Virus record (IMG/VR): IMGVR_UViG_3300030090_007211 | Coordinates: 64,001-128,000 of that record | Length of the DNA stretch: 64,000 nucleotides | Source: a virus | Strand: one strand, 5' to 3' | Notes under the pieces: generated by a model | Told to the model about the DNA's origin: nothing | Database searches by the model: none | What the model saw: the letters and a program-made list of their open reading frames with translations, nothing else | Program-made: the position numbers and the translations under genes | In this document: in pieces, positions 1-64,000 of the stretch | Position numbering within the stretch: position 1 is the first letter of the stretch | Layout of the letters: the number at the start of each line of letters is the position of its first letter

Positions 1-80
1 ATGGGTATAGGTTCGGTTACTATACCATAATATTGTTTGGTGTGTTGTTTTACTATTCCTTTCTTTTTTAATCCACCCAT
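1..80 (-). CDS. N-terminal fragment of a hypothetical protein (runs off window)
   Basis: ATG at 80 reading MGGLKKKGIVKQHTKQYYGIVTEPIP...; ATATTTATA motif just upstream (~94-102). Confidence 0.55.
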   Translation of the reverse strand, partial: MGGLKKKGIVKQHTKQYYGIVTEPIP

Positions 81-136
81 AATTTCCTTTTTATATAAAT
101 ATATGGATAAATAATTAGTTTAGGGATTAAATAGGC

Positions 137-168
137 AAAAAAAACCCCATAATAAAAATTACGGGGTA
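137..168 (-). terminator. Rho-independent terminator
   Basis: Minus strand ACCCCGTAAT-TTTT-ATTATGGGGT followed by T-run, downstream of 194..841. Confidence 0.8.
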
Positions 169-193
169 CCAAATATGAGGGATAAATGGTTTT

Positions 194-841
194 TTATTTT
201 ATCAATTTAGAAAGTTTTTTAATTTCACCTTCAGAAAGACTAATTACGTTACCATTTTTCTTAAAAGTAATTTTTCTACCTTCAGCAAAATGAGTACCTT
301 CTTCGTCTCGGTCTTCATGATCTTCATCATAACCCATATCTTTCTTAAGAGCGTCTAAATGTCTTTCGATTTCTCTTACTCTATCAGCAGGTGCCATTTC
401 TTCTTCATGTTCTAATTCTTCTTCCTCTTTATGGTCATGACCTTCATCATCTCCATAGTTATAAGTTTCTTCACCTTCAGAATCCTCAAAAATTTCATCT
501 TTATCGAATTTTTCAAGACCTTCTTCTGATTCAGGTGCCCCAGCTTCATCAGATGCTCCCGTATCACCAGTTCCAATAACATCGTCTTCATTAACTACGT
601 CACCATGATCTTCTTCATCTTTTTTAAGTGCTTCCGCTGATTCAGGTGCATCTACACCTTCAACATCTTCTTTTTCATCGATGTATTCACCTTCCTTAAT
701 TTCTTTTTCTTTTAATGCTCTAGCTTCTGCCATTTTTTGAGCATTTTCTATTTGAGTCATTGCCTCTTCACCTTCTGCAATTAACTCCAAACCCATAAGT
801 CTTCTCATGGCATTTGTTTCTTTTAATTGTTGTTTTTTCAT
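194..841 (-). CDS. Highly acidic putative internal-head/scaffold-like protein
   Basis: D/E-rich 215 aa; leader LKE..MRRLMGL; C-terminal KKNGNVISLSEGEIKKL motif shared with 848..1243. Confidence 0.6.
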   Translation of the reverse strand: MKKQQLKETNAMRRLMGLELIAEGEEAMTQIENAQKMAEARALKEKEIKEGEYIDEKEDVEGVDAPESAEALKKDEEDHGDVVNEDDVIGTGDTGASDEAGAPESEEGLEKFDKDEIFEDSEGEETYNYGDDEGHDHKEEEELEHEEEMAPADRVREIERHLDALKKDMGYDEDHEDRDEEGTHFAEGRKITFKKNGNVISLSEGEIKKLSKLIK

Positions 842-847
842 AACTTT

Positions 848-1243
848 CTATTTTAAGTCTTTTGATAATTGTTTTGCCTTTTCACCCTCTATTTTGTCCT
901 CAAAGTCTTCAATTTGTTTTTCTAAGAATTCTTCGATTTTATGTAAAGTAGCAATTGATTCTAAATTATACTTAGTGGATTTTAACATATTACTCAAGGT
1001 ACTAAGTTTAGCGATTATAGAGCCCACTTTTACTTTTTTGTCTTCCGCTCTACGAGATTCTCTATCTTCAGTTAAAAATTGATTGATTTTATGTTTATTT
1101 ACAATCTTTTTAATTTCAGATTCTTTTAATGAAATTACTTCACCATCTTTTTTAAACTTAGTTACTTCTTTTTTATTCTGTAGGATTTTTTTTATTTCAC
1201 CTTCAGTTAAAGTAATTGTTTTTCCATTTTTTCTAATTTTCAT
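848..1243 (-). CDS. Hypothetical protein with two K(N/D)G..I.L.E.EIKKI motifs and a coiled coil
   Basis: RKNGKTITLTEGEIKKIL / KKDGEVISLKESEIKKIV; ATATTTATA motif at 1261-1269. Confidence 0.65.
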   Translation of the reverse strand: MKIRKNGKTITLTEGEIKKILQNKKEVTKFKKDGEVISLKESEIKKIVNKHKINQFLTEDRESRRAEDKKVKVGSIIAKLSTLSNMLKSTKYNLESIATLHKIEEFLEKQIEDFEDKIEGEKAKQLSKDLK

Positions 1244-1289
1244 TTTATTAGTTTTTTTTATATAAATATATCATTTTAAATAAAAATTC

Positions 1290-2750
1290 TTATTTAGTGG
1301 TTTTATCTCTTTTTCTCTTTTTACCTTTTCTACCAATCTTAAACCATTTAAACACTTGTTTTATTTTAGATTCATCTCCTTGTGTCATAACTTTAACAAC
1401 ATTTTCACATGCTGGGAAATCTGCTAGGGTTTTAATTTCACCAAAAGTATTAGGTGTTTTTACAATAACTTCTTCCTTCATATTATTAAGGGTAGGTAAA
1501 GTAATAGTTATTTTCCCCACACCTCTATGGCAATCAGAACTAGGATTCCATTTACCTGCCCCTTTGTTAACACATTTAGCACTAATAACCATTTTTCCTT
1601 CATGTTTCCCCACAGTATCTGCATTAAAGAATTCATTATTAACACCATCAATACTTAATAAAAAAGTATTTCTTCTCCCCATTTCGTAGGTACCACCTTT
1701 TTTAGTTTTTTTGGCTTTTTGGTTAGATTTTATAATTTCTGCATCATCATATTTGTCTTTCCAAGGAGATTTATTATTAAGACTTGCATAATTTACTAAA
1801 TCTCCATTTCTATTTTCTCTTTTAAGTTGGTACCCATTTGCAAATACTTCGTAAACTGCGTGATCACAATTATGATCACCTTTATCATATATTACCTCAA
1901 TCACTGAATTATTAAAACACTCGTATAATACTTCTGTCTGTTCATCATCATTAGTGTCATCATCATTAGTGTCATCATCATTAGTGTCATCATCATTAGT
2001 ATTATCGTCATTAGTGTCATCATCATTGGTATTATCATCATTAGTGTCATCATCTTGCGTTTGATCTAAAATAGGGTCATAACAAAGAGTGATAATAATA
2101 TTAACAATTTGACCTGGTTTAAAAGTTTCACCACTAGGAATCTTCCAACCAGTAGTATTTACATCATTAGTGCCGCCAGTATCGATAACAAATCCTTCTG
2201 CTTTATTTAAAGTATCTTGTAATACCCCTTCTTTAAATTTAACATTAATAGTAGATAACCCTTCTTTTCCACCAAGTTGTGCTGCAACTCCTTTAGCTCT
2301 ATTTTTCGCCAATTCTTTATTCTTAGTGTATTCGGGAGAGTTTTTATCTTTTGTATATTTTTTAGCTTCCGGTGCTGTGGCATTAAATGGTGTTTTTCTA
2401 TCATTTTTTAAATCAGGAACTACTGAATATTTACGCCAAAAATTACTAGCACCCCCCATTACTTTAAATTCTGTTACATATACTAAATTTTCTTTAACTT
2501 TAGAAGATAAAGTAACATCATTTTTAATGGTACTTTTTACTTTTTCAATAAATCCTTTAAAAGAGTTGGATTTCTCTGCATTTTGTATGGGGAACGTCCC
2601 TGTATAACTTATAGTTTTACAGACAGGTTTCTTCTCAACTTTAGTTTCTTCTTGTTCTCTAATAATCGGATTTTTATATTGTCCATTTTTATAAGACATT
2701 AAACCCTGCATTCTTTGAATCTCCTCAATTAAGGTTTGTTTCTTTTTCAT
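1290..2750 (-). CDS. Putative virion cargo protein with LIEE/IIRE leader and DDxTN repeat linker
   Basis: 486-aa ORF; MKKKQTLIEEIQRMQGLM...IIREQEE; two Cys-containing regions joined by (DDDTN/DDNTN)n. Confidence 0.65.
   Translation of the reverse strand: MKKKQTLIEEIQRMQGLMSYKNGQYKNPIIREQEETKVEKKPVCKTISYTGTFPIQNAEKSNSFKGFIEKVKSTIKNDVTLSSKVKENLVYVTEFKVMGGASNFWRKYSVVPDLKNDRKTPFNATAPEAKKYTKDKNSPEYTKNKELAKNRAKGVAAQLGGKEGLSTINVKFKEGVLQDTLNKAEGFVIDTGGTNDVNTTGWKIPSGETFKPGQIVNIIITLCYDPILDQTQDDDTNDDNTNDDDTNDDNTNDDDTNDDDTNDDDTNDDEQTEVLYECFNNSVIEVIYDKGDHNCDHAVYEVFANGYQLKRENRNGDLVNYASLNNKSPWKDKYDDAEIIKSNQKAKKTKKGGTYEMGRRNTFLLSIDGVNNEFFNADTVGKHEGKMVISAKCVNKGAGKWNPSSDCHRGVGKITITLPTLNNMKEEVIVKTPNTFGEIKTLADFPACENVVKVMTQGDESKIKQVFKWFKIGRKGKKRKRDKTTK
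1942..2054 (-). repeat. 15-bp tandem repeat encoding DD(D/N)TN x~7
   Basis: tcatcatcattagtg units seen directly. Confidence 0.9.
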
Positions 2751-2805
2751 AAATTTTATTTATATTAATAAATATCTATTTTTTAATAAAAAAAACCTTT
2801 ATTTA

Positions 2806-2837
2806 TTTGGTAAATTGCGTTTTTTATTGTATATTTG
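2806..2837 (+). promoter_or_regulatory. Bacteroidota sigma-A-type promoter (-33 TTTG / -7 TATATTTG)
   Basis: TTTG-N20-TATATTTG upstream of ATG 2853. Confidence 0.8.
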
Positions 2838-2852
2838 TATAAATCAAACACT

Positions 2853-3455
2853 ATGAAAAAGTTAATTACCATATTATTAGTATTCTTAAATGTAGGAATT
2901 TTCGCACAAATAAATGATTCTATTGTTAATGCGTATTATGACACTATTGTTCATTATACTGAATTTTCTAATAATAGATGGGAAAAACAAACATATGATG
3001 ATAATATTAAATTATATGTAACAGGAGATAAAGAAGATTATTTAATGGAGGAATTAAGCATCATCATTAATGATTTAAATGAATTAATTTACCCATTAAC
3101 TATCACTATTACTTATGATTCACTGGAACATAATATGTTACTGTTTATGGGGGAGCGCAAAGATTTTAGAAAAATTTGTAATGAGGTTGATAGAATTGAT
3201 TATAAGATACGTGGGTATGGTGTCACTTATACTTTATGGGGAACCACAATAACTAAGTCTAAATGTTTTGTAGAAACTAAAGGTAGTAGTCAAAAATTCA
3301 AAAAACATACATTAAGAGAAGAAATAACCCAATGTTTAGGTTTCCATAATGATACTCAACAATATGAAAATAGTATTTTTTATCAAGGTTATTCTATAAC
3401 TAATGAATTTTCAGAATTAGATAAAGCAATTATTAGAAAACATTATAGTAATTAG
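2853..3455 (+). CDS. Secreted DUF2927-like protein (zincin-like)
   Basis: Signal peptide MKKLITILLVFLNVGIFA; REEITQCLGFHND..S.FY..FSELD motif; start moved from 2835 to the ATG downstream of the promoter. Confidence 0.65.
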   Translation: MKKLITILLVFLNVGIFAQINDSIVNAYYDTIVHYTEFSNNRWEKQTYDDNIKLYVTGDKEDYLMEELSIIINDLNELIYPLTITITYDSLEHNMLLFMGERKDFRKICNEVDRIDYKIRGYGVTYTLWGTTITKSKCFVETKGSSQKFKKHTLREEITQCLGFHNDTQQYENSIFYQGYSITNEFSELDKAIIRKHYSN

Positions 3456-3667
3456 TTTATTTTTTTTAATTCTGAAAGAGGTACAGGTTTAATCAAATGG
3501 GTTCCAATACTGAAGTTTTGTTTTAGCATAGCACCACCCTTTACAATATCAACAATAAAATAAGTAGAGTGCCACCATTTTACTAAGTCCCCAATTTTTA
3601 ATTCTTCTTCCATAAAAGTAATATACCATTATAAATACGATACCCATAAAAACAAATGATAAAATAA

Positions 3668-3698
3668 TTTGTTTTTTAATTTTTTTTTATTATATTTG
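3668..3698 (+). promoter_or_regulatory. Bacteroidota-type promoter
   Basis: TTTG-N19-TATATTTG. Confidence 0.75.
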
Positions 3699-3715
3699 TT
3701 GTATAAAGAACTTTT

Positions 3716-3844
3716 ATGAAAAAAATGAAATTATATCTGATAATAATCACAATTTTAATATTAACAGGGTGTGCGTCTAGTGCTCATTGTGATGCCTATG
3801 GTGACAATACACACCCACAAAACTTAGAAAGAAATGATTCTTAA
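3716..3844 (+). CDS. Small lipoprotein, 42 aa (not in ORF track)
   Basis: MKKMKLYLIIITILILTG-CASSAHCDAYG...; lipobox-like LTGC; directly after promoter. Confidence 0.65.
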   Translation: MKKMKLYLIIITILILTGCASSAHCDAYGDNTHPQNLERNDS

Positions 3845-4088
3845 TGACATATGTGAAATAAGAAAAGATTTTAGGGGTGCTGATTTCTGGTTGAAAACTG
3901 ATCCTATAGAAAAAGGTAAACCGACAAAAACTTACCATAAAGATTATATTGGTGTGAAAGTCCAAAGAGAAGATATTTTATTACCTGATTATCTTTTTTA
4001 TTTATTAACGTATCAATATAGTATGGGGGTGTTTAAAAATTTTGATATTAACACCATTAATGATATACAATTAACTTTAACAAATTAA
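3834..4088 (+). CDS. Hypothetical phage protein
   Basis: 84 aa, ADFWL..GKP..IGVKV..LLPDYLFY; operon position. Confidence 0.6.
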   Translation: MILNDICEIRKDFRGADFWLKTDPIEKGKPTKTYHKDYIGVKVQREDILLPDYLFYLLTYQYSMGVFKNFDINTINDIQLTLTN

Positions 4089-4092
4089 AATT

Positions 4093-4356
4093 ATGAGTAG
4101 TAGACTTTTAGAAGGAATAATAGAATATTATGAAGAGGAAGAAATTCTAATGGCCAATGGTTTTGATGAGGCAGTAATTGGTATTGATGATAAAACTATG
4201 CGATTAATCTATTCGGTAACTAAATGTATAGAAATATTAATGGTCGAGATGGAAATGGATATAGAAGAAGCCGTAGAATTCTTTGAGTTTAACGTTAAAG
4301 GATCGGAATTGGGTGATAAAACACCAATATGGTGTGAAGATATGTTAATACAATAA
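4093..4356 (+). CDS. Conserved hypothetical phage protein
   Basis: GFDEAVIG..RLIYS..KCIEIL..EEAVEFFEFN motif that I recall from phage ORFs. Confidence 0.7.
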   Translation: MSSRLLEGIIEYYEEEEILMANGFDEAVIGIDDKTMRLIYSVTKCIEILMVEMEMDIEEAVEFFEFNVKGSELGDKTPIWCEDMLIQ

Positions 4357-4358
4357 TA

Positions 4359-5753
4359 TTAAGTATGTCTCTTTTTTAACGTCTTATCCAGACGTTTAAA
4401 TTCATTTATTAAATAAGAAGTGAATTTCATATAGACATATTCTCTTTCCAAAGGGTTAAGACCATATACATCTTCCATTTCTTTTTTAAATGAATCTTTA
4501 AAACCAAACCCTGATTCTATATTTTTACCAAACCATTCTATAACCCAATTATTACCCCCAGTAAATGGTACCTTTGCAATATAAAAGTTTGTCCACCCAT
4601 TAAAGGCAGTCTGTTTAATAAAAGTAGTGTAGTGTTTAAGTTTATCCACAACTTTATCCAGATAAGGTTTATTCTTCTCTATCATATCCACAGATTCATT
4701 TAGATAACTCAAATTCAACCTTTTAATATGTGGTGGTAAATATTCTTTCTTACTGATTAACATATAAATTATATGTTCCCCATACCACTCCCAAAAAAAT
4801 CTATCCATTTCAGAATAGGTTAAACCATAAACATTCGTTAATAAATCTTCTATGCAAGGAGGAATGACATAAAAATATGCCCCTGAGGATCCCCACTCTA
4901 TATAGGAATTAATTTTATTACACACACCATCTACATCAATTTCTCTATAACTATCATCTCTCCATTTGGTTTTTTTAACTAAATTTCTATATACCTTTTC
5001 CCTATAATTTTTTGATTTTTCTTCTCTGGTTGATTCATTTAAATTAAATGTTTGATTATCACTACCCTCCCAGTTTAAAGCCCTATGTAAAACATTTTTT
5101 ATCACCTTATCATTAATTTCTTTATAGATAGGATCATCTGCCTGAGTAATCCCAAAACCTAATATTTTTTTAATGTATTGTCGACCCATTTTTCTTATGT
5201 CCTGTTCTAAGTGATGTCGACCCATACTTTTATCATTATGGATCCATTCTGAAAATACATCTAAATGGATAGGGGCGTGTCGACTATCGCTAGAATATAC
5301 TGGAGGGAGAAAATATAATTGTTCCCTATCTGCGTCAATTACAGTAGAATTTATAATTTCTTGTGCAATTTTTTCCACTAACTTTCTCTGATTGGTAGAC
5401 TCATCTAACCGATTAACATCCTTACTATCCTTAAACTCATCAGAAATATGATAACTATTCTCATTATTATCATACTCTCTAATTTTATTTCTATAGTAAT
5501 TCCACACCCTCTCTGCCTCATCAGTCCCTAAACCAAATATCTCTTCTAGGTAATCTTTTAACTCCCCCAAAAAATTATGATAAAGGGTGAAGTCCATAGA
5601 AGATCTAATTGCAACCCCACGAACAAATACCGGACTTACAATAGCATCAAGGTTTCTATCATATAAGGTATTCTTATATAGGTGATCAGCAATCTTATTT
5701 AAATGATTGTATGACTGATTTGTAGATTCACTTAATATATTGTCCTTCTCCAT
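4359..5753 (-). CDS. Polyprotein of four 'YG..E..W..Y' helical domains separated by LSES/LDES/LNES/LNES
   Basis: Internal repeats visible in translation; ATATTTATA motif at 5760-5768. Confidence 0.75.
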   Translation of the reverse strand: MEKDNILSESTNQSYNHLNKIADHLYKNTLYDRNLDAIVSPVFVRGVAIRSSMDFTLYHNFLGELKDYLEEIFGLGTDEAERVWNYYRNKIREYDNNENSYHISDEFKDSKDVNRLDESTNQRKLVEKIAQEIINSTVIDADREQLYFLPPVYSSDSRHAPIHLDVFSEWIHNDKSMGRHHLEQDIRKMGRQYIKKILGFGITQADDPIYKEINDKVIKNVLHRALNWEGSDNQTFNLNESTREEKSKNYREKVYRNLVKKTKWRDDSYREIDVDGVCNKINSYIEWGSSGAYFYVIPPCIEDLLTNVYGLTYSEMDRFFWEWYGEHIIYMLISKKEYLPPHIKRLNLSYLNESVDMIEKNKPYLDKVVDKLKHYTTFIKQTAFNGWTNFYIAKVPFTGGNNWVIEWFGKNIESGFGFKDSFKKEMEDVYGLNPLEREYVYMKFTSYLINEFKRLDKTLKKRHT

Positions 5754-5786
5754 TATAGTTATAAATATTCCCTATTACGAATAAGC

Positions 5787-5816
5787 ATAAAAAACCCCTC
5801 ATTTAAATGAAGGGTT
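5787..5816 (-). terminator. Rho-independent terminator
   Basis: AACCCTTCATTTAAATGAGGGGTT + T-run on minus strand. Confidence 0.75.
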
Positions 5817-5830
5817 AGTTATAATATTTT

Positions 5831-6145
5831 TTAATCTTTTAAAGTAATATTGTATTTTGCAAAACTACCTTCAGTAACTTGTTCTAAAGGGGATTCTCCC
5901 TCACCTTCAGCACCATCACCAAAATCCTCTTGTTCTTCAACAACATCATTAACTTCTTCACCAGTACCTTCCTCTTCTACTTCTTCCGCTTCAGTAGTTT
6001 CAGTAATTTCTTCTTCTTGAATAGTTAATCCTCCGTTATTCGCAAACCCTAATGAAAAACCTGCATGATTTTCTTCTATGATTCCAAGATTTTTCTTATT
6101 AGCCTCTTGAATAGCTTGTCTCTTTAATTTTCCTAATCTTCCCAT
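5831..6145 (-). CDS. Acidic protein with 'GRLGKLKRQ.I.EANK' leader
   Basis: Leader shared with 6161, 8888, 14318, 15172. Confidence 0.7.
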   Translation of the reverse strand: MGRLGKLKRQAIQEANKKNLGIIEENHAGFSLGFANNGGLTIQEEEITETTEAEEVEEEGTGEEVNDVVEEQEDFGDGAEGEGESPLEQVTEGSFAKYNITLKD

Positions 6146-6160
6146 AATTTCTTTTATTTA

Positions 6161-7039
6161 TTATTTTGTTTTATTTTTTACCCAATCGAAATAAAGTTTT
6201 TCATTCCTAGTGAATATTGAACAATTATTTTTAACACAATTGTCTTCGAATTTCTTCTTTGCCCAATATTCTGGACCACCTCCCGCAACTTGAGCGCCAC
6301 CCCATACATATTTAGGGCATCCTGCACATTTACCTTTACGTTTGTCAGGGAAAGTAATTGGTGGAAGTCCTTTAATTTTTTTAATACAATTTAAAAATTG
6401 TTCCCATTTATTATTGGTACTAATCAGACCAGGATATTCAAACGAAACATAACGAATACATTTAACAATGGATCCACATTGTTTATCACTTACTTTATCT
6501 ACAATGTCTACTATTTCAATATCGTCTATTATATCACCAGCATTAGGTAGATCACCAATAGGTTCACCTACACCTCTCTTTTGATCTTTTTTTATGTCAT
6601 CACATTGACATTTTTTACACATTCCTGAATCTGCAGCATTAATAGTAAATAAATCTGTGTTTCTTAATACCTCACACATTTTATTTAAGGTATCTGGACC
6701 AACTATTCCATCTACACTTAATTTATATTTACTTTGGAATTCTTTTACTGCATCTTTAGTATGGTTACGAAATTTACCATCACAATATTGCCATTTCTGA
6801 CTACAATTATCATTCATCCCCCCACCTTCGTATTTGGGATTAAAATCATTATTTCCTAATACAAATTGTATGAATTTTACTATGTCTCCTGATGAACCAT
6901 TTTTTGCGTGTTTAATATTACATTTAATTAAACACCAGTCTCTATCATTTTTCCCTATGATTCCTGTTACAACCTCGTTAAGGACTCTCTTATTAGCCTC
7001 TTCGATTAATTGTCTTTTAATTTTTTCTATTCTTCCCAC
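6161..7039 (-). CDS. Peptidoglycan-binding domain protein, Cys-rich, with shared leader
   Basis: VKEFQSKYKLSVDGIVGPDT (PG_binding_1-like); likely GTG start at 7039 giving MGRIEKIKRQLIEEANKRVLNE, downstream of ATATTTATA at ~7055-7063. Confidence 0.75.
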   Translation of the reverse strand: MGRIEKIKRQLIEEANKRVLNEVVTGIIGKNDRDWCLIKCNIKHAKNGSSGDIVKFIQFVLGNNDFNPKYEGGGMNDNCSQKWQYCDGKFRNHTKDAVKEFQSKYKLSVDGIVGPDTLNKMCEVLRNTDLFTINAADSGMCKKCQCDDIKKDQKRGVGEPIGDLPNAGDIIDDIEIVDIVDKVSDKQCGSIVKCIRYVSFEYPGLISTNNKWEQFLNCIKKIKGLPPITFPDKRKGKCAGCPKYVWGGAQVAGGGPEYWAKKKFEDNCVKNNCSIFTRNEKLYFDWVKNKTK

Positions 7040-7087
7040 AATATTATTTTTATATATAAATATAAGGAACAATTAAAAAAAAATAGT

Positions 7088-7126
7088 AAAGAGGGGGCTG
7101 GGGGTGATTTAGACGATTCAGTCGGG
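7088..7126. repeat. G-rich ~40-bp dispersed repeat, copy 1
   Basis: aaagagggggctgggggtgatttagacgattcagtcggg. Confidence 0.85.
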
Positions 7127-7133
7127 TACCCTA

Positions 7134-7508
7134 TCACCATGGCATTACATCAGCATCCCAGTTTACCACTTGTCTTCCATAAGTAATGATATCCATTTGT
7201 ATTTTATCCTGTAAGGCACTATAATAATTTTTCCACACATAAGGAAGCTCTTCTCTTATTACCCCATACCTCTCATAACAATACCTATCAAATAGATGAT
7301 TTATAATAGTCTCTTCAGTGGCATGGGGAAGTGTTAATTTAACTTCTTTTAATAGCGACCTAAGATTACAATTAACAAAAGGAAATTTTATTAATACTGT
7401 CCCCCCATAAATCCCTTTACACATGAAACTCATCTCAACCTCCTTATCTATAGGAGTATCCTCAATGAGCCACTCAACAACCTTATCCAAAAACTCTTTA
7501 TTCATCAC
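7134..7508 (-). CDS. Stand-alone 'YG..E..W..Y' family protein
   Basis: FLDKVVEWLIEDT..FPF..FDRYCYERYGVIREELPYVWKNY. Confidence 0.75.
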   Translation of the reverse strand: MMNKEFLDKVVEWLIEDTPIDKEVEMSFMCKGIYGGTVLIKFPFVNCNLRSLLKEVKLTLPHATEETIINHLFDRYCYERYGVIREELPYVWKNYYSALQDKIQMDIITYGRQVVNWDADVMPW

Positions 7509-7849
7509 TCACCGCCTTCCCCCATAAATATAGAACGCTGTTTCATAAGGATAATTTGTAGTGTATAGACAACATGAAATGTTTCTTCTGGGGTTAACCC
7601 AAACATGTCTGTAATATTTTTACTTAACTGTGGTAGGTGAAGTGCTACCATGGTCACAGTTGAGGGTTCATCAAAAGGATTAAGACTACCATTAACCTTA
7701 CCATTTTTATCTACGGGATTCTCCTGAAGTAGTCGATCAATAATCTTTTGGCAATAAGGGATGTTTATACAACCTTTCTTAAAGTCCATGTATAACTTTT
7801 TCTGTACGTTGTTGGGTACAATTAGATGGCACGATCTTCTAATTTTCAT
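7505..7849 (-). CDS. Divergent 'YG..E' family protein
   Basis: YCQKIIDRLLQE..NPF..ITDMFGLTPEE. Confidence 0.55.
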   Translation of the reverse strand: MKIRRSCHLIVPNNVQKKLYMDFKKGCINIPYCQKIIDRLLQENPVDKNGKVNGSLNPFDEPSTVTMVALHLPQLSKNITDMFGLTPEETFHVVYTLQIILMKQRSIFMGEGGE

Positions 7850-7855
7850 CTTCTT

Positions 7856-8119
7856 TTAGTTATTAAGGTAAATATTAAGTCCAATATAGGTGTAAAATAA
7901 AAATGCAATCATGTAAGAAAGTGAGGGAGGGTATAGATTGTCAATATAATTATTAAGTTCTACATTATTATCCCAATCTTCTTTTGTTGTCATACTAAAT
8001 TCAGTTATACCTGTCTCCTTAATTACTTTTACCAGAATATATATAAGACTCATCATTCTGAAAGGGAAGTTGGGTATCTCAATTATCCAGTTTACTATTT
8101 TTCTAATTATTTTTTTCAT
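7856..8119 (-). CDS. Small membrane protein
   Basis: 87 aa, hydrophobic C-terminus. Confidence 0.6.
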   Translation of the reverse strand: MKKIIRKIVNWIIEIPNFPFRMMSLIYILVKVIKETGITEFSMTTKEDWDNNVELNNYIDNLYPPSLSYMIAFLFYTYIGLNIYLNN

Positions 8120-8244
8120 CTTTGTTTTAGTTTTTGTTTAATCCTTTTTTTCAACTCATAGGTTTTTCTGGTTGACCAACCAGCCCAAAACCATAAAATA
8201 AATCCTATGTAATACACCCAAGGTGTTAATAATTCTTCACTCAT
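8116..8244 (-). CDS. Small membrane protein (not in track)
   Basis: MSEELLTPWVYYIGFILWFWAGWSTRKTYELKKRIKQKLKQR; ATGA-coupled to 7856..8119. Confidence 0.55.
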   Translation of the reverse strand: MSEELLTPWVYYIGFILWFWAGWSTRKTYELKKRIKQKLKQR

Positions 8245-8255
8245 CTTCTTTTGGT

Positions 8256-8372
8256 TTATAGTTTAATTATAAATGTTATTAAAATACTTATGAGAATTCC
8301 TATAATAATACCAATAGTAATTCCTCTTGATAAAGCCCAGTTCATATCTCTAATATAATCTTCGTCTCTCAT
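8256..8372 (-). CDS. Small single-TM protein (not in track)
   Basis: MRDEDYIRDMNWALSRGITIGIIIGILISILITFIIKL. Confidence 0.5.
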   Translation of the reverse strand: MRDEDYIRDMNWALSRGITIGIIIGILISILITFIIKL

Positions 8373-8386
8373 CTTTGTTTTTTTAT

Positions 8387-8424
8387 AAAGAGGGGGCTGG
8401 GGGAGATTCCGACAATTCGGTCGA
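8387..8424. repeat. G-rich dispersed repeat, copy 2
   Basis: aaagagggggctgggggagattccgacaattcggtcga. Confidence 0.85.
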
Positions 8425-8550
8425 TCAACTCCATGTCTCTTTTAATTTGTAAGGGGTAAGAAGGAGAGCAGGTTTATATTACTCTCCTTAAAAAATTCAG
8501 ATACGATTTTTAGACTTTCTAAATAATCATTCCGATAATTGTTGTCAAAA

Positions 8551-8582
8551 CAAATATAGGGATAAAATATTAAATAACCAAA
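8551..8582 (-). promoter_or_regulatory. Bacteroidota-type promoter
   Basis: Minus strand TTTG-N20-TATATTTG. Confidence 0.75.
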
Positions 8583-8888
8583 TTAATTTGCTAATTTTTT
8601 CAGTTTGTCGTAAACTATAGTCTTGTATACGTCTACAAGGTCATACATTTCATGTTCAGCCACACCATATAATTTGTTTACATAATATGTTAAATCATTT
8701 CGTATAACTGCGTTACCATGTTCCAAAGTACCTACATAGTAAATGTCTTCACTATCTAGAAAAGGATAAATCAAACCATACGCACCATATTCGTACCTAT
8801 CATATACCTTATTACTTAAAGGGACAATTTTAGTGTGTGATGCCAGATGTTTAGCAACCTTTAAAATATATTTTTCTTTTTTATTCAT
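8583..8888 (-). CDS. Stand-alone 'YG..E' family protein
   Basis: KYILKVAKHLASHT..YPF..YYVNKLYGVAEHEMYDLVDVY. Confidence 0.75.
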   Translation of the reverse strand: MNKKEKYILKVAKHLASHTKIVPLSNKVYDRYEYGAYGLIYPFLDSEDIYYVGTLEHGNAVIRNDLTYYVNKLYGVAEHEMYDLVDVYKTIVYDKLKKLAN

Positions 8889-9319
8889 TAATGTGCTGAG
8901 TTAAATGATAAAGGAATGGTTACCCCTGCACTAATAACACTACTAGGGATAGTAGGGGTGTTATGATGAGAATCATGATGGCCCAATGATCCTTCCAGAT
9001 CTAATTTAATATCATGATGTTTACCAAGATGGGGAAACTGCAATGAAAGGTGTTTAGAATGAGGATTATAATGTGCGTGTACATTGTGTGCCAAAGAATC
9101 CATAATACTCTTTTCATCCGAATGTATATCTAAAGATAAAGAATGTTTTAATTTCTCATCTTTATGGATCTTCTCTATTATCTCGTCCATATCATGATTA
9201 CTTAAATGTAATATATCTGATTTTAACTTTCCTATTCTTTCTTCAGAATCAGATTGTTCTAATAATCTCTTATTAGCGTCTTCTATTAATAACCTTTTAA
9301 TTTTTGCAATCCTTCCCAT
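8888..9319 (-). CDS. His-rich protein with shared leader
   Basis: MGRIAKIKRLLIEDANKRLLEQ leader; 18 His in 143 aa; ATATTTATA at 9336-9344. Confidence 0.7.
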   Translation of the reverse strand: MGRIAKIKRLLIEDANKRLLEQSDSEERIGKLKSDILHLSNHDMDEIIEKIHKDEKLKHSLSLDIHSDEKSIMDSLAHNVHAHYNPHSKHLSLQFPHLGKHHDIKLDLEGSLGHHDSHHNTPTIPSSVISAGVTIPLSFNSAH

Positions 9320-9357
9320 TATATTTAATTTATTATATAAATATACCCACCAAAAGA

Positions 9358-9402
9358 AAAGAGGGGGCTGGGGGAGTTTCGACAGTTCCGTGGGTCATTT
9401 CA
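9358..9402. repeat. G-rich dispersed repeat, copy 3
   Basis: aaagagggggctgggggagtttcgacagttccgtgggtcatttca. Confidence 0.85.
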
Positions 9403-9735
9403 ATATAACCCCCATTGTCGTTTTAATTTATTTCTATATAAATCCCATAACTGATTAAACTCATCTCCCTGCACTCCATATGTATCTCTTACATAAAGTG
9501 AAAAAAGATTTGCAAAAGAAAACTCCTGGGGACAAGAAACATTCCAATTAAGTCCTTCATCCAATATACTCATGTAGTATCCATCAAAATGTTTCTCATC
9601 ATTTATAAAAGGTAAATATAAAACCATACAAGTTTCCATGTTACCAATAATCATGGGGTTTACACAATACTGAGTATCGTCACATAACCATTGAGCAACC
9701 TTATCAAGATATTTCTTTTGTTTAGTGTGGGTCAC
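9400..9735 (-). CDS. Stand-alone 'YG..E..W..Y' family protein
   Basis: KYLDKVAQWLCDDT..LPF..FSLYVRDTYGVQGDEFNQLWDLY. Confidence 0.8.
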   Translation of the reverse strand: MTHTKQKKYLDKVAQWLCDDTQYCVNPMIIGNMETCMVLYLPFINDEKHFDGYYMSILDEGLNWNVSCPQEFSFANLFSLYVRDTYGVQGDEFNQLWDLYRNKLKRQWGLY

Positions 9736-9911
9736 ACTGATTTATTTTCATCTATACGTTCAAAAATCTGAGTGGCCCCTAACGATATATAATTAAATAA
9801 TAATAATACACTCCAAAATATTAAATTGTTTGTATCCTCTATTACCCATGAATATATGAACATAATGAAAGACAATATCACTGTTAATAGCGTTATAATT
9901 TTTCCTACCAT
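9732..9911 (-). CDS. Two-TM small membrane protein
   Basis: MVGKIITLLTVILSFIMFIYSWV...; start at ATG 9911 downstream of promoter 9927-9958. Confidence 0.6.
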   Translation of the reverse strand: MVGKIITLLTVILSFIMFIYSWVIEDTNNLIFWSVLLLFNYISLGATQIFERIDENKSV

Positions 9912-9926
9912 AATTTTTAGTTTACA

Positions 9927-9958
9927 CAAATATAAGGCAAAAAAATTGGATTTCCAAA
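9927..9958 (-). promoter_or_regulatory. Bacteroidota-type promoter
   Basis: Minus strand TTTG-N20-TATATTTG. Confidence 0.75.
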
Positions 9959-10480
9959 AAAGGAATATAAAAAAAGGTATTTCAATAAACCTATTGGTTA
10001 TTTAATATACCTTCCTTCAGTTTCCTTAACTCTCTAATCCGATCAAATATAATCTTAGTTAATTCTTGAAAGTCTGCAGTTGGATTCTTTAAGACGTGGT
10101 ATTCTAATTCGTTTAGTCTAATATCAATTTCCTCAATAGTCATATATACTAAATACTAAAAATTTCCTGGAAAAATTTTACTCGTTGAAGGTGTTTCCCA
10201 GAAATGGGTGTTGTTTCTCAGAATTACTTATCTTTGTGTTCACAATCCTTTTTGTGTTTAAACCATCCACCACATTTACACTTCACATAATATACCACAG
10301 GTGCAACTATCGGCGCCGACGCAACTACTGTCCATACATTAGGATGCCAATGATCCCCACAAAAACCGAATAAGTGTTTTATAAATTCTATTACCATTCT
10401 TTTTTATTCTATATATACTAACGAATTAAAAAAAGTCTATAATAGATACTCTAAAAATTCCTGGAAAATTTATGGACAAC

Positions 10481-10616
10481 ATCGCCGCCCCCTAAAACTT
10501 CGTTTACCCCGAGGAGGGAAGGGGGGATACAGTGGGTACCCGGAGGGGGGGACCCCCCAGAGGGGTTAAAAAGGGGGGAGGTTTACTATGGTTCTAGTCA
10601 TAGGTCCTCCCTCCCT
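10481..10616. other. GC-rich non-coding island with multiple G-tracts (G-quadruplex-capable) and a hairpin
   Basis: gggaaggggggatacagtgggtacccggagggggggacccccagaggggttaaaaggggggagg in otherwise AT-rich DNA. Confidence 0.7.
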
Positions 10617-10642
10617 AATAACAACATTTAAATTTAATACTA

Positions 10643-10674
10643 TAAAGATACGAATAATAAATGAGAATGTCAAA
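10643..10674 (-). promoter_or_regulatory. Bacteroidota-type promoter pointing into the GC island
   Basis: Minus strand TTTG-N20-TATCTTTA. Confidence 0.6.
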
Positions 10675-10684
10675 TAATAAGGCA

Positions 10685-10950
10685 TAAAAAAAAGGGGGGT
10701 AAATACTTTGTATGAAACTCTGTATTCCCTTCCCCTTTATCGGGATCTTGGGATAAAACTCTTGGGGAATTGTTCTACCACTTCACCCTTCTGATAGTAT
10801 TTGTAATTTAAATATGCGTGTAACCAATCTACTTTTTATAACAACCAAACTATCGAGAGACTATCTCCTTCCCCCTGAGGGTCTGGGATAATCGTAAAGA
10901 TAAAGACTGTGTTACTTTAAATTATTCATACCATCATATCAAACAACTAT
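10685..10950 (-). ncRNA. Candidate ~260-nt small RNA
   Basis: Promoter (GTTG-N20-TATATTTG, 10955-10986) and terminator-like hairpin/T-run (10685-10737) bracket a segment whose ATGs stop within 2-5 codons. Confidence 0.35.
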
Positions 10951-10988
10951 ACAACAAATATAATGAACTTATTTGTATTAGTCAACAT

Positions 10989-11282
10989 TTATATAAAAGT
11001 CTTTTTATCTAACTCTTTATGTAGATCGAATATATATCTACTATAGTCTCTCCAGAGCTCATCTACCTCATCACTTAATATACCATAGTTATTAGTTACA
11101 TAATTATAGAATTGTTCATAGTGTGAAGGTTTACCACCATACCCATATAAATCTTTTGTATTCATAAATGGTAACTTAAGATTGTGCCAATTAATCTTTT
11201 CGTGATATTGTATCTCTATTTCATTAATAAGTTTAGATAACACTTGTTGTCTATACTGTTCCTGTCTTGTCATTGTATTCAT
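10989..11282 (-). CDS. Stand-alone 'YG..E..W..Y' family protein
   Basis: QYRQQVLSKLINE..LPF..FYNYVTNNYGILSDEVDELWRDY. Confidence 0.8.
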   Translation of the reverse strand: MNTMTRQEQYRQQVLSKLINEIEIQYHEKINWHNLKLPFMNTKDLYGYGGKPSHYEQFYNYVTNNYGILSDEVDELWRDYSRYIFDLHKELDKKTFI

Positions 11283-11436
11283 CTAATTTCTTTTTTTTAT
11301 ATTCTTCCCAATACGCATCATTATAATAGTTGAGGTATATCTTTTCCATCTCTATATCCTTTTTGGTTATCATTACAGGGAGTCTATACTTCTCATGGTA
11401 ATCGAATGGATTAATTTCCTTCTTGTTGTTCATCAT
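11251..11436 (-). CDS. Hypothetical protein
   Basis: 61-aa ORF overlapping start of 10989..11282. Confidence 0.5.
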   Translation of the reverse strand: MMNNKKEINPFDYHEKYRLPVMITKKDIEMEKIYLNYYNDAYWEEYKKKKLDEYNDKTGTV

Positions 11437-11666
11437 CCTTTTGTTTTTCTAATTTAGAAATATTCCTTCCGAATCGTACTCCCAGTACAAAAAAGAAAAA
11501 ATATAGTAATGCGTTAATAATAACCGTTTCATTCATATGTTTAAATATAAAGAAAAAAAATGATAAAAAAAAGGGGTCTTATATTTGGTGGTCTAAAAAA
11601 TTTTTTGTATCTTTGTATAAAGGGTCTGGTTCTGAAATATAACCGAAAGAGTATACTCCACCCTGC

Positions 11667-11945
11667 CTATATATTTTTATATAGGAAATCTATATACCTC
11701 TCCCATAACTCATCTATCTCCTTTGGTCTTGCACCATATAACCTTTTACAATGTGCATCGAACAATTGTTTATACGCCAACACATATTCTATATACGTTT
11801 TAACATAATCACTACAACGCTCAGAGTGAAGGAATGGTAATTCTATCTGTCTATCCTCCTTTATGATCGTTGTCGCCTTAAGATCCTTTAGAAATATCTC
11901 TATTAACTCTTTGTCCATTCCCCTATTAAATAAATTTTTAAACAT
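11667..11945 (-). CDS. Stand-alone 'YG..E..W..Y' family protein
   Basis: LPF..FDAHCKRLYGARPKEIDELWERY. Confidence 0.8.
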   Translation of the reverse strand: MFKNLFNRGMDKELIEIFLKDLKATTIIKEDRQIELPFLHSERCSDYVKTYIEYVLAYKQLFDAHCKRLYGARPKEIDELWERYIDFLYKNI

Positions 11946-12197
11946 TGTTACATAAAATAAATAATAAAAAATTTGGAAATGTCAAATATTTTTCGTAACT
12001 TTATATTATAGATGAGGTGAGAGACCATAAGGCCACCCCCTGGGCGTATGTGTAATATTTGACATCGGACCACAGTGGGGTCTTCTACCCTGATGTAAAT
12101 CTAATATAAAGATACGCCTTTTTTTTGACAATACCAAATAAAAACACATTTATTTTTAAAAAGATTTCCACAAAAGGATGAGGTATTATAAATTAAA

Positions 12198-12229
12198 TTT
12201 GTATATGTTAATTATTTTTTGTATCTTTG
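12198..12229 (+). promoter_or_regulatory. Bacteroidota-type promoter
   Basis: TTTG-N20-TATCTTTG before ATG 12234. Confidence 0.8.
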
Positions 12230-12233
12230 TTAT

Positions 12234-12437
12234 ATGGAAACTGAAAATATATACTTAGATCATGATGGTGTTAAGATGAAAATCGCATCACAAGTAGATT
12301 TCTTATTAAGAAAATATGATAAGTGGTATGTAACAGAAGGTCAATATTTATCACTACCTCATCACGTATTATTATATTGTATACGTAAAGGTTTAATACC
12401 ACCATCAATTAGAAAAGAAATTATACATGGAAAATAA
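12234..12437 (+). CDS. Hypothetical protein
   Basis: METENIYLDHDG...; directly after promoter. Confidence 0.6.
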   Translation: METENIYLDHDGVKMKIASQVDFLLRKYDKWYVTEGQYLSLPHHVLLYCIRKGLIPPSIRKEIIHGK

Positions 12438-12774
12438 ATTCAAATCATTCACTCCAAGAGTAGATACCAAACGTAGACTCGTTATGACACGATGGTATGC
12501 AGGTGTACGTGGTGAGAATTCATTCTGTTACATGATTCATCGTATTACTAAAAAGAATACTATAGATAAAAGATTTAAAAACCTCTACTCTTACGGTACC
12601 GATGACTATAGTAGTATAAAAGAATTTCATCACGCAGTAACAGGGGATCCTGTTCGTGTTTTTAAATCCTCTTTCAAGGGTGTATTTAAAATTAAAAATA
12701 AATTAAACCCTATAGAGATATGGAACACTTCACAACATTCCTCGAAAACCTTGACACAACAGACCTCTTTATAA
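12427..12774 (+). CDS. Basic hypothetical protein
   Basis: 115 aa, overlaps previous ORF. Confidence 0.6.
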   Translation: MENKFKSFTPRVDTKRRLVMTRWYAGVRGENSFCYMIHRITKKNTIDKRFKNLYSYGTDDYSSIKEFHHAVTGDPVRVFKSSFKGVFKIKNKLNPIEIWNTSQHSSKTLTQQTSL

Positions 12775-13020
12775 TGACTCTTCTGGGTCTGGTCTTTGTG
12801 GGTATAGTAATATACATTAACAACGATGACCAACGCTGGTGGTAAAGAGTGGGAAAGGTACAGTTCTTTGACATCTTTTTTTAACCGAAATGTTTGATTT
12901 TGTCATAAAAAATCAGTATATTTGTAGTATCTGAAAAATTCCTGAAACCGAAATTACGAAGGAATTTACGGACTAGGCAATGTTTTCCTAGGGTTTCACA
13001 GTAAACAAACACTAAAAATC

Positions 13021-13044
13021 CCACTTTTTCCCACCATATACCAC
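13021..13044 (-). promoter_or_regulatory. Three GTGG repeats at 10-bp period (MraZ-box-like)
   Basis: ccac at 13021, 13031, 13041; inverted two-repeat copy at 12839-12856. Confidence 0.5.
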
Positions 13045-13217
13045 ATTTATACTAAAACCTTATAATATAATGAGGCACAGGGTTTTTTACACTTGTACTC
13101 AGTATTATTATTTTATTGTGAGGGTATCCTGTACGTCAGGTTAAACGATCTTTTCTCATTCATCATAGGACATTACAATAACCTTAGAAGGTCTTAGAGA
13201 GGATATATTTAGGTCAT

Positions 13218-13245
13218 AAAAAAACCCCTATGTATATAGAGGTTT
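13218..13245 (-). terminator. Rho-independent terminator
   Basis: AAACCTCTATATACATAGGGGTTTTTTT on minus strand, after 13272..13574. Confidence 0.75.
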
Positions 13246-13271
13246 AAATATTTTTTAGTATAGGGAATTTA

Positions 13272-13574
13272 CTATTTACACATTTTATCTATCTTCATTT
13301 TTCCTACACCTTTATAACCACTTTTATAAATAACATTTTGTTTTAGACATGCACAAATCTCTTCTTTAGTGGTATCTATTTCCTTAACATTTTTCATGTT
13401 AACAATTATGTTATTCCAAAACTCATCCCAACTTTTTGTTTTACCATTATTATCTCCTATGGTATTAATGTCGTTATAATATTCTTTTGATGTATCGCAT
13501 TGATGTGTATCTTCTGTGATAACCCTTTTTACTATACGTTGAATGTCTGATTCTTTTAATTTAATTACTTTCAT
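13272..13574 (-). CDS. Cys-containing protein with 'I.L.ES.I.RIV..VI.E' leader
   Basis: MKVIKLKESDIQRIVKRVITE. Confidence 0.7.
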   Translation of the reverse strand: MKVIKLKESDIQRIVKRVITEDTHQCDTSKEYYNDINTIGDNNGKTKSWDEFWNNIIVNMKNVKEIDTTKEEICACLKQNVIYKSGYKGVGKMKIDKMCK

Positions 13575-13606
13575 TTCTTTATGTGTTTCTATATAAGTAT
13601 CACAAT

Positions 13607-13643
13607 GATCATGAAATGTAAACCATCATCCTTTTTGATTTTA
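13607..13643. repeat. 37-bp direct repeat, copy A
   Basis: gatcatga-aatgt-aaaccatcatcctttttgatttta; same at 14280-14316 except in the 5-nt spacer. Confidence 0.85.
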
Positions 13644-13916
13644 TAATGCTTTAATATAGTAACCTTCCATCCCATTAAATGAGGTAAATGAGAATCCTTC
13701 TTTTTTCAAACGATATATCATCTTATCTTTAAGTTTACGATCATAGAAATAATCATCTATATGTTTTTCTTCGTGTGGGAATACTCTAACCATTACAGAT
13801 GTACCTTCTATATTATTTAACATCTCATAAAGTTTTTTCGTGGTGATATCGTTACAGAAACTTAGATTGTGTTTACTAAGTTCTTCATTAAGTAAATCGG
13901 ATTTAAATGTATACAT
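13641..13916 (-). CDS. Hypothetical protein
   Basis: 91-aa ORF. Confidence 0.6.
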   Translation of the reverse strand: MYTFKSDLLNEELSKHNLSFCNDITTKKLYEMLNNIEGTSVMVRVFPHEEKHIDDYFYDRKLKDKMIYRLKKEGFSFTSFNGMEGYYIKAL

Positions 13917-13917
13917 C

Positions 13918-14223
13918 TTATTTTTTATTTCCTATTACTTTTTCATATAGGTTTTGTAATACGGCTTGTCCAGATAAATTACAATATATCTCATTCCATA
14001 ATCTTTTTATTAAACTATAGTCATCCGTTACTGCATTACCCATTCCATCCATACCTTCTTCATAATCTATTACATCTCCGTTTTCATCCAAATACCATTT
14101 GTATATTCGGGATTCTATTGAATATTCTATTCTGTGTGTATTCTTAGGTTGTATAAAGTCGTCTTGGATACCCTCAAATTTATCTCTATGTGGGTGTAGT
14201 GATTCTAATTTAAATTCTTTCAT
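13918..14223 (-). CDS. Hypothetical protein
   Basis: 101-aa ORF; promoter variant TTTG-N20-TATATTAG at 14246-14277. Confidence 0.65.
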   Translation of the reverse strand: MKEFKLESLHPHRDKFEGIQDDFIQPKNTHRIEYSIESRIYKWYLDENGDVIDYEEGMDGMGNAVTDDYSLIKRLWNEIYCNLSGQAVLQNLYEKVIGNKK

Positions 14224-14279
14224 TTTAATAGTTTTTTATTTTCTACTAATATAAAGAAATTTTTCTATAGTGTCAAATC

Positions 14280-14316
14280 GATCATGATTATTAAACCATC
14301 ATCCTTTTTGATTTTA
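14280..14316. repeat. 37-bp direct repeat, copy B
   Basis: gatcatga-ttatt-aaaccatcatcctttttgatttta. Confidence 0.85.
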
Positions 14317-14317
14317 A

Positions 14318-15157
14318 TTATTCAGTTTTTAATACAACAAACCAATAGTTACCAACTTTAACAATATCCGACATTGCCTCATATCCATACTTATTTTTCA
14401 TATCGGTTAATCTTTGATTTAAATTATCTTCGGAGGGATCAAATATACCACTAATACCAGTAGTTGTATCACCATCTTTAGAAATAGTAATAGTATTCCC
14501 ATCTATAGTTGCATTACCATAATTATCTTTAGGTAACGCTAATAACTGATCTCTCGCATCTCCCAAATCATTAAATGTTATGGTAATGGGTTTTGATTTG
14601 TTACCACCACAGTGAGATTGATAATTAGGGTTTTTCCATTGGGCAAAATATTCTACTAACCCTTCAGGTGTTTTTTTCATATCACTAATATCTAAACTTG
14701 TACCTTTAGTTGGTAGGTGACCTACCTCATCTTTAAGGTGGTCTAACTTATATCCTTCACCATGACCCCAACCTCCTCTACGATCAAAAGAAGTGTATGC
14801 ATCACATGCATTGTTAACCTGAATAAAAGGTATGTCTACTTTAAATTCTACTTGTCCGGTATTATTATCTATTCTATTCCCTAATGTTTTATCTATAATA
14901 GTCTCTAATTTAATCCCATCTAAATCCACTATTGTCCATTGTCCCTTATTATATAACTTTTTTAATTCGTCCCCAACTATAGTAGTGATAGTATTAATAA
15001 ATCTATGTGTGTTATCATTAGGGTTTTGGGAAGGACCAATATAGGTACCACTCACACCATTACTACTAATATTGATGGAGGGAGAAGATTGTTCACCTAA
15101 TAATCTTTTATTGGCTTCCTCTATTAACTGTCTTTTTAATTTCCCTAGTCTACTCAT
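14318..15157 (-). CDS. Cargo protein with MSRLGKLKRQLIEEANKRLLGEQ leader
   Basis: Leader nearly identical to 15172..15678; cargo has YTSFDRRGGWGH motif. Confidence 0.75.
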   Translation of the reverse strand: MSRLGKLKRQLIEEANKRLLGEQSSPSINISSNGVSGTYIGPSQNPNDNTHRFINTITTIVGDELKKLYNKGQWTIVDLDGIKLETIIDKTLGNRIDNNTGQVEFKVDIPFIQVNNACDAYTSFDRRGGWGHGEGYKLDHLKDEVGHLPTKGTSLDISDMKKTPEGLVEYFAQWKNPNYQSHCGGNKSKPITITFNDLGDARDQLLALPKDNYGNATIDGNTITISKDGDTTTGISGIFDPSEDNLNQRLTDMKNKYGYEAMSDIVKVGNYWFVVLKTE

Positions 15158-15171
15158 AATTTTTGATTAGT

Positions 15172-15678
15172 CTATATTAATTTTACTTTTACCCCATTAC
15201 TGTTGGTTAAGGTAATAGGTTTGTCTCCCTCTATGGCTTTTGCAATACCGGTTCGTGTGTCTTTATTTTTATCTGTATGAATAGTAAATACTATTCTATC
15301 ACTGCTCGTTACCCCACCTGAAATAAATCTATAATCAATACCTTTTTGTTGCATGGCAGTTTTCGCTTTTGATAAACGGGATTTAACAATACTACCAGTC
15401 CCGTATGTTAATTTTATTTTTAATTGTAAATAATCATTTGGGACTAACTTAATAGATTCTATATTTGGGTTAAAGGTTCGACCATCCGCAATTATTTGTA
15501 GTTTATATGAGTGTGCAATATCTTTTTCTTGGGATGTAACCATTATACTATTATCTCCCCCTAAAGGAACTTTTACTATTGTAGTATCTGAAGGTATTTC
15601 ATCTATTCTCTGTTCACCCAATATCCTTTTATTGGCTTCCTCTATTAACTGTCTTTTTAATTTTCCTAGTCTACTCAT
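15172..15678 (-). CDS. Cargo protein with MSRLGKLKRQLIEEANKRILGEQ leader
   Basis: Shared leader, unrelated cargo. Confidence 0.75.
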   Translation of the reverse strand: MSRLGKLKRQLIEEANKRILGEQRIDEIPSDTTIVKVPLGGDNSIMVTSQEKDIAHSYKLQIIADGRTFNPNIESIKLVPNDYLQLKIKLTYGTGSIVKSRLSKAKTAMQQKGIDYRFISGGVTSSDRIVFTIHTDKNKDTRTGIAKAIEGDKPITLTNSNGVKVKLI

Positions 15679-15687
15679 AATTTTTTT

Positions 15688-16218
15688 TTAGTCTATATTA
15701 GATTTATCTTCTTGCGAATATGTACATAAGATATTCTGTATGAATCTAAGATAAGTATTATTAACATCTAAATCCGCTGAGAGTTTTTTATTAGTTTTAT
15801 CCATTTCCTTAATATAGTTATTTATCTTATCTTTATCTTTTTTAGGGATTGACATTCCTCTCATTTTACTTTTGAGTTCTTTTACTGAATTGATGGTAAG
15901 TTCATCACATAGGTCATTATTATCTTTACCGGATTTATCTACATCCTTTATGTAGTTTTTACCTTTACCATCTATATGACTTTCATTCATTGATTGTTGT
16001 TTACTAAGATATTGTACCATCGCCTGATCTGCCTCCCATTTATCCAACCCATAGTGTTTCATAAAATATCTGGTAATTTTATGTTGTCCTTTTAACCCTT
16101 TGTTTTTACGAAACGTACTACTAACGGCATCATGTATTTTACTATTTAAGTTTTCATTTAAACGTCTAATTGTTTTTTCAACCAAACTATTTAATATATT
16201 TTCTTCTTCTCTTTCCAT
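15688..16218 (-). CDS. Two-segment protein with LNE/MNES linkers; partial YGL..E motif
   Basis: RRLNE...YFMKHYGLDKWEADQ...SMNES; ATATTTATA at 16223-16231. Confidence 0.65.
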   Translation of the reverse strand: MEREEENILNSLVEKTIRRLNENLNSKIHDAVSSTFRKNKGLKGQHKITRYFMKHYGLDKWEADQAMVQYLSKQQSMNESHIDGKGKNYIKDVDKSGKDNNDLCDELTINSVKELKSKMRGMSIPKKDKDKINNYIKEMDKTNKKLSADLDVNNTYLRFIQNILCTYSQEDKSNID

Positions 16219-16280
16219 TATATATAAATATCTATTACTTTTTATTTGTAAATATCAATAATTTTTTGTATATTTGTCTT

Positions 16281-16580
16281 ATGAAACAATTATTTTATTA
16301 TATCATCATTCGTCTTACAACCAGACATGCAATTAACGCAGTGAAAATTTATGAAACTCTATATCATAAATCCACTTCACCTGAAGTTAAAAAAAAATCT
16401 CCTCTGAAAACGGAAGGTAAAACTAAACCCACCAAACGTAAGAATCATCCTAAATTTTCAGTTAACCCTAAAAAACAAGAAATATTAGATTCTTTAGAAT
16501 ATCTAAAAAGGAAAGAAGTAAAATCTAAACAGGATAAGAGTTCCATTTCAATGTTAGAGGGAATTTTGGCAACAATGTAG
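16281..16580 (+). CDS. Basic hypothetical protein
   Basis: ATG 16281 after TTTG-N20-TATATTTG (16245-16276). Confidence 0.6.
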   Translation: MKQLFYYIIIRLTTRHAINAVKIYETLYHKSTSPEVKKKSPLKTEGKTKPTKRKNHPKFSVNPKKQEILDSLEYLKRKEVKSKQDKSSISMLEGILATM

Positions 16581-16585
16581 TGATA

Positions 16586-17263
16586 TTAAAATTTTCTACG
16601 TTTTTTCTGTAAATCATCCATCATATCATGTGGTTGATCCCACCAACCATCACCTTTCTTTCTGAACTCATCTTCACTTTTTCTATTACCCTCTTTATCC
16701 ACATCCACTAATTTGATTCTTCTATGTTGTCCACCTGAAAAATCTGAATTAACTGCAATATCATTTATTTTTTGTTTATAGTCTGCAAACAATTTTTGTA
16801 TATTCTTTTTAAATTCTACTGTAAGTTTTTCCGCTTCTTCACTATATGTTTTTACACTATTAATTGCTTCTTCTATATCATATAGTTCATAATCACCTTT
16901 ATCTCTATCAGTATGTGCCAATTTTTCAGTTTTGGGATTATAATAAGGTGTATAGTATCCTTCTTTTTGTTCTTCACTATGATTTAATAAATCATATGAT
17001 ATATAATCAGGATGAGAGTCATCACCAAAAGAACCATGCCCCCTACTTTCTATGTCTCTTTCACTAACACCTGCGGAAAAATTCCACGCTTCAGGATTCA
17101 ACCGAAAGTATATACGTTTTTTTATTTCTGGGATATATGTACTCCAACCATATTTAGATTTTGCAATATGTAGTTCTGTATCTGGTGATCTATTAATCTC
17201 TGGCGATGTTAAATCATCAGGATTAAATTCTTCTTTAAGTATCTTTTGTATAATATGTTTCAT
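16586..17263 (-). CDS. Hypothetical cargo protein with MKHIIQKILKEE leader
   Basis: 225 aa; ILKE leader. Confidence 0.65.
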   Translation of the reverse strand: MKHIIQKILKEEFNPDDLTSPEINRSPDTELHIAKSKYGWSTYIPEIKKRIYFRLNPEAWNFSAGVSERDIESRGHGSFGDDSHPDYISYDLLNHSEEQKEGYYTPYYNPKTEKLAHTDRDKGDYELYDIEEAINSVKTYSEEAEKLTVEFKKNIQKLFADYKQKINDIAVNSDFSGGQHRRIKLVDVDKEGNRKSEDEFRKKGDGWWDQPHDMMDDLQKKRRKF

Positions 17264-17265
17264 TT

Positions 17266-18249
17266 TTAACTCATTGCATGATGATGGTGCATAAAATATT
17301 CGTAAGGGATATAACCGATATATTTTCTACGATAATAATTATTATTAAACACATCTTTTATTATGTTAACTCCTTTAGAACCTGAGGCATGAATCATATC
17401 TACTTTATTACCATCTCTATTATGGACAAATCCTGTGTGTCTTGCGTTTTTACCTCTACCGGATCTCCCAAACAATAAAATATCTCCTTTTTTGGTTTCG
17501 CCCCAATTCTTTTTTCCTTTTCTAAATCCTTTTTCTCTCAATAGACTTCCCGTAGTATCACGACCAGGAGAATCTAATTCCTCAACGTGCCTAAATGTCC
17601 AATCTACTAACCCACTACAATCTCCACCTTCACCATCAAACTCGTCTCCCCACTTATATGGTTCCCCTAATCTTTCTTCTGCAGTTTTTACAATTTTATC
17701 CCCAATAGTTAAATCTACTTCTTCATGATCATAAACACCATCACTTTCTTCATCATCATATTCAATTTCATGGTGCTCTACCTCTTCCTCATCACTTACT
17801 ACTCCTTCTTCTACTGAATTAATTAATTCTTCTACCCCTTTATCATGAAACTTAGCTTCTTTAGTGATTTCCTCATATAATTTGGTATAGGTGTGTGGTC
17901 CTACAATTTTATCCCATTCCATTGAATCTTTAAATACGTCTTTTTGAAATTTCAGAACCGCATCAGCAGTATCAGGACCATATACCCCATCTATTCCATG
18001 TGGTCCAACATCATATCCTAATGCAACCAACATTTTTTGAACTCTTTTTACATGACTTTTTTCATTAGATTTATATCTTTTTAAATATCTACCGTCAATA
18101 TCTCTTTGCCATTCATCCGCATTTTTACTTAAACTTTGATTGGCTGCGGTGGCAACACCACCTATCGTCTTACCTAATTTACTAATAATACTTTCATCTT
18201 CACGTAAGATTATTTTCTTAAATTGGCTTTCCGTAATTTTAATTAACAT
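17266..18249 (-). CDS. Peptidoglycan-binding + NlpC/P60 cell-wall hydrolase
   Basis: VQKML..LGY..G..GIDGVYGP.T..AV..FQ; PYKWG..DCSGLV..GDILLF..HTG..MIHAS; leader MLIKITESQFKKIILRE. Confidence 0.9.
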   Translation of the reverse strand: MLIKITESQFKKIILREDESIISKLGKTIGGVATAANQSLSKNADEWQRDIDGRYLKRYKSNEKSHVKRVQKMLVALGYDVGPHGIDGVYGPDTADAVLKFQKDVFKDSMEWDKIVGPHTYTKLYEEITKEAKFHDKGVEELINSVEEGVVSDEEEVEHHEIEYDDEESDGVYDHEEVDLTIGDKIVKTAEERLGEPYKWGDEFDGEGGDCSGLVDWTFRHVEELDSPGRDTTGSLLREKGFRKGKKNWGETKKGDILLFGRSGRGKNARHTGFVHNRDGNKVDMIHASGSKGVNIIKDVFNNNYYRRKYIGYIPYEYFMHHHHAMS

Positions 18250-18332
18250 ATTTTTTTAGTTTTTTTATTATAAATATTTGGTTTTTTAATAAAAATGTTG
18301 TATATTTGATGAAATATCTAAAAAAATACGCT

Positions 18333-18965
18333 ATGTTAACCAAAATCAATCTACTTTCTATAATATTAATAATTGTCTTGGGGTGTGAAAAAGACAAACC
18401 TTCTAATCAGGTGACGACACCAACATATACCTATAATATCTTATTACAACCCTTAGATGATAAAATAAGTGAAGTTTACTTAACCAGTGCAGAAAGAAGC
18501 TTAAAAGAGTATTTTCCGGAAGTTACCATAAAGGTGGCAGAACCTCTTGTTTTACCTGATAAATGTTTTAATGGGAAAAGATATAGGGCTGATTCCATTA
18601 TTAGATATTTGAGGTCTATAAAGACTAACGAATATCAAACTATTGTGGGTATAACCTCCCAAGACATTTCCAATACTAGAACATTAACTAAAAATGGAAA
18701 GAAAATAGTTTATGATGATTATGGGATTTTAGGGTTGGGGTTTAAACCGGGTCCTAGCTGCGTTATTTCTTATTACAGAATGGCTCGCAATATTCCTATG
18801 TTTAGTAGGACTGTGGTTCATGAATATATGCATACTTTGGGTGTACCTCATTGTGAACATAAACATTGTTTGATGCAAGATGGGAAAGGTTCAGGAAAAA
18901 ATATGAGAGAATCTACCCACGTACATGCAGAGTGTAAACACATCGCACTAAAAGGATTACATTAA
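18333..18965 (+). CDS. Archaemetzincin-like (peptidase M54) zinc metalloprotease, lipoprotein
   Basis: HEYMHTLGVPHCEHKHCLM; VLGC lipobox; promoter 18277-18308; exact start uncertain. Confidence 0.75.
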   Translation: MLTKINLLSIILIIVLGCEKDKPSNQVTTPTYTYNILLQPLDDKISEVYLTSAERSLKEYFPEVTIKVAEPLVLPDKCFNGKRYRADSIIRYLRSIKTNEYQTIVGITSQDISNTRTLTKNGKKIVYDDYGILGLGFKPGPSCVISYYRMARNIPMFSRTVVHEYMHTLGVPHCEHKHCLMQDGKGSGKNMRESTHVHAECKHIALKGLH

Positions 18966-20470
18966 GTAATTTGAACACCGAATTCTTTAGTTAACGAAGA
19001 AGGGGATGGACAAAATTCATCTTGTCCCACACCACCTAATTTTATAAAGTAATCTCCTTCTTTTCCAGGTTCTACTTTTACTAAATAATCTTTAGGGTTT
19101 TCAGACATTAAAAATACTTGTGTCCCTATGTTTGCCATTGCTTGTACTTTTGGGTTTTGAATGAATTGTGGATCCACATTAAAACATCCAGCACTTAAAT
19201 CATATTTGCTTGTCATACTTTCTACTGCCTCAATATATTCTGGTGGAATATTTCCGTATTGTAAATCCTTTTTTAATAATTTACTTAATTCTGCATCTGC
19301 TACCAATCTATTTTTGACAGGTACTATTGCATGTATTGCAGTACCTAAATCCACTCCATCAAGTGTACCTAATCCCAATGTGTTAGGTATACCTTTTTTA
19401 CCCCTATAACCTTTTTTATAATATTTACTATTGATTTTATAAATACCTGGTGCTTGATATCGTTTATGTTTTTTGGCGAGAATAGAATAATTATATACTT
19501 TTCCTTTAGTATATTCTGGTTTATCTGAAGCAACCGAGTTACTTGAAACTATATTCCCTTTTACACAGGTTTTTATAAATTTTTTATTCTTTAATCGAAT
19601 TGCTTTCCATTCCCCTCCTGATAATTGACACCATTCTGCACGTGTAAATACTACATCTTGTTGTTTATCTGCACTAGCAACCGATTGGGAATAATCAATT
19701 AATTTATAGTCTTTAGTAAATGCTAACACTAAATTTAAACGTGGATCCACAATAAAAAATGGTTTACCATTATTTGCGTTTCTCACTTGTATATAAGCTA
19801 ATTCCTTATTAATTCTATCTGCGCCTGGTACAGTATCTTTTACTGCAAATCCTCTCTCAATAGCATCTTTTTTATCTTTAACATAATCCCAATAAGTTGG
19901 ATTATTATAACGATTAAATATAGAATATAAATTTTCACCATCTACAATATAATTTAATGCGGTTAAAATATATTTATTATCATGTTTACCCTTCGGATCT
20001 AATTTCAATTTCTCCGCAATTTTTTTATATTCATTATTAACAAATTGTCTAAATTTATTACCTTCTATTGTATTTTTAAAAGGTGAAACAACAATTCGTT
20101 CATCACCAGAAATGTTTTTATAATTTCTTAATAAGTTAGCTCGTCTACCACCAATTGGTGCGGTTTTCTGATTTGATTGGTGTTTAGTATCTACCTCCAT
20201 AGAAGTTAGGGTTTCAGGCCCCACTATCCCATCAATCTTTAATTTATTTTTACTCTGGTAATCTCTAACTGCCTTATAGGTTTTATCTCCATATTTACCA
20301 TCTACACCATCTTTATTAGGACCAGAAGTCCCCAAATCATACCCATTATTTTTTAAAATTTGTTGTATTTCTTTTACTTTTTCTCCTTTACTACCTCTTT
20401 TATAAAGAGTTGTTGTCTGCTCTTTAAGTATTAATTTTTTAAATTGACTTTCTGTTACTAATATTTTCAT
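18962..20470 (-). CDS. Peptidoglycan-binding + L,D-transpeptidase (YkuD-like) protein
   Basis: GVDGKYG..AVRDYQ..KIDGIVGPET; FFIVD..APGIY..TAIHA..SAGCFNV catalytic H/C; leader MKILVTESQFKKLILKEQ. Confidence 0.75.
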   Translation of the reverse strand: MKILVTESQFKKLILKEQTTTLYKRGSKGEKVKEIQQILKNNGYDLGTSGPNKDGVDGKYGDKTYKAVRDYQSKNKLKIDGIVGPETLTSMEVDTKHQSNQKTAPIGGRRANLLRNYKNISGDERIVVSPFKNTIEGNKFRQFVNNEYKKIAEKLKLDPKGKHDNKYILTALNYIVDGENLYSIFNRYNNPTYWDYVKDKKDAIERGFAVKDTVPGADRINKELAYIQVRNANNGKPFFIVDPRLNLVLAFTKDYKLIDYSQSVASADKQQDVVFTRAEWCQLSGGEWKAIRLKNKKFIKTCVKGNIVSSNSVASDKPEYTKGKVYNYSILAKKHKRYQAPGIYKINSKYYKKGYRGKKGIPNTLGLGTLDGVDLGTAIHAIVPVKNRLVADAELSKLLKKDLQYGNIPPEYIEAVESMTSKYDLSAGCFNVDPQFIQNPKVQAMANIGTQVFLMSENPKDYLVKVEPGKEGDYFIKLGGVGQDEFCPSPSSLTKEFGVQIT

Positions 20471-20503
20471 ATAATATAAATATAAAGAAAATGTAAAATA
20501 AAC

Positions 20504-21079
20504 CTATTTTTCCATATCAATAAACACATAATGGATAGGATCTATAGGTTTACAAAATTTAAGAATTTCATAGTGTAAATGACTACCAGTGCTGTGACCA
20601 CTACTACCTATCTTACCAATAGGAGTTTTATCTTTTATAAATTCCCCTTCTTTACATAATAATTTACTTAGATGTGCGTATTTTGTTTTATATCCTCCAC
20701 CATGATCAATAATCACACATTTCCCATATCCACCAGAATATTTTGCCAATTCAATAAAACCACTACCAGTGGCATAGACAGTATCTTTTTTATTACCTCT
20801 AAAATCTATACCATCATGATGTCTCCATCTTCTACTAAACGGATCTTTCCTCACCCCAAATTTACTACTTACTTCAATACATTTAACTGGTGAACCAAAA
20901 GGTATATAATCCCACATATCATTAAAAAGAGAATCTTGTAAAATCTGTTCATTGCGTAGTTGGTTGAGTTGGGTATTTTGTTCCTGTACTAGAGAAGATA
21001 AATTATTATAAGAAATCATAAAGTATAAACCCAATATACCTATGATTATACCGCTAAATAGGAATAGAAAATTTCTCAT
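20504..21079 (-). CDS. M23 family metallopeptidase with N-terminal TM
   Basis: SSKFGVRKDPF..HDGIDF..YAHL..GHSTGSHLHYE. Confidence 0.92.
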   Translation of the reverse strand: MRNFLFLFSGIIIGILGLYFMISYNNLSSLVQEQNTQLNQLRNEQILQDSLFNDMWDYIPFGSPVKCIEVSSKFGVRKDPFSRRWRHHDGIDFRGNKKDTVYATGSGFIELAKYSGGYGKCVIIDHGGGYKTKYAHLSKLLCKEGEFIKDKTPIGKIGSSGHSTGSHLHYEILKFCKPIDPIHYVFIDMEK

Positions 21080-21088
21080 AGATTTAAT

Positions 21089-21661
21089 CTATTCTTTAAT
21101 AAACCAATATAAATCTTTTTGATGGTAGGTCCTATCAATACATTTTAGTCGTTCTTGTTTTTCTATGATTGTGTCAGGTTTAAATTTTTTCTTATAGAGA
21201 AAGAGACATCCTGGTTTAATAGTGTTATAAATATATAAATTGGTTTTAACTTCATATCCCGTATTATCTGCGTATACTACCGTAGCATCTGAAAAATCCT
21301 TATTTTCAATCTTATCACAATAAAATTCTATATTTGTTTTATCTTTTCCATACTCTTCTAATAAATCTATTGCCCCTTGATGTCTTTCTTTACTATATTC
21401 TATACCCACACTTTTTTTTATACCATATTGTAAACCATAGTGTAATACTGTTTTTCCTAACCCACTACCTAAATCATAAAAAATGGTGTCCTCATTAAAA
21501 TATTTTTTAAAATTTTCCACAATCTGATTTCCACCTTTTTGAGTTAATTCACCATATACCCCTTGATCTCTTACACTAGGCCAAATACTTGTAAAATTAG
21601 TTTTATTTTTATATTTTGAGTAAGGGCTGGTTTTATAAATTTTTTTTATTATTTCATTCAT
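21089..21661 (-). CDS. DOT1-like class I SAM-dependent methyltransferase
   Basis: VYGEL..FYDLGSGLGK..GIEYS.ERH..DFSDATVVYADN. Confidence 0.75.
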   Translation of the reverse strand: MNEIIKKIYKTSPYSKYKNKTNFTSIWPSVRDQGVYGELTQKGGNQIVENFKKYFNEDTIFYDLGSGLGKTVLHYGLQYGIKKSVGIEYSKERHQGAIDLLEEYGKDKTNIEFYCDKIENKDFSDATVVYADNTGYEVKTNLYIYNTIKPGCLFLYKKKFKPDTIIEKQERLKCIDRTYHQKDLYWFIKE

Positions 21662-21665
21662 AGTT

Positions 21666-22235
21666 TTATTCTTTTATTAACCAATAAATGAAATCGTGTA
21701 GATAAGTTCTAGGAATCCCATTTTCTTGGTGGATAGTTTCTGTTATTTCATCAGGATTATAACCTAATCTCTTAAATAAATATAGACAATTTTTAGGAAC
21801 TTTATCATAAACTTCTTTACATACTTCACCTGGCAATAAAGTATTATCACAATAAACTACTGTTGCATCACTAATATCACATTCTTGAAAAGCCATATTA
21901 AAAAATTCAATGTTATCTGTGGAAGGTGCGTACTGATTTTTTAAATGAATTGCCCCCTTATGACGAGGGGGACTATACTCAATACCAATAGATTTGCGAG
22001 GATTAACGGTTAATCCTACATGTAAAACCATTTTACCTAATCCACTTCCTATATCATAAAACACCATATCTTTATTAAAGTAATCACTAAATTTATCCAT
22101 CAGTATTTCTGTACCTCTTTGAGATATTTCTCCATAATGTGATGACCCAATTTTCCTATCAATATACTTTCTATTTTTCCAAGGATATACGTTTGGGTTT
22201 AGTTTATAAATTTTTTTAAGATTTTCTTCTACCAT
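21666..22235 (-). CDS. DOT1-like class I SAM-dependent methyltransferase (paralog)
   Basis: HYGEI..FYDIGSGLGK..GIEYS..RH..DISDATVVYCDN. Confidence 0.75.
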   Translation of the reverse strand: MVEENLKKIYKLNPNVYPWKNRKYIDRKIGSSHYGEISQRGTEILMDKFSDYFNKDMVFYDIGSGLGKMVLHVGLTVNPRKSIGIEYSPPRHKGAIHLKNQYAPSTDNIEFFNMAFQECDISDATVVYCDNTLLPGEVCKEVYDKVPKNCLYLFKRLGYNPDEITETIHQENGIPRTYLHDFIYWLIKE

Positions 22236-22365
22236 TTTTAATTTTTAATCTTACCCACATAATAGGATATGCGATTATTGCAAAGATAAGGAATCCTATC
22301 ATTTTTAATACCATATTACCAAAGGTATAAATGTGTTCCCATATATTTTTTAATAGTTTTTTCAT
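22216..22365 (-). CDS. Small TM protein, 49 aa (not in track)
   Basis: MKKLLKNIWEHIYTFGNMVLKMIGFLIFAIIAYPIMWVRLKIKNGRRKS; overlaps methyltransferase start. Confidence 0.45.
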   Translation of the reverse strand: MKKLLKNIWEHIYTFGNMVLKMIGFLIFAIIAYPIMWVRLKIKNGRRKS

Positions 22366-22711
22366 ACACATACAATTAAAATGGAGGGAGGGATAGAAAA
22401 ATCTGAGATAGGGGCTTTAACCCACTTGGCTTTTCTCTTTCTCTATGAAACTTTTCTTCTCCCAACCTTCTCATTTATTTTTATTTACTATGTGACTATA
22501 TACCATCCATACTGCATAAGTCAGTATAAGGATCTGAAATTCTAATAACAAAGTAAAGTCCATATTAATAAATAGTAGAATATATAATAAACATTTTATC
22601 TTTTTATATTTAACTTCATCGGTTAAAATACCCTATTCATCGGTATTTTCTTACTTTTCCCTAAGATTATTGGTATAATAGGTTACTTATTAAAAAGAAA
22701 ATTATAAAATT

Positions 22712-23485
22712 ATGAATATCGAAAAAAGAAAAGACAGATTAGCAGACTTATCAATGATCCTTATATTGATAATATTTTTATTTTTAGGTGTAACTATGTT
22801 ATCCGCACAATCAACTCCATACCCCCAATTTCAAAACCCATCTTTAGAGGATGCAATTGGTGTAGGTGTTTCACCTTGGGGATATTCAAAATGTACTACT
22901 GGTGGTCCCTCCTCACCAGATATTCAACCAGGTATTTGGAATGTATTTTTACAACCTTCAGATGGTTTTAGTTATGTTGGGTTTATTTGTAGAGGAAATA
23001 ATACGTGGGAAAGTTTCACAACTCAATTAAATGCTCCGTTATGGGGTGGAACTCAATATGCATTTCTTGTAGATCTTGCCTCTTCAGATAAATATTTTGG
23101 TTATAATGATTCTGCTGCAACTTTAAAAATATGGGGTGGAAACTCCAACTGCGATAAACAATATTTGTTATGGGAATCAACCCCAGTTACTAATGTAAAC
23201 TATTGGAAAACAGATACAGTAATATTTACAACAAGTGAAAAATCAATAACCCATCTAACATTCGAACCAGGCTATACAACTTCATTACCATATAAGGGAA
23301 ATGTATTAATAGATAACATACGCCCTTATAATGGTACTGTTGTAGGAATAGAAGATATTAGAATGGATGAAAAAGAAACTAAAATATATGATCTATTAGG
23401 TAGAGAGATAGAAAATTGGGAATCCATACCTCTTAATACTCTTTATATTGAAGGTGGTGAAAAGAAAGTTAAATATTCTTTTTAA
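22712..23485 (+). CDS. Secreted beta-sandwich protein with T9SS-like C-terminal tail
   Basis: Signal peptide; PSDGFSYVG..WES..L..G..Y; tail VGIE..KIYDLLGREI..LYI..KK. Confidence 0.65.
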   Translation: MNIEKRKDRLADLSMILILIIFLFLGVTMLSAQSTPYPQFQNPSLEDAIGVGVSPWGYSKCTTGGPSSPDIQPGIWNVFLQPSDGFSYVGFICRGNNTWESFTTQLNAPLWGGTQYAFLVDLASSDKYFGYNDSAATLKIWGGNSNCDKQYLLWESTPVTNVNYWKTDTVIFTTSEKSITHLTFEPGYTTSLPYKGNVLIDNIRPYNGTVVGIEDIRMDEKETKIYDLLGREIENWESIPLNTLYIEGGEKKVKYSF

Positions 23486-23486
23486 G

Positions 23487-23855
23487 TCATCTTGCAAAAT
23501 TTCTAGTTCCGTTTTCTTCTATTATTACCACTTTCTTCAGTTTATTCATTACTGCGCAAACTCTTTCCATTTTGGATTGTCTATCTGTATCGTAGGATCC
23601 GTATTTTTGTCTTTGGGCAATTTCTGTTCTATCATCTACCACTACCCCATATAGGTCAATAAATTCCCTGATCAACTCCGCCATAGTAGATTTACCACTT
23701 CCACTTAATCCTGTTATGGTTATTAATAACTCATCCTGTTGAAGTGTTTCTATGGGTATTTCCCTACATGGATTAATCCATGTTAGTGATACATCACCTG
23801 TATTGTTAGATGTGGTAATGATATGATCCCGTAATGTTGTTAGTTTTTGTGCCAT
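23487..23855 (-). CDS. Small P-loop protein
   Basis: ITITGLSGSGKST Walker A. Confidence 0.6.
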   Translation of the reverse strand: MAQKLTTLRDHIITTSNNTGDVSLTWINPCREIPIETLQQDELLITITGLSGSGKSTMAELIREFIDLYGVVVDDRTEIAQRQKYGSYDTDRQSKMERVCAVMNKLKKVVIIEENGTRNFAR

Positions 23856-23874
23856 TCGTATATCTTTTTAATTG

Positions 23875-24201
23875 TTATTTATGATTGAATAACCAGCGAG
23901 TAAATTCATTATCGCGGTTAACTTCTATTTTATAATTAGGATACTTTGTATGCATAAATTTAATTATTTCTATTACATCTTTATCTCTAGTTTGGGGGTC
24001 ACAGATAGTCAGAGTTATTTCTCTAACTAACTTTCCTTCATAGAGTTCCCATTCCATTTCCCTTATATTAGCGATACATTCTCCTTTTTTAAGTACGTCC
24101 CATCCATCGACCTCATAACCTTTCTCCACAATTTGTTTCCCTGTTAACTTATAACATGTACAACTACTTAGAATAATAATCAATAACAGTATCTTACTCA
24201 T
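23875..24201 (-). CDS. Lipoprotein
   Basis: LLIIILSSC lipobox. Confidence 0.65.
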   Translation of the reverse strand: MSKILLLIIILSSCTCYKLTGKQIVEKGYEVDGWDVLKKGECIANIREMEWELYEGKLVREITLTICDPQTRDKDVIEIIKFMHTKYPNYKIEVNRDNEFTRWLFNHK

Positions 24202-24440
24202 CTTTGTTGTTTTAATCTTTCTTCTATTACCCAGTTATGTTTTTTAAATATTATTACTGGTTTTTCTTCATTAGATATATTATCCCATGATTTATATATC
24301 ATATAACCCATATGTGTCTTTGCAAGAAATAGGGTATCTCTGTTTGGACTTATGTGTGAGAATATCACACTACTATCTACACTTTGTGCTCCGATGGTTT
24401 GGGTAATTAATAACCCCATCATTAAAACTATTTTTTTCAT
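24198..24440 (-). CDS. Secreted hypothetical protein
   Basis: Signal peptide ..IGA-QSVDS. Confidence 0.55.
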   Translation of the reverse strand: MKKIVLMMGLLITQTIGAQSVDSSVIFSHISPNRDTLFLAKTHMGYMIYKSWDNISNEEKPVIIFKKHNWVIEERLKQQR

Positions 24441-24457
24441 CTATTTTGTCTATATTG

Positions 24458-24961
24458 TTAATTTTTATTTGTTAAAATTTTTCTAATACTCCATTTTGCT
24501 CTATGGTAAGTAGATTTGGAGGTACCTTCAGTAATATTCAATTCATCCGCCACTTCTTTATGTTTATATCCGTTAAGTACCATATCAAAAACCTTTAATT
24601 TAACTGGGGATAACTGATTTTTAACTTTTAATACATCTTCAATAGTAAATCCATATTCCTCATGAATATTATCATCTTTACATAAAGCACGATCACCTAT
24701 AATTTCTAAAGGTATTTCCGTATTAACTGGTAAAGTTTTTTTACGTTTAGCGTCAAGAATTGTGTTAATTATTATTCTCCTCACCCATCCCTCAAATGAA
24801 CCTTTTTCCTCGTAGTTAGATAAATTATGATATACTTTTATAAACCCTTGTTGACACCATTCCTGTGCTTGATCCAAATCTTGTGTGTATTTCATCCCTA
24901 CTTGGTATAACATTTTTTCCCATAGTGCGGAATACACTTCTTCCATTCGTATTTCACCCAT
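24458..24961 (-). CDS. ECF-type RNA polymerase sigma-70 factor
   Basis: QQGFIKVY..L..Y..KGSFEGWVRRI..NT.LD (region 2); GYKHKEVA..LNI.EGTSKS..HRA (region 4). Confidence 0.9.
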   Translation of the reverse strand: MGEIRMEEVYSALWEKMLYQVGMKYTQDLDQAQEWCQQGFIKVYHNLSNYEEKGSFEGWVRRIIINTILDAKRKKTLPVNTEIPLEIIGDRALCKDDNIHEEYGFTIEDVLKVKNQLSPVKLKVFDMVLNGYKHKEVADELNITEGTSKSTYHRAKWSIRKILTNKN

Positions 24962-25012
24962 ATTATTAAATTTAATATAAAAATAATAATAATATATGAG
25001 AAAAACAAATCT

Positions 25013-25738
25013 TTATACCATATTTTCTTTAATAGATAATCTTTCCCTACTAGGTTGGCAATCTCCAATCTCACTCCCAATATATCTTCTATTGGTTTGT
25101 TGACATGCTAATGCAGTAGTTCCGCTACCCATAAATGGATCGTAAACTATATCGTTCTCATCTGTGCACGATAGAATACAATTTAAAGGTAATTCTATAG
25201 GGAAAGGTGCAGGAAATTTATTATCCTTATCAGGATTAAATGTCCATACCACCTTATTAAAAATACTATTCTTCCTATTAAATTTAACTCTACTATCTTT
25301 AGTTTTTTGTAACCAAAAAATATATTCTATTGTTGGGAAGAAATAAGATTTATCTAATTTAGGGGTATTTTTTCTATCCCATATTATAGTTTGTTTTAAA
25401 GGAAAATCAAATATATAAGTAGGAAATATTTCTTGATGTAATTTTTGTATTGGTTGGTGGTTATAGAAAAATGATCCTGTAGGTTTTAAAACCCTTAAAC
25501 ACTCTGTTATAACCTTACGTTGCCATTCATCATATTCGTGAGGTAACAAACAATCATTATAACCATCATATTCTATTCTTCTAGATTTGGTACCGAAACC
25601 ATTTTTCATATTTCTATTACTACTCCAGTACCCTTTATTATACGGTGGTGAGGTAACTATCAAGTCAATAGAACTATCTTCCATTCTTGATAGGGTTACT
25701 AAACAATCCTCATTATAAATTGTATCTTTTTCAATCAT
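25013..25738 (-). CDS. Site-specific DNA methyltransferase (N4C/N6A, beta class)
   Basis: DLIVTSPPYN ... PAPFP ... VYDPFMGSGTT ... YIGSEI. Confidence 0.93.
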   Translation of the reverse strand: MIEKDTIYNEDCLVTLSRMEDSSIDLIVTSPPYNKGYWSSNRNMKNGFGTKSRRIEYDGYNDCLLPHEYDEWQRKVITECLRVLKPTGSFFYNHQPIQKLHQEIFPTYIFDFPLKQTIIWDRKNTPKLDKSYFFPTIEYIFWLQKTKDSRVKFNRKNSIFNKVVWTFNPDKDNKFPAPFPIELPLNCILSCTDENDIVYDPFMGSGTTALACQQTNRRYIGSEIGDCQPSRERLSIKENMV

Positions 25739-25997
25739 CTCTTAATAAATCAAATTCTTCACATTTAACTTTTTCTCTAACCCAGTCTTCTTGTAACGCA
25801 TCCGCCAATGTCATAGAATATTTTTCACCTTCTTCTTTCTTCATTTCCAACTCCCACATATTCTCACTTAAATATTCAAAGGCTTCTTCGTCACTCATTC
25901 CTTTTAATTCTTCGTAATCATCAGTATCTATCTCAATAGTATGACTATTCCGATAAGTGTACCAACTTTCTGCCATATATACTTTTAATTTACTCAT
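25731..25997 (-). CDS. Acidic hypothetical protein
   Basis: 88-aa ORF coupled to methyltransferase. Confidence 0.6.
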   Translation of the reverse strand: MSKLKVYMAESWYTYRNSHTIEIDTDDYEELKGMSDEEAFEYLSENMWELEMKKEEGEKYSMTLADALQEDWVREKVKCEEFDLLRDD

Positions 25998-26429
25998 CTT
26001 TGTTTTGGTTTATATACAATGATCCACTATTGGACCATCAGTGTTAGTATTTAATAATCCTTTAATCAAATGAACGTCTCCTTTGATGGTATGGGTATTA
26101 TTATCTTCATAAGTGATATAAATTATACCCTTTTCTATTTTAATTTCTTTTATATTGTCTAAGGATAATTTATTCATCTAACTCTTTTAAAATTTCTTTT
26201 AATTCAAAACACCATATTTCTACCATATCTGGTTCGGTCGAAATAGCACAGCATGCACTATTATTTTCTTCTATCTCTTCTACTATTTCAAGTGCTCTTT
26301 TAATATTGGATTTCATCTTCTAAAATATTACCTATCTCCACTATATCACTTACTACACTATTATAAAATTGTATTAACATCATAATAATAAACAAAAAAA
26401 TTATAATACTCAATAATATTTTAATTTTA

Positions 26430-27146
26430 TTATCCTTCATACTTAAAATAATCTACAATGAATTCAGAATAGGTAGGATTGTTAATATCCACCCCATCAT
26501 CTACTGCATTGTTAATGATAACATTCATATGTTTATCATTGAGCTCGTCTAGTATTTTTTTATCTTTTATTACTCTAACTTTCTTTTCGTTATAATAGAT
26601 ACTTACTTTATTAGGTGTCCATTCACAAGCATACTTTAAAAAATGTTTAGAGGGATTCTTAAACCCCATCCAGTGAGATTTTGCACCTATACTATAGTTA
26701 TTGGGGGTAATACCTAAATGAACATTAGTATTAACATGCCAAAATCCTAATGGATTAGTAATGTCAAACCTAAAATAACCTTTTCTATTTCTCGTATATC
26801 CCTCAAATACATCAATTTCTGGTGGCCAACTATCAAATGACCACATCCAAAATGCTGGCCATAAATGTTTACCCGCAGGTAATTTAGCTTTTATCTCAAA
26901 ATAACCATGTTTAAATTTAGTAGTATTCGAAACCAAACCTACCCCTATCTCACTCTTTACACCTAAATGTGGAAAATATTGTGAATTTTTATGTGTCTTT
27001 AAAACTAATTGTTCTTTTCCATCCGCACAATATATCATTTCTACCGCACTAGGATCATACCAACAAAACGATTTATTGGGATGTATCTGACCCCATCTTT
27101 CTTGAGTTATCCATTCATACCCCGACCATTGAAACCTGTCTTTCAT
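26430..27146 (-). CDS. Glycoside hydrolase family 16
   Basis: GYFEIKAKLP..WPAFWM..WPPEIDVFE catalytic ExDxxE; YACEWTP; F.VDY. Confidence 0.9.
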   Translation of the reverse strand: MKDRFQWSGYEWITQERWGQIHPNKSFCWYDPSAVEMIYCADGKEQLVLKTHKNSQYFPHLGVKSEIGVGLVSNTTKFKHGYFEIKAKLPAGKHLWPAFWMWSFDSWPPEIDVFEGYTRNRKGYFRFDITNPLGFWHVNTNVHLGITPNNYSIGAKSHWMGFKNPSKHFLKYACEWTPNKVSIYYNEKKVRVIKDKKILDELNDKHMNVIINNAVDDGVDINNPTYSEFIVDYFKYEG

Positions 27147-27295
27147 TATCTATGATTTCTTTTTCTTTTAAATTTATTTATAATTTCATCCGCCTCCTCA
27201 ATTTGTGATTGTAATTCATCATGGAGAAATATCACCCCCATAATTGCAATAATAACACCACATGACCCAAAAATAATAATAAATTCCATATATTT

Positions 27296-27688
27296 TTATT
27301 CAGGTAAATGTTCCCACTTACCGTTATTTAATAATTTAAAACTCCCAACATATTTTTGTTTCCATTCATTAGGGGAGATAATACTTAAAAAATCACCACC
27401 ATCTTTTCTTTCATACAAAAAATAAATTTCACCCACTATTGGGTCAAAAGCACATTGTGCCTCATATACCCTATTATTCCATTTATACTCTTCCACTAGT
27501 TTGTCATATTCATTTTTAATTTCTGTTAGTTTACTTTTAAAATATTGGGTTGCTTTAATACAATTTTCATCATCAATTACTAAAGGTTTAAAATTAGGGG
27601 AACCAATCGTAGTAGGATATTCTTTTTTAGAAGCATCATACTGATGTGTTTCTTCATTATAAACTATGTAATCCGGTTTCTTCTCCAT
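27296..27688 (-). CDS. DUF2452-like protein
   Basis: YPT..GSP.F..VYEA..FDPIVGEIYFLY..FLSIISPNEW. Confidence 0.75.
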   Translation of the reverse strand: MEKKPDYIVYNEETHQYDASKKEYPTTIGSPNFKPLVIDDENCIKATQYFKSKLTEIKNEYDKLVEEYKWNNRVYEAQCAFDPIVGEIYFLYERKDGGDFLSIISPNEWKQKYVGSFKLLNNGKWEHLPE

Positions 27689-27859
27689 GAAGTATCTTCT
27701 TCATATATCAATTGTTATTTTTATAAGTGCAATTATAATTAAAAAGGGTAATATACATAGGGTACCAATAAAAGTACCTGTTAAATACGCCAAAGTCCAA
27801 ATAAGAGACCCAATTTTTTTAATAGTCATATATAAATATAATATAATAAAATTAAAGTG

Positions 27860-28477
27860 TCAATATTGTTTTTTAAACAACGTAATGGGCATTTCAGACG
27901 CTTGTTTATTATCCCACAATTCTTTTCTTTCAGGATGCCATTGTACCAACACTACTTTCTCACCTATTGCCGCCTCTATTGTGTCATCATACGCCCATAA
28001 AATTTTCTCTAATCCCTTACCTAATTCTTTACAATGTTGGTGATGTCTGGAATTGATCATAAATTCATTACCTTCTTTATCATATACCTCATGATATAAA
28101 CTTCGTAAATTATGGGTTTTAGTTTCTCCTTTCACTAACAGACTAGGACAATGATCCCCTTCCACTTTTAAATCTTCTACTACACCCCCTAAGTATATAT
28201 TTACTAATTGCATTCCTCTACATATCCCTAAAATGGGTAACCTCCGCATAAACGCTTGTTCAGTTAATTGTAATTCAAAAGTATCCCTTTTTGGTTTTGT
28301 TCCTACGTCTGCACCCCCACAAAGTAATAATCCACCTTCAATTATATCATCTAATGTAGTAAGAATTTTATAAGAAAAATTATGTTTAACTACCCAATCA
28401 ATATAACTTTGGGTTTTTTCTTTGGAGCTAGCAGGTGCAATACTAATGACATAATTAAATTCATCCAAGTCCCTCAT
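27860..28477 (-). CDS. Peptidase C26 / gamma-glutamyl hydrolase (class I glutamine amidotransferase fold)
   Basis: GGADV..RD.FE..PILGICRGMQL.N..NSRHHQ..VQWHPE. Confidence 0.9.
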   Translation of the reverse strand: MRDLDEFNYVISIAPASSKEKTQSYIDWVVKHNFSYKILTTLDDIIEGGLLLCGGADVGTKPKRDTFELQLTEQAFMRRLPILGICRGMQLVNIYLGGVVEDLKVEGDHCPSLLVKGETKTHNLRSLYHEVYDKEGNEFMINSRHHQHCKELGKGLEKILWAYDDTIEAAIGEKVVLVQWHPERKELWDNKQASEMPITLFKKQY

Positions 28478-28985
28478 AATTTTGTTCCACAGTTATCCAC
28501 GTACCTAAGGCTTTTAATAAAGGAGATTCTGCCCGTAGAATATCTCTAATTACCTCCTTAATTTCACTTTCTATTTCCCACCCAATGTCTGGATTGTCTA
28601 TGGCGTCCCATAATTTCTCTTCTTCTCCTGTAGTAAATAAAGTAACAGTTGCCCCATCTAAATTAACGTAGGCATCTATTTCCCATAATATTTCTTTTAC
28701 ATAAACATCCTGTTCCAGTACATCTGTTAGGGTATAAGTTACATCGGTAATACTAAATTTAAAATCATAACCACCACTACTTGGATAGTCAGCCGTATTA
28801 AACTCTATTCCTTTAAATCTCTCTAGAATTTCTCCCTCTACCTCATATAAATAATCTACTTCTTCGTCAGTTAGGGCGTAGGCAGCAACTAAATTATGTT
28901 TATTAGGTATATATTTGAGACTTTTGGCTTCTCTTCCCAACGCATTTATAACTTTATTAATATATTCCCTACGTTTTTCTTCCAT
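28461..28985 (-). CDS. Hypothetical protein; N-terminus resembles truncated YG..E domain
   Basis: EYINKVINAL..AYALTDEEVDYL; ATATTTAT upstream. Confidence 0.6.
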   Translation of the reverse strand: MEEKRREYINKVINALGREAKSLKYIPNKHNLVAAYALTDEEVDYLYEVEGEILERFKGIEFNTADYPSSGGYDFKFSITDVTYTLTDVLEQDVYVKEILWEIDAYVNLDGATVTLFTTGEEEKLWDAIDNPDIGWEIESEIKEVIRDILRAESPLLKALGTWITVEQNYEGLG

Positions 28986-29013
28986 ATTAATAAATATAAA
29001 GAAATATACTTAC

Positions 29014-29229
29014 TTACCAACCCCTCTTTTTAATATCACGATATAACCATATCAAAGTTCCAATAAATCCACCATAAGCAGCAATCCCTACAGCAATTTT
29101 TAAATACCAAGTAGTCAAATACCCTTCTTTTACCCAACCAGGATATAATATACAAAACATTAAATTTAAGAGAAGTGCAAAGATATCAACTCCACGTAAA
29201 AAAGGTGATTTCTTATTTTTTATACTCAT
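29014..29229 (-). CDS. Two-TM membrane protein
   Basis: Two hydrophobic segments. Confidence 0.6.
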   Translation of the reverse strand: MSIKNKKSPFLRGVDIFALLLNLMFCILYPGWVKEGYLTTWYLKIAVGIAAYGGFIGTLIWLYRDIKKRGW

Positions 29230-29289
29230 ATTTATATTTTTTATATAATATTATTTTATATATATAAATATGAACAAAATATTATTTTG

Positions 29290-29670
29290 TTATAACCACT
29301 TATGTTTTTTAAAATAAAACCACATTCCTGCTGCGGTACCTATAGTTAAAAGAGTAAATATCCAAAATCCATGATGATTACTAAGAAAAGGTACATCATC
29401 AAAGTTCATCCCAAAAATTCCAGTATAAAAAGAAAGGGGTAAAAAGATAGTTGACCAAATAGTTAAAAGGTTTAATCTTTTATTCATTAAATCATTATTA
29501 GATTTCTCAATCATTGCCTCCAATATTAAATGTAATTCTAATAAATCTTTATGGGCTTGTCTGTTATCTATTAATTCTTTTTTTAATTTATAAAATTCTT
29601 TAACATCTATTTCTTTCCCTGCAAATATATCCTCCTCAAACTCAGTTAATTTTTTCTCTAATTTATTCAT
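29290..29670 (-). CDS. Truncated CorA-family cation transporter (membrane module)
   Basis: MNKRLNLLTIWSTIFLPLSFYTGIFGMNF..FKKHKWL. Confidence 0.8.
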   Translation of the reverse strand: MNKLEKKLTEFEEDIFAGKEIDVKEFYKLKKELIDNRQAHKDLLELHLILEAMIEKSNNDLMNKRLNLLTIWSTIFLPLSFYTGIFGMNFDDVPFLSNHHGFWIFTLLTIGTAAGMWFYFKKHKWL

Positions 29671-30649
29671 GAAACATTTCTTTTTTCCACATTCTTATTA
29701 AACAATCTTTATCTAATTGATTATATTTTAAATATTTATCTTTCCATTCTTGTGACATCTCTCCATTATAATTAGGCCAACTTCCATCCAAATACGCTTG
29801 CCATCGGAAACCTTCTCTTGGTTCATATCCATCAATTTCTTCTGCAGTTACCGTTTTATCGCCTAATAAAATTCTTAATAAGTAATTTTCTTTCTCACAA
29901 TAATTTAATAATATTTTTCTTAATATTTTTTTAGTAATAGGGTTATAACCTGCAGGTAAAGTATAATATTGCCAACAGGTTAAATGAAAGGCATAACCAG
30001 AATAATATGCCATCGCTAATTGTTTTTGAAACCAATTATGTTTTTGTTTAATATTATAATGAACTCGGGAAGTATAATCATTATTTTTAATAGAATTTCT
30101 TTTATATCCGTTTATTTTTGCAATAATTTTATTTAAGGTAAGTGCAATACTTTTTTCTGCAATTTGGGCTAAACAAAAAATATTGGTCCAAAACTTTTTA
30201 TTTGTTTTAAATTGGAAAGTTTTAATCCACGCAAACATATCAGGAGTCATATTAAATTTTCTTGATAATTTATAGGGGAGATTTTTACTTAATTCATCCA
30301 ACTCATGTAGATTGTTATTAACATGTAATGCCGCTAATGACATTAATACTTGATCTCGCGAAACATCATCTTCACCATATCTACCAGTGTGTCTCATTGC
30401 TTGATAAAAAGGTTTTTTAAAATGGTGACCAGCAGGTATATATCTATAACATTCTAATATACCTTCTTTCATCAGAGGTTCTTTCCACGTTATATAAGCT
30501 AATGCTGTTCTCCATAAGGCGTCTCCCTCACCTACATTAAGTGCACCTTCTTTTTTTGCCCACTCCCATGCATGTTCGCACATCATTTTACTTTTAGTAT
30601 CAAAATATTTTTTTGACGTTATCCGTTTACCAGATTTAAAACTATTCAT
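29663..30649 (-). CDS. Hypothetical protein
   Basis: 328 aa; GDALW..RH..SRDQ. Confidence 0.7.
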   Translation of the reverse strand: MNSFKSGKRITSKKYFDTKSKMMCEHAWEWAKKEGALNVGEGDALWRTALAYITWKEPLMKEGILECYRYIPAGHHFKKPFYQAMRHTGRYGEDDVSRDQVLMSLAALHVNNNLHELDELSKNLPYKLSRKFNMTPDMFAWIKTFQFKTNKKFWTNIFCLAQIAEKSIALTLNKIIAKINGYKRNSIKNNDYTSRVHYNIKQKHNWFQKQLAMAYYSGYAFHLTCWQYYTLPAGYNPITKKILRKILLNYCEKENYLLRILLGDKTVTAEEIDGYEPREGFRWQAYLDGSWPNYNGEMSQEWKDKYLKYNQLDKDCLIRMWKKEMFHE

Positions 30650-30842
30650 CTTTTTTCCATAAATCTAATGTCCACAAAACTGATTCTATAAAATATAAAA
30701 CACCAACCATTATCATCCCATAATGTGTCCAACTACCTTGATGCCCATAAGTAATATCTTGATATATAGAAGGGATTGCAGACCCCATAATTGAGATACT
30801 GAAGAGTAATTTTACCCATTTATTATCTAAAAACTTTTTCAC
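30642..30842 (-). CDS. Two-TM membrane protein
   Basis: 66 aa hydrophobic. Confidence 0.6.
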   Translation of the reverse strand: MKKFLDNKWVKLLFSISIMGSAIPSIYQDITYGHQGSWTHYGMIMVGVLYFIESVLWTLDLWKKDE

Positions 30843-30856
30843 TATAATAAATAAAT

Positions 30857-31105
30857 TTAATTATATGCGTAAAGTGCTTCTTCATGTACTTCTTTAACGC
30901 CCTCAACCGTTTCAAATCTTTCAGCGTTATATCCTTGCCAGGGTAAACCATATTTAGTTCTACCTAAATTTCTCACACCAACTAACATATAGGCTCTTTG
31001 ATCGAAAGTATTGACAAACGCTTCTCTCACTACGTAAATCTCTCCTTCAATTACTTCTGCACCTGCAGGTAATTGTTTATCATTTATACAAACTACTTTT
31101 TTCAT
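30857..31105 (-). CDS. Conserved hypothetical (VVCIND..EG..Y.V..RF type)
   Basis: Small beta protein motif. Confidence 0.6.
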   Translation of the reverse strand: MKKVVCINDKQLPAGAEVIEGEIYVVREAFVNTFDQRAYMLVGVRNLGRTKYGLPWQGYNAERFETVEGVKEVHEEALYAYN

Positions 31106-31603
31106 CTATTTTTTAGATTTCTTCTTTTTCTTACTAGTTCGTTTATTTAATTGACAATCAGAAATCGTTTCATAAACACAATTTGTGCTATCATATTTCA
31201 AGTTACCACCTTTTTGATCATCATCACATTGATGTTTGAATTTACCATTCTTACATTTTTTACAACACATTGGTGATCTTCCTAATTTAGCTTCGTAAGA
31301 TCCTGGTTTAGGATATCGATTAGGGTCATCAGGATCATATGGATCATATGGATCAGGGTTATCTTCTTCATATGGATCCGGATAATCATCATCGTCTTGT
31401 GATAATACTAACGCTGTTGGTGTAACATATGCCCCCGCACTGGCAGTGCTAGTTCCCCCTCTTGCGATATTGTTAGATGTGGTAGGATTAGAAGGAGGAG
31501 TAGGTGTTTGTTCTTGTAAAGACTCTTTTTTACTCTCTTCTTCTATTACTTGTTGTATAATACGATTTAATTGACTTTCAGTTAATTTTATTGTCCTTCC
31601 CAT
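31106..31603 (-). CDS. Low-complexity/Cys-rich protein with LTESQL..II..VIEE leader
   Basis: MGRTIKLTESQLNRIIQQVIEE; DPY repeats; CCxxC..C..C..C; ATATTTATA at 31620. Confidence 0.7.
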   Translation of the reverse strand: MGRTIKLTESQLNRIIQQVIEEESKKESLQEQTPTPPSNPTTSNNIARGGTSTASAGAYVTPTALVLSQDDDDYPDPYEEDNPDPYDPYDPDDPNRYPKPGSYEAKLGRSPMCCKKCKNGKFKHQCDDDQKGGNLKYDSTNCVYETISDCQLNKRTSKKKKKSKK

Positions 31604-31646
31604 TATATATTATTTAATATATAAATATAGGAAAAATAATAAAAAA

Positions 31647-31874
31647 TTACTCATTAGTAGTTAAACGGCGTATTATTTCTTCGTAATATTTTTGTTTATC
31701 GTCACCAAGTAATATTAAGTCTAATAATTTATCTATTTGTTCTTCTAAAGGTAACCAACCACCAATGTAAATTACTAACCCCTCATGTAGATACCTATCA
31801 TAAGGATCAATCCCAGTTTCTAATATCCAAATATCGTAAGCTTTATGATATACTATTTTATAATCTTTTTTCAT
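31647..31874 (-). CDS. Hypothetical protein
   Basis: 75-aa ORF. Confidence 0.55.
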   Translation of the reverse strand: MKKDYKIVYHKAYDIWILETGIDPYDRYLHEGLVIYIGGWLPLEEQIDKLLDLILLGDDKQKYYEEIIRRLTTNE

Positions 31875-31875
31875 T

Positions 31876-32052
31876 TTAATAATCTAAATCTAAATCAGTG
31901 AGTGGAAACTCATCATCGTTATAAGTTTCTAGTAATTTTTCAATCTCATATTTCCAAGATCGATAAAATTCAATGTCTTCGGCTGAATCCATAACTTCCC
32001 CAGCCATCAATCTTAATACAAACATCCTAATTTCTAAAAATGTGTCTTCCAT
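31876..32052 (-). CDS. 58-aa acidic protein, paralog of 32117..32290 (not in track)
   Basis: IRMFVLRLMAGEVMDSAEDIEFYRSW. Confidence 0.7.
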   Translation of the reverse strand: MEDTFLEIRMFVLRLMAGEVMDSAEDIEFYRSWKYEIEKLLETYNDDEFPLTDLDLDY

Positions 32053-32116
32053 ACTGATAAGTACAGAGGAGAGTAGAGGTAATTAAGTTGATTATGTAAG
32101 AGTTTTGTAATTAATT

Positions 32117-32290
32117 TTAGTCGTCTTTGGGAATATCATCAAAAGGGTTTTCCCCTTCATGATAAAGTAAAAGGTATTCTTCTATCGTAGTTCGCCAATT
32201 CATATAAAATTGTAAATCTTCAGGAGAATCCATTTTATCTCCAGCAATAATACGTAAAACAAACTCCCTTATATTGTTTTCATCACTCAT
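32117..32290 (-). CDS. 57-aa acidic protein, paralog of 31876..32052 (not in track)
   Basis: IREFVLRIIAGDKMDSPEDLQFYMNW. Confidence 0.7.
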   Translation of the reverse strand: MSDENNIREFVLRIIAGDKMDSPEDLQFYMNWRTTIEEYLLLYHEGENPFDDIPKDD

Positions 32291-32350
32291 CTTTAATAAA
32301 TAAGTGAAACAAGGGGAAATAAGTAATAAGAAATGTAAAATAAATGTAAA

Positions 32351-32791
32351 TTAGTCAGGAGTAACTTCAAAATCCTCACCCAATACTAATTCTCCTGATT
32401 GGGCTTCTTTCATAGAAATTTCTTCTCCTTTAAATCTATCGCCCACATCTTTTATTAAATGCTCTCGGATTGCATTAGATTTAGAAAATTTTTCTTTTTT
32501 CATTATCTTATCGTAAATATTCTTTTTATGAGTATCCTCTAATTTTAAAGGAGATGGTTCTTCTCCTTCACATAAAGAAGAATTAATTTCTTCATACTCC
32601 GCACCCTCAAAACTATAGGTAACACTATCGATAGGGTCACCTTCTTCTAAACGTGCCTCTAATGAAGCAAAAGTAATTACGTTTACTTTTATTCTATTAT
32701 TAATTAAATCTACTCTATAGTCACTAATCATACTATATGCTTCACTATGTATAGATTTAAATCTTGTAATAAGGTTTGATATAATTGCCAT
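32351..32791 (-). CDS. Hypothetical protein
   Basis: 146 aa; ATATTTATA at 32805. Confidence 0.6.
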   Translation of the reverse strand: MAIISNLITRFKSIHSEAYSMISDYRVDLINNRIKVNVITFASLEARLEEGDPIDSVTYSFEGAEYEEINSSLCEGEEPSPLKLEDTHKKNIYDKIMKKEKFSKSNAIREHLIKDVGDRFKGEEISMKEAQSGELVLGEDFEVTPD

Positions 32792-32817
32792 AATATTTTT
32801 TTATTATAAATATATTT

Positions 32818-33879
32818 TTATTTCCAATAACTTTCTGTTAAAGTATCTCTTTTAGTCATTGCCCATACAGGAGCACTAGTTTTACCCCCATCACTTCCAT
32901 GAATAACCACAATATCAAAGAAATCTTCTAAAATTTCTTTAGCATCTTGCGCAGTTTCAAAGTTATATCTAGGTGATCCGGGAAAGTTAGCAATAAATAC
33001 CCCATCATCTTTTAGGGCTGTCATCACATCTTGTATAGTTCTTCTCATCATTAAAGGGGATCCTTGTACGTTTAAAACATTACTAGCAAATATGATATCA
33101 TATTCTCTATTCAATGCATTCGGATCATGATGTTCATCATTTACATTACTATGAAAATCATGGGCAGTAACATCTAAACCTAACTCTCTCAAAGCGTAGG
33201 TATGTTTTGCATCTTTACCTGAACCAAAATCTAAAATTTTAACATCTCTATTACCACTATCTTTTATATATTGGAGAACCATTCTAGGGGTAACTGCATT
33301 TGGTCCAACTGCCCCACTACTCCTACTGGATCGATTTGCTTTTTCAATTTCTTCTGGAGAAATTGACTCATAACTCATTTCTAATATTGTTTCTTTCATT
33401 TTACTTTCTATTAAAGGAATTATATTATTTTCCCAATAATTTTTATAACCTATTTTATTAAATTCTATATTGGGAATTTTTAACCATTTTTTACTTCTAG
33501 TTTTAGCATCCTCAACATTAAATCCACCGTAATTATCGTTTACGAATAACCATTTATGATGATATATTTGTGGGGAAGACTTTTGTTTCATATATCTCAT
33601 ACTCCCATCCCCTCGTATAAGAATTGCGTCTCCTACTATAGGTTCATCGGAAGTATCCCAATCTGGGGAAGAAATAAAAGTTACGTTCCCATTTTTTACA
33701 TCATATTTTATGATATCATAAATAAAATCAGAAGGTATCTCACGTTTAGCAAACTCTAAAACGGCATGGGGTAGTTTATCTTCTACAGATTTATGTAGAT
33801 ATATTGTATTACCTACCTGTTTCCCAACACCATATTTAGGTGACCTTTTTATAATACTACCTTTCTCGGTTTTAATCAT
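32818..33879 (-). CDS. SAM methyltransferase resembling the 'DNA phosphorothioation-associated putative methyltransferase' family, domains permuted
   Basis: N-term GKQVGNTIYLHKS..VTFISSPDWDTSDEP..PQIYHHK; C-term ILDFGSGK..YDIIFASNVLNV. Confidence 0.65.
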   Translation of the reverse strand: MIKTEKGSIIKRSPKYGVGKQVGNTIYLHKSVEDKLPHAVLEFAKREIPSDFIYDIIKYDVKNGNVTFISSPDWDTSDEPIVGDAILIRGDGSMRYMKQKSSPQIYHHKWLFVNDNYGGFNVEDAKTRSKKWLKIPNIEFNKIGYKNYWENNIIPLIESKMKETILEMSYESISPEEIEKANRSSRSSGAVGPNAVTPRMVLQYIKDSGNRDVKILDFGSGKDAKHTYALRELGLDVTAHDFHSNVNDEHHDPNALNREYDIIFASNVLNVQGSPLMMRRTIQDVMTALKDDGVFIANFPGSPRYNFETAQDAKEILEDFFDIVVIHGSDGGKTSAPVWAMTKRDTLTESYWK

Positions 33880-34087
33880 TATTTGTTTATTATATAAATA
33901 TATTACTATTTCTTATTACCCCATTTTATAATAAACAAAATATTATATTTTTTTATCCATGATAATTTTTCACCACCTTTAGTAGTATTAATCTTTTCTT
34001 TGATATCACTTTTAAGTTTAAAGTGTTGAGAGAAGGTTTTTAAAAGACTTTTATATAGTTTATTACTATTATGGTGGTCAAATAACA

Positions 34088-34750
34088 TTAGAAGTTAGGT
34101 GCATTAGTATTAAGTTTAGAAAGGATATATTCCATAGCTTCTTCAGGCGAATCTACTAATTTATACATTTCTAAATCTTCTTTACTAATTTTACCCTGAC
34201 TCAACATCGTATTTTTTATCCATTCGAATAATCCACCCCAAAAATTAGAATCCATAAATACTATAGGTACTGATCTCATATGTCCGGTTTGAATTAGGGT
34301 TAAGGTTTCAAATATTTCATCAAATGTACCAAATCCACCCGGAAACGCGACAAATGCTTGGGAATATTTTAAGAAGAATACTTTACGAGTAAAGAAATAT
34401 CTACAACTTACTAATTTATCTACATATTCATTTGCAGAAGATTCGAAGGGTAACTCTATTTGTAACCCTACAGAATTACCATTTAAATTACTCGCCCCTA
34501 AATTAGCGGCTTCCATTATCCCCGGTCCACCACCAGTTATTATACCATATCCGTTTGAAACTATTAACTCTGATAATTTAGTTGCTTTTTGATAAAACTC
34601 ATCATCCGGTTGCGTACGAGCAGATCCAAAGATGGAGATACAGGGACCGATAGTAGTTAATTCATCAAATCCTTTAATAAATTCTCCATGTATACGTAAT
34701 GCTTGCCACGCGTCTGTAGCTTTATCGTGTTTCCATAATTGATTTTTCAT
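34088..34750 (-). CDS. LOG/TIGR00730 family nucleotide phosphoribohydrolase
   Basis: SIFGSAR..TGGGPGIMEAAN..FFTRK..PGGFGTFDE. Confidence 0.92.
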   Translation of the reverse strand: MKNQLWKHDKATDAWQALRIHGEFIKGFDELTTIGPCISIFGSARTQPDDEFYQKATKLSELIVSNGYGIITGGGPGIMEAANLGASNLNGNSVGLQIELPFESSANEYVDKLVSCRYFFTRKVFFLKYSQAFVAFPGGFGTFDEIFETLTLIQTGHMRSVPIVFMDSNFWGGLFEWIKNTMLSQGKISKEDLEMYKLVDSPEEAMEYILSKLNTNAPNF

Positions 34751-34965
34751 AATCCTCCAATTCCTGTTTTAGTGCGTAAATGTGTGTCCATCTCATTATA
34801 TTTTTTTTCTTCCGCTTTTTTCCATTCATAATATGCATGTAAAATATCCGGCATATCTAATTCATAATACATTTTAAATTCGCTATTACCATTGTAGCTC
34901 ATATACTCAGTCTCATAATCTTGTTTCTTCAACCAAGCCCATATTTCCATTTTATTTATTTTCAT
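34747..34965 (-). CDS. Hypothetical protein
   Basis: 72 aa, ATGA-coupled. Confidence 0.55.
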   Translation of the reverse strand: MKINKMEIWAWLKKQDYETEYMSYNGNSEFKMYYELDMPDILHAYYEWKKAEEKKYNEMDTHLRTKTGIGGL

Positions 34966-35099
34966 TTCTTAAATTTTTATTGCCTTTGTTATGGGAAGGA
35001 ATGTAAGGACAATTTCTACATCCTGAACCACAACAAAAACCTCTTTTAATTAAAAACTTTTCTGTTAGTACCATTTTACCATTTTCTAAATAATAATCA

Positions 35100-35468
35100 C
35101 TATTGTTTTTCACATTTCTTTTCTAAATCTACTATCCTCATTAAAACTTCATCATTAATGAAAGTTAAACTATATTTCTCCCCCCATTTTTTCTGCAGAG
35201 CTTTAATAATATTTTCTAATTCATCATATTTTAATCCATGATGCTCAATTAAATAAGTATGTAATCTCCTCATAGGATTATATAATTTAAACATATTACA
35301 AATTCCTTGACCACCATTATATTGGATGGTATGATATCTCTCTTCACCAAAGTTAAACGAGAACCAAGTGTCTGTAACCCCATATACATTAGTAGTAGTA
35401 TGAAAAATAGTTTTTTCATCCACATCTTCAATAATATAATTATAATATTTAGTGTGGTCTTTACCCAT
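35100..35468 (-). CDS. Divergent 'YG..E' family protein
   Basis: KYYNYIIEDVDEKT..LHTYLIEHHGLKYDELENI. Confidence 0.55.
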   Translation of the reverse strand: MGKDHTKYYNYIIEDVDEKTIFHTTTNVYGVTDTWFSFNFGEERYHTIQYNGGQGICNMFKLYNPMRRLHTYLIEHHGLKYDELENIIKALQKKWGEKYSLTFINDEVLMRIVDLEKKCEKQ

Positions 35469-35758
35469 TATTTAATCCAATCGTTGTATGCATGATTATA
35501 TGCGGTAACTATATCAACTTTTGTTGAGTTATTTAAATAATTCTGTGCGGTTACTTCTACTTCTTCCCTTAACCCATATTTATCGGCATCTTGTAATATT
35601 AAATCTACATGGTCGTAGTCTTTACTGGTGGGAGAATTGTTAACTTTACAAAAATGGTAGTAATGGGCGTAATCTTCCATTAATTTACTGGTAGGTGTGG
35701 CATTCCCATATACTCTCTCGTTATGATTCAACCAATCTTTCGCATCTAAAATTTTCAT
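35468..35758 (-). CDS. Hypothetical protein
   Basis: 96 aa; C-term A..YGL..EV...AY..W.K. Confidence 0.6.
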   Translation of the reverse strand: MKILDAKDWLNHNERVYGNATPTSKLMEDYAHYYHFCKVNNSPTSKDYDHVDLILQDADKYGLREEVEVTAQNYLNNSTKVDIVTAYNHAYNDWIK

Positions 35759-36006
35759 TATCTTTTGAATTTAAGATAAATATAAATAATAAATTTTAAA
35801 AAATCTACCCTTTTTTTAACTATCTTCCTTGACCTCTATATTTTTTTGCGTAAAATTTAGATTGTTTGTTGTTAGAAGTACGTTTTTTAGAGTGAATTCC
35901 TTTACGTTTCTTTGGTTTACTTTCGGTTGCTTTTGATCTCATAAGTAGGTTGTTATAAGAATAAATAGATCATTCTTTTAACCTACTTTTAAAAGTTATG
36001 TCTTTT

Positions 36007-36408
36007 TTATGTAAGGATTTTTTTAACTACTTGAGAAACTAGTTTATTATCTGCTTTACCACCATATTCTTTATTAAAATCTCCCATAATTTTTCCCATA
36101 TCTTTCATAGTAGAATAATTATTGGTTACAATGATAGACTGAATGACTTTTTCTATATCACTTTCTGACATTTGAATTGGTAAATATTCATCTAATATTT
36201 TTATTTCCTCTTTGGATTTATCATCATTTACTGTCTCCAAATTCTTTTTAAATTTTTGTAATAACTTAATAACTTCGGTTTCTGTTAATATTGTCGTACC
36301 ATCTTCCAATCTCCCTATTTCTCCCTTAATTACTCTTAATAAATTTAATCTTACTTTATCTCCATTCCGTAAAGATGTCTTTATTTCTTCATTTATTCTC
36401 TCTTTCAT
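36007..36408 (-). CDS. GatB/YqeY domain protein
   Basis: EIKILDEYLP.QMSE..MKDMGKIM..GKAD.KLVSQVVK. Confidence 0.9.
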   Translation of the reverse strand: MKERINEEIKTSLRNGDKVRLNLLRVIKGEIGRLEDGTTILTETEVIKLLQKFKKNLETVNDDKSKEEIKILDEYLPIQMSESDIEKVIQSIIVTNNYSTMKDMGKIMGDFNKEYGGKADNKLVSQVVKKILT

Positions 36409-36413
36409 TGAAC

Positions 36414-36668
36414 CTATTTTTTATATTTCTTTTTTATTTTTTTTATGTCTTTAGTCATTTTCTTTTCCCATAACGTTTCATGGGTATAATATAAAAATAA
36501 TTTTACGATTGTGTCCACTGCACCAATACTTAACGCAATATAAGGATTACCGGTTACTAACCACCCCACTAAAACCGTTACTAAAGTACTTATTACTCTT
36601 GCACTAATCGCTCGTTTAATCCTAGTTATGGTTAAATATTTTTTTATTTTTTCTCTTCTTTGCTTCAT
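36414..36668 (-). CDS. DUF2061-like membrane protein
   Basis: RVISTL.T..GWLVTG..ALSIG.VD..KLFLYY.HE.LW. Confidence 0.75.
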   Translation of the reverse strand: MKQRREKIKKYLTITRIKRAISARVISTLVTVLVGWLVTGNPYIALSIGAVDTIVKLFLYYTHETLWEKKMTKDIKKIKKKYKK

Positions 36669-36767
36669 ATTAACTATTAAAAATAAAGTACAACAATCCC
36701 CACCATAGAAGTTTATAAATAAGAAAATAAAACCAATACTTCTTACTTAACTCCCATAATCTTTTAT

Positions 36768-37091
36768 TTATACTGAGAAACTTTCGCCACACCCACATGT
36801 TCTTACTGCGTTTGGATTTTTAAATTGGAATCCTTTCCCATTTATTCCACCTGAAAAATCTAAGGTGGTATCCATTAAATACAGTAAGCTTCTTACGTCA
36901 CATACTATTTTTATTCCTTTATCTTCAAAAATCTCGTCCCCTTCTTGATGTTTATCATCAAAAGTTAAATCATATGATAAACCAGAGCATCCTCCTGCTT
37001 TTACCGCCACTCTTACAAAATGTGACTCTTTACCCTCCTCTTTTAATAAAGAAAGTATCTTTTTTTCTGCAGTTTCCGTAATAGTAATCAT
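36768..37091 (-). CDS. iscA: A-type Fe-S cluster carrier (IscA/HesB)
   Basis: RVAVKAGGCSGLSY..LDF..GF.F.NPNA..TCGCGESF. Confidence 0.93.
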   Translation of the reverse strand: MITITETAEKKILSLLKEEGKESHFVRVAVKAGGCSGLSYDLTFDDKHQEGDEIFEDKGIKIVCDVRSLLYLMDTTLDFSGGINGKGFQFKNPNAVRTCGCGESFSV

Positions 37092-37104
37092 CTAATGGTG
37101 TTAT

Positions 37105-37359
37105 TTATTTATAAATATCTAGTAATAGAGTATCTACTACGACAATATGAAAAGTGTCTGGTGGGACACAATAAAAATTATCAAAATGCATATGTTCAAT
37201 ATAAACAGTTATTGTATCTTTTATAATCATAGGATGAGTAGTATAAGGAACAGGTTTAATTGTTTTACACCCAATACATACTAATAATAGTAATATTAAT
37301 TTACCTACTTTTATCATGGGCGAATAAATTTCTTTGGGAGGAGGAAATATACCGACCAC
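37105..37359 (-). CDS. Putative lipoprotein
   Basis: LLLVCIGC; start likely internal (MIKVGK). Confidence 0.5.
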   Translation of the reverse strand: MVGIFPPPKEIYSPMIKVGKLILLLLVCIGCKTIKPVPYTTHPMIIKDTITVYIEHMHFDNFYCVPPDTFHIVVVDTLLLDIYK

Positions 37360-37492
37360 CCCAATTAACTAACCCTAATGCGGCATGAATTAAATCCTTT
37401 TCTAACTCGCTGAGCATTACATTTTCTTTAGGATTGGTGTAATACTTTTTAAAGTGACGATCTAACCCATAATATGAATCTGTATTTTTCAT
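37301..37492 (-). CDS. Hypothetical protein
   Basis: 63-aa ORF in operon. Confidence 0.45.
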   Translation of the reverse strand: MKNTDSYYGLDRHFKKYYTNPKENVMLSELEKDLIHAALGLVNWGGRYISSSQRNLFAHDKSR

Positions 37493-37662
37493 AAATGTGC
37501 CAACTCCTTTCGCATATCTAACCTCATCTGTTTACCAAATGATTGATCATTAGGATGATTTCTAAAATTAGAGATTAAAAAATAAAGTAATTTATCTTTT
37601 TGTTCCTCACTTAACCCCTTAATTAGTGTTTTAATATCCTTTTTATACATAACTTCTTTCAT
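37489..37662 (-). CDS. Hypothetical protein (FRNHPNDQSFGKQMR motif)
   Basis: Start likely MKEVMY; PND..(L/F)G..R motif. Confidence 0.55.
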   Translation of the reverse strand: MKEVMYKKDIKTLIKGLSEEQKDKLLYFLISNFRNHPNDQSFGKQMRLDMRKELAHL

Positions 37663-37705
37663 TTTTAGGTAAAGATAGTAAAAAAAAATTAAAAAAACAA
37701 ATATT

Positions 37706-39328
37706 TTATTTAATCTCTCCCGGTTTTTTAGATTGATTTCTTTCACCACACATTTTACATTTACCACAGGGTTGATTAGTAACTGGATTAGGGTACCAAC
37801 ATGTCCAAGTTATATTAAGAACATCCACAAATCCTCCATTGTGTGCTAACCACCACATATCAAATTTATTCATGTGGATAACAGGGAATATAAAATCTTT
37901 AAAAATATCTAATTTATGATCTAATTCGGTTTTAAATAAGGAAGGATCTATATGTGCTGCTCCTGACTTACCTTTTATAAGATGTTTTATTAATTTTTCA
38001 AAACGACCCCCTATTTCAACACCTATTTCTATTTTAGCACCAAAAGTTTTTATAAAATGTGCAAAATTTCTATATTGGACACCCATCCTCTCTTTAATTA
38101 AATGGGTACCATATTTAATAAATTCACATTTTTTTTCTATTTCAGGATCAATCTTTATATAATGGGGGTACACATAAATAGTAGGTAATATTTTATCTTT
38201 ATATCGTGGGTATTTTTCATTTATAAAATGTTTAATTCTAATCATTGCTTCTATTTCATGACCAATATTCTGTCTCACATCAATATTGGTAAAATAAAGT
38301 GGTTGGACTGTAAAACCATATTGTAATAATTCCATCACCCTAAAGGTCGAATCAAATCCGCCAGTCCATAAAATATGTTTAATTTTTCCTTCATTTCTTT
38401 TATTCCATATGTATTGAGTTACATTTATAGCAGAACGAAGTATTTCTTTATCTTCTTCTGGGGTTAAGTACGTGGGGGTTGATCCCTTAGAAAGATTAGT
38501 GAGAAATCTTCCGTTTTCATTTAGTGGGACCCTTCCTTCATTAAGAGAAATAGGAAGAGGGGACTGGGTAACCCTTTTTACAGAAAAAAGGGGGTACCAT
38601 TTACCGTTAGTAATTGCAATAGTATATCTTACATCCGCCAAATGTGTATTCTCTAGATTTTTTATTTCATATTTTCCATCCCCTAAATAAGTTTTAATTG
38701 TTTTAACTTCTTTACTTTTCACAAAAGTTTCTGCGAATTTATCTTTTATTATAATCCCATCTATATTACCAGTAAGTTTTAAATTTTTAAGAAAAAATAT
38801 TTTTTCTCCACACGTTCCTCTAAGAGGTTTCATAACTACATTTGGGCAATTTTCATAAACTTTATTTTTAAAAATAACATCGGAAGGTTGTTTAATATCT
38901 CCCTCATAATTTTCTAATTCTTTTAGAAGTGCCATTTTATCTGACAACAATTCAAAAATAGCGGTGGGAGCGCCAGTTTTTTCATACCGCATCCAATTAT
39001 CTAATATTTCTTTATTATTAAGACTTTTAGTTGATATCATCACCGGTATATTATAAGATTCTAAAAATTCTTTTAACATTTTAACCTGTGGGTGATCAAT
39101 ATCATGGTGTATAATAGCAATCCCTTTTTTATCCTCACCATTTTCTTCCCATATTTTTTTTAAATTTTTACTAGTAGTGAGTGCTCGTTCTTCTGAGGCT
39201 AATAAAAAACTTTTTTCATCATTAAAATTTGTAGATTCCATATATAATGCAGGACCAGAATTTATTTCCAATAAACATAATCCTTCATCAGTTATAATAA
39301 AATCACATCCATAACTATCAATTAACAT
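37706..39328 (-). CDS. Circularly permuted ATP-grasp ligase fused to QueC-like PP-loop domain
   Basis: N-term GCDF..LLEINSGP; VMKP..GTCG; DVR; TNLSKG; then ILWTGGFDST..WTCWYP..PCGKCKMC..R. Confidence 0.75.
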   Translation of the reverse strand: MLIDSYGCDFIITDEGLCLLEINSGPALYMESTNFNDEKSFLLASEERALTTSKNLKKIWEENGEDKKGIAIIHHDIDHPQVKMLKEFLESYNIPVMISTKSLNNKEILDNWMRYEKTGAPTAIFELLSDKMALLKELENYEGDIKQPSDVIFKNKVYENCPNVVMKPLRGTCGEKIFFLKNLKLTGNIDGIIIKDKFAETFVKSKEVKTIKTYLGDGKYEIKNLENTHLADVRYTIAITNGKWYPLFSVKRVTQSPLPISLNEGRVPLNENGRFLTNLSKGSTPTYLTPEEDKEILRSAINVTQYIWNKRNEGKIKHILWTGGFDSTFRVMELLQYGFTVQPLYFTNIDVRQNIGHEIEAMIRIKHFINEKYPRYKDKILPTIYVYPHYIKIDPEIEKKCEFIKYGTHLIKERMGVQYRNFAHFIKTFGAKIEIGVEIGGRFEKLIKHLIKGKSGAAHIDPSLFKTELDHKLDIFKDFIFPVIHMNKFDMWWLAHNGGFVDVLNITWTCWYPNPVTNQPCGKCKMCGERNQSKKPGEIK

Positions 39329-39332
39329 TTTA

Positions 39333-39905
39333 TTATTTTTTTTTAATATTTTTATGTTTTAAAGAACTATCAATAAATTTTTTCATAAATTCATCCTTTT
39401 CTTTATCAGTTTTTAAGTTATACCAATAATAGGAACTTCTTTTACAAAATTCATCGATCTGTTCTTTAATCTTATTACAGGTGATATTAATTTCCTCAAT
39501 CTCATCCTTAAAGTCTTCTACATCTATACCTAATTCAATTGCAATTATTATCAATACACCTTTTTCACCATCTTGTGAAGCATTAACTGCCGTTTCGTAC
39601 ATAGTCCGAAGTTCTAATATTGTTTTTTCATCCTCATCCTTTAATTTGTCAGGATGGGTTAAAGAAACTATCTTTCTAAAAAGTTTTTTAAATTTAGTGG
39701 GTAATTGATCACTAACTGCAGCTTCTTCACTTTGAGTGTCCCCTGAAGAAATAATAGGTATTATAAATTCATACCCAGATTCTATGATATTTTGTTTAAA
39801 ATCTCTTTCGTATTCTCCACGCAACTCATTAAAATATTCTAATTCTTGTTGTAAATATTTGTATTTACTTACTAATCGCTTAAGTTCAATAGAGTTGGTT
39901 GACAT
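39333..39905 (-). CDS. Coiled-coil protein with J-domain-like HPD motif
   Basis: FKKLFRKIVSLTHPDK. Confidence 0.7.
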   Translation of the reverse strand: MSTNSIELKRLVSKYKYLQQELEYFNELRGEYERDFKQNIIESGYEFIIPIISSGDTQSEEAAVSDQLPTKFKKLFRKIVSLTHPDKLKDEDEKTILELRTMYETAVNASQDGEKGVLIIIAIELGIDVEDFKDEIEEINITCNKIKEQIDEFCKRSSYYWYNLKTDKEKDEFMKKFIDSSLKHKNIKKK

Positions 39906-39971
39906 TTATAGTGTTTAACCATAAATATCTGAAGATTGTAATAAAAAGGTATAATTCTAGTAATAGAAATG

Positions 39972-40199
39972 TCATTTTTTAGTAAGTGCGATTAATAACT
40001 CCTCTACCAAGTCTAACACTTCTCTTCTATTGGAGTCTTTGTAGTTACCAAATAGATCATTATGAATATTCAGTAGATTATCTGTTACTCTTTCTATACA
40101 ATTAATTGTACGTTGTTTTTCATGTGATAGAGGTGCATAATAAACTGAATCTTTTACTTGACGTAATTCCGCCATACTGCGCTTTTTTACTTTTGCCAT
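39972..40199 (-). CDS. Hypothetical protein
   Basis: 75-aa ORF. Confidence 0.55.
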   Translation of the reverse strand: MAKVKKRSMAELRQVKDSVYYAPLSHEKQRTINCIERVTDNLLNIHNDLFGNYKDSNRREVLDLVEELLIALTKK

Positions 40200-40230
40200 A
40201 ATACTTTGATTTTATTTAAAGATAAGGAAA

Positions 40231-41010
40231 TTATATTTTAAAATCAACAGATGTAAGCACATTATATCCCTTTTCTGTGATTACTACCGTATGTTCCCAT
40301 GAAGTTCCCACACTTAAATCTTCATTTACTACACTCCATCCATCTTGTGTGGTTATTAAAACATCATTAGTTACTAAACCAGGTTCAATTGCTAAAACAT
40401 TACCCACTTTTAATTTATAATCATTGTAAGGGTTATCTTCTTTAACGTAGTAAGGTATTGCAGGAGGTTCGTGTAAATTTCTTCCTACACCATGCCCTTG
40501 AAAATCTTTTATTACTTTAAAACCATTTTCATTCGCATATTGTTGTTGTCTTTCACATATTTCTCTTATGGTAACTCCCGGTTTTAAAATTTCTAAAGTT
40601 TTATAAAGACATTTTTTACTAACTTCATTTAAACGTTTTTTATCTTCACTTACTTCACCCACTTCTACATTAATGGCGCCATCTGCATACATTCCTTGAT
40701 AAATGACCGGACAATCTATACCTACTAACATCCCGTTTTTAATGACTTGATCAGAAGGGATACCATGTAATAATACTTCATCTATAGAAATACTACAATG
40801 CCCTGGAAATCCATTATATTGATATGAAGCGGATATTCCACCCCATTTTGCAATGTATTTTGCGGCTAATTCGTCTAATTGTTTAGTAGTAATTCCTTCC
40901 TTACATTGGATTGAAAGTCCTGCCAATACTCTTGCCACTATATCTCCGGCAGCACGAATTTTTTTAATTTGATTTTTACTATAGATTTTAGGATGTTTTG
41001 GCTTCTTCAT
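40231..41010 (-). CDS. map: Methionine aminopeptidase type I
   Basis: YNGFP..SIS.DE..HGIPS..IDC..ADG..GHGVG..LHEPP..AIEP..WEHTV.IT. Confidence 0.93.
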   Translation of the reverse strand: MKKPKHPKIYSKNQIKKIRAAGDIVARVLAGLSIQCKEGITTKQLDELAAKYIAKWGGISASYQYNGFPGHCSISIDEVLLHGIPSDQVIKNGMLVGIDCPVIYQGMYADGAINVEVGEVSEDKKRLNEVSKKCLYKTLEILKPGVTIREICERQQQYANENGFKVIKDFQGHGVGRNLHEPPAIPYYVKEDNPYNDYKLKVGNVLAIEPGLVTNDVLITTQDGWSVVNEDLSVGTSWEHTVVITEKGYNVLTSVDFKI

Positions 41011-41078
41011 TTTATAATAAATATACTTTACTCTTATTAAATGGTAAGTATTTATAGTAATAAAATATTTATTAATAG

Positions 41079-43163
41079 ATGGAAGAGGATAAACAAGAAA
41101 AATATCTTAATCGTGTAATTCAAGAGTTGGTGGATAATACTTATGCAGATGTTAGAGATCAAAAAATATGGCATCCATATGATGAACATTATTCTCGTCA
41201 TCTAATTGGTGGTGCTCCATTGCAATTTTTTGATTTTGTTCATGACTCTTATGGTATTTTTCCGGAAGAAGTGGAATCATTATGGTCACAATATAAACAT
41301 AGGATTAAAAAGGAAAATGGATGGGTACAAATTTATCCATTCGATAGTCGTGGTGAAGCAGTTAGATTTGCAATGAATGAAGATTACGATAAGTTTAAAA
41401 AAATAGATAATCCTAAACAACATAAATTTTATCATAAAATCGCAGATAAAATAGTAGACTTAATTGAGGTGAGAGAAACAAGAGACTATGGGTATGATGA
41501 AATGGTAGAAGAAATATTTTTAACGGATTTATTAAATCCTAAATTTCCACGTCAAGGAATGAGTTTACCCCCTAATATTAATATTCCAGATTATGATACA
41601 TTCCACGACAGAATATTACGTAGGGTATCAGATTTTTTCCCTATGTTGGAAAACTATTGGTTTATAGATGATATATTTACCCAACTATTTATTCTAACTA
41701 AATTTGTATTCCCTAAAATATGGAATAAATTTTATAAAGGAGAAGATCAACCAGAAGAATCTACAGATTATGGTGAACATGTGTTAGATTATGAAGAAAA
41801 GAAGAAAGAAATAAATGAATCTACTTCTTTAATAGACGTAGTAGTTAAAGATATGATTAAAAATACTACTACTGAGGTAAGTAAATTTAGTACTCGTACT
41901 GTCTATGTCCCTACTAATAATGCAATTTATAATTTTGGTTTACTCAATAATTTAGAGCGTTGCCCTAACTATCTTTACAATTACATACAAGATACTTATG
42001 GGTTAACTCCCCAAGAAATTGAGGAGGTGTGGATACATTATAAAGACGCAATTATGAATATGTTAGAGGATACGGATAGTAATAATCCCTTTGCTATTAG
42101 AGAAGCAGAAGGAAACATCATTCCTCACTTAACTGAAAAAGAGAAGGAAGACCTTTATTCCTTTGCGTGGCATCCCGACCCAAAGAAAGGAAAATTTTAC
42201 GAAGCTATATTACGGGATGTGATAGGTGCATCTGCAATAAGTTGGGATGGAGTAATAACTGTGGGGGATCCTAATCTAGCTCCCGGTAGAGGCTTGGAAT
42301 TTCATAATATTTCTCTCGCTTATGATGTCAATCCCTTCTTCCGCTATTTAAAAGATACTTATGCGTTATTAGATAACGAGATCCACCCTATTTGGTCCCG
42401 CTGGGAACATATTATGGAAGAGAAGATAAAGAAATGGTTAGAGGAGAAAAATATTTCGTGGAATGATGGTCATTATGCTATTGGTGTTGACTATACTGAT
42501 GACCATATCTGGGATGCTAATAATTTACCCCCACCTGACCACCCAGACTGGGTGGAGGAATCGACTATTAAAGTAGATGATGAAACGGGAGAGTTTTATG
42601 GTTGGAAATCTAACGAACAAATAGATAAAGAATATAGTGAAAAATCCAAATTACAAAAAGGTTACTTACAATGGGCAGTAGAAGAAATAAGAGATCAAAT
42701 AGAAAGTGATCCCATATCCAAAAATCCTTATCGATATGGGTCTGCAGATAGTTTACCACCAGCTTGGATACGCATACGTTGGCAAAATTTAGGTTTAGAC
42801 GCAGATGAGATGGATTGGGCGTGGAGACAAGTGTTAAACCATTTTAAACCTATCCCTTTAACTGAAAATTTTCCACGTTTAAATAAAAATAAATTTAATT
42901 ATATATTTAAAGATTTACATAATAAAACAGTAAAATTACATGGGAGTAATAAACCTCTATGTACAGGAGGTATGTCACCCACATTATCCGATGGTAAAGC
43001 AGTACAAATTTATTTCCCCTCTTCCGATTTTCCTTATTATGTAGAACTAGATGAAAAAGTAAGATCACCTTTTTATCATTATTTAGAAACCACTTACAAT
43101 CTAAGTGAAGACGAAATAGATGAAGTATGGGAGAAATATAGACGATATATCTGTCACACATAA
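41079..43163 (+). CDS. Polyprotein of six 'YG..E..W..Y' domains separated by MNE/INES/IRE-LTE/VEES/LTE linkers
   Basis: e.g. DSYGIFPEEVESLWSQY, DTYGLTPQEIEEVWIHY, DTYALLDNEIHPIWSRW, TTYNLSEDEIDEVWEKY; TATTTATA at 41049-41056. Confidence 0.8.
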   Translation: MEEDKQEKYLNRVIQELVDNTYADVRDQKIWHPYDEHYSRHLIGGAPLQFFDFVHDSYGIFPEEVESLWSQYKHRIKKENGWVQIYPFDSRGEAVRFAMNEDYDKFKKIDNPKQHKFYHKIADKIVDLIEVRETRDYGYDEMVEEIFLTDLLNPKFPRQGMSLPPNINIPDYDTFHDRILRRVSDFFPMLENYWFIDDIFTQLFILTKFVFPKIWNKFYKGEDQPEESTDYGEHVLDYEEKKKEINESTSLIDVVVKDMIKNTTTEVSKFSTRTVYVPTNNAIYNFGLLNNLERCPNYLYNYIQDTYGLTPQEIEEVWIHYKDAIMNMLEDTDSNNPFAIREAEGNIIPHLTEKEKEDLYSFAWHPDPKKGKFYEAILRDVIGASAISWDGVITVGDPNLAPGRGLEFHNISLAYDVNPFFRYLKDTYALLDNEIHPIWSRWEHIMEEKIKKWLEEKNISWNDGHYAIGVDYTDDHIWDANNLPPPDHPDWVEESTIKVDDETGEFYGWKSNEQIDKEYSEKSKLQKGYLQWAVEEIRDQIESDPISKNPYRYGSADSLPPAWIRIRWQNLGLDADEMDWAWRQVLNHFKPIPLTENFPRLNKNKFNYIFKDLHNKTVKLHGSNKPLCTGGMSPTLSDGKAVQIYFPSSDFPYYVELDEKVRSPFYHYLETTYNLSEDEIDEVWEKYRRYICHT

Positions 43164-43262
43164 TTACAAAACTATTACACAACTTTTTTTTTACGTAGTT
43201 TTTAGAAAATATTTATGTATAGGATAACACCTATAATAACAACTAAATAAAAACTAATAACT

Positions 43263-43598
43263 ATGAGTCGAGACGAATTATTTGAATTATTGGATAATAC
43301 TGCGGAAGAATGGACAATAGATTACGTACAAAAGTTAAGAGGCGTAGCTAGAGACATTCTAAATGGTTTATCAGATTCAATCATTACACAAGAAGAGATA
43401 GAAGAATATCTCAGAAAACAAGAAGCACTTTTTGTTGAAAGAATGGAATCATCAATAGATGACATTAAAGCAGAAATTGAAAACTTGATCGAAAATGGTG
43501 GAGATCAAAAAGAGGGAATCCTATCTCAACTATCGGAAACATTTAACGATATCTACCATAAAATGGTTGCGAATTTACGCAAGCTAGTCAATAAATAA
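43263..43598 (+). CDS. Acidic helical/coiled-coil protein
   Basis: 111 aa; ATATTTAT at ~43210. Confidence 0.65.
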   Translation: MSRDELFELLDNTAEEWTIDYVQKLRGVARDILNGLSDSIITQEEIEEYLRKQEALFVERMESSIDDIKAEIENLIENGGDQKEGILSQLSETFNDIYHKMVANLRKLVNK

Positions 43599-43668
43599 TT
43601 TCCCATTTTTTTTCGACCACGTACTTGTAAATTGATTTTGTAAAAAATATTAATTATTATTATTAATA

Positions 43669-44061
43669 ATGAAAACAGAAAATTTTTATACGTATGTGGT
43701 CGAATCTTTATTTAACTCCACACATTTAATTGAAAAAGGAACTCGACCCTCTGAAATTGTTATTGGGGGTAATTTCCACACGTCACCTACCAACTATAAT
43801 GAAAATTACTCACTATCCTTTGATTTTATTAACGGTGAAGTGCCTGATCTTACTTATTCCTTAGCACTATTACAACGATATCATACCTCTAGCATGAGTT
43901 TCATATGTTTCCATTCTCAATTTCCTAAGTATGTTATGGATAACTTCGGAGTACTAGAAGACGAAGTAGAATTTATATGGGAAAGATTAAGGAAAAGAAT
44001 AATTGCTACTATTCTCCAAGATCCGGCAAAGTGCCCAATGCTGGGATCGCTCTCCGCCTAA
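43669..44061 (+). CDS. Stand-alone 'YG..E..W' family protein
   Basis: FYTYVVESLFNST..FPKYVMDNFGVLEDEVEFIWERL. Confidence 0.75.
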   Translation: MKTENFYTYVVESLFNSTHLIEKGTRPSEIVIGGNFHTSPTNYNENYSLSFDFINGEVPDLTYSLALLQRYHTSSMSFICFHSQFPKYVMDNFGVLEDEVEFIWERLRKRIIATILQDPAKCPMLGSLSA

Positions 44062-44230
44062 CACCACCATATCCACCAGCAGAACCACCTCTTACTACCA
44101 CATCATAAATACGTGTTAACATTTCTCTATCTTCTGCAGTAAACGATACAGGTTTATTGTCTATTTCTTCTGCCCAAGATTGTTCGGCAATTACTTCTTT
44201 AATTATATTTCTGATTTCTTTTTTTTGCAT
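44009..44230 (-). CDS. Small protein with IRNIIKEVIAEQ leader
   Basis: Leader plus ATATTTATA at 44246. Confidence 0.55.
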   Translation of the reverse strand: MQKKEIRNIIKEVIAEQSWAEEIDNKPVSFTAEDREMLTRIYDVVVRGGSAGGYGGVRRRAIPALGTLPDLGE

Positions 44231-44263
44231 TAGAATTCTTTTTTATATAAATATATTCTATTA

Positions 44264-44683
44264 TTAAAAACGAATTAAAAACGTAGCATTAACTCTAGTT
44301 TCAGGAAAATTAGGTGGTATAGATAATTCCAAATCTACCCCAAAGTAATCTTTAGCAAAAGGATACATACATATCCCTATAGGAATTACTTCATAATAAT
44401 AGTAAAGATTTCCAAATACACCCCAGTAAGTAATTTGTGCACTACTACGTATCCCACCCCTTTCTGCCAAATACCAAACATACCCTAATTGTGATGTACT
44501 ACTCCATGCAGTAATACTTGGCATCACACTAGTTATGGACACTTTACTATGAGCATATACATGCCATTCGTGAGGTGTCTGAATTCCAATGGAAGATTCA
44601 GTAGGATCAAAACGTAATATCTGAGCATTACATACTAAGGCACTAAATATCAGTACACATAGAAATAAATTTTTAAAAAACAT
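44264..44683 (-). CDS. Secreted beta-rich (OMP-like) protein
   Basis: Signal peptide; terminal Phe; alternating hydrophobic strands. Confidence 0.55.
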   Translation of the reverse strand: MFFKNLFLCVLIFSALVCNAQILRFDPTESSIGIQTPHEWHVYAHSKVSITSVMPSITAWSSTSQLGYVWYLAERGGIRSSAQITYWGVFGNLYYYYEVIPIGICMYPFAKDYFGVDLELSIPPNFPETRVNATFLIRF

Positions 44684-44720
44684 AATGATTGTATTCTATT
44701 ATATAAATATGTGGAAATAA

Positions 44721-44915
44721 TCAATTCATCTTACAACGCTCCGAATACTCTTCCTCATATAGTAGTATCGCATCTAACAATTCATACTTTTCGAAATCAT
44801 ACTCATTCGCATATTCCCCAATCACATCAATGTGAACATCCAACATTCCACATTCCATTCGTTTAATTTTTCCCGTTTCTATCAATTCTTTCGCAATTTC
44901 GTTTGGTTGTTTCAT
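44721..44915 (-). CDS. Hypothetical protein
   Basis: 64-aa ORF. Confidence 0.5.
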   Translation of the reverse strand: MKQPNEIAKELIETGKIKRMECGMLDVHIDVIGEYANEYDFEKYELLDAILLYEEEYSERCKMN

Positions 44916-45165
44916 AACTTTTCAATGTTTCGATATGCCTTAAAAGACATTTTATTTTTGTGTAACCATCTTTCAGCGTTTTTCCAATCACGTCTGTAAC
45001 AATATTTCATTACTTCTTTGTTTTCCTCTTTCATCAGTAATAACAAACGTCTCTGTCTAAACACCTTTTTAAAACATTTCAACATAGTCATCTTTTATAA
45101 ATATATAAAAATTATTTAAGAAAATCTACCACTTCCTTTATATTTATAATAAAAGGTTATTTAAA

Positions 45166-46443
45166 ATGAGACAATCTAAAAAACATAATATTATGGATTC
45201 GGTTAATGAATCAATGAAAATGATTATTTCTGAGGGTATTGTAAATGAAATTTTTAAGAAGGAAAAAATTAAATACCCCGATAATTTCATAAATAAAATA
45301 ATAGAGTATATTAAACGTAACTACCCAGAGGTAGTGAAGATAGAAAAAGATAAAGACTCTTGGTTTTCAAGATCATCGAAAGAATTTCTTCACATCTATG
45401 TAGATGAAGATGATGGACAACCTACTAATCTAGTGCAACATCCTTTAGAATGGACAATACACTGGGATTTAACAGATAATCTATTATCAGGATTACCACA
45501 CCCCATAGATATAAAGGTGACTAATCTTAATAAGGATACTAAATTAAGAGGGCATACAGGTGAAGGTATAAATGAAGTTTTTAGTCCTCTCGATGATCGT
45601 ATACCCAACGAAGATATTAAAAAATTTATAGATAGGGTAGTTAAAAGGATGGTGGATAGAACTGAAATTAATTTATATATGGAGGATTATGATCCTTGGA
45701 AAACGGGTAGTCCTTGGTTTGGTGATTTTATCACCCCACAATTCCCTAACGATAAAAAATATAAATTTAATATATCTTGGTTACTACAAGAACATTTTGA
45801 AAAAAATTTTACTTTTGTTAAATACTTTGCCAGTGAATTAATTGAGGCTTATGGTTTCTCTACTAGAGGGGAATTAGAGTATTTCGATTATGAATACCTT
45901 AAAAAATTAAAAGAAAAAGTAAAGTTGTTACAAATCCCTTTTATAAAAGAGAGACAAAAACAAAAGGAAGAATATCATAAAAGATATAATTTAAGTGAAT
46001 CAAGAAAAGATATAAAAAAGGAGAGAGATGATATTGAAAGGGCAGTGCAAGATCTGAATAGATTACATAATTTTGATGTATCATATGAGGAAATGACCCG
46101 CGGAATTGAAAACTCCTCTCCCCAGCCCCTCTCCTCTGATATATGGGATGAATTAGAGAATACTGAATCTAATGAAATATCTGTAGGAGACTTCGATAAA
46201 GTATTCGACATCTCTAACAAATATAATAAAAGTAACCCACTTAAACTTAAAAAGAAACTAAGTGATGGTACCTACAATTATCCTATCATAGTAAGATTCG
46301 ATGATAGATACTGGTTAGTCGCAGGTAACACAAGATTATGTACTGCAGCAGCAATGGGAATAACTCCTGAAGTAATAATTGCAGATATTAATAAACCATA
46401 CCCTGTAGATGAATCATTAAAACATAAAAATAAAAGATTATGA
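45166..46443 (+). CDS. Polyprotein: unknown domain + YG..E domain + ParB/Srx-like domain
   Basis: Linkers VNES/ISE/INE/LSES/VDES; FIDRVVKRMVDRT..EAYGFS..E; PIIV..YWLVAGNTRL..A..G; TATTTATA at 45141. Confidence 0.7.
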   Translation: MRQSKKHNIMDSVNESMKMIISEGIVNEIFKKEKIKYPDNFINKIIEYIKRNYPEVVKIEKDKDSWFSRSSKEFLHIYVDEDDGQPTNLVQHPLEWTIHWDLTDNLLSGLPHPIDIKVTNLNKDTKLRGHTGEGINEVFSPLDDRIPNEDIKKFIDRVVKRMVDRTEINLYMEDYDPWKTGSPWFGDFITPQFPNDKKYKFNISWLLQEHFEKNFTFVKYFASELIEAYGFSTRGELEYFDYEYLKKLKEKVKLLQIPFIKERQKQKEEYHKRYNLSESRKDIKKERDDIERAVQDLNRLHNFDVSYEEMTRGIENSSPQPLSSDIWDELENTESNEISVGDFDKVFDISNKYNKSNPLKLKKKLSDGTYNYPIIVRFDDRYWLVAGNTRLCTAAAMGITPEVIIADINKPYPVDESLKHKNKRL

Positions 46444-46979
46444 AAGTACTAGCTTTACCATTCATATTACTATTCTTAAATTTTAATTTAATATCACAAC
46501 ATTTAATGTCACCCCCTAATGCCTCGAGAAAAGAAGTGAAACTTATTAAAAGTATTTTAAAAGATTACGTAAATGATGAAGAAGCTTTACTAATATATAA
46601 TCCTTATGCCCCACTATACTTTGGGATATATGGTATAACCTACCAATATACTCCTAATATGTGTTTGATTAGTATCTCTGCCTCCATTGCAGATAGAGAT
46701 AAACGATACTACGTTATATTACATGAACTGGGACATGTATTAGATATTTTCTATGGTGATCTAAGTGAATACCCTCCAATGTGGAAAGGTAAAAGAATGG
46801 ATCACACATTAGATTGGAATGAAAGACCTTGGGAAATACATGCAGATGAATGGGCAAATAGATTATGGAAAAAATATTTACCAGGAGATCCACCACCAAA
46901 TGATTTATTTGATAATGTTAGTTTCCCTCATGATTGTATTTTCCAAAGATGGGGTTCCATCAAATTTAAAAGTGAGTAA
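46440..46979 (+). CDS. Secreted HExxH zinc metallopeptidase-like protein
   Basis: ILHELGHVLD..W..RPWEIHA; signal peptide. Confidence 0.7.
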   Translation: MKVLALPFILLFLNFNLISQHLMSPPNASRKEVKLIKSILKDYVNDEEALLIYNPYAPLYFGIYGITYQYTPNMCLISISASIADRDKRYYVILHELGHVLDIFYGDLSEYPPMWKGKRMDHTLDWNERPWEIHADEWANRLWKKYLPGDPPPNDLFDNVSFPHDCIFQRWGSIKFKSE

Positions 46980-47165
46980 TTAAGTATTAATATCCCCTCT
47001 ATGTGCCACCCTATAATTATTGGGATTTAAATAGATAAGTTGTTTATGAACTTTCCTAATATAAAGAAAAACTTTATCTGCTTCTTTATCATACACTAAA
47101 GTTTTATCTTTAAAAATATCATCTATCTTATAATATGCTGGTTTTGCAGGAAATGGGGACATCAT
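46980..47165 (-). CDS. Hypothetical protein
   Basis: 61 aa, coupled to upstream ORF. Confidence 0.5.
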   Translation of the reverse strand: MMSPFPAKPAYYKIDDIFKDKTLVYDKEADKVFLYIRKVHKQLIYLNPNNYRVAHRGDINT

Positions 47166-47332
47166 AAATCATTTTGTTTATCTTTAATCCCTTGTATGAA
47201 TCCCTTAGTAAAATTAAAAAGAAACCCAATAATCAACGGCAATAATACTACACCAAAAGATAAATGGGGATATAAAGTAAGTTTAAAAATTAATAAAACT
47301 AATACGATACTTAAATCTATTCGTATATCCAT
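47162..47332 (-). CDS. Small membrane protein
   Basis: ATG 47332 after promoter 47337-47368 (TTTG-N20-TATCTTTG). Confidence 0.55.
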   Translation of the reverse strand: MDIRIDLSIVLVLLIFKLTLYPHLSFGVVLLPLIIGFLFNFTKGFIQGIKDKQNDL

Positions 47333-47368
47333 ATTACAAAGATACACAAAATAAATGACTAAAACAAA

Positions 47369-47821
47369 CTAAAGAGATTTAATATCAATAAGGGTGGTAC
47401 CTTTTCCTTTATTTTGAAGAGTAATTTCTTGTTCGTGGGGATAATAAATATTATTATGTAAAGTATTAAAAATATCAATTTGATCCTTATTAACACCCAC
47501 AGTTATCAACACTACTTTATCTCCCGCATCACTATATATTGATCCTTTATTATAGTGATTATATAATAGTTCTTTTTTATTGGGGGAATAATGATCACCT
47601 AGGGATTCTGTGTCTATTTCCTCTCCCTCATGTAAATATAATAAACGATAGAGGGTAATAGTCTCAGGTAGAGTATTTAACCACTCTAAGAGTCTATTTA
47701 AGTCTTCCATACCCCACTCATTATCTAACCCCATTTCTTCATAGGCATTAGACAATTGAGTTAGTTCGTCACCAGTTAAAGTAACTTCTTCGTTTAATAA
47801 TTTTATAAATGATATCATCAC
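47369..47821 (-). CDS. Putative ADP-ribosyltransferase (R-S-ExE clade) with LLNE leader
   Basis: ITLYRLL..LGDHYS..VLITV..YPHEQEITL; ATATTTATA at 47823-47831. Confidence 0.55.
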   Translation of the reverse strand: MMISFIKLLNEEVTLTGDELTQLSNAYEEMGLDNEWGMEDLNRLLEWLNTLPETITLYRLLYLHEGEEIDTESLGDHYSPNKKELLYNHYNKGSIYSDAGDKVVLITVGVNKDQIDIFNTLHNNIYYPHEQEITLQNKGKGTTLIDIKSL

Positions 47822-48128
47822 TTATAAATATATAAAAAATATGTTTAATCCCAATTAGGTATAGAGTAATACCTTTGTACCATTATTTTTTTTATCTGTG
47901 ATAAATGTCTTGCATTGTTGAGTTTTAATCCGTATTCGAAACATATTTGTTTCATGTGTGGTAACAATTCACTAATTGTATGTTCACCTAAAGTTTTAAT
48001 TGCCATTCTTTTTTCCTTTTTCTATTAATAAATGTATTATTTCTTTATAATCCAAATAAATTTGGTAATCGCTGGAGGAATCTAAAGGTTTACCGTCTTG
48101 TATACGTTGCACTATCAATTTTATTACT

Positions 48129-48743
48129 TCAAACGGTACTTCCTCCTTCATTGTGTGTTAAAAAATTTTCTCTCTTCTCTAAATAACTATCAAAAGATTT
48201 ACCAGTGGTATCAGAATCCCACATTATTTCTTCCCCATCATAAATGATGTCGGTTATCAAAGACTCTTCATAATTTTTAAATAAAATATCTTTTATTTTT
48301 ATATGTAATTTCTTTAAATCCAATTCTTCATCGTCTTCTAAATTCCAACCCCCATACATTATCCATCCTTTTTCATAAGATATAGAAGTGATTATATTAC
48401 TGTTAGGATCAAAAGAATCAAATTCCTCACTCTCTACACTTCCTAAATGTGGCTCGTCTTCTAAATCCCATACATTGTCTAACATAATTTCTCTCTCACC
48501 ATCCACTATTTTTACGTGACAATTAAATGCAGATGCACCATAGACATGAGTAATGTCATCACATTCATACCAATCAAATTTATCAGGTAAAATAGAATTA
48601 AGATCATAAGACATAATAACCCCTATAGGTTCGTCTCGGTTCTCCATTTCCTTTTCTAAAATGTCTATTTCTTCATCAGTAAATGTGCCCTGCACTAATT
48701 CTTGACCATACCCAACCACTTGTATACTAATATATCTACTCAT
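48129..48743 (-). CDS. Acidic conserved hypothetical protein
   Basis: GYG.E..G..WYECDD..H.YG..S.EKG..YDGEE..TTGKS. Confidence 0.65.
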   Translation of the reverse strand: MSRYISIQVVGYGQELVQGTFTDEEIDILEKEMENRDEPIGVIMSYDLNSILPDKFDWYECDDITHVYGASAFNCHVKIVDGEREIMLDNVWDLEDEPHLGSVESEEFDSFDPNSNIITSISYEKGWIMYGGWNLEDDEELDLKKLHIKIKDILFKNYEESLITDIIYDGEEIMWDSDTTGKSFDSYLEKRENFLTHNEGGSTV

Positions 48744-48790
48744 AACTTTTTAGTAAAAATAAGGATTTATAATGATATAATCAAATAAAA

Positions 48791-50068
48791 TTATTTTTCT
48801 TTACCTTCTTCTTTTTCTAATTCCGTACCAAAAGGATTACCCTTAGCAATGGTAATCTTTTGTGAAAATATCTCATCATTTACACCCAAAACGTGTAGAA
48901 GATATAATCCATTAGATAATTTAGATAAATTTATTTTAGTTTCTTTAACCATACCAACAGTAGATGTATGAACAATACTACCTTTCAAATCATAGACTTT
49001 AATAGTTTTTGGGGTTATGTCCTCTCCCCATTGTATATTAACTTCACCACTAGTAATAGTAGGGAATATTTTATAACCTTCTTTTATTAATTCTGGTGTA
49101 TCTACTGGTGGATTGGGTGTAAAAGAATCTATCATAGTTTGTCTGTAAGTATATAGAGAAGCTAACCCTCTTTCTACTTGTCCTTCAGTAAACATAACCA
49201 TACATGAATCACCACAATAATCCATATATATTTTAACTATTTCTCTTTCCGAAGGAGTACAATTACTGAAACTGGTATCGGGACATCCAGCATTAGGAAA
49301 AGTTGGGCCATCCTGTATACCTGTATCATCAACACCGTCATCTCCACACCATGAAGCTCCTCCACCCCACCAAGGATGGTATAAATTTAACCAATGACCA
49401 ATTTCATGAACTAAGACTCTCCCCATTGCGTAATTTGGACCATATGTCCATGGATACATTTTATTTCCGGTTACTGCATAATCAATTACATTACCATCTG
49501 TTAAAATTGGTCCACCAGGGAATTGAGAATATCCTAAAAGTCCACCACCTAACTCAGCAACCCAAATATTTAAATAGAGTTTAGGATCCCAAGCATTTTT
49601 ACCACCTAAAGAATCAAACTTAACTGCATTGTTACTATAACTAAAACTTAAGTTAGATGTATAGGTGCGAGTAATACCATTAGTAGGGTTACCACTTGGG
49701 TCAGTATGGGCTAATTCAAAACGTATTCCAAAATTACCCGGTAAATTTTTTAAGGTGTCTGTTAAAATAGTGGTATCACCATTTTCTAAATTAAAACATT
49801 CATTCAATACTTCTAATTGAGCATGTAATATACTATCATGTAAATTGTGTACAGTATCATGCCATACTACATGATAAACTACAGGTAAAACTATACTACC
49901 ACTTTTTTTATGTCTATACTTTAAAAAATCTTGTAAATCCTTTTCAATTTGTTGATATTTTTTAGGGTTTGCATCGATAAATTTTTGGTTGTATTCATCT
50001 GCTCCACATACATGTTGCCCATTTATTAATAATGGGATAAATAATAAAATAAATAATAGAGATCTCAT
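48791..50068 (-). CDS. M43 (pappalysin/ulilysin-like) zinc metalloprotease with T9SS C-terminal sorting domain
   Basis: CG propeptide; LPVVYHV; LNIWV..LLGYSQFP; GR.LVHEIGHWLNLYHPW; YMDY..MFT.GQ; tail IFP..G..I..IKVYDLKG..L.NGLYLL..KI. Confidence 0.9.
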   Translation of the reverse strand: MRSLLFILLFIPLLINGQHVCGADEYNQKFIDANPKKYQQIEKDLQDFLKYRHKKSGSIVLPVVYHVVWHDTVHNLHDSILHAQLEVLNECFNLENGDTTILTDTLKNLPGNFGIRFELAHTDPSGNPTNGITRTYTSNLSFSYSNNAVKFDSLGGKNAWDPKLYLNIWVAELGGGLLGYSQFPGGPILTDGNVIDYAVTGNKMYPWTYGPNYAMGRVLVHEIGHWLNLYHPWWGGGASWCGDDGVDDTGIQDGPTFPNAGCPDTSFSNCTPSEREIVKIYMDYCGDSCMVMFTEGQVERGLASLYTYRQTMIDSFTPNPPVDTPELIKEGYKIFPTITSGEVNIQWGEDITPKTIKVYDLKGSIVHTSTVGMVKETKINLSKLSNGLYLLHVLGVNDEIFSQKITIAKGNPFGTELEKEEGKEK

Positions 50069-50115
50069 AATAGTTGTTTATTATATAAATATAACAACAA
50101 CCTAGTTAATCCTAT

Positions 50116-50586
50116 TTATTTCTTCCCATTATGTAAAACTAATGCAATATCAGGATTAGGCATTAACATAAGAAATGAATTTGCACTATCCGTAAATAAT
50201 AAAAATTTATCCGAATAATGTAGGGACTTGAAATTTAATTTATAAACTACGTCTATACTGTCCCTATCTGCTTGTTCCACAGACCCATATTGTTCAAAAG
50301 TGCGAATAGTAGACATATCAAAAACTGCTGAGGGAGAGATCATTTGTAAAATTTTAGGATCTTCGCTATTAATAACTAAAAATTGTTTTTTACAAACTCT
50401 TTGAGTAATTATCTCACTATGGGTTTCACTTTCCCATTTATGTATAGTTTCACCTTCAGCATTAATCAATTCTGCATAACTCCACGCTTGTTTTAAGGAT
50501 TGGGAAAAAATTAAATTACTTGTTAATAAACATAAGAAGACTATTATATTTTTCATATTCATACCTTTTTTAACAAAGATACACAA
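50116..50586 (-). CDS. Secreted hypothetical protein
   Basis: Signal peptide (true start ~MKNIIV, after promoter 50574-50605). Confidence 0.6.
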   Translation of the reverse strand: MCIFVKKGMNMKNIIVFLCLLTSNLIFSQSLKQAWSYAELINAEGETIHKWESETHSEIITQRVCKKQFLVINSEDPKILQMISPSAVFDMSTIRTFEQYGSVEQADRDSIDVVYKLNFKSLHYSDKFLLFTDSANSFLMLMPNPDIALVLHNGKK

Positions 50587-50592
50587 AATATA

Positions 50593-51171
50593 TTATAATA
50601 CCAAATTAGTCTTTATCATTTTTATTGCAATTGCAATAAGTATGATACCAAAAATCTTTCTTAGCATCATCATACCAGATTTACCTAATAGGTTGGATAG
50701 TTTGTCTGTACTCTTTAATGTTATATAAACTACTAATAAATTTAATACTATACCTATTAAAATACTCCATGTAGAATAAAGAGATTTAAAAGATAATATA
50801 GTAGTTAAACTACCAGGACCAGCAATTAAAGGAAACGCGAGTGGGACAATAGAAGATCCTTTAGTATCTGGTTCAGTTTTAAAAAAAGTTAAACCTAACA
50901 CCAACTCCAAACCCATAAAAAATAATATCAGACCCCCTGCTACTGAAAATGATGCTACATCTATCCCTAAAAAAGATAATGCATGTTCCCCACTTAATAA
51001 AAATATAATCATAATACATAAAGACACGAGGGTTGCTTTAAGACTCTCTATCTTACCAAACCTTTGTCTTAAGTCCATTATAATGGGAATTGACCCAAAT
51101 ATGTCGATGATCGCAAATAGCGTCATACTAATCGTTAATACTTCATTCCACATAATACCACTAATATCCAT
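50593..51171 (-). CDS. MarC family integral membrane protein
   Basis: LFAIID.FG.IP..SF.VAGG..IVPLAFPLIAGPG..G...LRK.FG..L.AIA. Confidence 0.9.
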   Translation of the reverse strand: MDISGIMWNEVLTISMTLFAIIDIFGSIPIIMDLRQRFGKIESLKATLVSLCIMIIFLLSGEHALSFLGIDVASFSVAGGLILFFMGLELVLGLTFFKTEPDTKGSSIVPLAFPLIAGPGSLTTILSFKSLYSTWSILIGIVLNLLVVYITLKSTDKLSNLLGKSGMMMLRKIFGIILIAIAIKMIKTNLVL

Positions 51172-51358
51172 ATAAGAATTTTATTACTCTCTTTAAATAT
51201 GCATCTCTAGCGGAAAAGTATCTAATTTATTAAGATTTTTTTTAGGTAAAATTATTGTATTTTTAAAAGTCTGAACGTCACCGATAATATAATTAATATA
51301 GGTTTCGTAACCAATTTTGTATCTTAATACAATTTTATCATTAGAAGTTATATAAAAA

Positions 51359-51982
51359 CTATGAAACTCCTTCAGGAATACCGACATTATTTTCAATTAA
51401 GTCAATAATATAATCTTTATCATTGGGGTTATTAACAAAATCTAAATTATCTACATCAATAACTAATAGTTTACTCCAACTATATTCCCCAAAAAATACC
51501 TCATAATTACTATTAAGGTCATACCAGTAATTAATACTTTGTTCTAGTTCATATTTTCTACCTCTACGTTTAATACGCTCAATAACATTTTCTGTTTTGA
51601 TTCTAAGATAAACCATTAGTGTGGGAGGATTTACATGCTCCATCATATTATTAAAAAGATCGACATAGATATCATATTCCTTATCATTTAATTCTCCTTG
51701 ATCCCTTAACATCTTAGCAAATATTCTATCTTCTACAATACTTCTATCCATAATAGAGGCAGGATGATGCATAGAATCTTTATACATTTCAAACCTTTTA
51801 TTGAGAAAAAATATCTGTAAAGGGAAAGCGTATTTTTCCTTATCATAATAAAATTTTTCTAATAATTCATTATCAAATACTGGTTCATGATATACTTTAT
51901 AACCTAATTCATTAAATATGTTGCATAGGGAACTTTTTCCCACTCCAACAACTCCCGCGATATTAATTACTTTATCTCTCAT
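51359..51982 (-). CDS. Deoxynucleoside kinase
   Basis: IAGVVGVGKSS..EPV..LQ.FFL..RF..DRSI.ED.IF..RI..RGR.YE. Confidence 0.92.
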   Translation of the reverse strand: MRDKVINIAGVVGVGKSSLCNIFNELGYKVYHEPVFDNELLEKFYYDKEKYAFPLQIFFLNKRFEMYKDSMHHPASIMDRSIVEDRIFAKMLRDQGELNDKEYDIYVDLFNNMMEHVNPPTLMVYLRIKTENVIERIKRRGRKYELEQSINYWYDLNSNYEVFFGEYSWSKLLVIDVDNLDFVNNPNDKDYIIDLIENNVGIPEGVS

Positions 51983-52036
51983 AGTTTCTTTTTAATAAAC
52001 CTACACATAAGTTCTCATATTGTCAATTATTAAGCA

Positions 52037-52064
52037 TAAAAAAACCTCAAATAAATGAGGTTTT
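52037..52064 (-). terminator. Rho-independent terminator
   Basis: AAAACCTCA-TTTATT-TGAGGTTTTTTT on minus strand. Confidence 0.8.
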
Positions 52065-52109
52065 ATAAGGCTGGAGCTATCCTCCGAGCATTTAAATCTT
52101 TCGATCACC

Positions 52110-52274
52110 TTATTTTTTCTTCGCTTGGTATGACCAAACTACACCTACTAGCGTCATTACCGCACCTACTACTTCAGGTACTACATCCGCATCCAGATAT
52201 CCTTTGGTTACTAATGCACCACCTAATACAGTTAAGGTATGTCTAATTAGTCCATAAATTTGTTCTTTTTCCAT
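52110..52274 (-). CDS. Putative holin, 54 aa, two TM (not in track)
   Basis: MEKEQIYGLIRHTLTVLGGALVTKGYLD..VGAVMTLVGVVWSYQAKKK; own terminator. Confidence 0.7.
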   Translation of the reverse strand: MEKEQIYGLIRHTLTVLGGALVTKGYLDADVVPEVVGAVMTLVGVVWSYQAKKK

Positions 52275-52535
52275 AATTATGATTTTTAATTATTTTTATT
52301 AGTTTAGAGTAACAGGTAAATTATAAAATATTAATTCTTTGGGACCTGTTAACCCAAAAGGTCTTCTATATAATGTTTTACCCTTATCTGGACTCTCATA
52401 TATCCATTTAATATTTGCAATCCAAGTGTGGGGAGTAAACTTCACTTTCTGTTTCTTGTTTTTCATTAGAAGTAGTTAATTCAATAATAGATGCTATTAC
52501 ACCTATAATAATTAATATCCAGAGTATTTTAAATT

Positions 52536-52775
52536 TCACGAGTCATTAAGTTTAGATAATTCAATACATCTTTCAAAATCTTGTTGATCTTTAAAATAAG
52601 TTAATAAACTTTCAATGTCATTATTAGTAGGTGGTAATTCTATATTATGGGCAAATACTAACCCTTCACCACCTTTATTAACCATTAATTCTTCTAAAGT
52701 AGCATTTCCTACAATGACATCATAAGAATTACACATCGCTTCATCTAAACTTTTTAATGCTTGTAACTCATCCAT
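52536..52775 (-). CDS. Small protein with C-terminal UVR-like motif
   Basis: YFKDQQDFERCIEL; promoter 52791-52822. Confidence 0.6.
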   Translation of the reverse strand: MDELQALKSLDEAMCNSYDVIVGNATLEELMVNKGGEGLVFAHNIELPPTNNDIESLLTYFKDQQDFERCIELSKLNDS

Positions 52776-52834
52776 AACCTAACTTTTAAACAAATATAAG
52801 ATTATAAAATTATATTATCAATAGTTAATAAAAG

Positions 52835-53197
52835 TTATTTAAATATTGGAGAAAATAATAATACCATTTTATCTTTAATAATAAGGTGTCCACCTCCTCT
52901 TACTTCACACCATTGACCTTCTATATTGATAGAAAATTTTTTATCTTTAAAAATTAAAGGATAACCTTTAGTAATGGGAATAGATGTCTTCCTAAGAAAT
53001 ATACCTTTAGTTGTAGGGTAACTAGGCATCTTATATAATTTACCATGTTCACTTACCCATCCATTTGCAAATCCGTTAATATCTAACTGTTGAAATATTA
53101 CTTGGTGTAGATGTATTTCTTTAGTATAAACGAACGCAGGGGTTTGGTAATTATCCCTTACCAATATTAATCCGTTTTTATATGAAATACTATACAT
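52835..53197 (-). CDS. Hypothetical protein
   Basis: 120-aa ORF. Confidence 0.55.
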   Translation of the reverse strand: MYSISYKNGLILVRDNYQTPAFVYTKEIHLHQVIFQQLDINGFANGWVSEHGKLYKMPSYPTTKGIFLRKTSIPITKGYPLIFKDKKFSINIEGQWCEVRGGGHLIIKDKMVLLFSPIFK

Positions 53198-53939
53198 CTT
53201 TGGAACTCTTTTTCCCTAGAGTCCTTCTGTATTGAGTATTTAAATCACTTATACCAAATTTACATGTTATCAATCCTAAAATAATAAGTAATATCATAAA
53301 TGGTATAGTAGTTTTTCCATATAAAGAAAGGTTAAAGTTCCATAAACCATGAATACTCGCCCCACATATTAAACCTATGAGTGTATAAATTAATTTACGT
53401 ATTTTAGGGTATTTCTCCATAAAAACTCCAAATACCGTTCTACTTCTGTTACCTAAAGAAGTTGCAATGTCTGATAAAGCATACCAGTAACCAACAAACA
53501 TAGAAAATATCATATGCCCTAGTGTAGAAGTGAATGATCTTATTATTAATACATCTTCCCCATATCGATAAGTATAACTTAAGTTTTCATATAACGCAAA
53601 CCCTAATCCTACCATACCTAATGATAACATAGTAGAAACAGGATGTTTACTCGTACTTTTTATACTTAAACTAACTAGTAAGAAAGCTAAAAACTTTGAT
53701 AACTCTTCTCGTGGCCCAACAATAAAGAAATGTTGTTTAAATGCGTCATACGCATTCATTTCAAAAAATGCTGCAAACATAAATACAAAAATAATTGAGA
53801 GTAGTCCACCAGCCACGTAAAATAGAGACTTCTTCAGATCGAAAGTCCCGTAAGGTGTTGTAAGGTATAAAATAAAAGCATAGATTAATGGAGGTAAGAG
53901 TGTCCATAATAATAATCCTATGTGAAATTCAATAAACAT
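53190..53939 (-). CDS. PrsW-family intramembrane metalloprotease
   Basis: GPREELSKF..VGLGFA..EN..Y..R..GH..HGLWNF. Confidence 0.88.
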   Translation of the reverse strand: MFIEFHIGLLLWTLLPPLIYAFILYLTTPYGTFDLKKSLFYVAGGLLSIIFVFMFAAFFEMNAYDAFKQHFFIVGPREELSKFLAFLLVSLSIKSTSKHPVSTMLSLGMVGLGFALYENLSYTYRYGEDVLIIRSFTSTLGHMIFSMFVGYWYALSDIATSLGNRSRTVFGVFMEKYPKIRKLIYTLIGLICGASIHGLWNFNLSLYGKTTIPFMILLIILGLITCKFGISDLNTQYRRTLGKKSSKDV

Positions 53940-54006
53940 ACGATTATAAATAGGGATAAATGTTACCCTTCTTCTATTGCTTTTGTAAAAGTTTTGTAAG
54001 GAAGAA

Positions 54007-54231
54007 TTATTTTAATTTAATAGAAAGAGTAGTATTAGATAAAAAATTATACGTGGAAGATAACCCATAATCCACTAATGTTTCATCCACTATCTTCTTC
54101 ATAGTGTCACTATGCCCAATTATAATATTAACTTCACCAGTACCTTTCATTAAGTGTTCACCAATAAATTGATCCACTTTGCGAGGTACGTCTCCATGAC
54201 GCACCCCATGCAAATCTAATTTATAACTCAT
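54007..54231 (-). CDS. Smr/MutS2-like small domain protein
   Basis: LDLHG..II.G.S..MK. Confidence 0.7.
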   Translation of the reverse strand: MSYKLDLHGVRHGDVPRKVDQFIGEHLMKGTGEVNIIIGHSDTMKKIVDETLVDYGLSSTYNFLSNTTLSIKLK

Positions 54232-54476
54232 TTTTTAAGTGTCTGTAAAAAAGATTCTACCTTTTCAATATTCTCGTTCAAAACTTCTGAATATTTTTGA
54301 TTGGTAGTGTCTTTTAATTCATCTAATGACTTAAATAAATCACCCACAATATTTTTTCCTTCAGCATCTACTTGTTTACCTTTCTCTACTAAAGTATTAA
54401 AATTTTCTTTCATTTTGTCTTCTGTATGTTGTGCTAATCCTACACCTGCATACAAAACATTTTTTAAAGTTTCCAT
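54228..54476 (-). CDS. Phasin-like protein
   Basis: LKNVLYAGVGLA..T..K..F..LVEKG..EG. Confidence 0.65.
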   Translation of the reverse strand: METLKNVLYAGVGLAQHTEDKMKENFNTLVEKGKQVDAEGKNIVGDLFKSLDELKDTTNQKYSEVLNENIEKVESFLQTLKK

Positions 54477-54661
54477 TTAATTATTTTTTCTCTTTTGTTA
54501 TTTAATAGAAGTTGTAATTTGGAAAAAGAATATTCATCTCTAAACAAAATTCTAAATCCATCAATAAATTGTTGAGCCGCTTCTAATTGCATTTCATTTT
54601 CACAACTTTCTATTACTGCTACTGATTTATTTTCAGCATCTATTATCTTATATATTTCCAT
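54464..54661 (-). CDS. Hypothetical protein
   Basis: VIESC...QL..A..F motif. Confidence 0.55.
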   Translation of the reverse strand: MEIYKIIDAENKSVAVIESCENEMQLEAAQQFIDGFRILFRDEYSFSKLQLLLNNKREKIIKWKL

Positions 54662-54959
54662 TTTTAATTTTTTTTCTTAATTTCTCCACAGTATCGCACA
54701 TTTCATAGTCTTCTATAGATACAAAATACTTAACACATTTTTCTAAACTCTCATCCCAATTTTCTTTATCTACCATTAAAACCATCGTATAATCTCTTAA
54801 ATTATTTATGATTTTGAATAATGTTAGATTTTCTATGTCATTTTCATATGCATGATCAATGTTCTTTACTATTTCACTATGTATATGATGTCTATTATTA
54901 GTTAATAAATTCTCCTCTTCTTCTTCAGTATTAATAATAATTGTTGGTACTTTATCCAT
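54648..54959 (-). CDS. Hypothetical protein with UVR-like C-terminus
   Basis: L.KC..YF..EDYEMC. Confidence 0.6.
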   Translation of the reverse strand: MDKVPTIIINTEEEEENLLTNNRHHIHSEIVKNIDHAYENDIENLTLFKIINNLRDYTMVLMVDKENWDESLEKCVKYFVSIEDYEMCDTVEKLRKKIKNGNI

Positions 54960-55201
54960 TAATTATAAATTGATGTTATTATTTCTATTTTTTTTATAAT
55001 TTCTATACGTGCTTTAGGGTCATCAACTATTAATAATTGTTTTCTTAAATATCGTAAATCTTCCATGACTTTTTTATCACTTACCTTATCTATTTTATTA
55101 TATTTTGGCATACGAATACTATTTAATTTTTTAAATTGTTTAATTATGTATATTACACCAATAAGTATAAGTAAAATTATTGATAAAATAAAATAAATCA
55201 T
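54959..55201 (-). CDS. Single-TM protein
   Basis: N-terminal hydrophobic helix. Confidence 0.55.
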   Translation of the reverse strand: MIYFILSIILLILIGVIYIIKQFKKLNSIRMPKYNKIDKVSDKKVMEDLRYLRKQLLIVDDPKARIEIIKKIEIITSIYN

Positions 55202-55671
55202 TTAATAATTTTAATTTTAAATAGTTTATAAGTGTAGAGTAAATGGAATAAACATATCAAAAATACTTGAAAGACTTCAAACATCATTAACCCACCAAAA
55301 AATAAAAGATAACCAAATAAAGACACTCTCCCAAATCCACTCACTCTTTTATCATTCCACATAGCATAAGTAGATGTTATAAAAAATATGACAGCACTAC
55401 TATAATGAATAATAGGGAAATCATGCATATTAAATAATGCTAGTAAGATAAGAAAAAAAGAGGGATATTTCCATTCATTATTTCGATGTATCAACAATCC
55501 TATTGCTAATGTATTAAAAATAACTGTGAAAAGGATAGGGGAATGAGTATAATATCTACTATAACTTTGTTCCCACCCAAAATATAAAGGAAACCCAAAC
55601 ATAGCAATTACACCAATAGTGGATAGCACAAATCGGGTAAATAAATTTAAATATGAAGGTAAATTTTTCAT
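55198..55671 (-). CDS. Multi-TM membrane protein
   Basis: SYS.YY..IHY.SA..FF. Confidence 0.65.
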   Translation of the reverse strand: MKNLPSYLNLFTRFVLSTIGVIAMFGFPLYFGWEQSYSRYYTHSPILFTVIFNTLAIGLLIHRNNEWKYPSFFLILLALFNMHDFPIIHYSSAVIFFITSTYAMWNDKRVSGFGRVSLFGYLLFFGGLMMFEVFQVFLICLFHLLYTYKLFKIKIIK

Positions 55672-55725
55672 GTAAAACTGGTTGGTTTCTATAAATAAAT
55701 ATGGAAAAAAACCAGTTTTTAAATA

Positions 55726-56019
55726 CTACAAAGATAAAATAAAATCTTTATATTCTTGATACTTGATTTTTAAATAATATTTAGATAATTCTTCCGCTTC
55801 TGTCAACCCAAAATACATCTCTTCTTGTAGTGCTCTAGATATCGCTTTTTGTAACATAAAACGGGTTTGTGAAAGAGTTAGAGATAATTTACGAGTATCA
55901 CTCTCTTTCATTAAGGTAGGTCGTCCCTCCATATCATTTACTACAGGATACCTACTATTAAAAAACTTTTCAGATTTTTTAAAAAAATTTTCTAGTTGTA
56001 TGTTGGTATATAAAGACAT
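55726..56019 (-). CDS. Hypothetical protein
   Basis: ATG 56019 after promoter 56036-56067. Confidence 0.6.
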   Translation of the reverse strand: MSLYTNIQLENFFKKSEKFFNSRYPVVNDMEGRPTLMKESDTRKLSLTLSQTRFMLQKAISRALQEEMYFGLTEAEELSKYYLKIKYQEYKDFILSL

Positions 56020-56051
56020 ATTTGTTTGATTTAAACAAATATACAACAAAT

Positions 56052-56474
56052 TTATTTATTATCCAAATTTATCTCATTAATTAATTCAAACACTTGTTGA
56101 TCATTTAACGCAAAAGTTTCTTTAAGATCGGAAATATCCGGAGAATCAAACTCCAAATTTTGAGTATATTGCTCAAATAGTATTAAAAATTTATTAAATT
56201 CTTCAGTAAAATCAAAAAATAATTCTTTATTACGAGTATTTTTAATCATCTTAATTACTTCTTCATTCTCCCCCTTAAATATCCTGTCCACTATTAAATG
56301 TAAATTAGAAGAAATAATATGTTTTTTTAATTCTAATAAACCATTATCTACATCTTCACGTAAAGCATTTAACTGATTCGCATCATTCACTAAACCCGCA
56401 TAATAACTACCATCTAAAGTATTATTCTTTTGTAGATGTTTAGTTATGGCTTCTTTAATTGCATCATTTCCCAT
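56052..56474 (-). CDS. Hypothetical helical protein
   Basis: 140-aa ORF. Confidence 0.6.
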   Translation of the reverse strand: MGNDAIKEAITKHLQKNNTLDGSYYAGLVNDANQLNALREDVDNGLLELKKHIISSNLHLIVDRIFKGENEEVIKMIKNTRNKELFFDFTEEFNKFLILFEQYTQNLEFDSPDISDLKETFALNDQQVFELINEINLDNK

Positions 56475-56595
56475 ATGATAAAGATAACTATTATTTTTTT
56501 CATTTTCAATGTTTATTTATTCTTTTTTTTTTCGTATGTTTATAATGATTTTAATCGATAACCATATATTTATAAAATAGAGAATGGTTTAAAAA

Positions 56596-56811
56596 ATGGA
56601 TAAACACATTGATAATTTAATACTTGAACTTCAAAACGCCCTTTCAAAGAAATACGGCAGACACTTCAAAAGATTTTATTTAATAAAAAATATGGAAGAG
56701 TCTGAAGATTGGCAAGGATTAATTCATTATTCTGATGAAGGTGAAAGACAAGTGGAGTATTATAATATTGAAAACCAAGAAGTCGTAAAAGACAGTAAAA
56801 TATTTCATTAA
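56596..56811 (+). CDS. Hypothetical protein
   Basis: After ATATTTATA at 56566-56574. Confidence 0.6.
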   Translation: MDKHIDNLILELQNALSKKYGRHFKRFYLIKNMEESEDWQGLIHYSDEGERQVEYYNIENQEVVKDSKIFH

Positions 56812-56818
56812 AAAGAAC

Positions 56819-57037
56819 ATGAGAAAAGATAAATTAGTGGGCAAAAATGTCATACTAAAAAATGTATACTGCGTTGATAATCAAAATGGGGTTATTACAG
56901 AAGAATATAAGGACATTACTGGAACATTAGAAAAAATAGGTCCTAATTCTTTTTTTGGATGGGATTTATGTGCATTAGTAAATGGTGTGAATTATAAATT
57001 AGAGTCGTTATCTCAAATTCAGGCTATTTATAGATAA
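56819..57037 (+). CDS. Hypothetical protein
   Basis: Operon with flanking ORFs. Confidence 0.6.
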   Translation: MRKDKLVGKNVILKNVYCVDNQNGVITEEYKDITGTLEKIGPNSFFGWDLCALVNGVNYKLESLSQIQAIYR

Positions 57038-57038
57038 G

Positions 57039-57779
57039 ATGAAAGCTATTGTATTTAAGAAAAACGGTGACCTTACCTTATTAAATCGTATAACTAAAGA
57101 AGAGGAGAAAATTAATACTATAATCCATTCTTTAGATTGTCCGACAATACTTGAGGAAGGCATTACTTTTGAGACTTTTTTTAATCATTTAATAAAAGAG
57201 AAAGACTTCTTGAACACTGTCTATAAAGAAACAATGGGAGAAGCTAATTTAGATAATTTCTTAAAAGAATGGAAAAAACTTCCCACTAAAAAATTAAAAG
57301 ATCATGGAATAGAATACTTAAAAACTTATAAAGTGTTTGACTATATAGAATTAGTGGAAGATAATAATTTTATTGATATACGGATTGACTTTGATGGGAT
57401 TGGGGAAGAAGGAGATTTATTTAATGTAGAGTTTATCCCTTTAAATGATTTAAAACCAATACCTTTAGTATTATCTAATAAAATTTCTATTTATCGCACC
57501 GTTTCAAATATAAAAGGTGAGGAGTTATTTTTTGAAGGAAATACTTTTACTTTATTATTTGAACTAATTGGAACAATATTATATGTATTAACTATCCATA
57601 AAACGCCAGAAGGAAGAGAATCTGCAAAACATAAATTTATTAAAATTATAAATGAAACTAATATAATAGAGATGTTAGAAATACAAAAAGAAGAGGCGGT
57701 AGAAGTTCAAAATTACGAGGAGGCAGCACAACTTAAAAAAATATTGGATCGATTACGAAATGGGTTTATTGATGACTGA
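57039..57779 (+). CDS. Protein with C-terminal UvrB/UvrC (UVR) coiled-coil motif
   Basis: LEIQKEEAVEVQNYEEAAQLKKIL. Confidence 0.7.
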   Translation: MKAIVFKKNGDLTLLNRITKEEEKINTIIHSLDCPTILEEGITFETFFNHLIKEKDFLNTVYKETMGEANLDNFLKEWKKLPTKKLKDHGIEYLKTYKVFDYIELVEDNNFIDIRIDFDGIGEEGDLFNVEFIPLNDLKPIPLVLSNKISIYRTVSNIKGEELFFEGNTFTLLFELIGTILYVLTIHKTPEGRESAKHKFIKIINETNIIEMLEIQKEEAVEVQNYEEAAQLKKILDRLRNGFIDD

Positions 57780-58067
57780 TCCGACTTCGATATTGGTAAT
57801 CTCAATCCTTTTTAATTTGTGGGTATCAATATAATTATTCCTCATCAATTGGTGAAAATTAAAAATTACTTCATCTTCACTATAACCAGTTAATTGCATC
57901 AACCCTAAAAAATCCACTATATTACCCCATCTATCGTAAGATTCTTTTATGTATTCTGCATAATAAGGATTTAACTCATAATCATACGTAATAGTATACA
58001 ATTGCATAGTAGATAAAATTTCTTGCCTTTTTTCCTTATTTTGTTTTTGAAACGTTTTGGGTAACAT
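57753..58067 (-). CDS. Hypothetical protein
   Basis: 104 aa; ATATTTATA at 58072. Confidence 0.6.
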   Translation of the reverse strand: MLPKTFQKQNKEKRQEILSTMQLYTITYDYELNPYYAEYIKESYDRWGNIVDFLGLMQLTGYSEDEVIFNFHQLMRNNYIDTHKLKRIEITNIEVGSVINKPIS

Positions 58068-58084
58068 ATTATATAAATATGTAA

Positions 58085-58255
58085 TTATCCTTCAGGGTTT
58101 GTATTATTCCATTCTTCAAAATAACGCACAATTGGTTCGGGGTATTTTTTTAAAGCACTTTTTAATCCAGATTCCACAATATGTTCTAGTACTTCATAAT
58201 ATAATGCCCACCACCTTAATTGAGTTTCTTGGGGGTATTTGGGGTTATTTAACAT
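58085..58255 (-). CDS. 56-aa hypothetical protein (not in track)
   Basis: MLNNPKYPQETQLRWWALYYEVLEHIVESGLKSALKKYPEPIVRYFEEWNNTNPEG. Confidence 0.5.
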   Translation of the reverse strand: MLNNPKYPQETQLRWWALYYEVLEHIVESGLKSALKKYPEPIVRYFEEWNNTNPEG

Positions 58256-58589
58256 AATCGATAGTTTAGTTGTTAGTGATACTACAATTTACGAAAAAAT
58301 ATTCACAAAAAAAAGTAAATCGGTTGTTATTCATAAATATCTTAATAAATATCAATAACTTTACCAAACTGTCATTGTTATGTAACGTATTTAAAATACG
58401 ATTATTTCTTTTTCAATCCATCCAAAAACTTAGGGTCTTTTACCTTATCTTTTCTTTCACAATTAACTACTTCTAACTTGTTATTATAATAAGTAACTAT
58501 AGGGTTACCTAACACGTTATCTTGTGAATAATAAACCGCTTTTGTTTTCCAATCTAAATCTTTTTTATTTTTTCTCATTTTATTTTTTT

Positions 58590-58620
58590 AAAAAAAAAAG
58601 AGGGGAATATCCCCTCTCTT
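58590..58620 (-). terminator. Rho-independent terminator
   Basis: AGAGGGGA-TAT-TCCCCTCT + T-run after DUF932 gene. Confidence 0.85.
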
Positions 58621-58640
58621 CAACCAAATCAAACACTATA

Positions 58641-59432
58641 TTACATCATAGCTTCAGATAAACTCCACAACATTTTGTTAACCTTTAGATTTTCATCTAT
58701 CGACTTAACTGCTCTGGTTTTATTATATTTAATTTTTCCATCTTTCTTAACGTAGGTATTTAAACCTCCTCTAATCATTCCTTCTTGTATTCTGTTGAAT
58801 ACTGTCCACAAATCATTTCCTTTGTCTGCGGCTCTGTTAATGGTTAGTAATTCGTCTAAGTTAACGTGTCTGTCTTTACCCCATCTTTCGATTACCGCTT
58901 GTTGTGCGAAATCTCTTCGTTGTTGAGGTGTTAATTCAACACCCATCATACCTTGTACTTTACCAACCACCTGTGGAATATGGGTAGTAATTTGTCCCAC
59001 AGTTTCTAAAATAGAAGATTTTTTAAATCCTTTATGTCTAATACTGTATTGATCAAAAGTTTTATCTGCCACCACTAAACCATTACTACAAACTAACCTA
59101 AATAATCCTACATGAAATTTAAAAGAAGAGGTACCATTGTGAGAATTAGTCAGTACAATCTCAGGATGTGTATCACCTATTTCTGCAGATAAGTTATCCA
59201 TTTCTTTATTTCTGAATCTTATAATATGTTTTTTATAAGGAATAGTGTTTTCATAACCAGTACGTGTACCAGTTTGTAAGGCTTGAGTTACCCCCCAATT
59301 CTTTTCTTCTAAAATATCTATAATCCTAGTAGTAGGAATATGTTTATAAATATGAGATAAATGTTTAGAAGGTTTTTTAGTAAATACTGAAGGACAACTT
59401 TCTTGAATCTGTTCTAAATTTAAATAATCCAT
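58641..59432 (-). CDS. DUF932/DUF945 domain protein
   Basis: PSVF..S..Y..IPT..KH..RFR..PEI.L.NSH.G.SSF..GLFRLVCSNGLV..DLWTVFNRIQE..N..LW; promoter 59474-59505. Confidence 0.9.
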   Translation of the reverse strand: MDYLNLEQIQESCPSVFTKKPSKHLSHIYKHIPTTRIIDILEEKNWGVTQALQTGTRTGYENTIPYKKHIIRFRNKEMDNLSAEIGDTHPEIVLTNSHNGTSSFKFHVGLFRLVCSNGLVVADKTFDQYSIRHKGFKKSSILETVGQITTHIPQVVGKVQGMMGVELTPQQRRDFAQQAVIERWGKDRHVNLDELLTINRAADKGNDLWTVFNRIQEGMIRGGLNTYVKKDGKIKYNKTRAVKSIDENLKVNKMLWSLSEAMM

Positions 59433-59492
59433 AATTTTCTTTTTTTAGTGTTTTTATATTTGATTAACTTATACAAATATACGACAAATATT

Positions 59493-59978
59493 TTAAACTG
59501 CCAAACATTTTTCCATAAAAAATGGAATTTCTCTATTTTTCCACTTACTAAAATGTTTTTTTTCTCTAATATAATACTCTCTGTAAGACTCCACTGCATT
59601 ACCTATCTTACATTCTTGAGGCATCGCCAATTTAAATGGGGTTAGATTACCATTTTCTTTTAATGTAGGATGATTTATTATACACCATTCTATTATATCC
59701 TGTGATTTATGTCTTTTACCATAACGATAGGTATATTCTAAACATAATTCCATACCTAAATCACATAACCATACATAATTTTCTAAACATTCTCTTGCCC
59801 ATATTGAACAAGGATGATTCTTATGAGATAATCTATAAGGTATGTCTAAAGAGGAATGTAACATATGATGTACCCCACATAATAGTTGGGCGGTTTCTAA
59901 TATCATTTTTACTACATGTTTATCATTATGATATTGGGCGCACTTTTTTGGGTCTTCATCTAAAATAAAAATATTCAT
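59493..59978 (-). CDS. Pyrimidine-dimer DNA glycosylase/endonuclease V-like protein
   Basis: MNIFILD..HVVKMILETAQLL..HKNHPC..W..EY..RYGK.H..AMP..YREYY. Confidence 0.75.
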   Translation of the reverse strand: MNIFILDEDPKKCAQYHNDKHVVKMILETAQLLCGVHHMLHSSLDIPYRLSHKNHPCSIWARECLENYVWLCDLGMELCLEYTYRYGKRHKSQDIIEWCIINHPTLKENGNLTPFKLAMPQECKIGNAVESYREYYIREKKHFSKWKNREIPFFMEKCLAV

Positions 59979-60080
59979 ACAATTTTATAATTTATGTTTT
60001 TACAAACATAACATATTTTTTTTAGAAAACCAATTATTTATTCATTTATTTTTGATATTTATTAGTATAAATTTATCTTT

Positions 60081-61892
60081 ATGAGTAAATTAACAAATTC
60101 AGAAATAAAAATATTACGTTTATTGGATAAGCATGTGGGGACACCAGATAAAGATCGCACTGTTAAATTTTTAAGAGATACCTTAGCATTTAACCATACA
60201 GACTCATTGGATTGGTGGAAGTTATGGTACCTCAATAAAGAAACTCAAGAAACTCCTTATGAACAAATGGAGAACATCAACAGAGGATTTTCCTTTTTAG
60301 TAGATGCTATAAAAGAGATAATATCCAATGAAGAGTTTTCCCCTATGGTAATGGTAGATAAAATGTATGATGATGACATTGAAAAATATGAAAAAATAAT
60401 TGGCCCTTATTTTCGTGAAAGTGGGAAGGACATTACTTTTGACTCCGAGGGGGTACAATTACATCTACCTCGAGAAGAATGGGCGGAATATTTTTCAGGG
60501 ATGGGAGATGACGACATATGGAGATATGAAGGGGCTAAAACCCACCATGATGGACAAGATGATGAAAATTTTGAATATGAGGAATTTGATTATATAAATC
60601 CTAATGAGGAATTATTTGATGAATTCAATAAATTAGGTGAAGCAGTAGGAGATAATAGAAAATGGAGTGTTGATAATAGACCAAATGATACAGACATTAC
60701 TGATTGGTTATACTCAAATTTAACTCGGGAAGATGCTGAAGACATCATACAACAATATATTTGGTCACTTGGTACAGCAGTAACACAAGCTCGCAACAAT
60801 GAGTTACTAGAATGGTATGAGGAAAAGGTGGATTATCCGGAAAGTAGATGTGATTCCTATTCTGATGATGAATGTATAACTATACCCTATGAAGATTTAT
60901 TATTAATGATAAAAGAAAATGAATGGATAACCCTAAGTCAACTAAAGGACGCTGGACTTAACGATGGAGTTGAAAATATTGCTGATGCATATTATGATTC
61001 TTGGTTGGATGATGAGGGATATGAGGAAGTTATGACTCACACGCGTGACACCGTAGAAAACATTATTACAAAAATTGAGGATGATGAAGACTATATGGTA
61101 CTAATTACAAAAAGAAAAGAATTTTTAAAATTACTTGAAAAATTTAAATTTAAAGAAGGTAGCTACGATTGGAAGTGTAAAGATAGTAGTTATGTAAGTG
61201 AAAATGGGAAAATTAGAGTATGTGTTAGAGATTATGACGCACAAAATGAAAAAGTTAAGTTTTTCTACGATGGAGAAGCCCACTTAACCCCCTTAAATGA
61301 TTTCATTGCGTGGGCACAAGGTAGTATATTAGAACTTAGTGAAAATATTAGAATAGGAAAATATAGACTTATAATGGAAAGTATTGCTTCCGATGCAGAA
61401 ATAACTAAAATTGCAATATTTGATTTTGACGGTACACTCATGAATACTCCTCAGGCAGAAGAAGGTAAAAAACAATGGGAAATTAAAACTGGGAAACCTT
61501 ATCCTCATATTGGATGGTGGGGAAGACCAGAATCTTTAGACACTGACGTATTTAACATTAAACCTATAGTCTCTACTATTTTAGATTATAATATAGAAAT
61601 AGATGATCCCAATACTTTAGTTATTATGTTAACTGGTAGATTACCTAAACAAGCACCTCAAGTAGAAAATATATTAAATGATTATAATATAGTATTTGAT
61701 GAATATCACTATAAAGAAGATGGTGATACCTTAAAAAGTAAAATAAATACTATTAAAAGTCTTTTACTTAGATATCCTAATGTGAATTTTATTGAAATGT
61801 ATGAGGATAGAGTCCCTCACGCTATTGCATTTGAAGAATGGGGTGAAGAAAATAATATGCCAATAAAGGTAAATGTAGTTACACCTAGCTAG
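60081..61892 (+). CDS. Large acidic protein with C-terminal HAD (Swiss-Army-Knife RNA-repair-like) phosphatase
   Basis: IFDFDGTLMNTP..GWW..MLTGR..MYEDR..H; preceded by LSE/IMES linkers; ATATTTAT at 60055. Confidence 0.75.
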   Translation: MSKLTNSEIKILRLLDKHVGTPDKDRTVKFLRDTLAFNHTDSLDWWKLWYLNKETQETPYEQMENINRGFSFLVDAIKEIISNEEFSPMVMVDKMYDDDIEKYEKIIGPYFRESGKDITFDSEGVQLHLPREEWAEYFSGMGDDDIWRYEGAKTHHDGQDDENFEYEEFDYINPNEELFDEFNKLGEAVGDNRKWSVDNRPNDTDITDWLYSNLTREDAEDIIQQYIWSLGTAVTQARNNELLEWYEEKVDYPESRCDSYSDDECITIPYEDLLLMIKENEWITLSQLKDAGLNDGVENIADAYYDSWLDDEGYEEVMTHTRDTVENIITKIEDDEDYMVLITKRKEFLKLLEKFKFKEGSYDWKCKDSSYVSENGKIRVCVRDYDAQNEKVKFFYDGEAHLTPLNDFIAWAQGSILELSENIRIGKYRLIMESIASDAEITKIAIFDFDGTLMNTPQAEEGKKQWEIKTGKPYPHIGWWGRPESLDTDVFNIKPIVSTILDYNIEIDDPNTLVIMLTGRLPKQAPQVENILNDYNIVFDEYHYKEDGDTLKSKINTIKSLLLRYPNVNFIEMYEDRVPHAIAFEEWGEENNMPIKVNVVTPS

Positions 61893-62226
61893 ATTTCAGA
61901 TATAACCCAAATAGGGTTGCAGCAATACCAAAAATAATTTGTACCACTACCCACACTGTTGTAGACATAGTTTTAAATGTCTTTAAATCACTTACTTCTT
62001 TTTGCAATTCTTTTAATTGGGTAGGAGAAGAAACTTCATCAATATTGTTCTTCCAATTTTTAAGTGTATTTATTTCGTCTTTTATCTGTTCACTTTTTGC
62101 AATATCTTGACGTATTCCATTAGTCTCTTGACTTAATTCATCCACTCTCTTATTGAGTTTTTCTAATTCTGCTAATACAAGACGGGAATATTCGTTCCAC
62201 CCGTTCTGTTTTCCGTTACCACTCAT
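61885..62226 (-). CDS. Coiled-coil + C-terminal TM protein
   Basis: NGWNEYSRLVL.ELE.L..; TM end. Confidence 0.65.
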   Translation of the reverse strand: MSGNGKQNGWNEYSRLVLAELEKLNKRVDELSQETNGIRQDIAKSEQIKDEINTLKNWKNNIDEVSSPTQLKELQKEVSDLKTFKTMSTTVWVVVQIIFGIAATLFGLYLKSS

Positions 62227-62645
62227 GATTTATCTCTTTCCACTTCACAGGTACAAAATAAAATATCTTTGTTTTTCACTTTTTGTATAGTAAATTTAGA
62301 AGTAAAAACATCACCACTTTTATGGGGGCATTTGATTACCCCATTCCACACACCTGTCTTATTTAATTGTTCATTAATTTTGTCAATTGGTCTTTCCGGT
62401 ATTTTACAAAATAATTCATAATGTCGTTTACCGACCATATCATCAGGGTCTTCAAACCCATATATTTCAGCAAATAGTTCATTTACTAAAACATATTTCC
62501 AATCCTCTTCCATTATTGCCATGGCTCGTGGAGCAGTTAAAAATACATGTTCTAAAATATCAAAATGTTGTACTTTTTCTAACAAATCTTGATCTCTGAG
62601 AGATAAATCTTCTACTAGTTGTCTTAATTTATCTAAATTGCTCAT
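62223..62645 (-). CDS. Stand-alone PAS domain protein
   Basis: AMAI..YVLVN..FAEIYGF...D.VGK...L..W.G...HKSG..F. Confidence 0.8.
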   Translation of the reverse strand: MSNLDKLRQLVEDLSLRDQDLLEKVQHFDILEHVFLTAPRAMAIMEEDWKYVLVNELFAEIYGFEDPDDMVGKRHYELFCKIPERPIDKINEQLNKTGVWNGVIKCPHKSGDVFTSKFTIQKVKNKDILFCTCEVERDKS

Positions 62646-62682
62646 TCCTTTTTATATATAAATATATAAAAAATGTCTTATG

Positions 62683-62883
62683 TTAAAGAATATTAGAGAT
62701 ATACCATTTTTTAACGTTGTTTCTCGGTTTTTCATTTTCATTAATGTTTGCAATAATTCTATGTGCTTCATCTTCATTCTCAACTTTAAAAGATAAAGTA
62801 TTGATAATCTTGCTAACTGATTTGCCGTCTATAACCTCGGTTTTCTTTGGTACCCTTTTCAGGTGAATAGTTAATCTTTTCAT
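62683..62883 (-). CDS. Hypothetical protein
   Basis: 66-aa ORF. Confidence 0.55.
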   Translation of the reverse strand: MKRLTIHLKRVPKKTEVIDGKSVSKIINTLSFKVENEDEAHRIIANINENEKPRNNVKKWYISNIL

Positions 62884-62886
62884 TAA

Positions 62887-63252
62887 TTAATAAATTGCAT
62901 CAGGTAAATCTTCTATTAAAGGAAAGTTAGATTCTAAGAAATTCATCACACTCTCTTCGCCATGTTGGTCAAGTAACCATTCACCGAAAGTAACTGGCAT
63001 ATCCATATCTTCTTCATTATCCCAATCATCTACTACATCATCGAATGTGAACGTATCTTCGATAAAATTATCCATTACCCAATAGTAATAATCATCACTC
63101 TCTACTCTACGATAAAATCCTGCATCGTCCCCTTCTATTTTGAAGTCGACCACAAGATTTCCTAAATCATCACATTCGATATTTAAGAATTCGGTAATAA
63201 AATATTTACCCATTTTAATTTTTTTTGTTAATAAATATGTCTTTATTAACAA
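62887..63252 (-). CDS. Acidic hypothetical protein
   Basis: 121-aa ORF (start possibly MGKYF). Confidence 0.6.
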   Translation of the reverse strand: MLIKTYLLTKKIKMGKYFITEFLNIECDDLGNLVVDFKIEGDDAGFYRRVESDDYYYWVMDNFIEDTFTFDDVVDDWDNEEDMDMPVTFGEWLLDQHGEESVMNFLESNFPLIEDLPDAIY

Positions 63253-63255
63253 AAA

Positions 63256-63507
63256 TTATTGTTGTAAGTCAAATAAGGGAGAGTTTTCCCCTATTTTCTT
63301 ACTACTGGTTAGTGTTTCTAACTCAATAAGTTTATTCAAATATTGTTGTGCTTTTAATAAATCTTCTACACCATTTTTATCTTTCCATCTAGTCACATAC
63401 TTAACAATATTACCCTCAAAAAAATCTAAATTTTGTGAATGGGCATAATCCCACATTTCAATTCCCCTGTTATAATGATGGGGATGTTTTACTCTTTCTT
63501 TACTCAT
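63256..63507 (-). CDS. DUF3310 domain protein
   Basis: VKHPHHY..GIE..F..GNIVKY..R..KNG.EDL.KA..YL. Confidence 0.9.
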   Translation of the reverse strand: MSKERVKHPHHYNRGIEMWDYAHSQNLDFFEGNIVKYVTRWKDKNGVEDLLKAQQYLNKLIELETLTSSKKIGENSPLFDLQQ

Positions 63508-63806
63508 TTATGTTCCGCAATTAAAGTTATTAATCCTACTATCGTTACTGTTACCCCACACCCAAATGCAATGGTATTAGGGGAAATACCTAAACCTTTA
63601 TGATTAGTTTTTTTAGGAAATGGTTTACCATATCTTGTAATATCCGATATTAATGGGGCGGCAGTAAATGTTAAACCACCAATGGTTAATATTGCCCCTT
63701 TACTAATTTTTTTTGGTTCTTTATAATGTCTGTTATACTGACTTGGTATTAACAAGGGTGTTAGTAGAAAAAATATGATTATTATTTTTTTCATATAACC
63801 CAACAA
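63504..63806 (-). CDS. Membrane/secreted hypothetical protein
   Basis: Signal peptide + two hydrophobic segments. Confidence 0.55.
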   Translation of the reverse strand: MLGYMKKIIIIFFLLTPLLIPSQYNRHYKEPKKISKGAILTIGGLTFTAAPLISDITRYGKPFPKKTNHKGLGISPNTIAFGCGVTVTIVGLITLIAEHK

Positions 63807-63832
63807 TAATGATAAAAATAATAAATGTCAAT

Positions 63833-64000
63833 TTATATCTGGTAAAAATAATATTTTTTATCCTCATATTCCACCTCATCTTCTATACCATTATAAGTGG
63901 CAAGAAAATGTGGTACCCCATCATAAGAAATTGCATTATCTATCAGGCTACTTACATTTACATCAGCATAACCATACTCTATAGCATCATCTAAATCATA
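63833..64000 (-). CDS. C-terminal fragment of a hypothetical protein entering from window end
   Basis: Open frame ...AISYDGVPHFLATYNGIEDEVEYEDKKYYFYQI*. Confidence 0.6.
   Translation of the reverse strand, partial: YDLDDAIEYGYADVNVSSLIDNAISYDGVPHFLATYNGIEDEVEYEDKKYYFYQI

Follow-up and report, generated by a model that had tools for sequence, protein, structure and literature searches.

We examined a 64,000-nucleotide window (positions 64,001 to 128,000 of IMG/VR record IMGVR_UViG_3300030090_007211) of a 152-kb genome fragment (CheckV 46%) from an uncultivated marine T4-like jumbo phage. The genome has 30% G+C and is rich in Lys, Ile, and Glu; a megablast search with 10 kb of it against cultured phages gave zero matches. 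Genes are named below by the lower coordinate of their span in the window. The original prediction held that at least 14 otherwise unrelated proteins carry one of a few reusable leaders. In its core this was borne out, and the count proved larger: the 152-kb contig contains 27 to 29 leader genes, 13 of them inside the window. The leaders are 12 to 24 residues long, in some cases in tandem, and form four short hydrophilic classes.

Class A (MGRLGKLKRQ type) was found by profile search in exactly five copies in the whole contig, all N-terminal and all in the five genes in which it had been predicted, each on the minus strand. These are 5831 (5831..6145; 104 amino acids [aa]; leader at about residues 1 to 24, positions 6074 to 6145, ending in I-I-E), 6161 (6161..7039; 292 aa; PG_binding_1 cargo), 8888 (8888..9319; 143 aa; leader end L-L-E), 14318 (14318..15157; 279 aa; leader at residues 1 to 22, positions 15092 to 15157), and 15172 (15172..15678; 168 aa; leader end I-L-G-E). 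Gene 6161 starts with a GTG at 7039, with ATATTTAT 17 nt upstream of it. An AlphaFold2 model of 14318 renders the leader as a lone helix at a pLDDT below 50 and the cargo at above 90; the leader is thus modeled, with low confidence, as a loose helix detached from the rest. Foldseek searches (PDB and VIA-wide) returned no convincing fold for the 14318 cargo.

Class B (MKIKLTESQ type) is the largest class, with 15 genes genome-wide. In the window, class B leaders stand at the start of four minus-strand genes: 13272 (13272..13574; 100 aa; long variant, leader end V-I-T-E), 17266 (17266..18249; 327 aa; PG_binding_1 plus an NlpC/P60 cell wall peptidase), 18962 (18962..20470; 502 aa; PG_binding_1 and a C-terminal part that a language-model atlas links only weakly to YkuD L,D-transpeptidases), and 31106 (31106..31603; 165 aa; long variant). 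The long variant also occurs twice in tandem at the N terminus of gene 848 (848..1243, minus strand; 131 aa), and the C terminus of gene 194 holds an extra copy similar to it. All six predicted class B sites were confirmed, those in 848 and 194 being long-variant or similar copies.

The N terminus of 194 itself (194..841, minus strand; 215 aa) carries a leader of class C (RM.GLM type), which ends in L-I-A-E. Class C is separate from class B and comprises five genes; it includes 1290 (1290..2750, minus strand; 486 aa), in which the motif is first followed by a hydrophobic-x-E at residue 32 (I-R-E). Class D (KILKEE type) has four genes, among them 16586 (16586..17263, minus strand; 225 aa). Genes 1290 and 16586 had been among four predicted to carry shorter leaders; the other two match no leader profile. 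One is a small open reading frame (ORF) at 44009..44230 (minus strand), with ATATTTAT 17 nt upstream, and the other is an ORF at 47369..47821 (minus strand).

The leaders are modular. At a score of at least 40, the N-terminal 28-residue windows yielded 36 protein pairs and internal control windows none. BLAST comparison of 29 leader proteins beyond their leaders found no similarity among the cargos apart from PG_binding_1 domains and a single tandem pair. A profile scan of five related genomes recovered 70 leaders, of which 68 were N-terminal. The cargo domains recognized among the leader proteins include those of cell wall enzymes (NlpC/P60 and a SleB-type hydrolase) as well as PG binding, and 20 leader or neighboring proteins had zero matches in PHROGs. 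From the predicted cargo list, NlpC/P60 and PG binding stood, and the L,D-transpeptidase persists as a weak lead; neither the ADP-ribosyltransferase (ART) proposed for 47369, an ORF with no more than a weak lead in the language-model atlas, nor the ParB-like domain proposed for 45166 found Pfam support. In one marine metatranscriptome run, contigs covered four leader genes, including part of 17266; such RNA-library contigs are not proof of transcription.

Among relatives, different leaders sit on the same cargo. Orthologues of the 14318 cargo bear a class A, B, or C leader, a leader of a fifth class (E), or a lipoprotein signal peptide, and the junction in the swapped orthologues always lies directly after the Glu of a hydrophobic-x-Glu. 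In two related contigs, 6161 orthologues have class B in place of class A with an identical V-L-N-E junction. For class D, no swapping was seen among 21 homologues; those of 16586 all keep class D. The long class B variant, as in 848, recurs in relatives. Class B is absent from the cultured relative Flavobacterium phage immuto, which has different leaders of its own; a short tblastn search with one of these matched immuto strains only. The most conserved leader protein belongs to a 278-aa family adjoining the TerL gene, in which every member has leader residues M1, K2, I3, L5, T6, E7, and Q9, at an overall identity of 33%. It occupies the position of the T4 small terminase, and a C-terminal winged helix was the sole fold found for it by fold search. 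Should this protein be TerS, it would be an odd bearer of a pure cargo tag.

The point at which cargos are exchanged resembles a head protease site. The cleavage rule of T4 gp21 is L/I-x-E, with the cut behind the Glu; the T4 capsid targeting sequence (CTS), an N-terminal tag of 10 residues, can bring foreign proteins along (PMC9026906, PMC9958956). An [LIVMF]-x-E was present between -1 and +9 relative to the end of the motif in 66 of the 70 leaders from the five related genomes, compared with 27 to 32% of control windows, a count in which the class B and D leaders are not independent because their final Glu belongs to the conserved motif. The P3 residue of the 66 site-bearing leaders was Leu in 44 and Ile in 17 (61/66 together). 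Plain [LI]xE is common, occurring at base rate in about 30% of 11-residue windows, and we dropped it as a genome-wide statistic since its enrichment was no greater than that of [LI]xD or [LI]xK. The serine-extended form [LIVM]xES was enriched genome-wide (84 versus 50.5 expected; z = 4.7), and xDS, xKS, xQS, and xNS were not.

The genome encodes the matching head module: a gp23 capsid protein (3.6e-73), a gp20 portal (Portal_T4; 9.1e-80), TerL, and the prohead protease that the original prediction had proposed to look for. The protease is of the S77 (gp21) type (Peptidase_S77, PF03420; 87 bits against a cutoff of 27). Both of its catalytic residues are intact: aligned with PDB 5JBL, an inactive H-to-A, S-to-A mutant, it has His and Ser where the mutant has Ala. 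The maturation site of T4 gp23, L-T-E↓A (arrows mark cut positions, actual or putative), aligns with L-N-E↓A in the capsid protein of this phage, and the E-A pair is invariant across three distant phages. The protein at the scaffold position contains 18 [LI]xE (twice the background) and five hydrophobic-x-E-S sites, and the portal and neighboring head proteins hold further such sites. We also considered that the leader might mimic the C-terminal tail of the scaffold protein and rejected this, as the best match (a class C leader) ranked 6th of 158 control C termini, which is not significant. The S77 protease is encoded in all five of the large contigs that were found solely through the leader DNA pattern.

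Hydrophobic-x-E sites also recur inside longer proteins, where they had been predicted to mark domain junctions. Gene 4359 (4359..5753, minus strand) encodes four tandem copies of a helical domain of about 100 aa, with units beginning after L-x-E-S (residues 9, 118, 240, and 353). The same domain is also encoded by stand-alone genes, and 4359 is a candidate protease-cut polyprotein. Gene 41079 (41079..43163, plus strand) has at least four copies of the 4359-type domain, with unit starts at about residues 244 and 598 after I-N-E↓S and L-T-E↓N. Across 4359, 41079, and a gene at genome position 61866, a hydrophobic-x-E precedes seven of eight internal unit starts by no more than 4 residues, with Ser following it in six of the seven; the units are paralogous, so these counts are not independent. 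The junction claim held for these proteins only; in 15688, 32818, 45166, and 60081 the sites are within the base rate. Gene 45166 (45166..46443, plus strand) contains the repeat domain once and hydrophobic-x-E-S three times. Gene 60081 (60081..61892, plus strand) encodes a HAD_SAK_1 protein with one L-I-M-E↓S site before the HAD domain, and gene 32818 (32818..33879, minus strand) has a weak methyltransferase match below the Pfam cutoff. All three had been listed as cargo and none bears a leader; 32818 and 60081 are not supported as cargo, and 45166 is at most a putative member of the system.

What the leaders do can be read in several ways. They might be docking helices for the tail, baseplate, neck, capsid exterior, or a replication or assembly compartment, and might then remain attached after maturation. 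Among the cargos are several peptidoglycan enzymes, a kind of protein that is tail associated in many phages; the leader is modeled as a helix; one leader protein adjoins TerL and has a winged helix; and leader-like copies lie outside N termini in 848 and 194. Yet all leader classes end in the head-protease consensus, at the exact point of cargo exchange, the S77 gene accompanies the leaders in all five independently found contigs, and no recognizable tail protein was found among the leader genes. We consider docking unlikely, if worth keeping in mind. Export is another possibility: the leaders could be a nonclassical localization signal in the infected cell, replacing Sec or lipoprotein signal peptides and targeting the envelope of the current host. 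This would suit the PG-binding and PG-cutting domains among the cargos, as well as the 14318 homologues with lipoprotein-type signal peptides where the leader sits. A Sec or lipoprotein signal peptide, however, has a hydrophobic core of about 10 to 15 residues, whereas the leaders are hydrophilic, 37% charged, and without such a core (maximum 12-residue hydropathy at most 0.87, versus at least 2.39 for signal peptides of the same genome). About 10 other proteins of this genome carry ordinary signal peptides, so a second export route is unneeded, and no partner transporter was identified for one. The export account is therefore quite unlikely in our judgment.

We give still less credence, regarding it as highly unlikely, to the leader being the sequence that a modifying enzyme recognizes or a zymogen-type inhibitory propeptide unrelated to packaging. 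One leader on many unrelated proteins is a feature of RiPP-like systems, and inhibitory propeptides are common on hydrolases. Radical-SAM genes, however, were absent in seven of eight related contigs searched (none in five close contigs or in a complete 353-kb genome, the exception being one distant relative), and the interchangeability of five leader classes on one cargo is hard to reconcile with a single enzyme's recognition site or a fold-specific inhibitor. Finally, the similarity might reflect a nucleic acid-level feature (a translation initiation region or recombination linker) or a compositional artifact of AT richness, given the base and residue composition of the genome and leaders that begin at an ATG just past a shared upstream motif. 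Against this, 30 to 43% of codon pairs for identical leader residues differ synonymously, so the conservation is at the protein level, and the leader profiles match almost solely N termini when run on six-frame translations. These codon differences and the empty control windows largely refute the idea, which we regard as extremely improbable.

We favor, with a probability of about 0.6, a reading in which the leaders, like the T4 CTS, address proteins to the capsid and are then removed by the head protease. Core binding, cutting, packaging, and ejection we infer as follows. A short N-terminal peptide of any of at least four to five interchangeable classes would bind the assembling prohead core and draw the attached protein, whatever its type, into the head. 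The activated S77 protease would then cut after the Glu of the hydrophobic-x-Glu that ends the leader, probably also cut L-T-E↓S inside class B, and by the same rule separate the units of the repeat-domain polyproteins wherever hydrophobic-x-E↓S joins them. Once released, the proteins would remain with the DNA and exit the head at the next infection. Since several cargos are cell wall enzymes and lipoprotein relatives, action in the host envelope is suggested. A point against tags is that copies of the long B variant are internal in 848 and C-terminal in 194. The original prediction had argued for such a packaging tag, and the head module with its S77 protease and L-x-E↓A site, the exchangeable leaders ending in L/I-x-E, and the wall enzymes all fit; the leaderless multidomain cargo (the repeat-domain polyproteins excepted), ART and ParB, and the specificity of the upstream motif were not supported.

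The closest known system is the T4 CTS on the internal proteins IPI to IPIII, which gp21 removes, as it does the propeptides of Alt and gp24. There too a short N-terminal tag ending in L/I-x-E sits on unrelated proteins, and an S77 protease, gp23 with L-x-E↓A, and the gp20 portal are common to both phages. The T4 CTS MKTYQEFIAE had no match in the six-frame translation of this genome; the T4 control found two copies. T4 has one leader class, with two identical CTS copies plus IPI, whereas this phage has at least four to five classes and about 27 to 29 tagged genes per 152 kb, and unlike in T4, the putative cargo includes cell wall enzymes. Tag transfer in T4 was shown by experiment (PMC9026906); here it appears as natural leader swapping. 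In phiKZ, 201phi2-1, and SPN3US, many head-internal proteins are cut after Glu by a gp21-related protease; paralogues have conserved N termini in common, and multiple cuts may fall within one protein (PMC5694885). The phiKZ-type proteases prefer S/A/G at P3, and propeptides often exceed 100 residues (PMC5694885), in contrast to the L/I at P3, the short leaders, and the plainly T4-like head module here. Like these leaders, Sec and lipoprotein signal peptides are N-terminal, removable, and exchangeable, and they hold the same position on homologues of one cargo, but the predicted destination of the leaders is the capsid and not the membrane. Viral polyproteins likewise have tandem units that are stand-alone paralogues joined by a short motif fitting the virus's own protease; in this phage, the units repeat one small domain rather than different enzymes, and cutting is putative.

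More tentatively, at odds a little short of even, marine T4-like jumbo phages of about 320 to 350 kb may load their capsids combinatorially, with at least five tags and some 30 or more proteins per genome, including wall hydrolases, lipoprotein relatives, and cut polyproteins. The different leader classes might determine how many copies of a cargo are loaded, where it sits, or in which order cargos exit. Such a phage would be of the T4 lineage with an ejected proteome at a phiKZ-like scale, and the three-protein paradigm of T4 would be extended to a large, evolvable system. About one-eighth of the genes of an abundant marine phage group would encode head-packaged, injected proteins, which would change the reading of many "hypothetical" genes in such phages. 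With the leader as a simple sequence rule, virion cargo could be predicted from metagenomes, and capsids could be loaded with proteins by means of these natural, exchangeable tags. Our full-text literature searches found no paper printing these leader motifs. In the T4 literature, use of the CTS in this way is speculated only (PMC9026906).

The upstream motif ATATTTAT (for example, at 1262..1269 on the minus strand, 19 nt upstream of the start of 848) had been said to precede nearly all leader genes or their operons. Nearly all of the listed genes or operons do follow it, but it is not specific to them. It lies 3 to 25 nt upstream of about 55 to 60 of 237 genes, head and nonstructural alike, and precedes 13 of 29 leader genes and 42 of 208 others (P = 0.008). 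It is a general promoter-like motif, specific to neither leader nor structural genes, and the portal, protease, scaffold-position, and TerL genes have it in common with the leader genes.

A profile search of the six-frame translation recovered exactly five copies of the class A leader (MGRLGKLKRQ type), all of them N-terminal and at the predicted places, with the gene at 6161 using a GTG start at 7039. The class B leader (MKIKLTESQ type) forms the N-terminus of 15 genes on the contig, 5 of which lie within the window. A separate class C (RM.GLM type; five genes) accounts for the motifs at 1290 and at the N-terminal end of 194, and class D (KILKEE type; four genes) for that at 16586. The original prediction was right that the leaders exist, but its figure of at least 14 proteins was too low (total of about 27 to 29 leader genes per 152 kb), and the ORFs at 44009 and 47369, also listed as leader genes, match no leader profile. 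Comparison of N-terminal windows gave 36 protein pairs at a score never attained by internal control windows. The cargo parts behind the leaders are mutually unrelated, except for a common PG_binding_1 domain and one tandem pair. In five related contigs, 68 of the 70 leader profile hits were N-terminal. A search of IMG/VR with the exact DNA pattern of the nine initial class B residues retrieved 83 stretches, ahead of about 20 different cargos, and all five large contigs taken from this list encode a Peptidase_S77 protease. Our literature search found no paper printing these motifs. A possible further short leader, MK(F/I)..IL.E, was spotted by eye on proteins of 290 to 420 aa (window 63833 onwards; genome 129083, 129958, 130923, and 141269).

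The strongest new evidence is the modularity of the leaders. In other metagenomes, homologues of the 14318 cargo begin in five different ways, with a class A, B, or C leader, with a leader of a fifth class, or with a lipoprotein-type signal peptide of the ordinary kind. Hydrophobic-x-Glu invariably closes the leader, and the conserved cargo runs from the next residue on. Similarly, the class A leader of the peptidoglycan-binding protein at 6161 is replaced by a class B variant in two related contigs, and the junction is V-L-N-E in either case. Double leaders in tandem were also found.

A hydrophobic-x-Glu site lay between −1 and +9 of the motif end in 66 of the 70 leaders from the five related contigs, compared to 27 to 32% of control windows; the hydrophobic residue, third before the putative cut, was Leu in 44 and Ile in 17. 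Plain [LI]xE carries little statistical weight, because its enrichment is no greater than that of [LI]xD or [LI]xK. Hydrophobic-x-E-S was specifically enriched (84 observed versus 50.5 expected, with control motifs flat). It is concentrated in the class B leader itself (L-T-E|S) and also in the scaffold-position protein, the portal, neighboring head proteins, and repeat-domain proteins. Such sites had also been proposed to mark domain junctions in six multidomain proteins. This held for 4359 and 41079, whose repeat units start after hydrophobic-x-E, but the sites in 15688, 32818, 45166, and 60081 are within the base rate, and these four proteins have no leader. The repeat unit is a helical domain of about 100 aa, present in eight stand-alone genes (window 7134, 7505, 8583, 9400, 10989, 11667, 28461, and 43669), as tandem copies at 4359, 41079, and genome position 61866, and in 45166. 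Seven of the eight internal units start no more than 4 residues after hydrophobic-x-E, six of them then continuing with Ser; the stand-alone paralogues have no such junction. The pattern fits candidate protease-cut polyproteins, although the units are paralogous and their junctions therefore not independent observations. The family as a whole is expanded, with 18 or more copies on the contig and no Pfam or PHROG match.

The source contig (151,931 bp, 30% G+C, CheckV completeness of 46%) has most of its genes on the minus strand, and the window spans its bases 64001 to 128000. Its head module is T4-like, with the major capsid protein Gp23 (3.6e-73), a Portal_T4 match (9.1e-80), a large terminase gene, and a Peptidase_S77 prohead protease at genome positions 26496 to 27188 (87 bits against a cutoff of 27). 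The closest cultured relatives, Flavobacterium phage immuto and Rhodothermus phage RM378, are distant (capsid identity of 29 to 41%). In IMG/VR, more than 587 contigs carry a protease gene whose product is 59 to 95% identical to this one. Among the relatives retrieved by the leader pattern are a 324-kb genome (97% complete) and a complete one of 353 kb, and the window sequence occurs in marine metagenomes of several studies; the source is accordingly a T4-like marine jumbo phage, as yet uncultivated. On other proteins of the contig, ordinary signal peptides of Bacteroidota style suggest a Bacteroidota host. About 10 phage genes have predicted Sec or lipoprotein-type signal peptides of the ordinary kind (window 2835, 18306, 22712, 44264, 46440, 48791, 50116, and 63504 among them), so the phage is predicted also to use the normal secretion route of the infected cell for some of its proteins.

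[quoted passage not shown] The leaders here share the testable defining features of the CTS system, save sequence similarity to the T4 tag. The S77 protease of the contig keeps the catalytic His and Ser, which are recognizable because the solved T4 structure is a double Ala mutant, and the gp23 cut site aligns to L-N-E|A of the contig capsid protein. The scaffold-position protein is acidic and repeat rich, with an [LI]xE density twice the background. This protein (genome 24760 to 26436, minus strand) is in fact extremely acidic and has three tandem repeats of about 45 aa rich in Gly, Lys, His, and Asp. In the AlphaFold2 model of 14318, the leader is a lone helix (pLDDT of <50) and the fold behind it is confident. 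By analogy, the leader system probably works like the T4 CTS system, with putative packaging, cutting, and ejection. It differs in scale, as T4 has two identical CTS copies plus IPI, and, unlike T4, it has several interchangeable leader classes, cargo predicted to be envelope directed, and possible polyproteins.

The predicted cell wall cargo was borne out by PG_binding_1 plus NlpC/P60 behind the leader at 17266 and PG_binding_1 behind those at 18962 and 6161; an L,D-transpeptidase assignment at 18962 is a weak lead. Cargo outside the window includes a SleB-type hydrolase, DUF5824, and DUF4314. The proposed ART and ParB cargos were unsupported, and the HAD (60081) and methyltransferase-like (32818) domains, real or weakly real, sit on leaderless proteins. 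A tandem pair of DOT1-like methyltransferase genes, from a family unusual in phages, occurs at 21089 to 21661 and 21666 to 22235 on the minus strand (PF08123; 7.6e-13 and 2.9e-8).

A less likely alternative is that the leader docks its protein onto some other assembly. The best-conserved leader protein, a 278-aa class B protein (genome 32693 to 33529, minus strand), occupies the small-terminase position directly upstream of TerL, here and in most of the related contigs examined. This family keeps seven leader residues unchanged, the remainder having drifted to 33% identity, and the model has a helical body and a C-terminal winged helix; the protein might act as a DNA-binding head protein or as a small terminase of unusual type. 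The charge pattern of the leaders makes an export signal unlikely; unlike the genome's own signal peptides, the leaders are hydrophilic. Recognition by a radical-SAM enzyme would need a partner that is absent here: nine such genes cluster at 195 to 267 kb of the distant 324-kb jumbo relative, and a search of seven other contigs found none. Identical leader residues use different codons in 30 to 43% of cases, so the conservation is at the protein level and not that of a DNA repeat; these synonymous differences and the control-window pair scores contradict a nucleic acid-level feature. Mimicry of the scaffold tail by the leader was dropped, the similarity being nonsignificant.

An experimental entry point for the CTS-like reading is offered by the cultured phage immuto (vB_FspM_immuto), which encodes an S77 protease. 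At least five of its proteins (L088:10691-11991, L088:4735-5199, L203:1803-2318, and L203:25470-25865) start with one or the other of the phage's own two shared leaders, both of which are closed by hydrophobic-x-E. One leader is class C-like, and two leader genes lie directly upstream of the large terminase.

The motif ATATTTAT, noted earlier before nearly all the listed genes or their operons, is enriched about threefold before leader genes (P = 0.008) but is general rather than leader specific. It lies in sense orientation 3 to 25 nt upstream of about 55 to 60 of 237 starts, preceding the portal, protease, scaffold-position, and terminase genes as well as many nonstructural genes.
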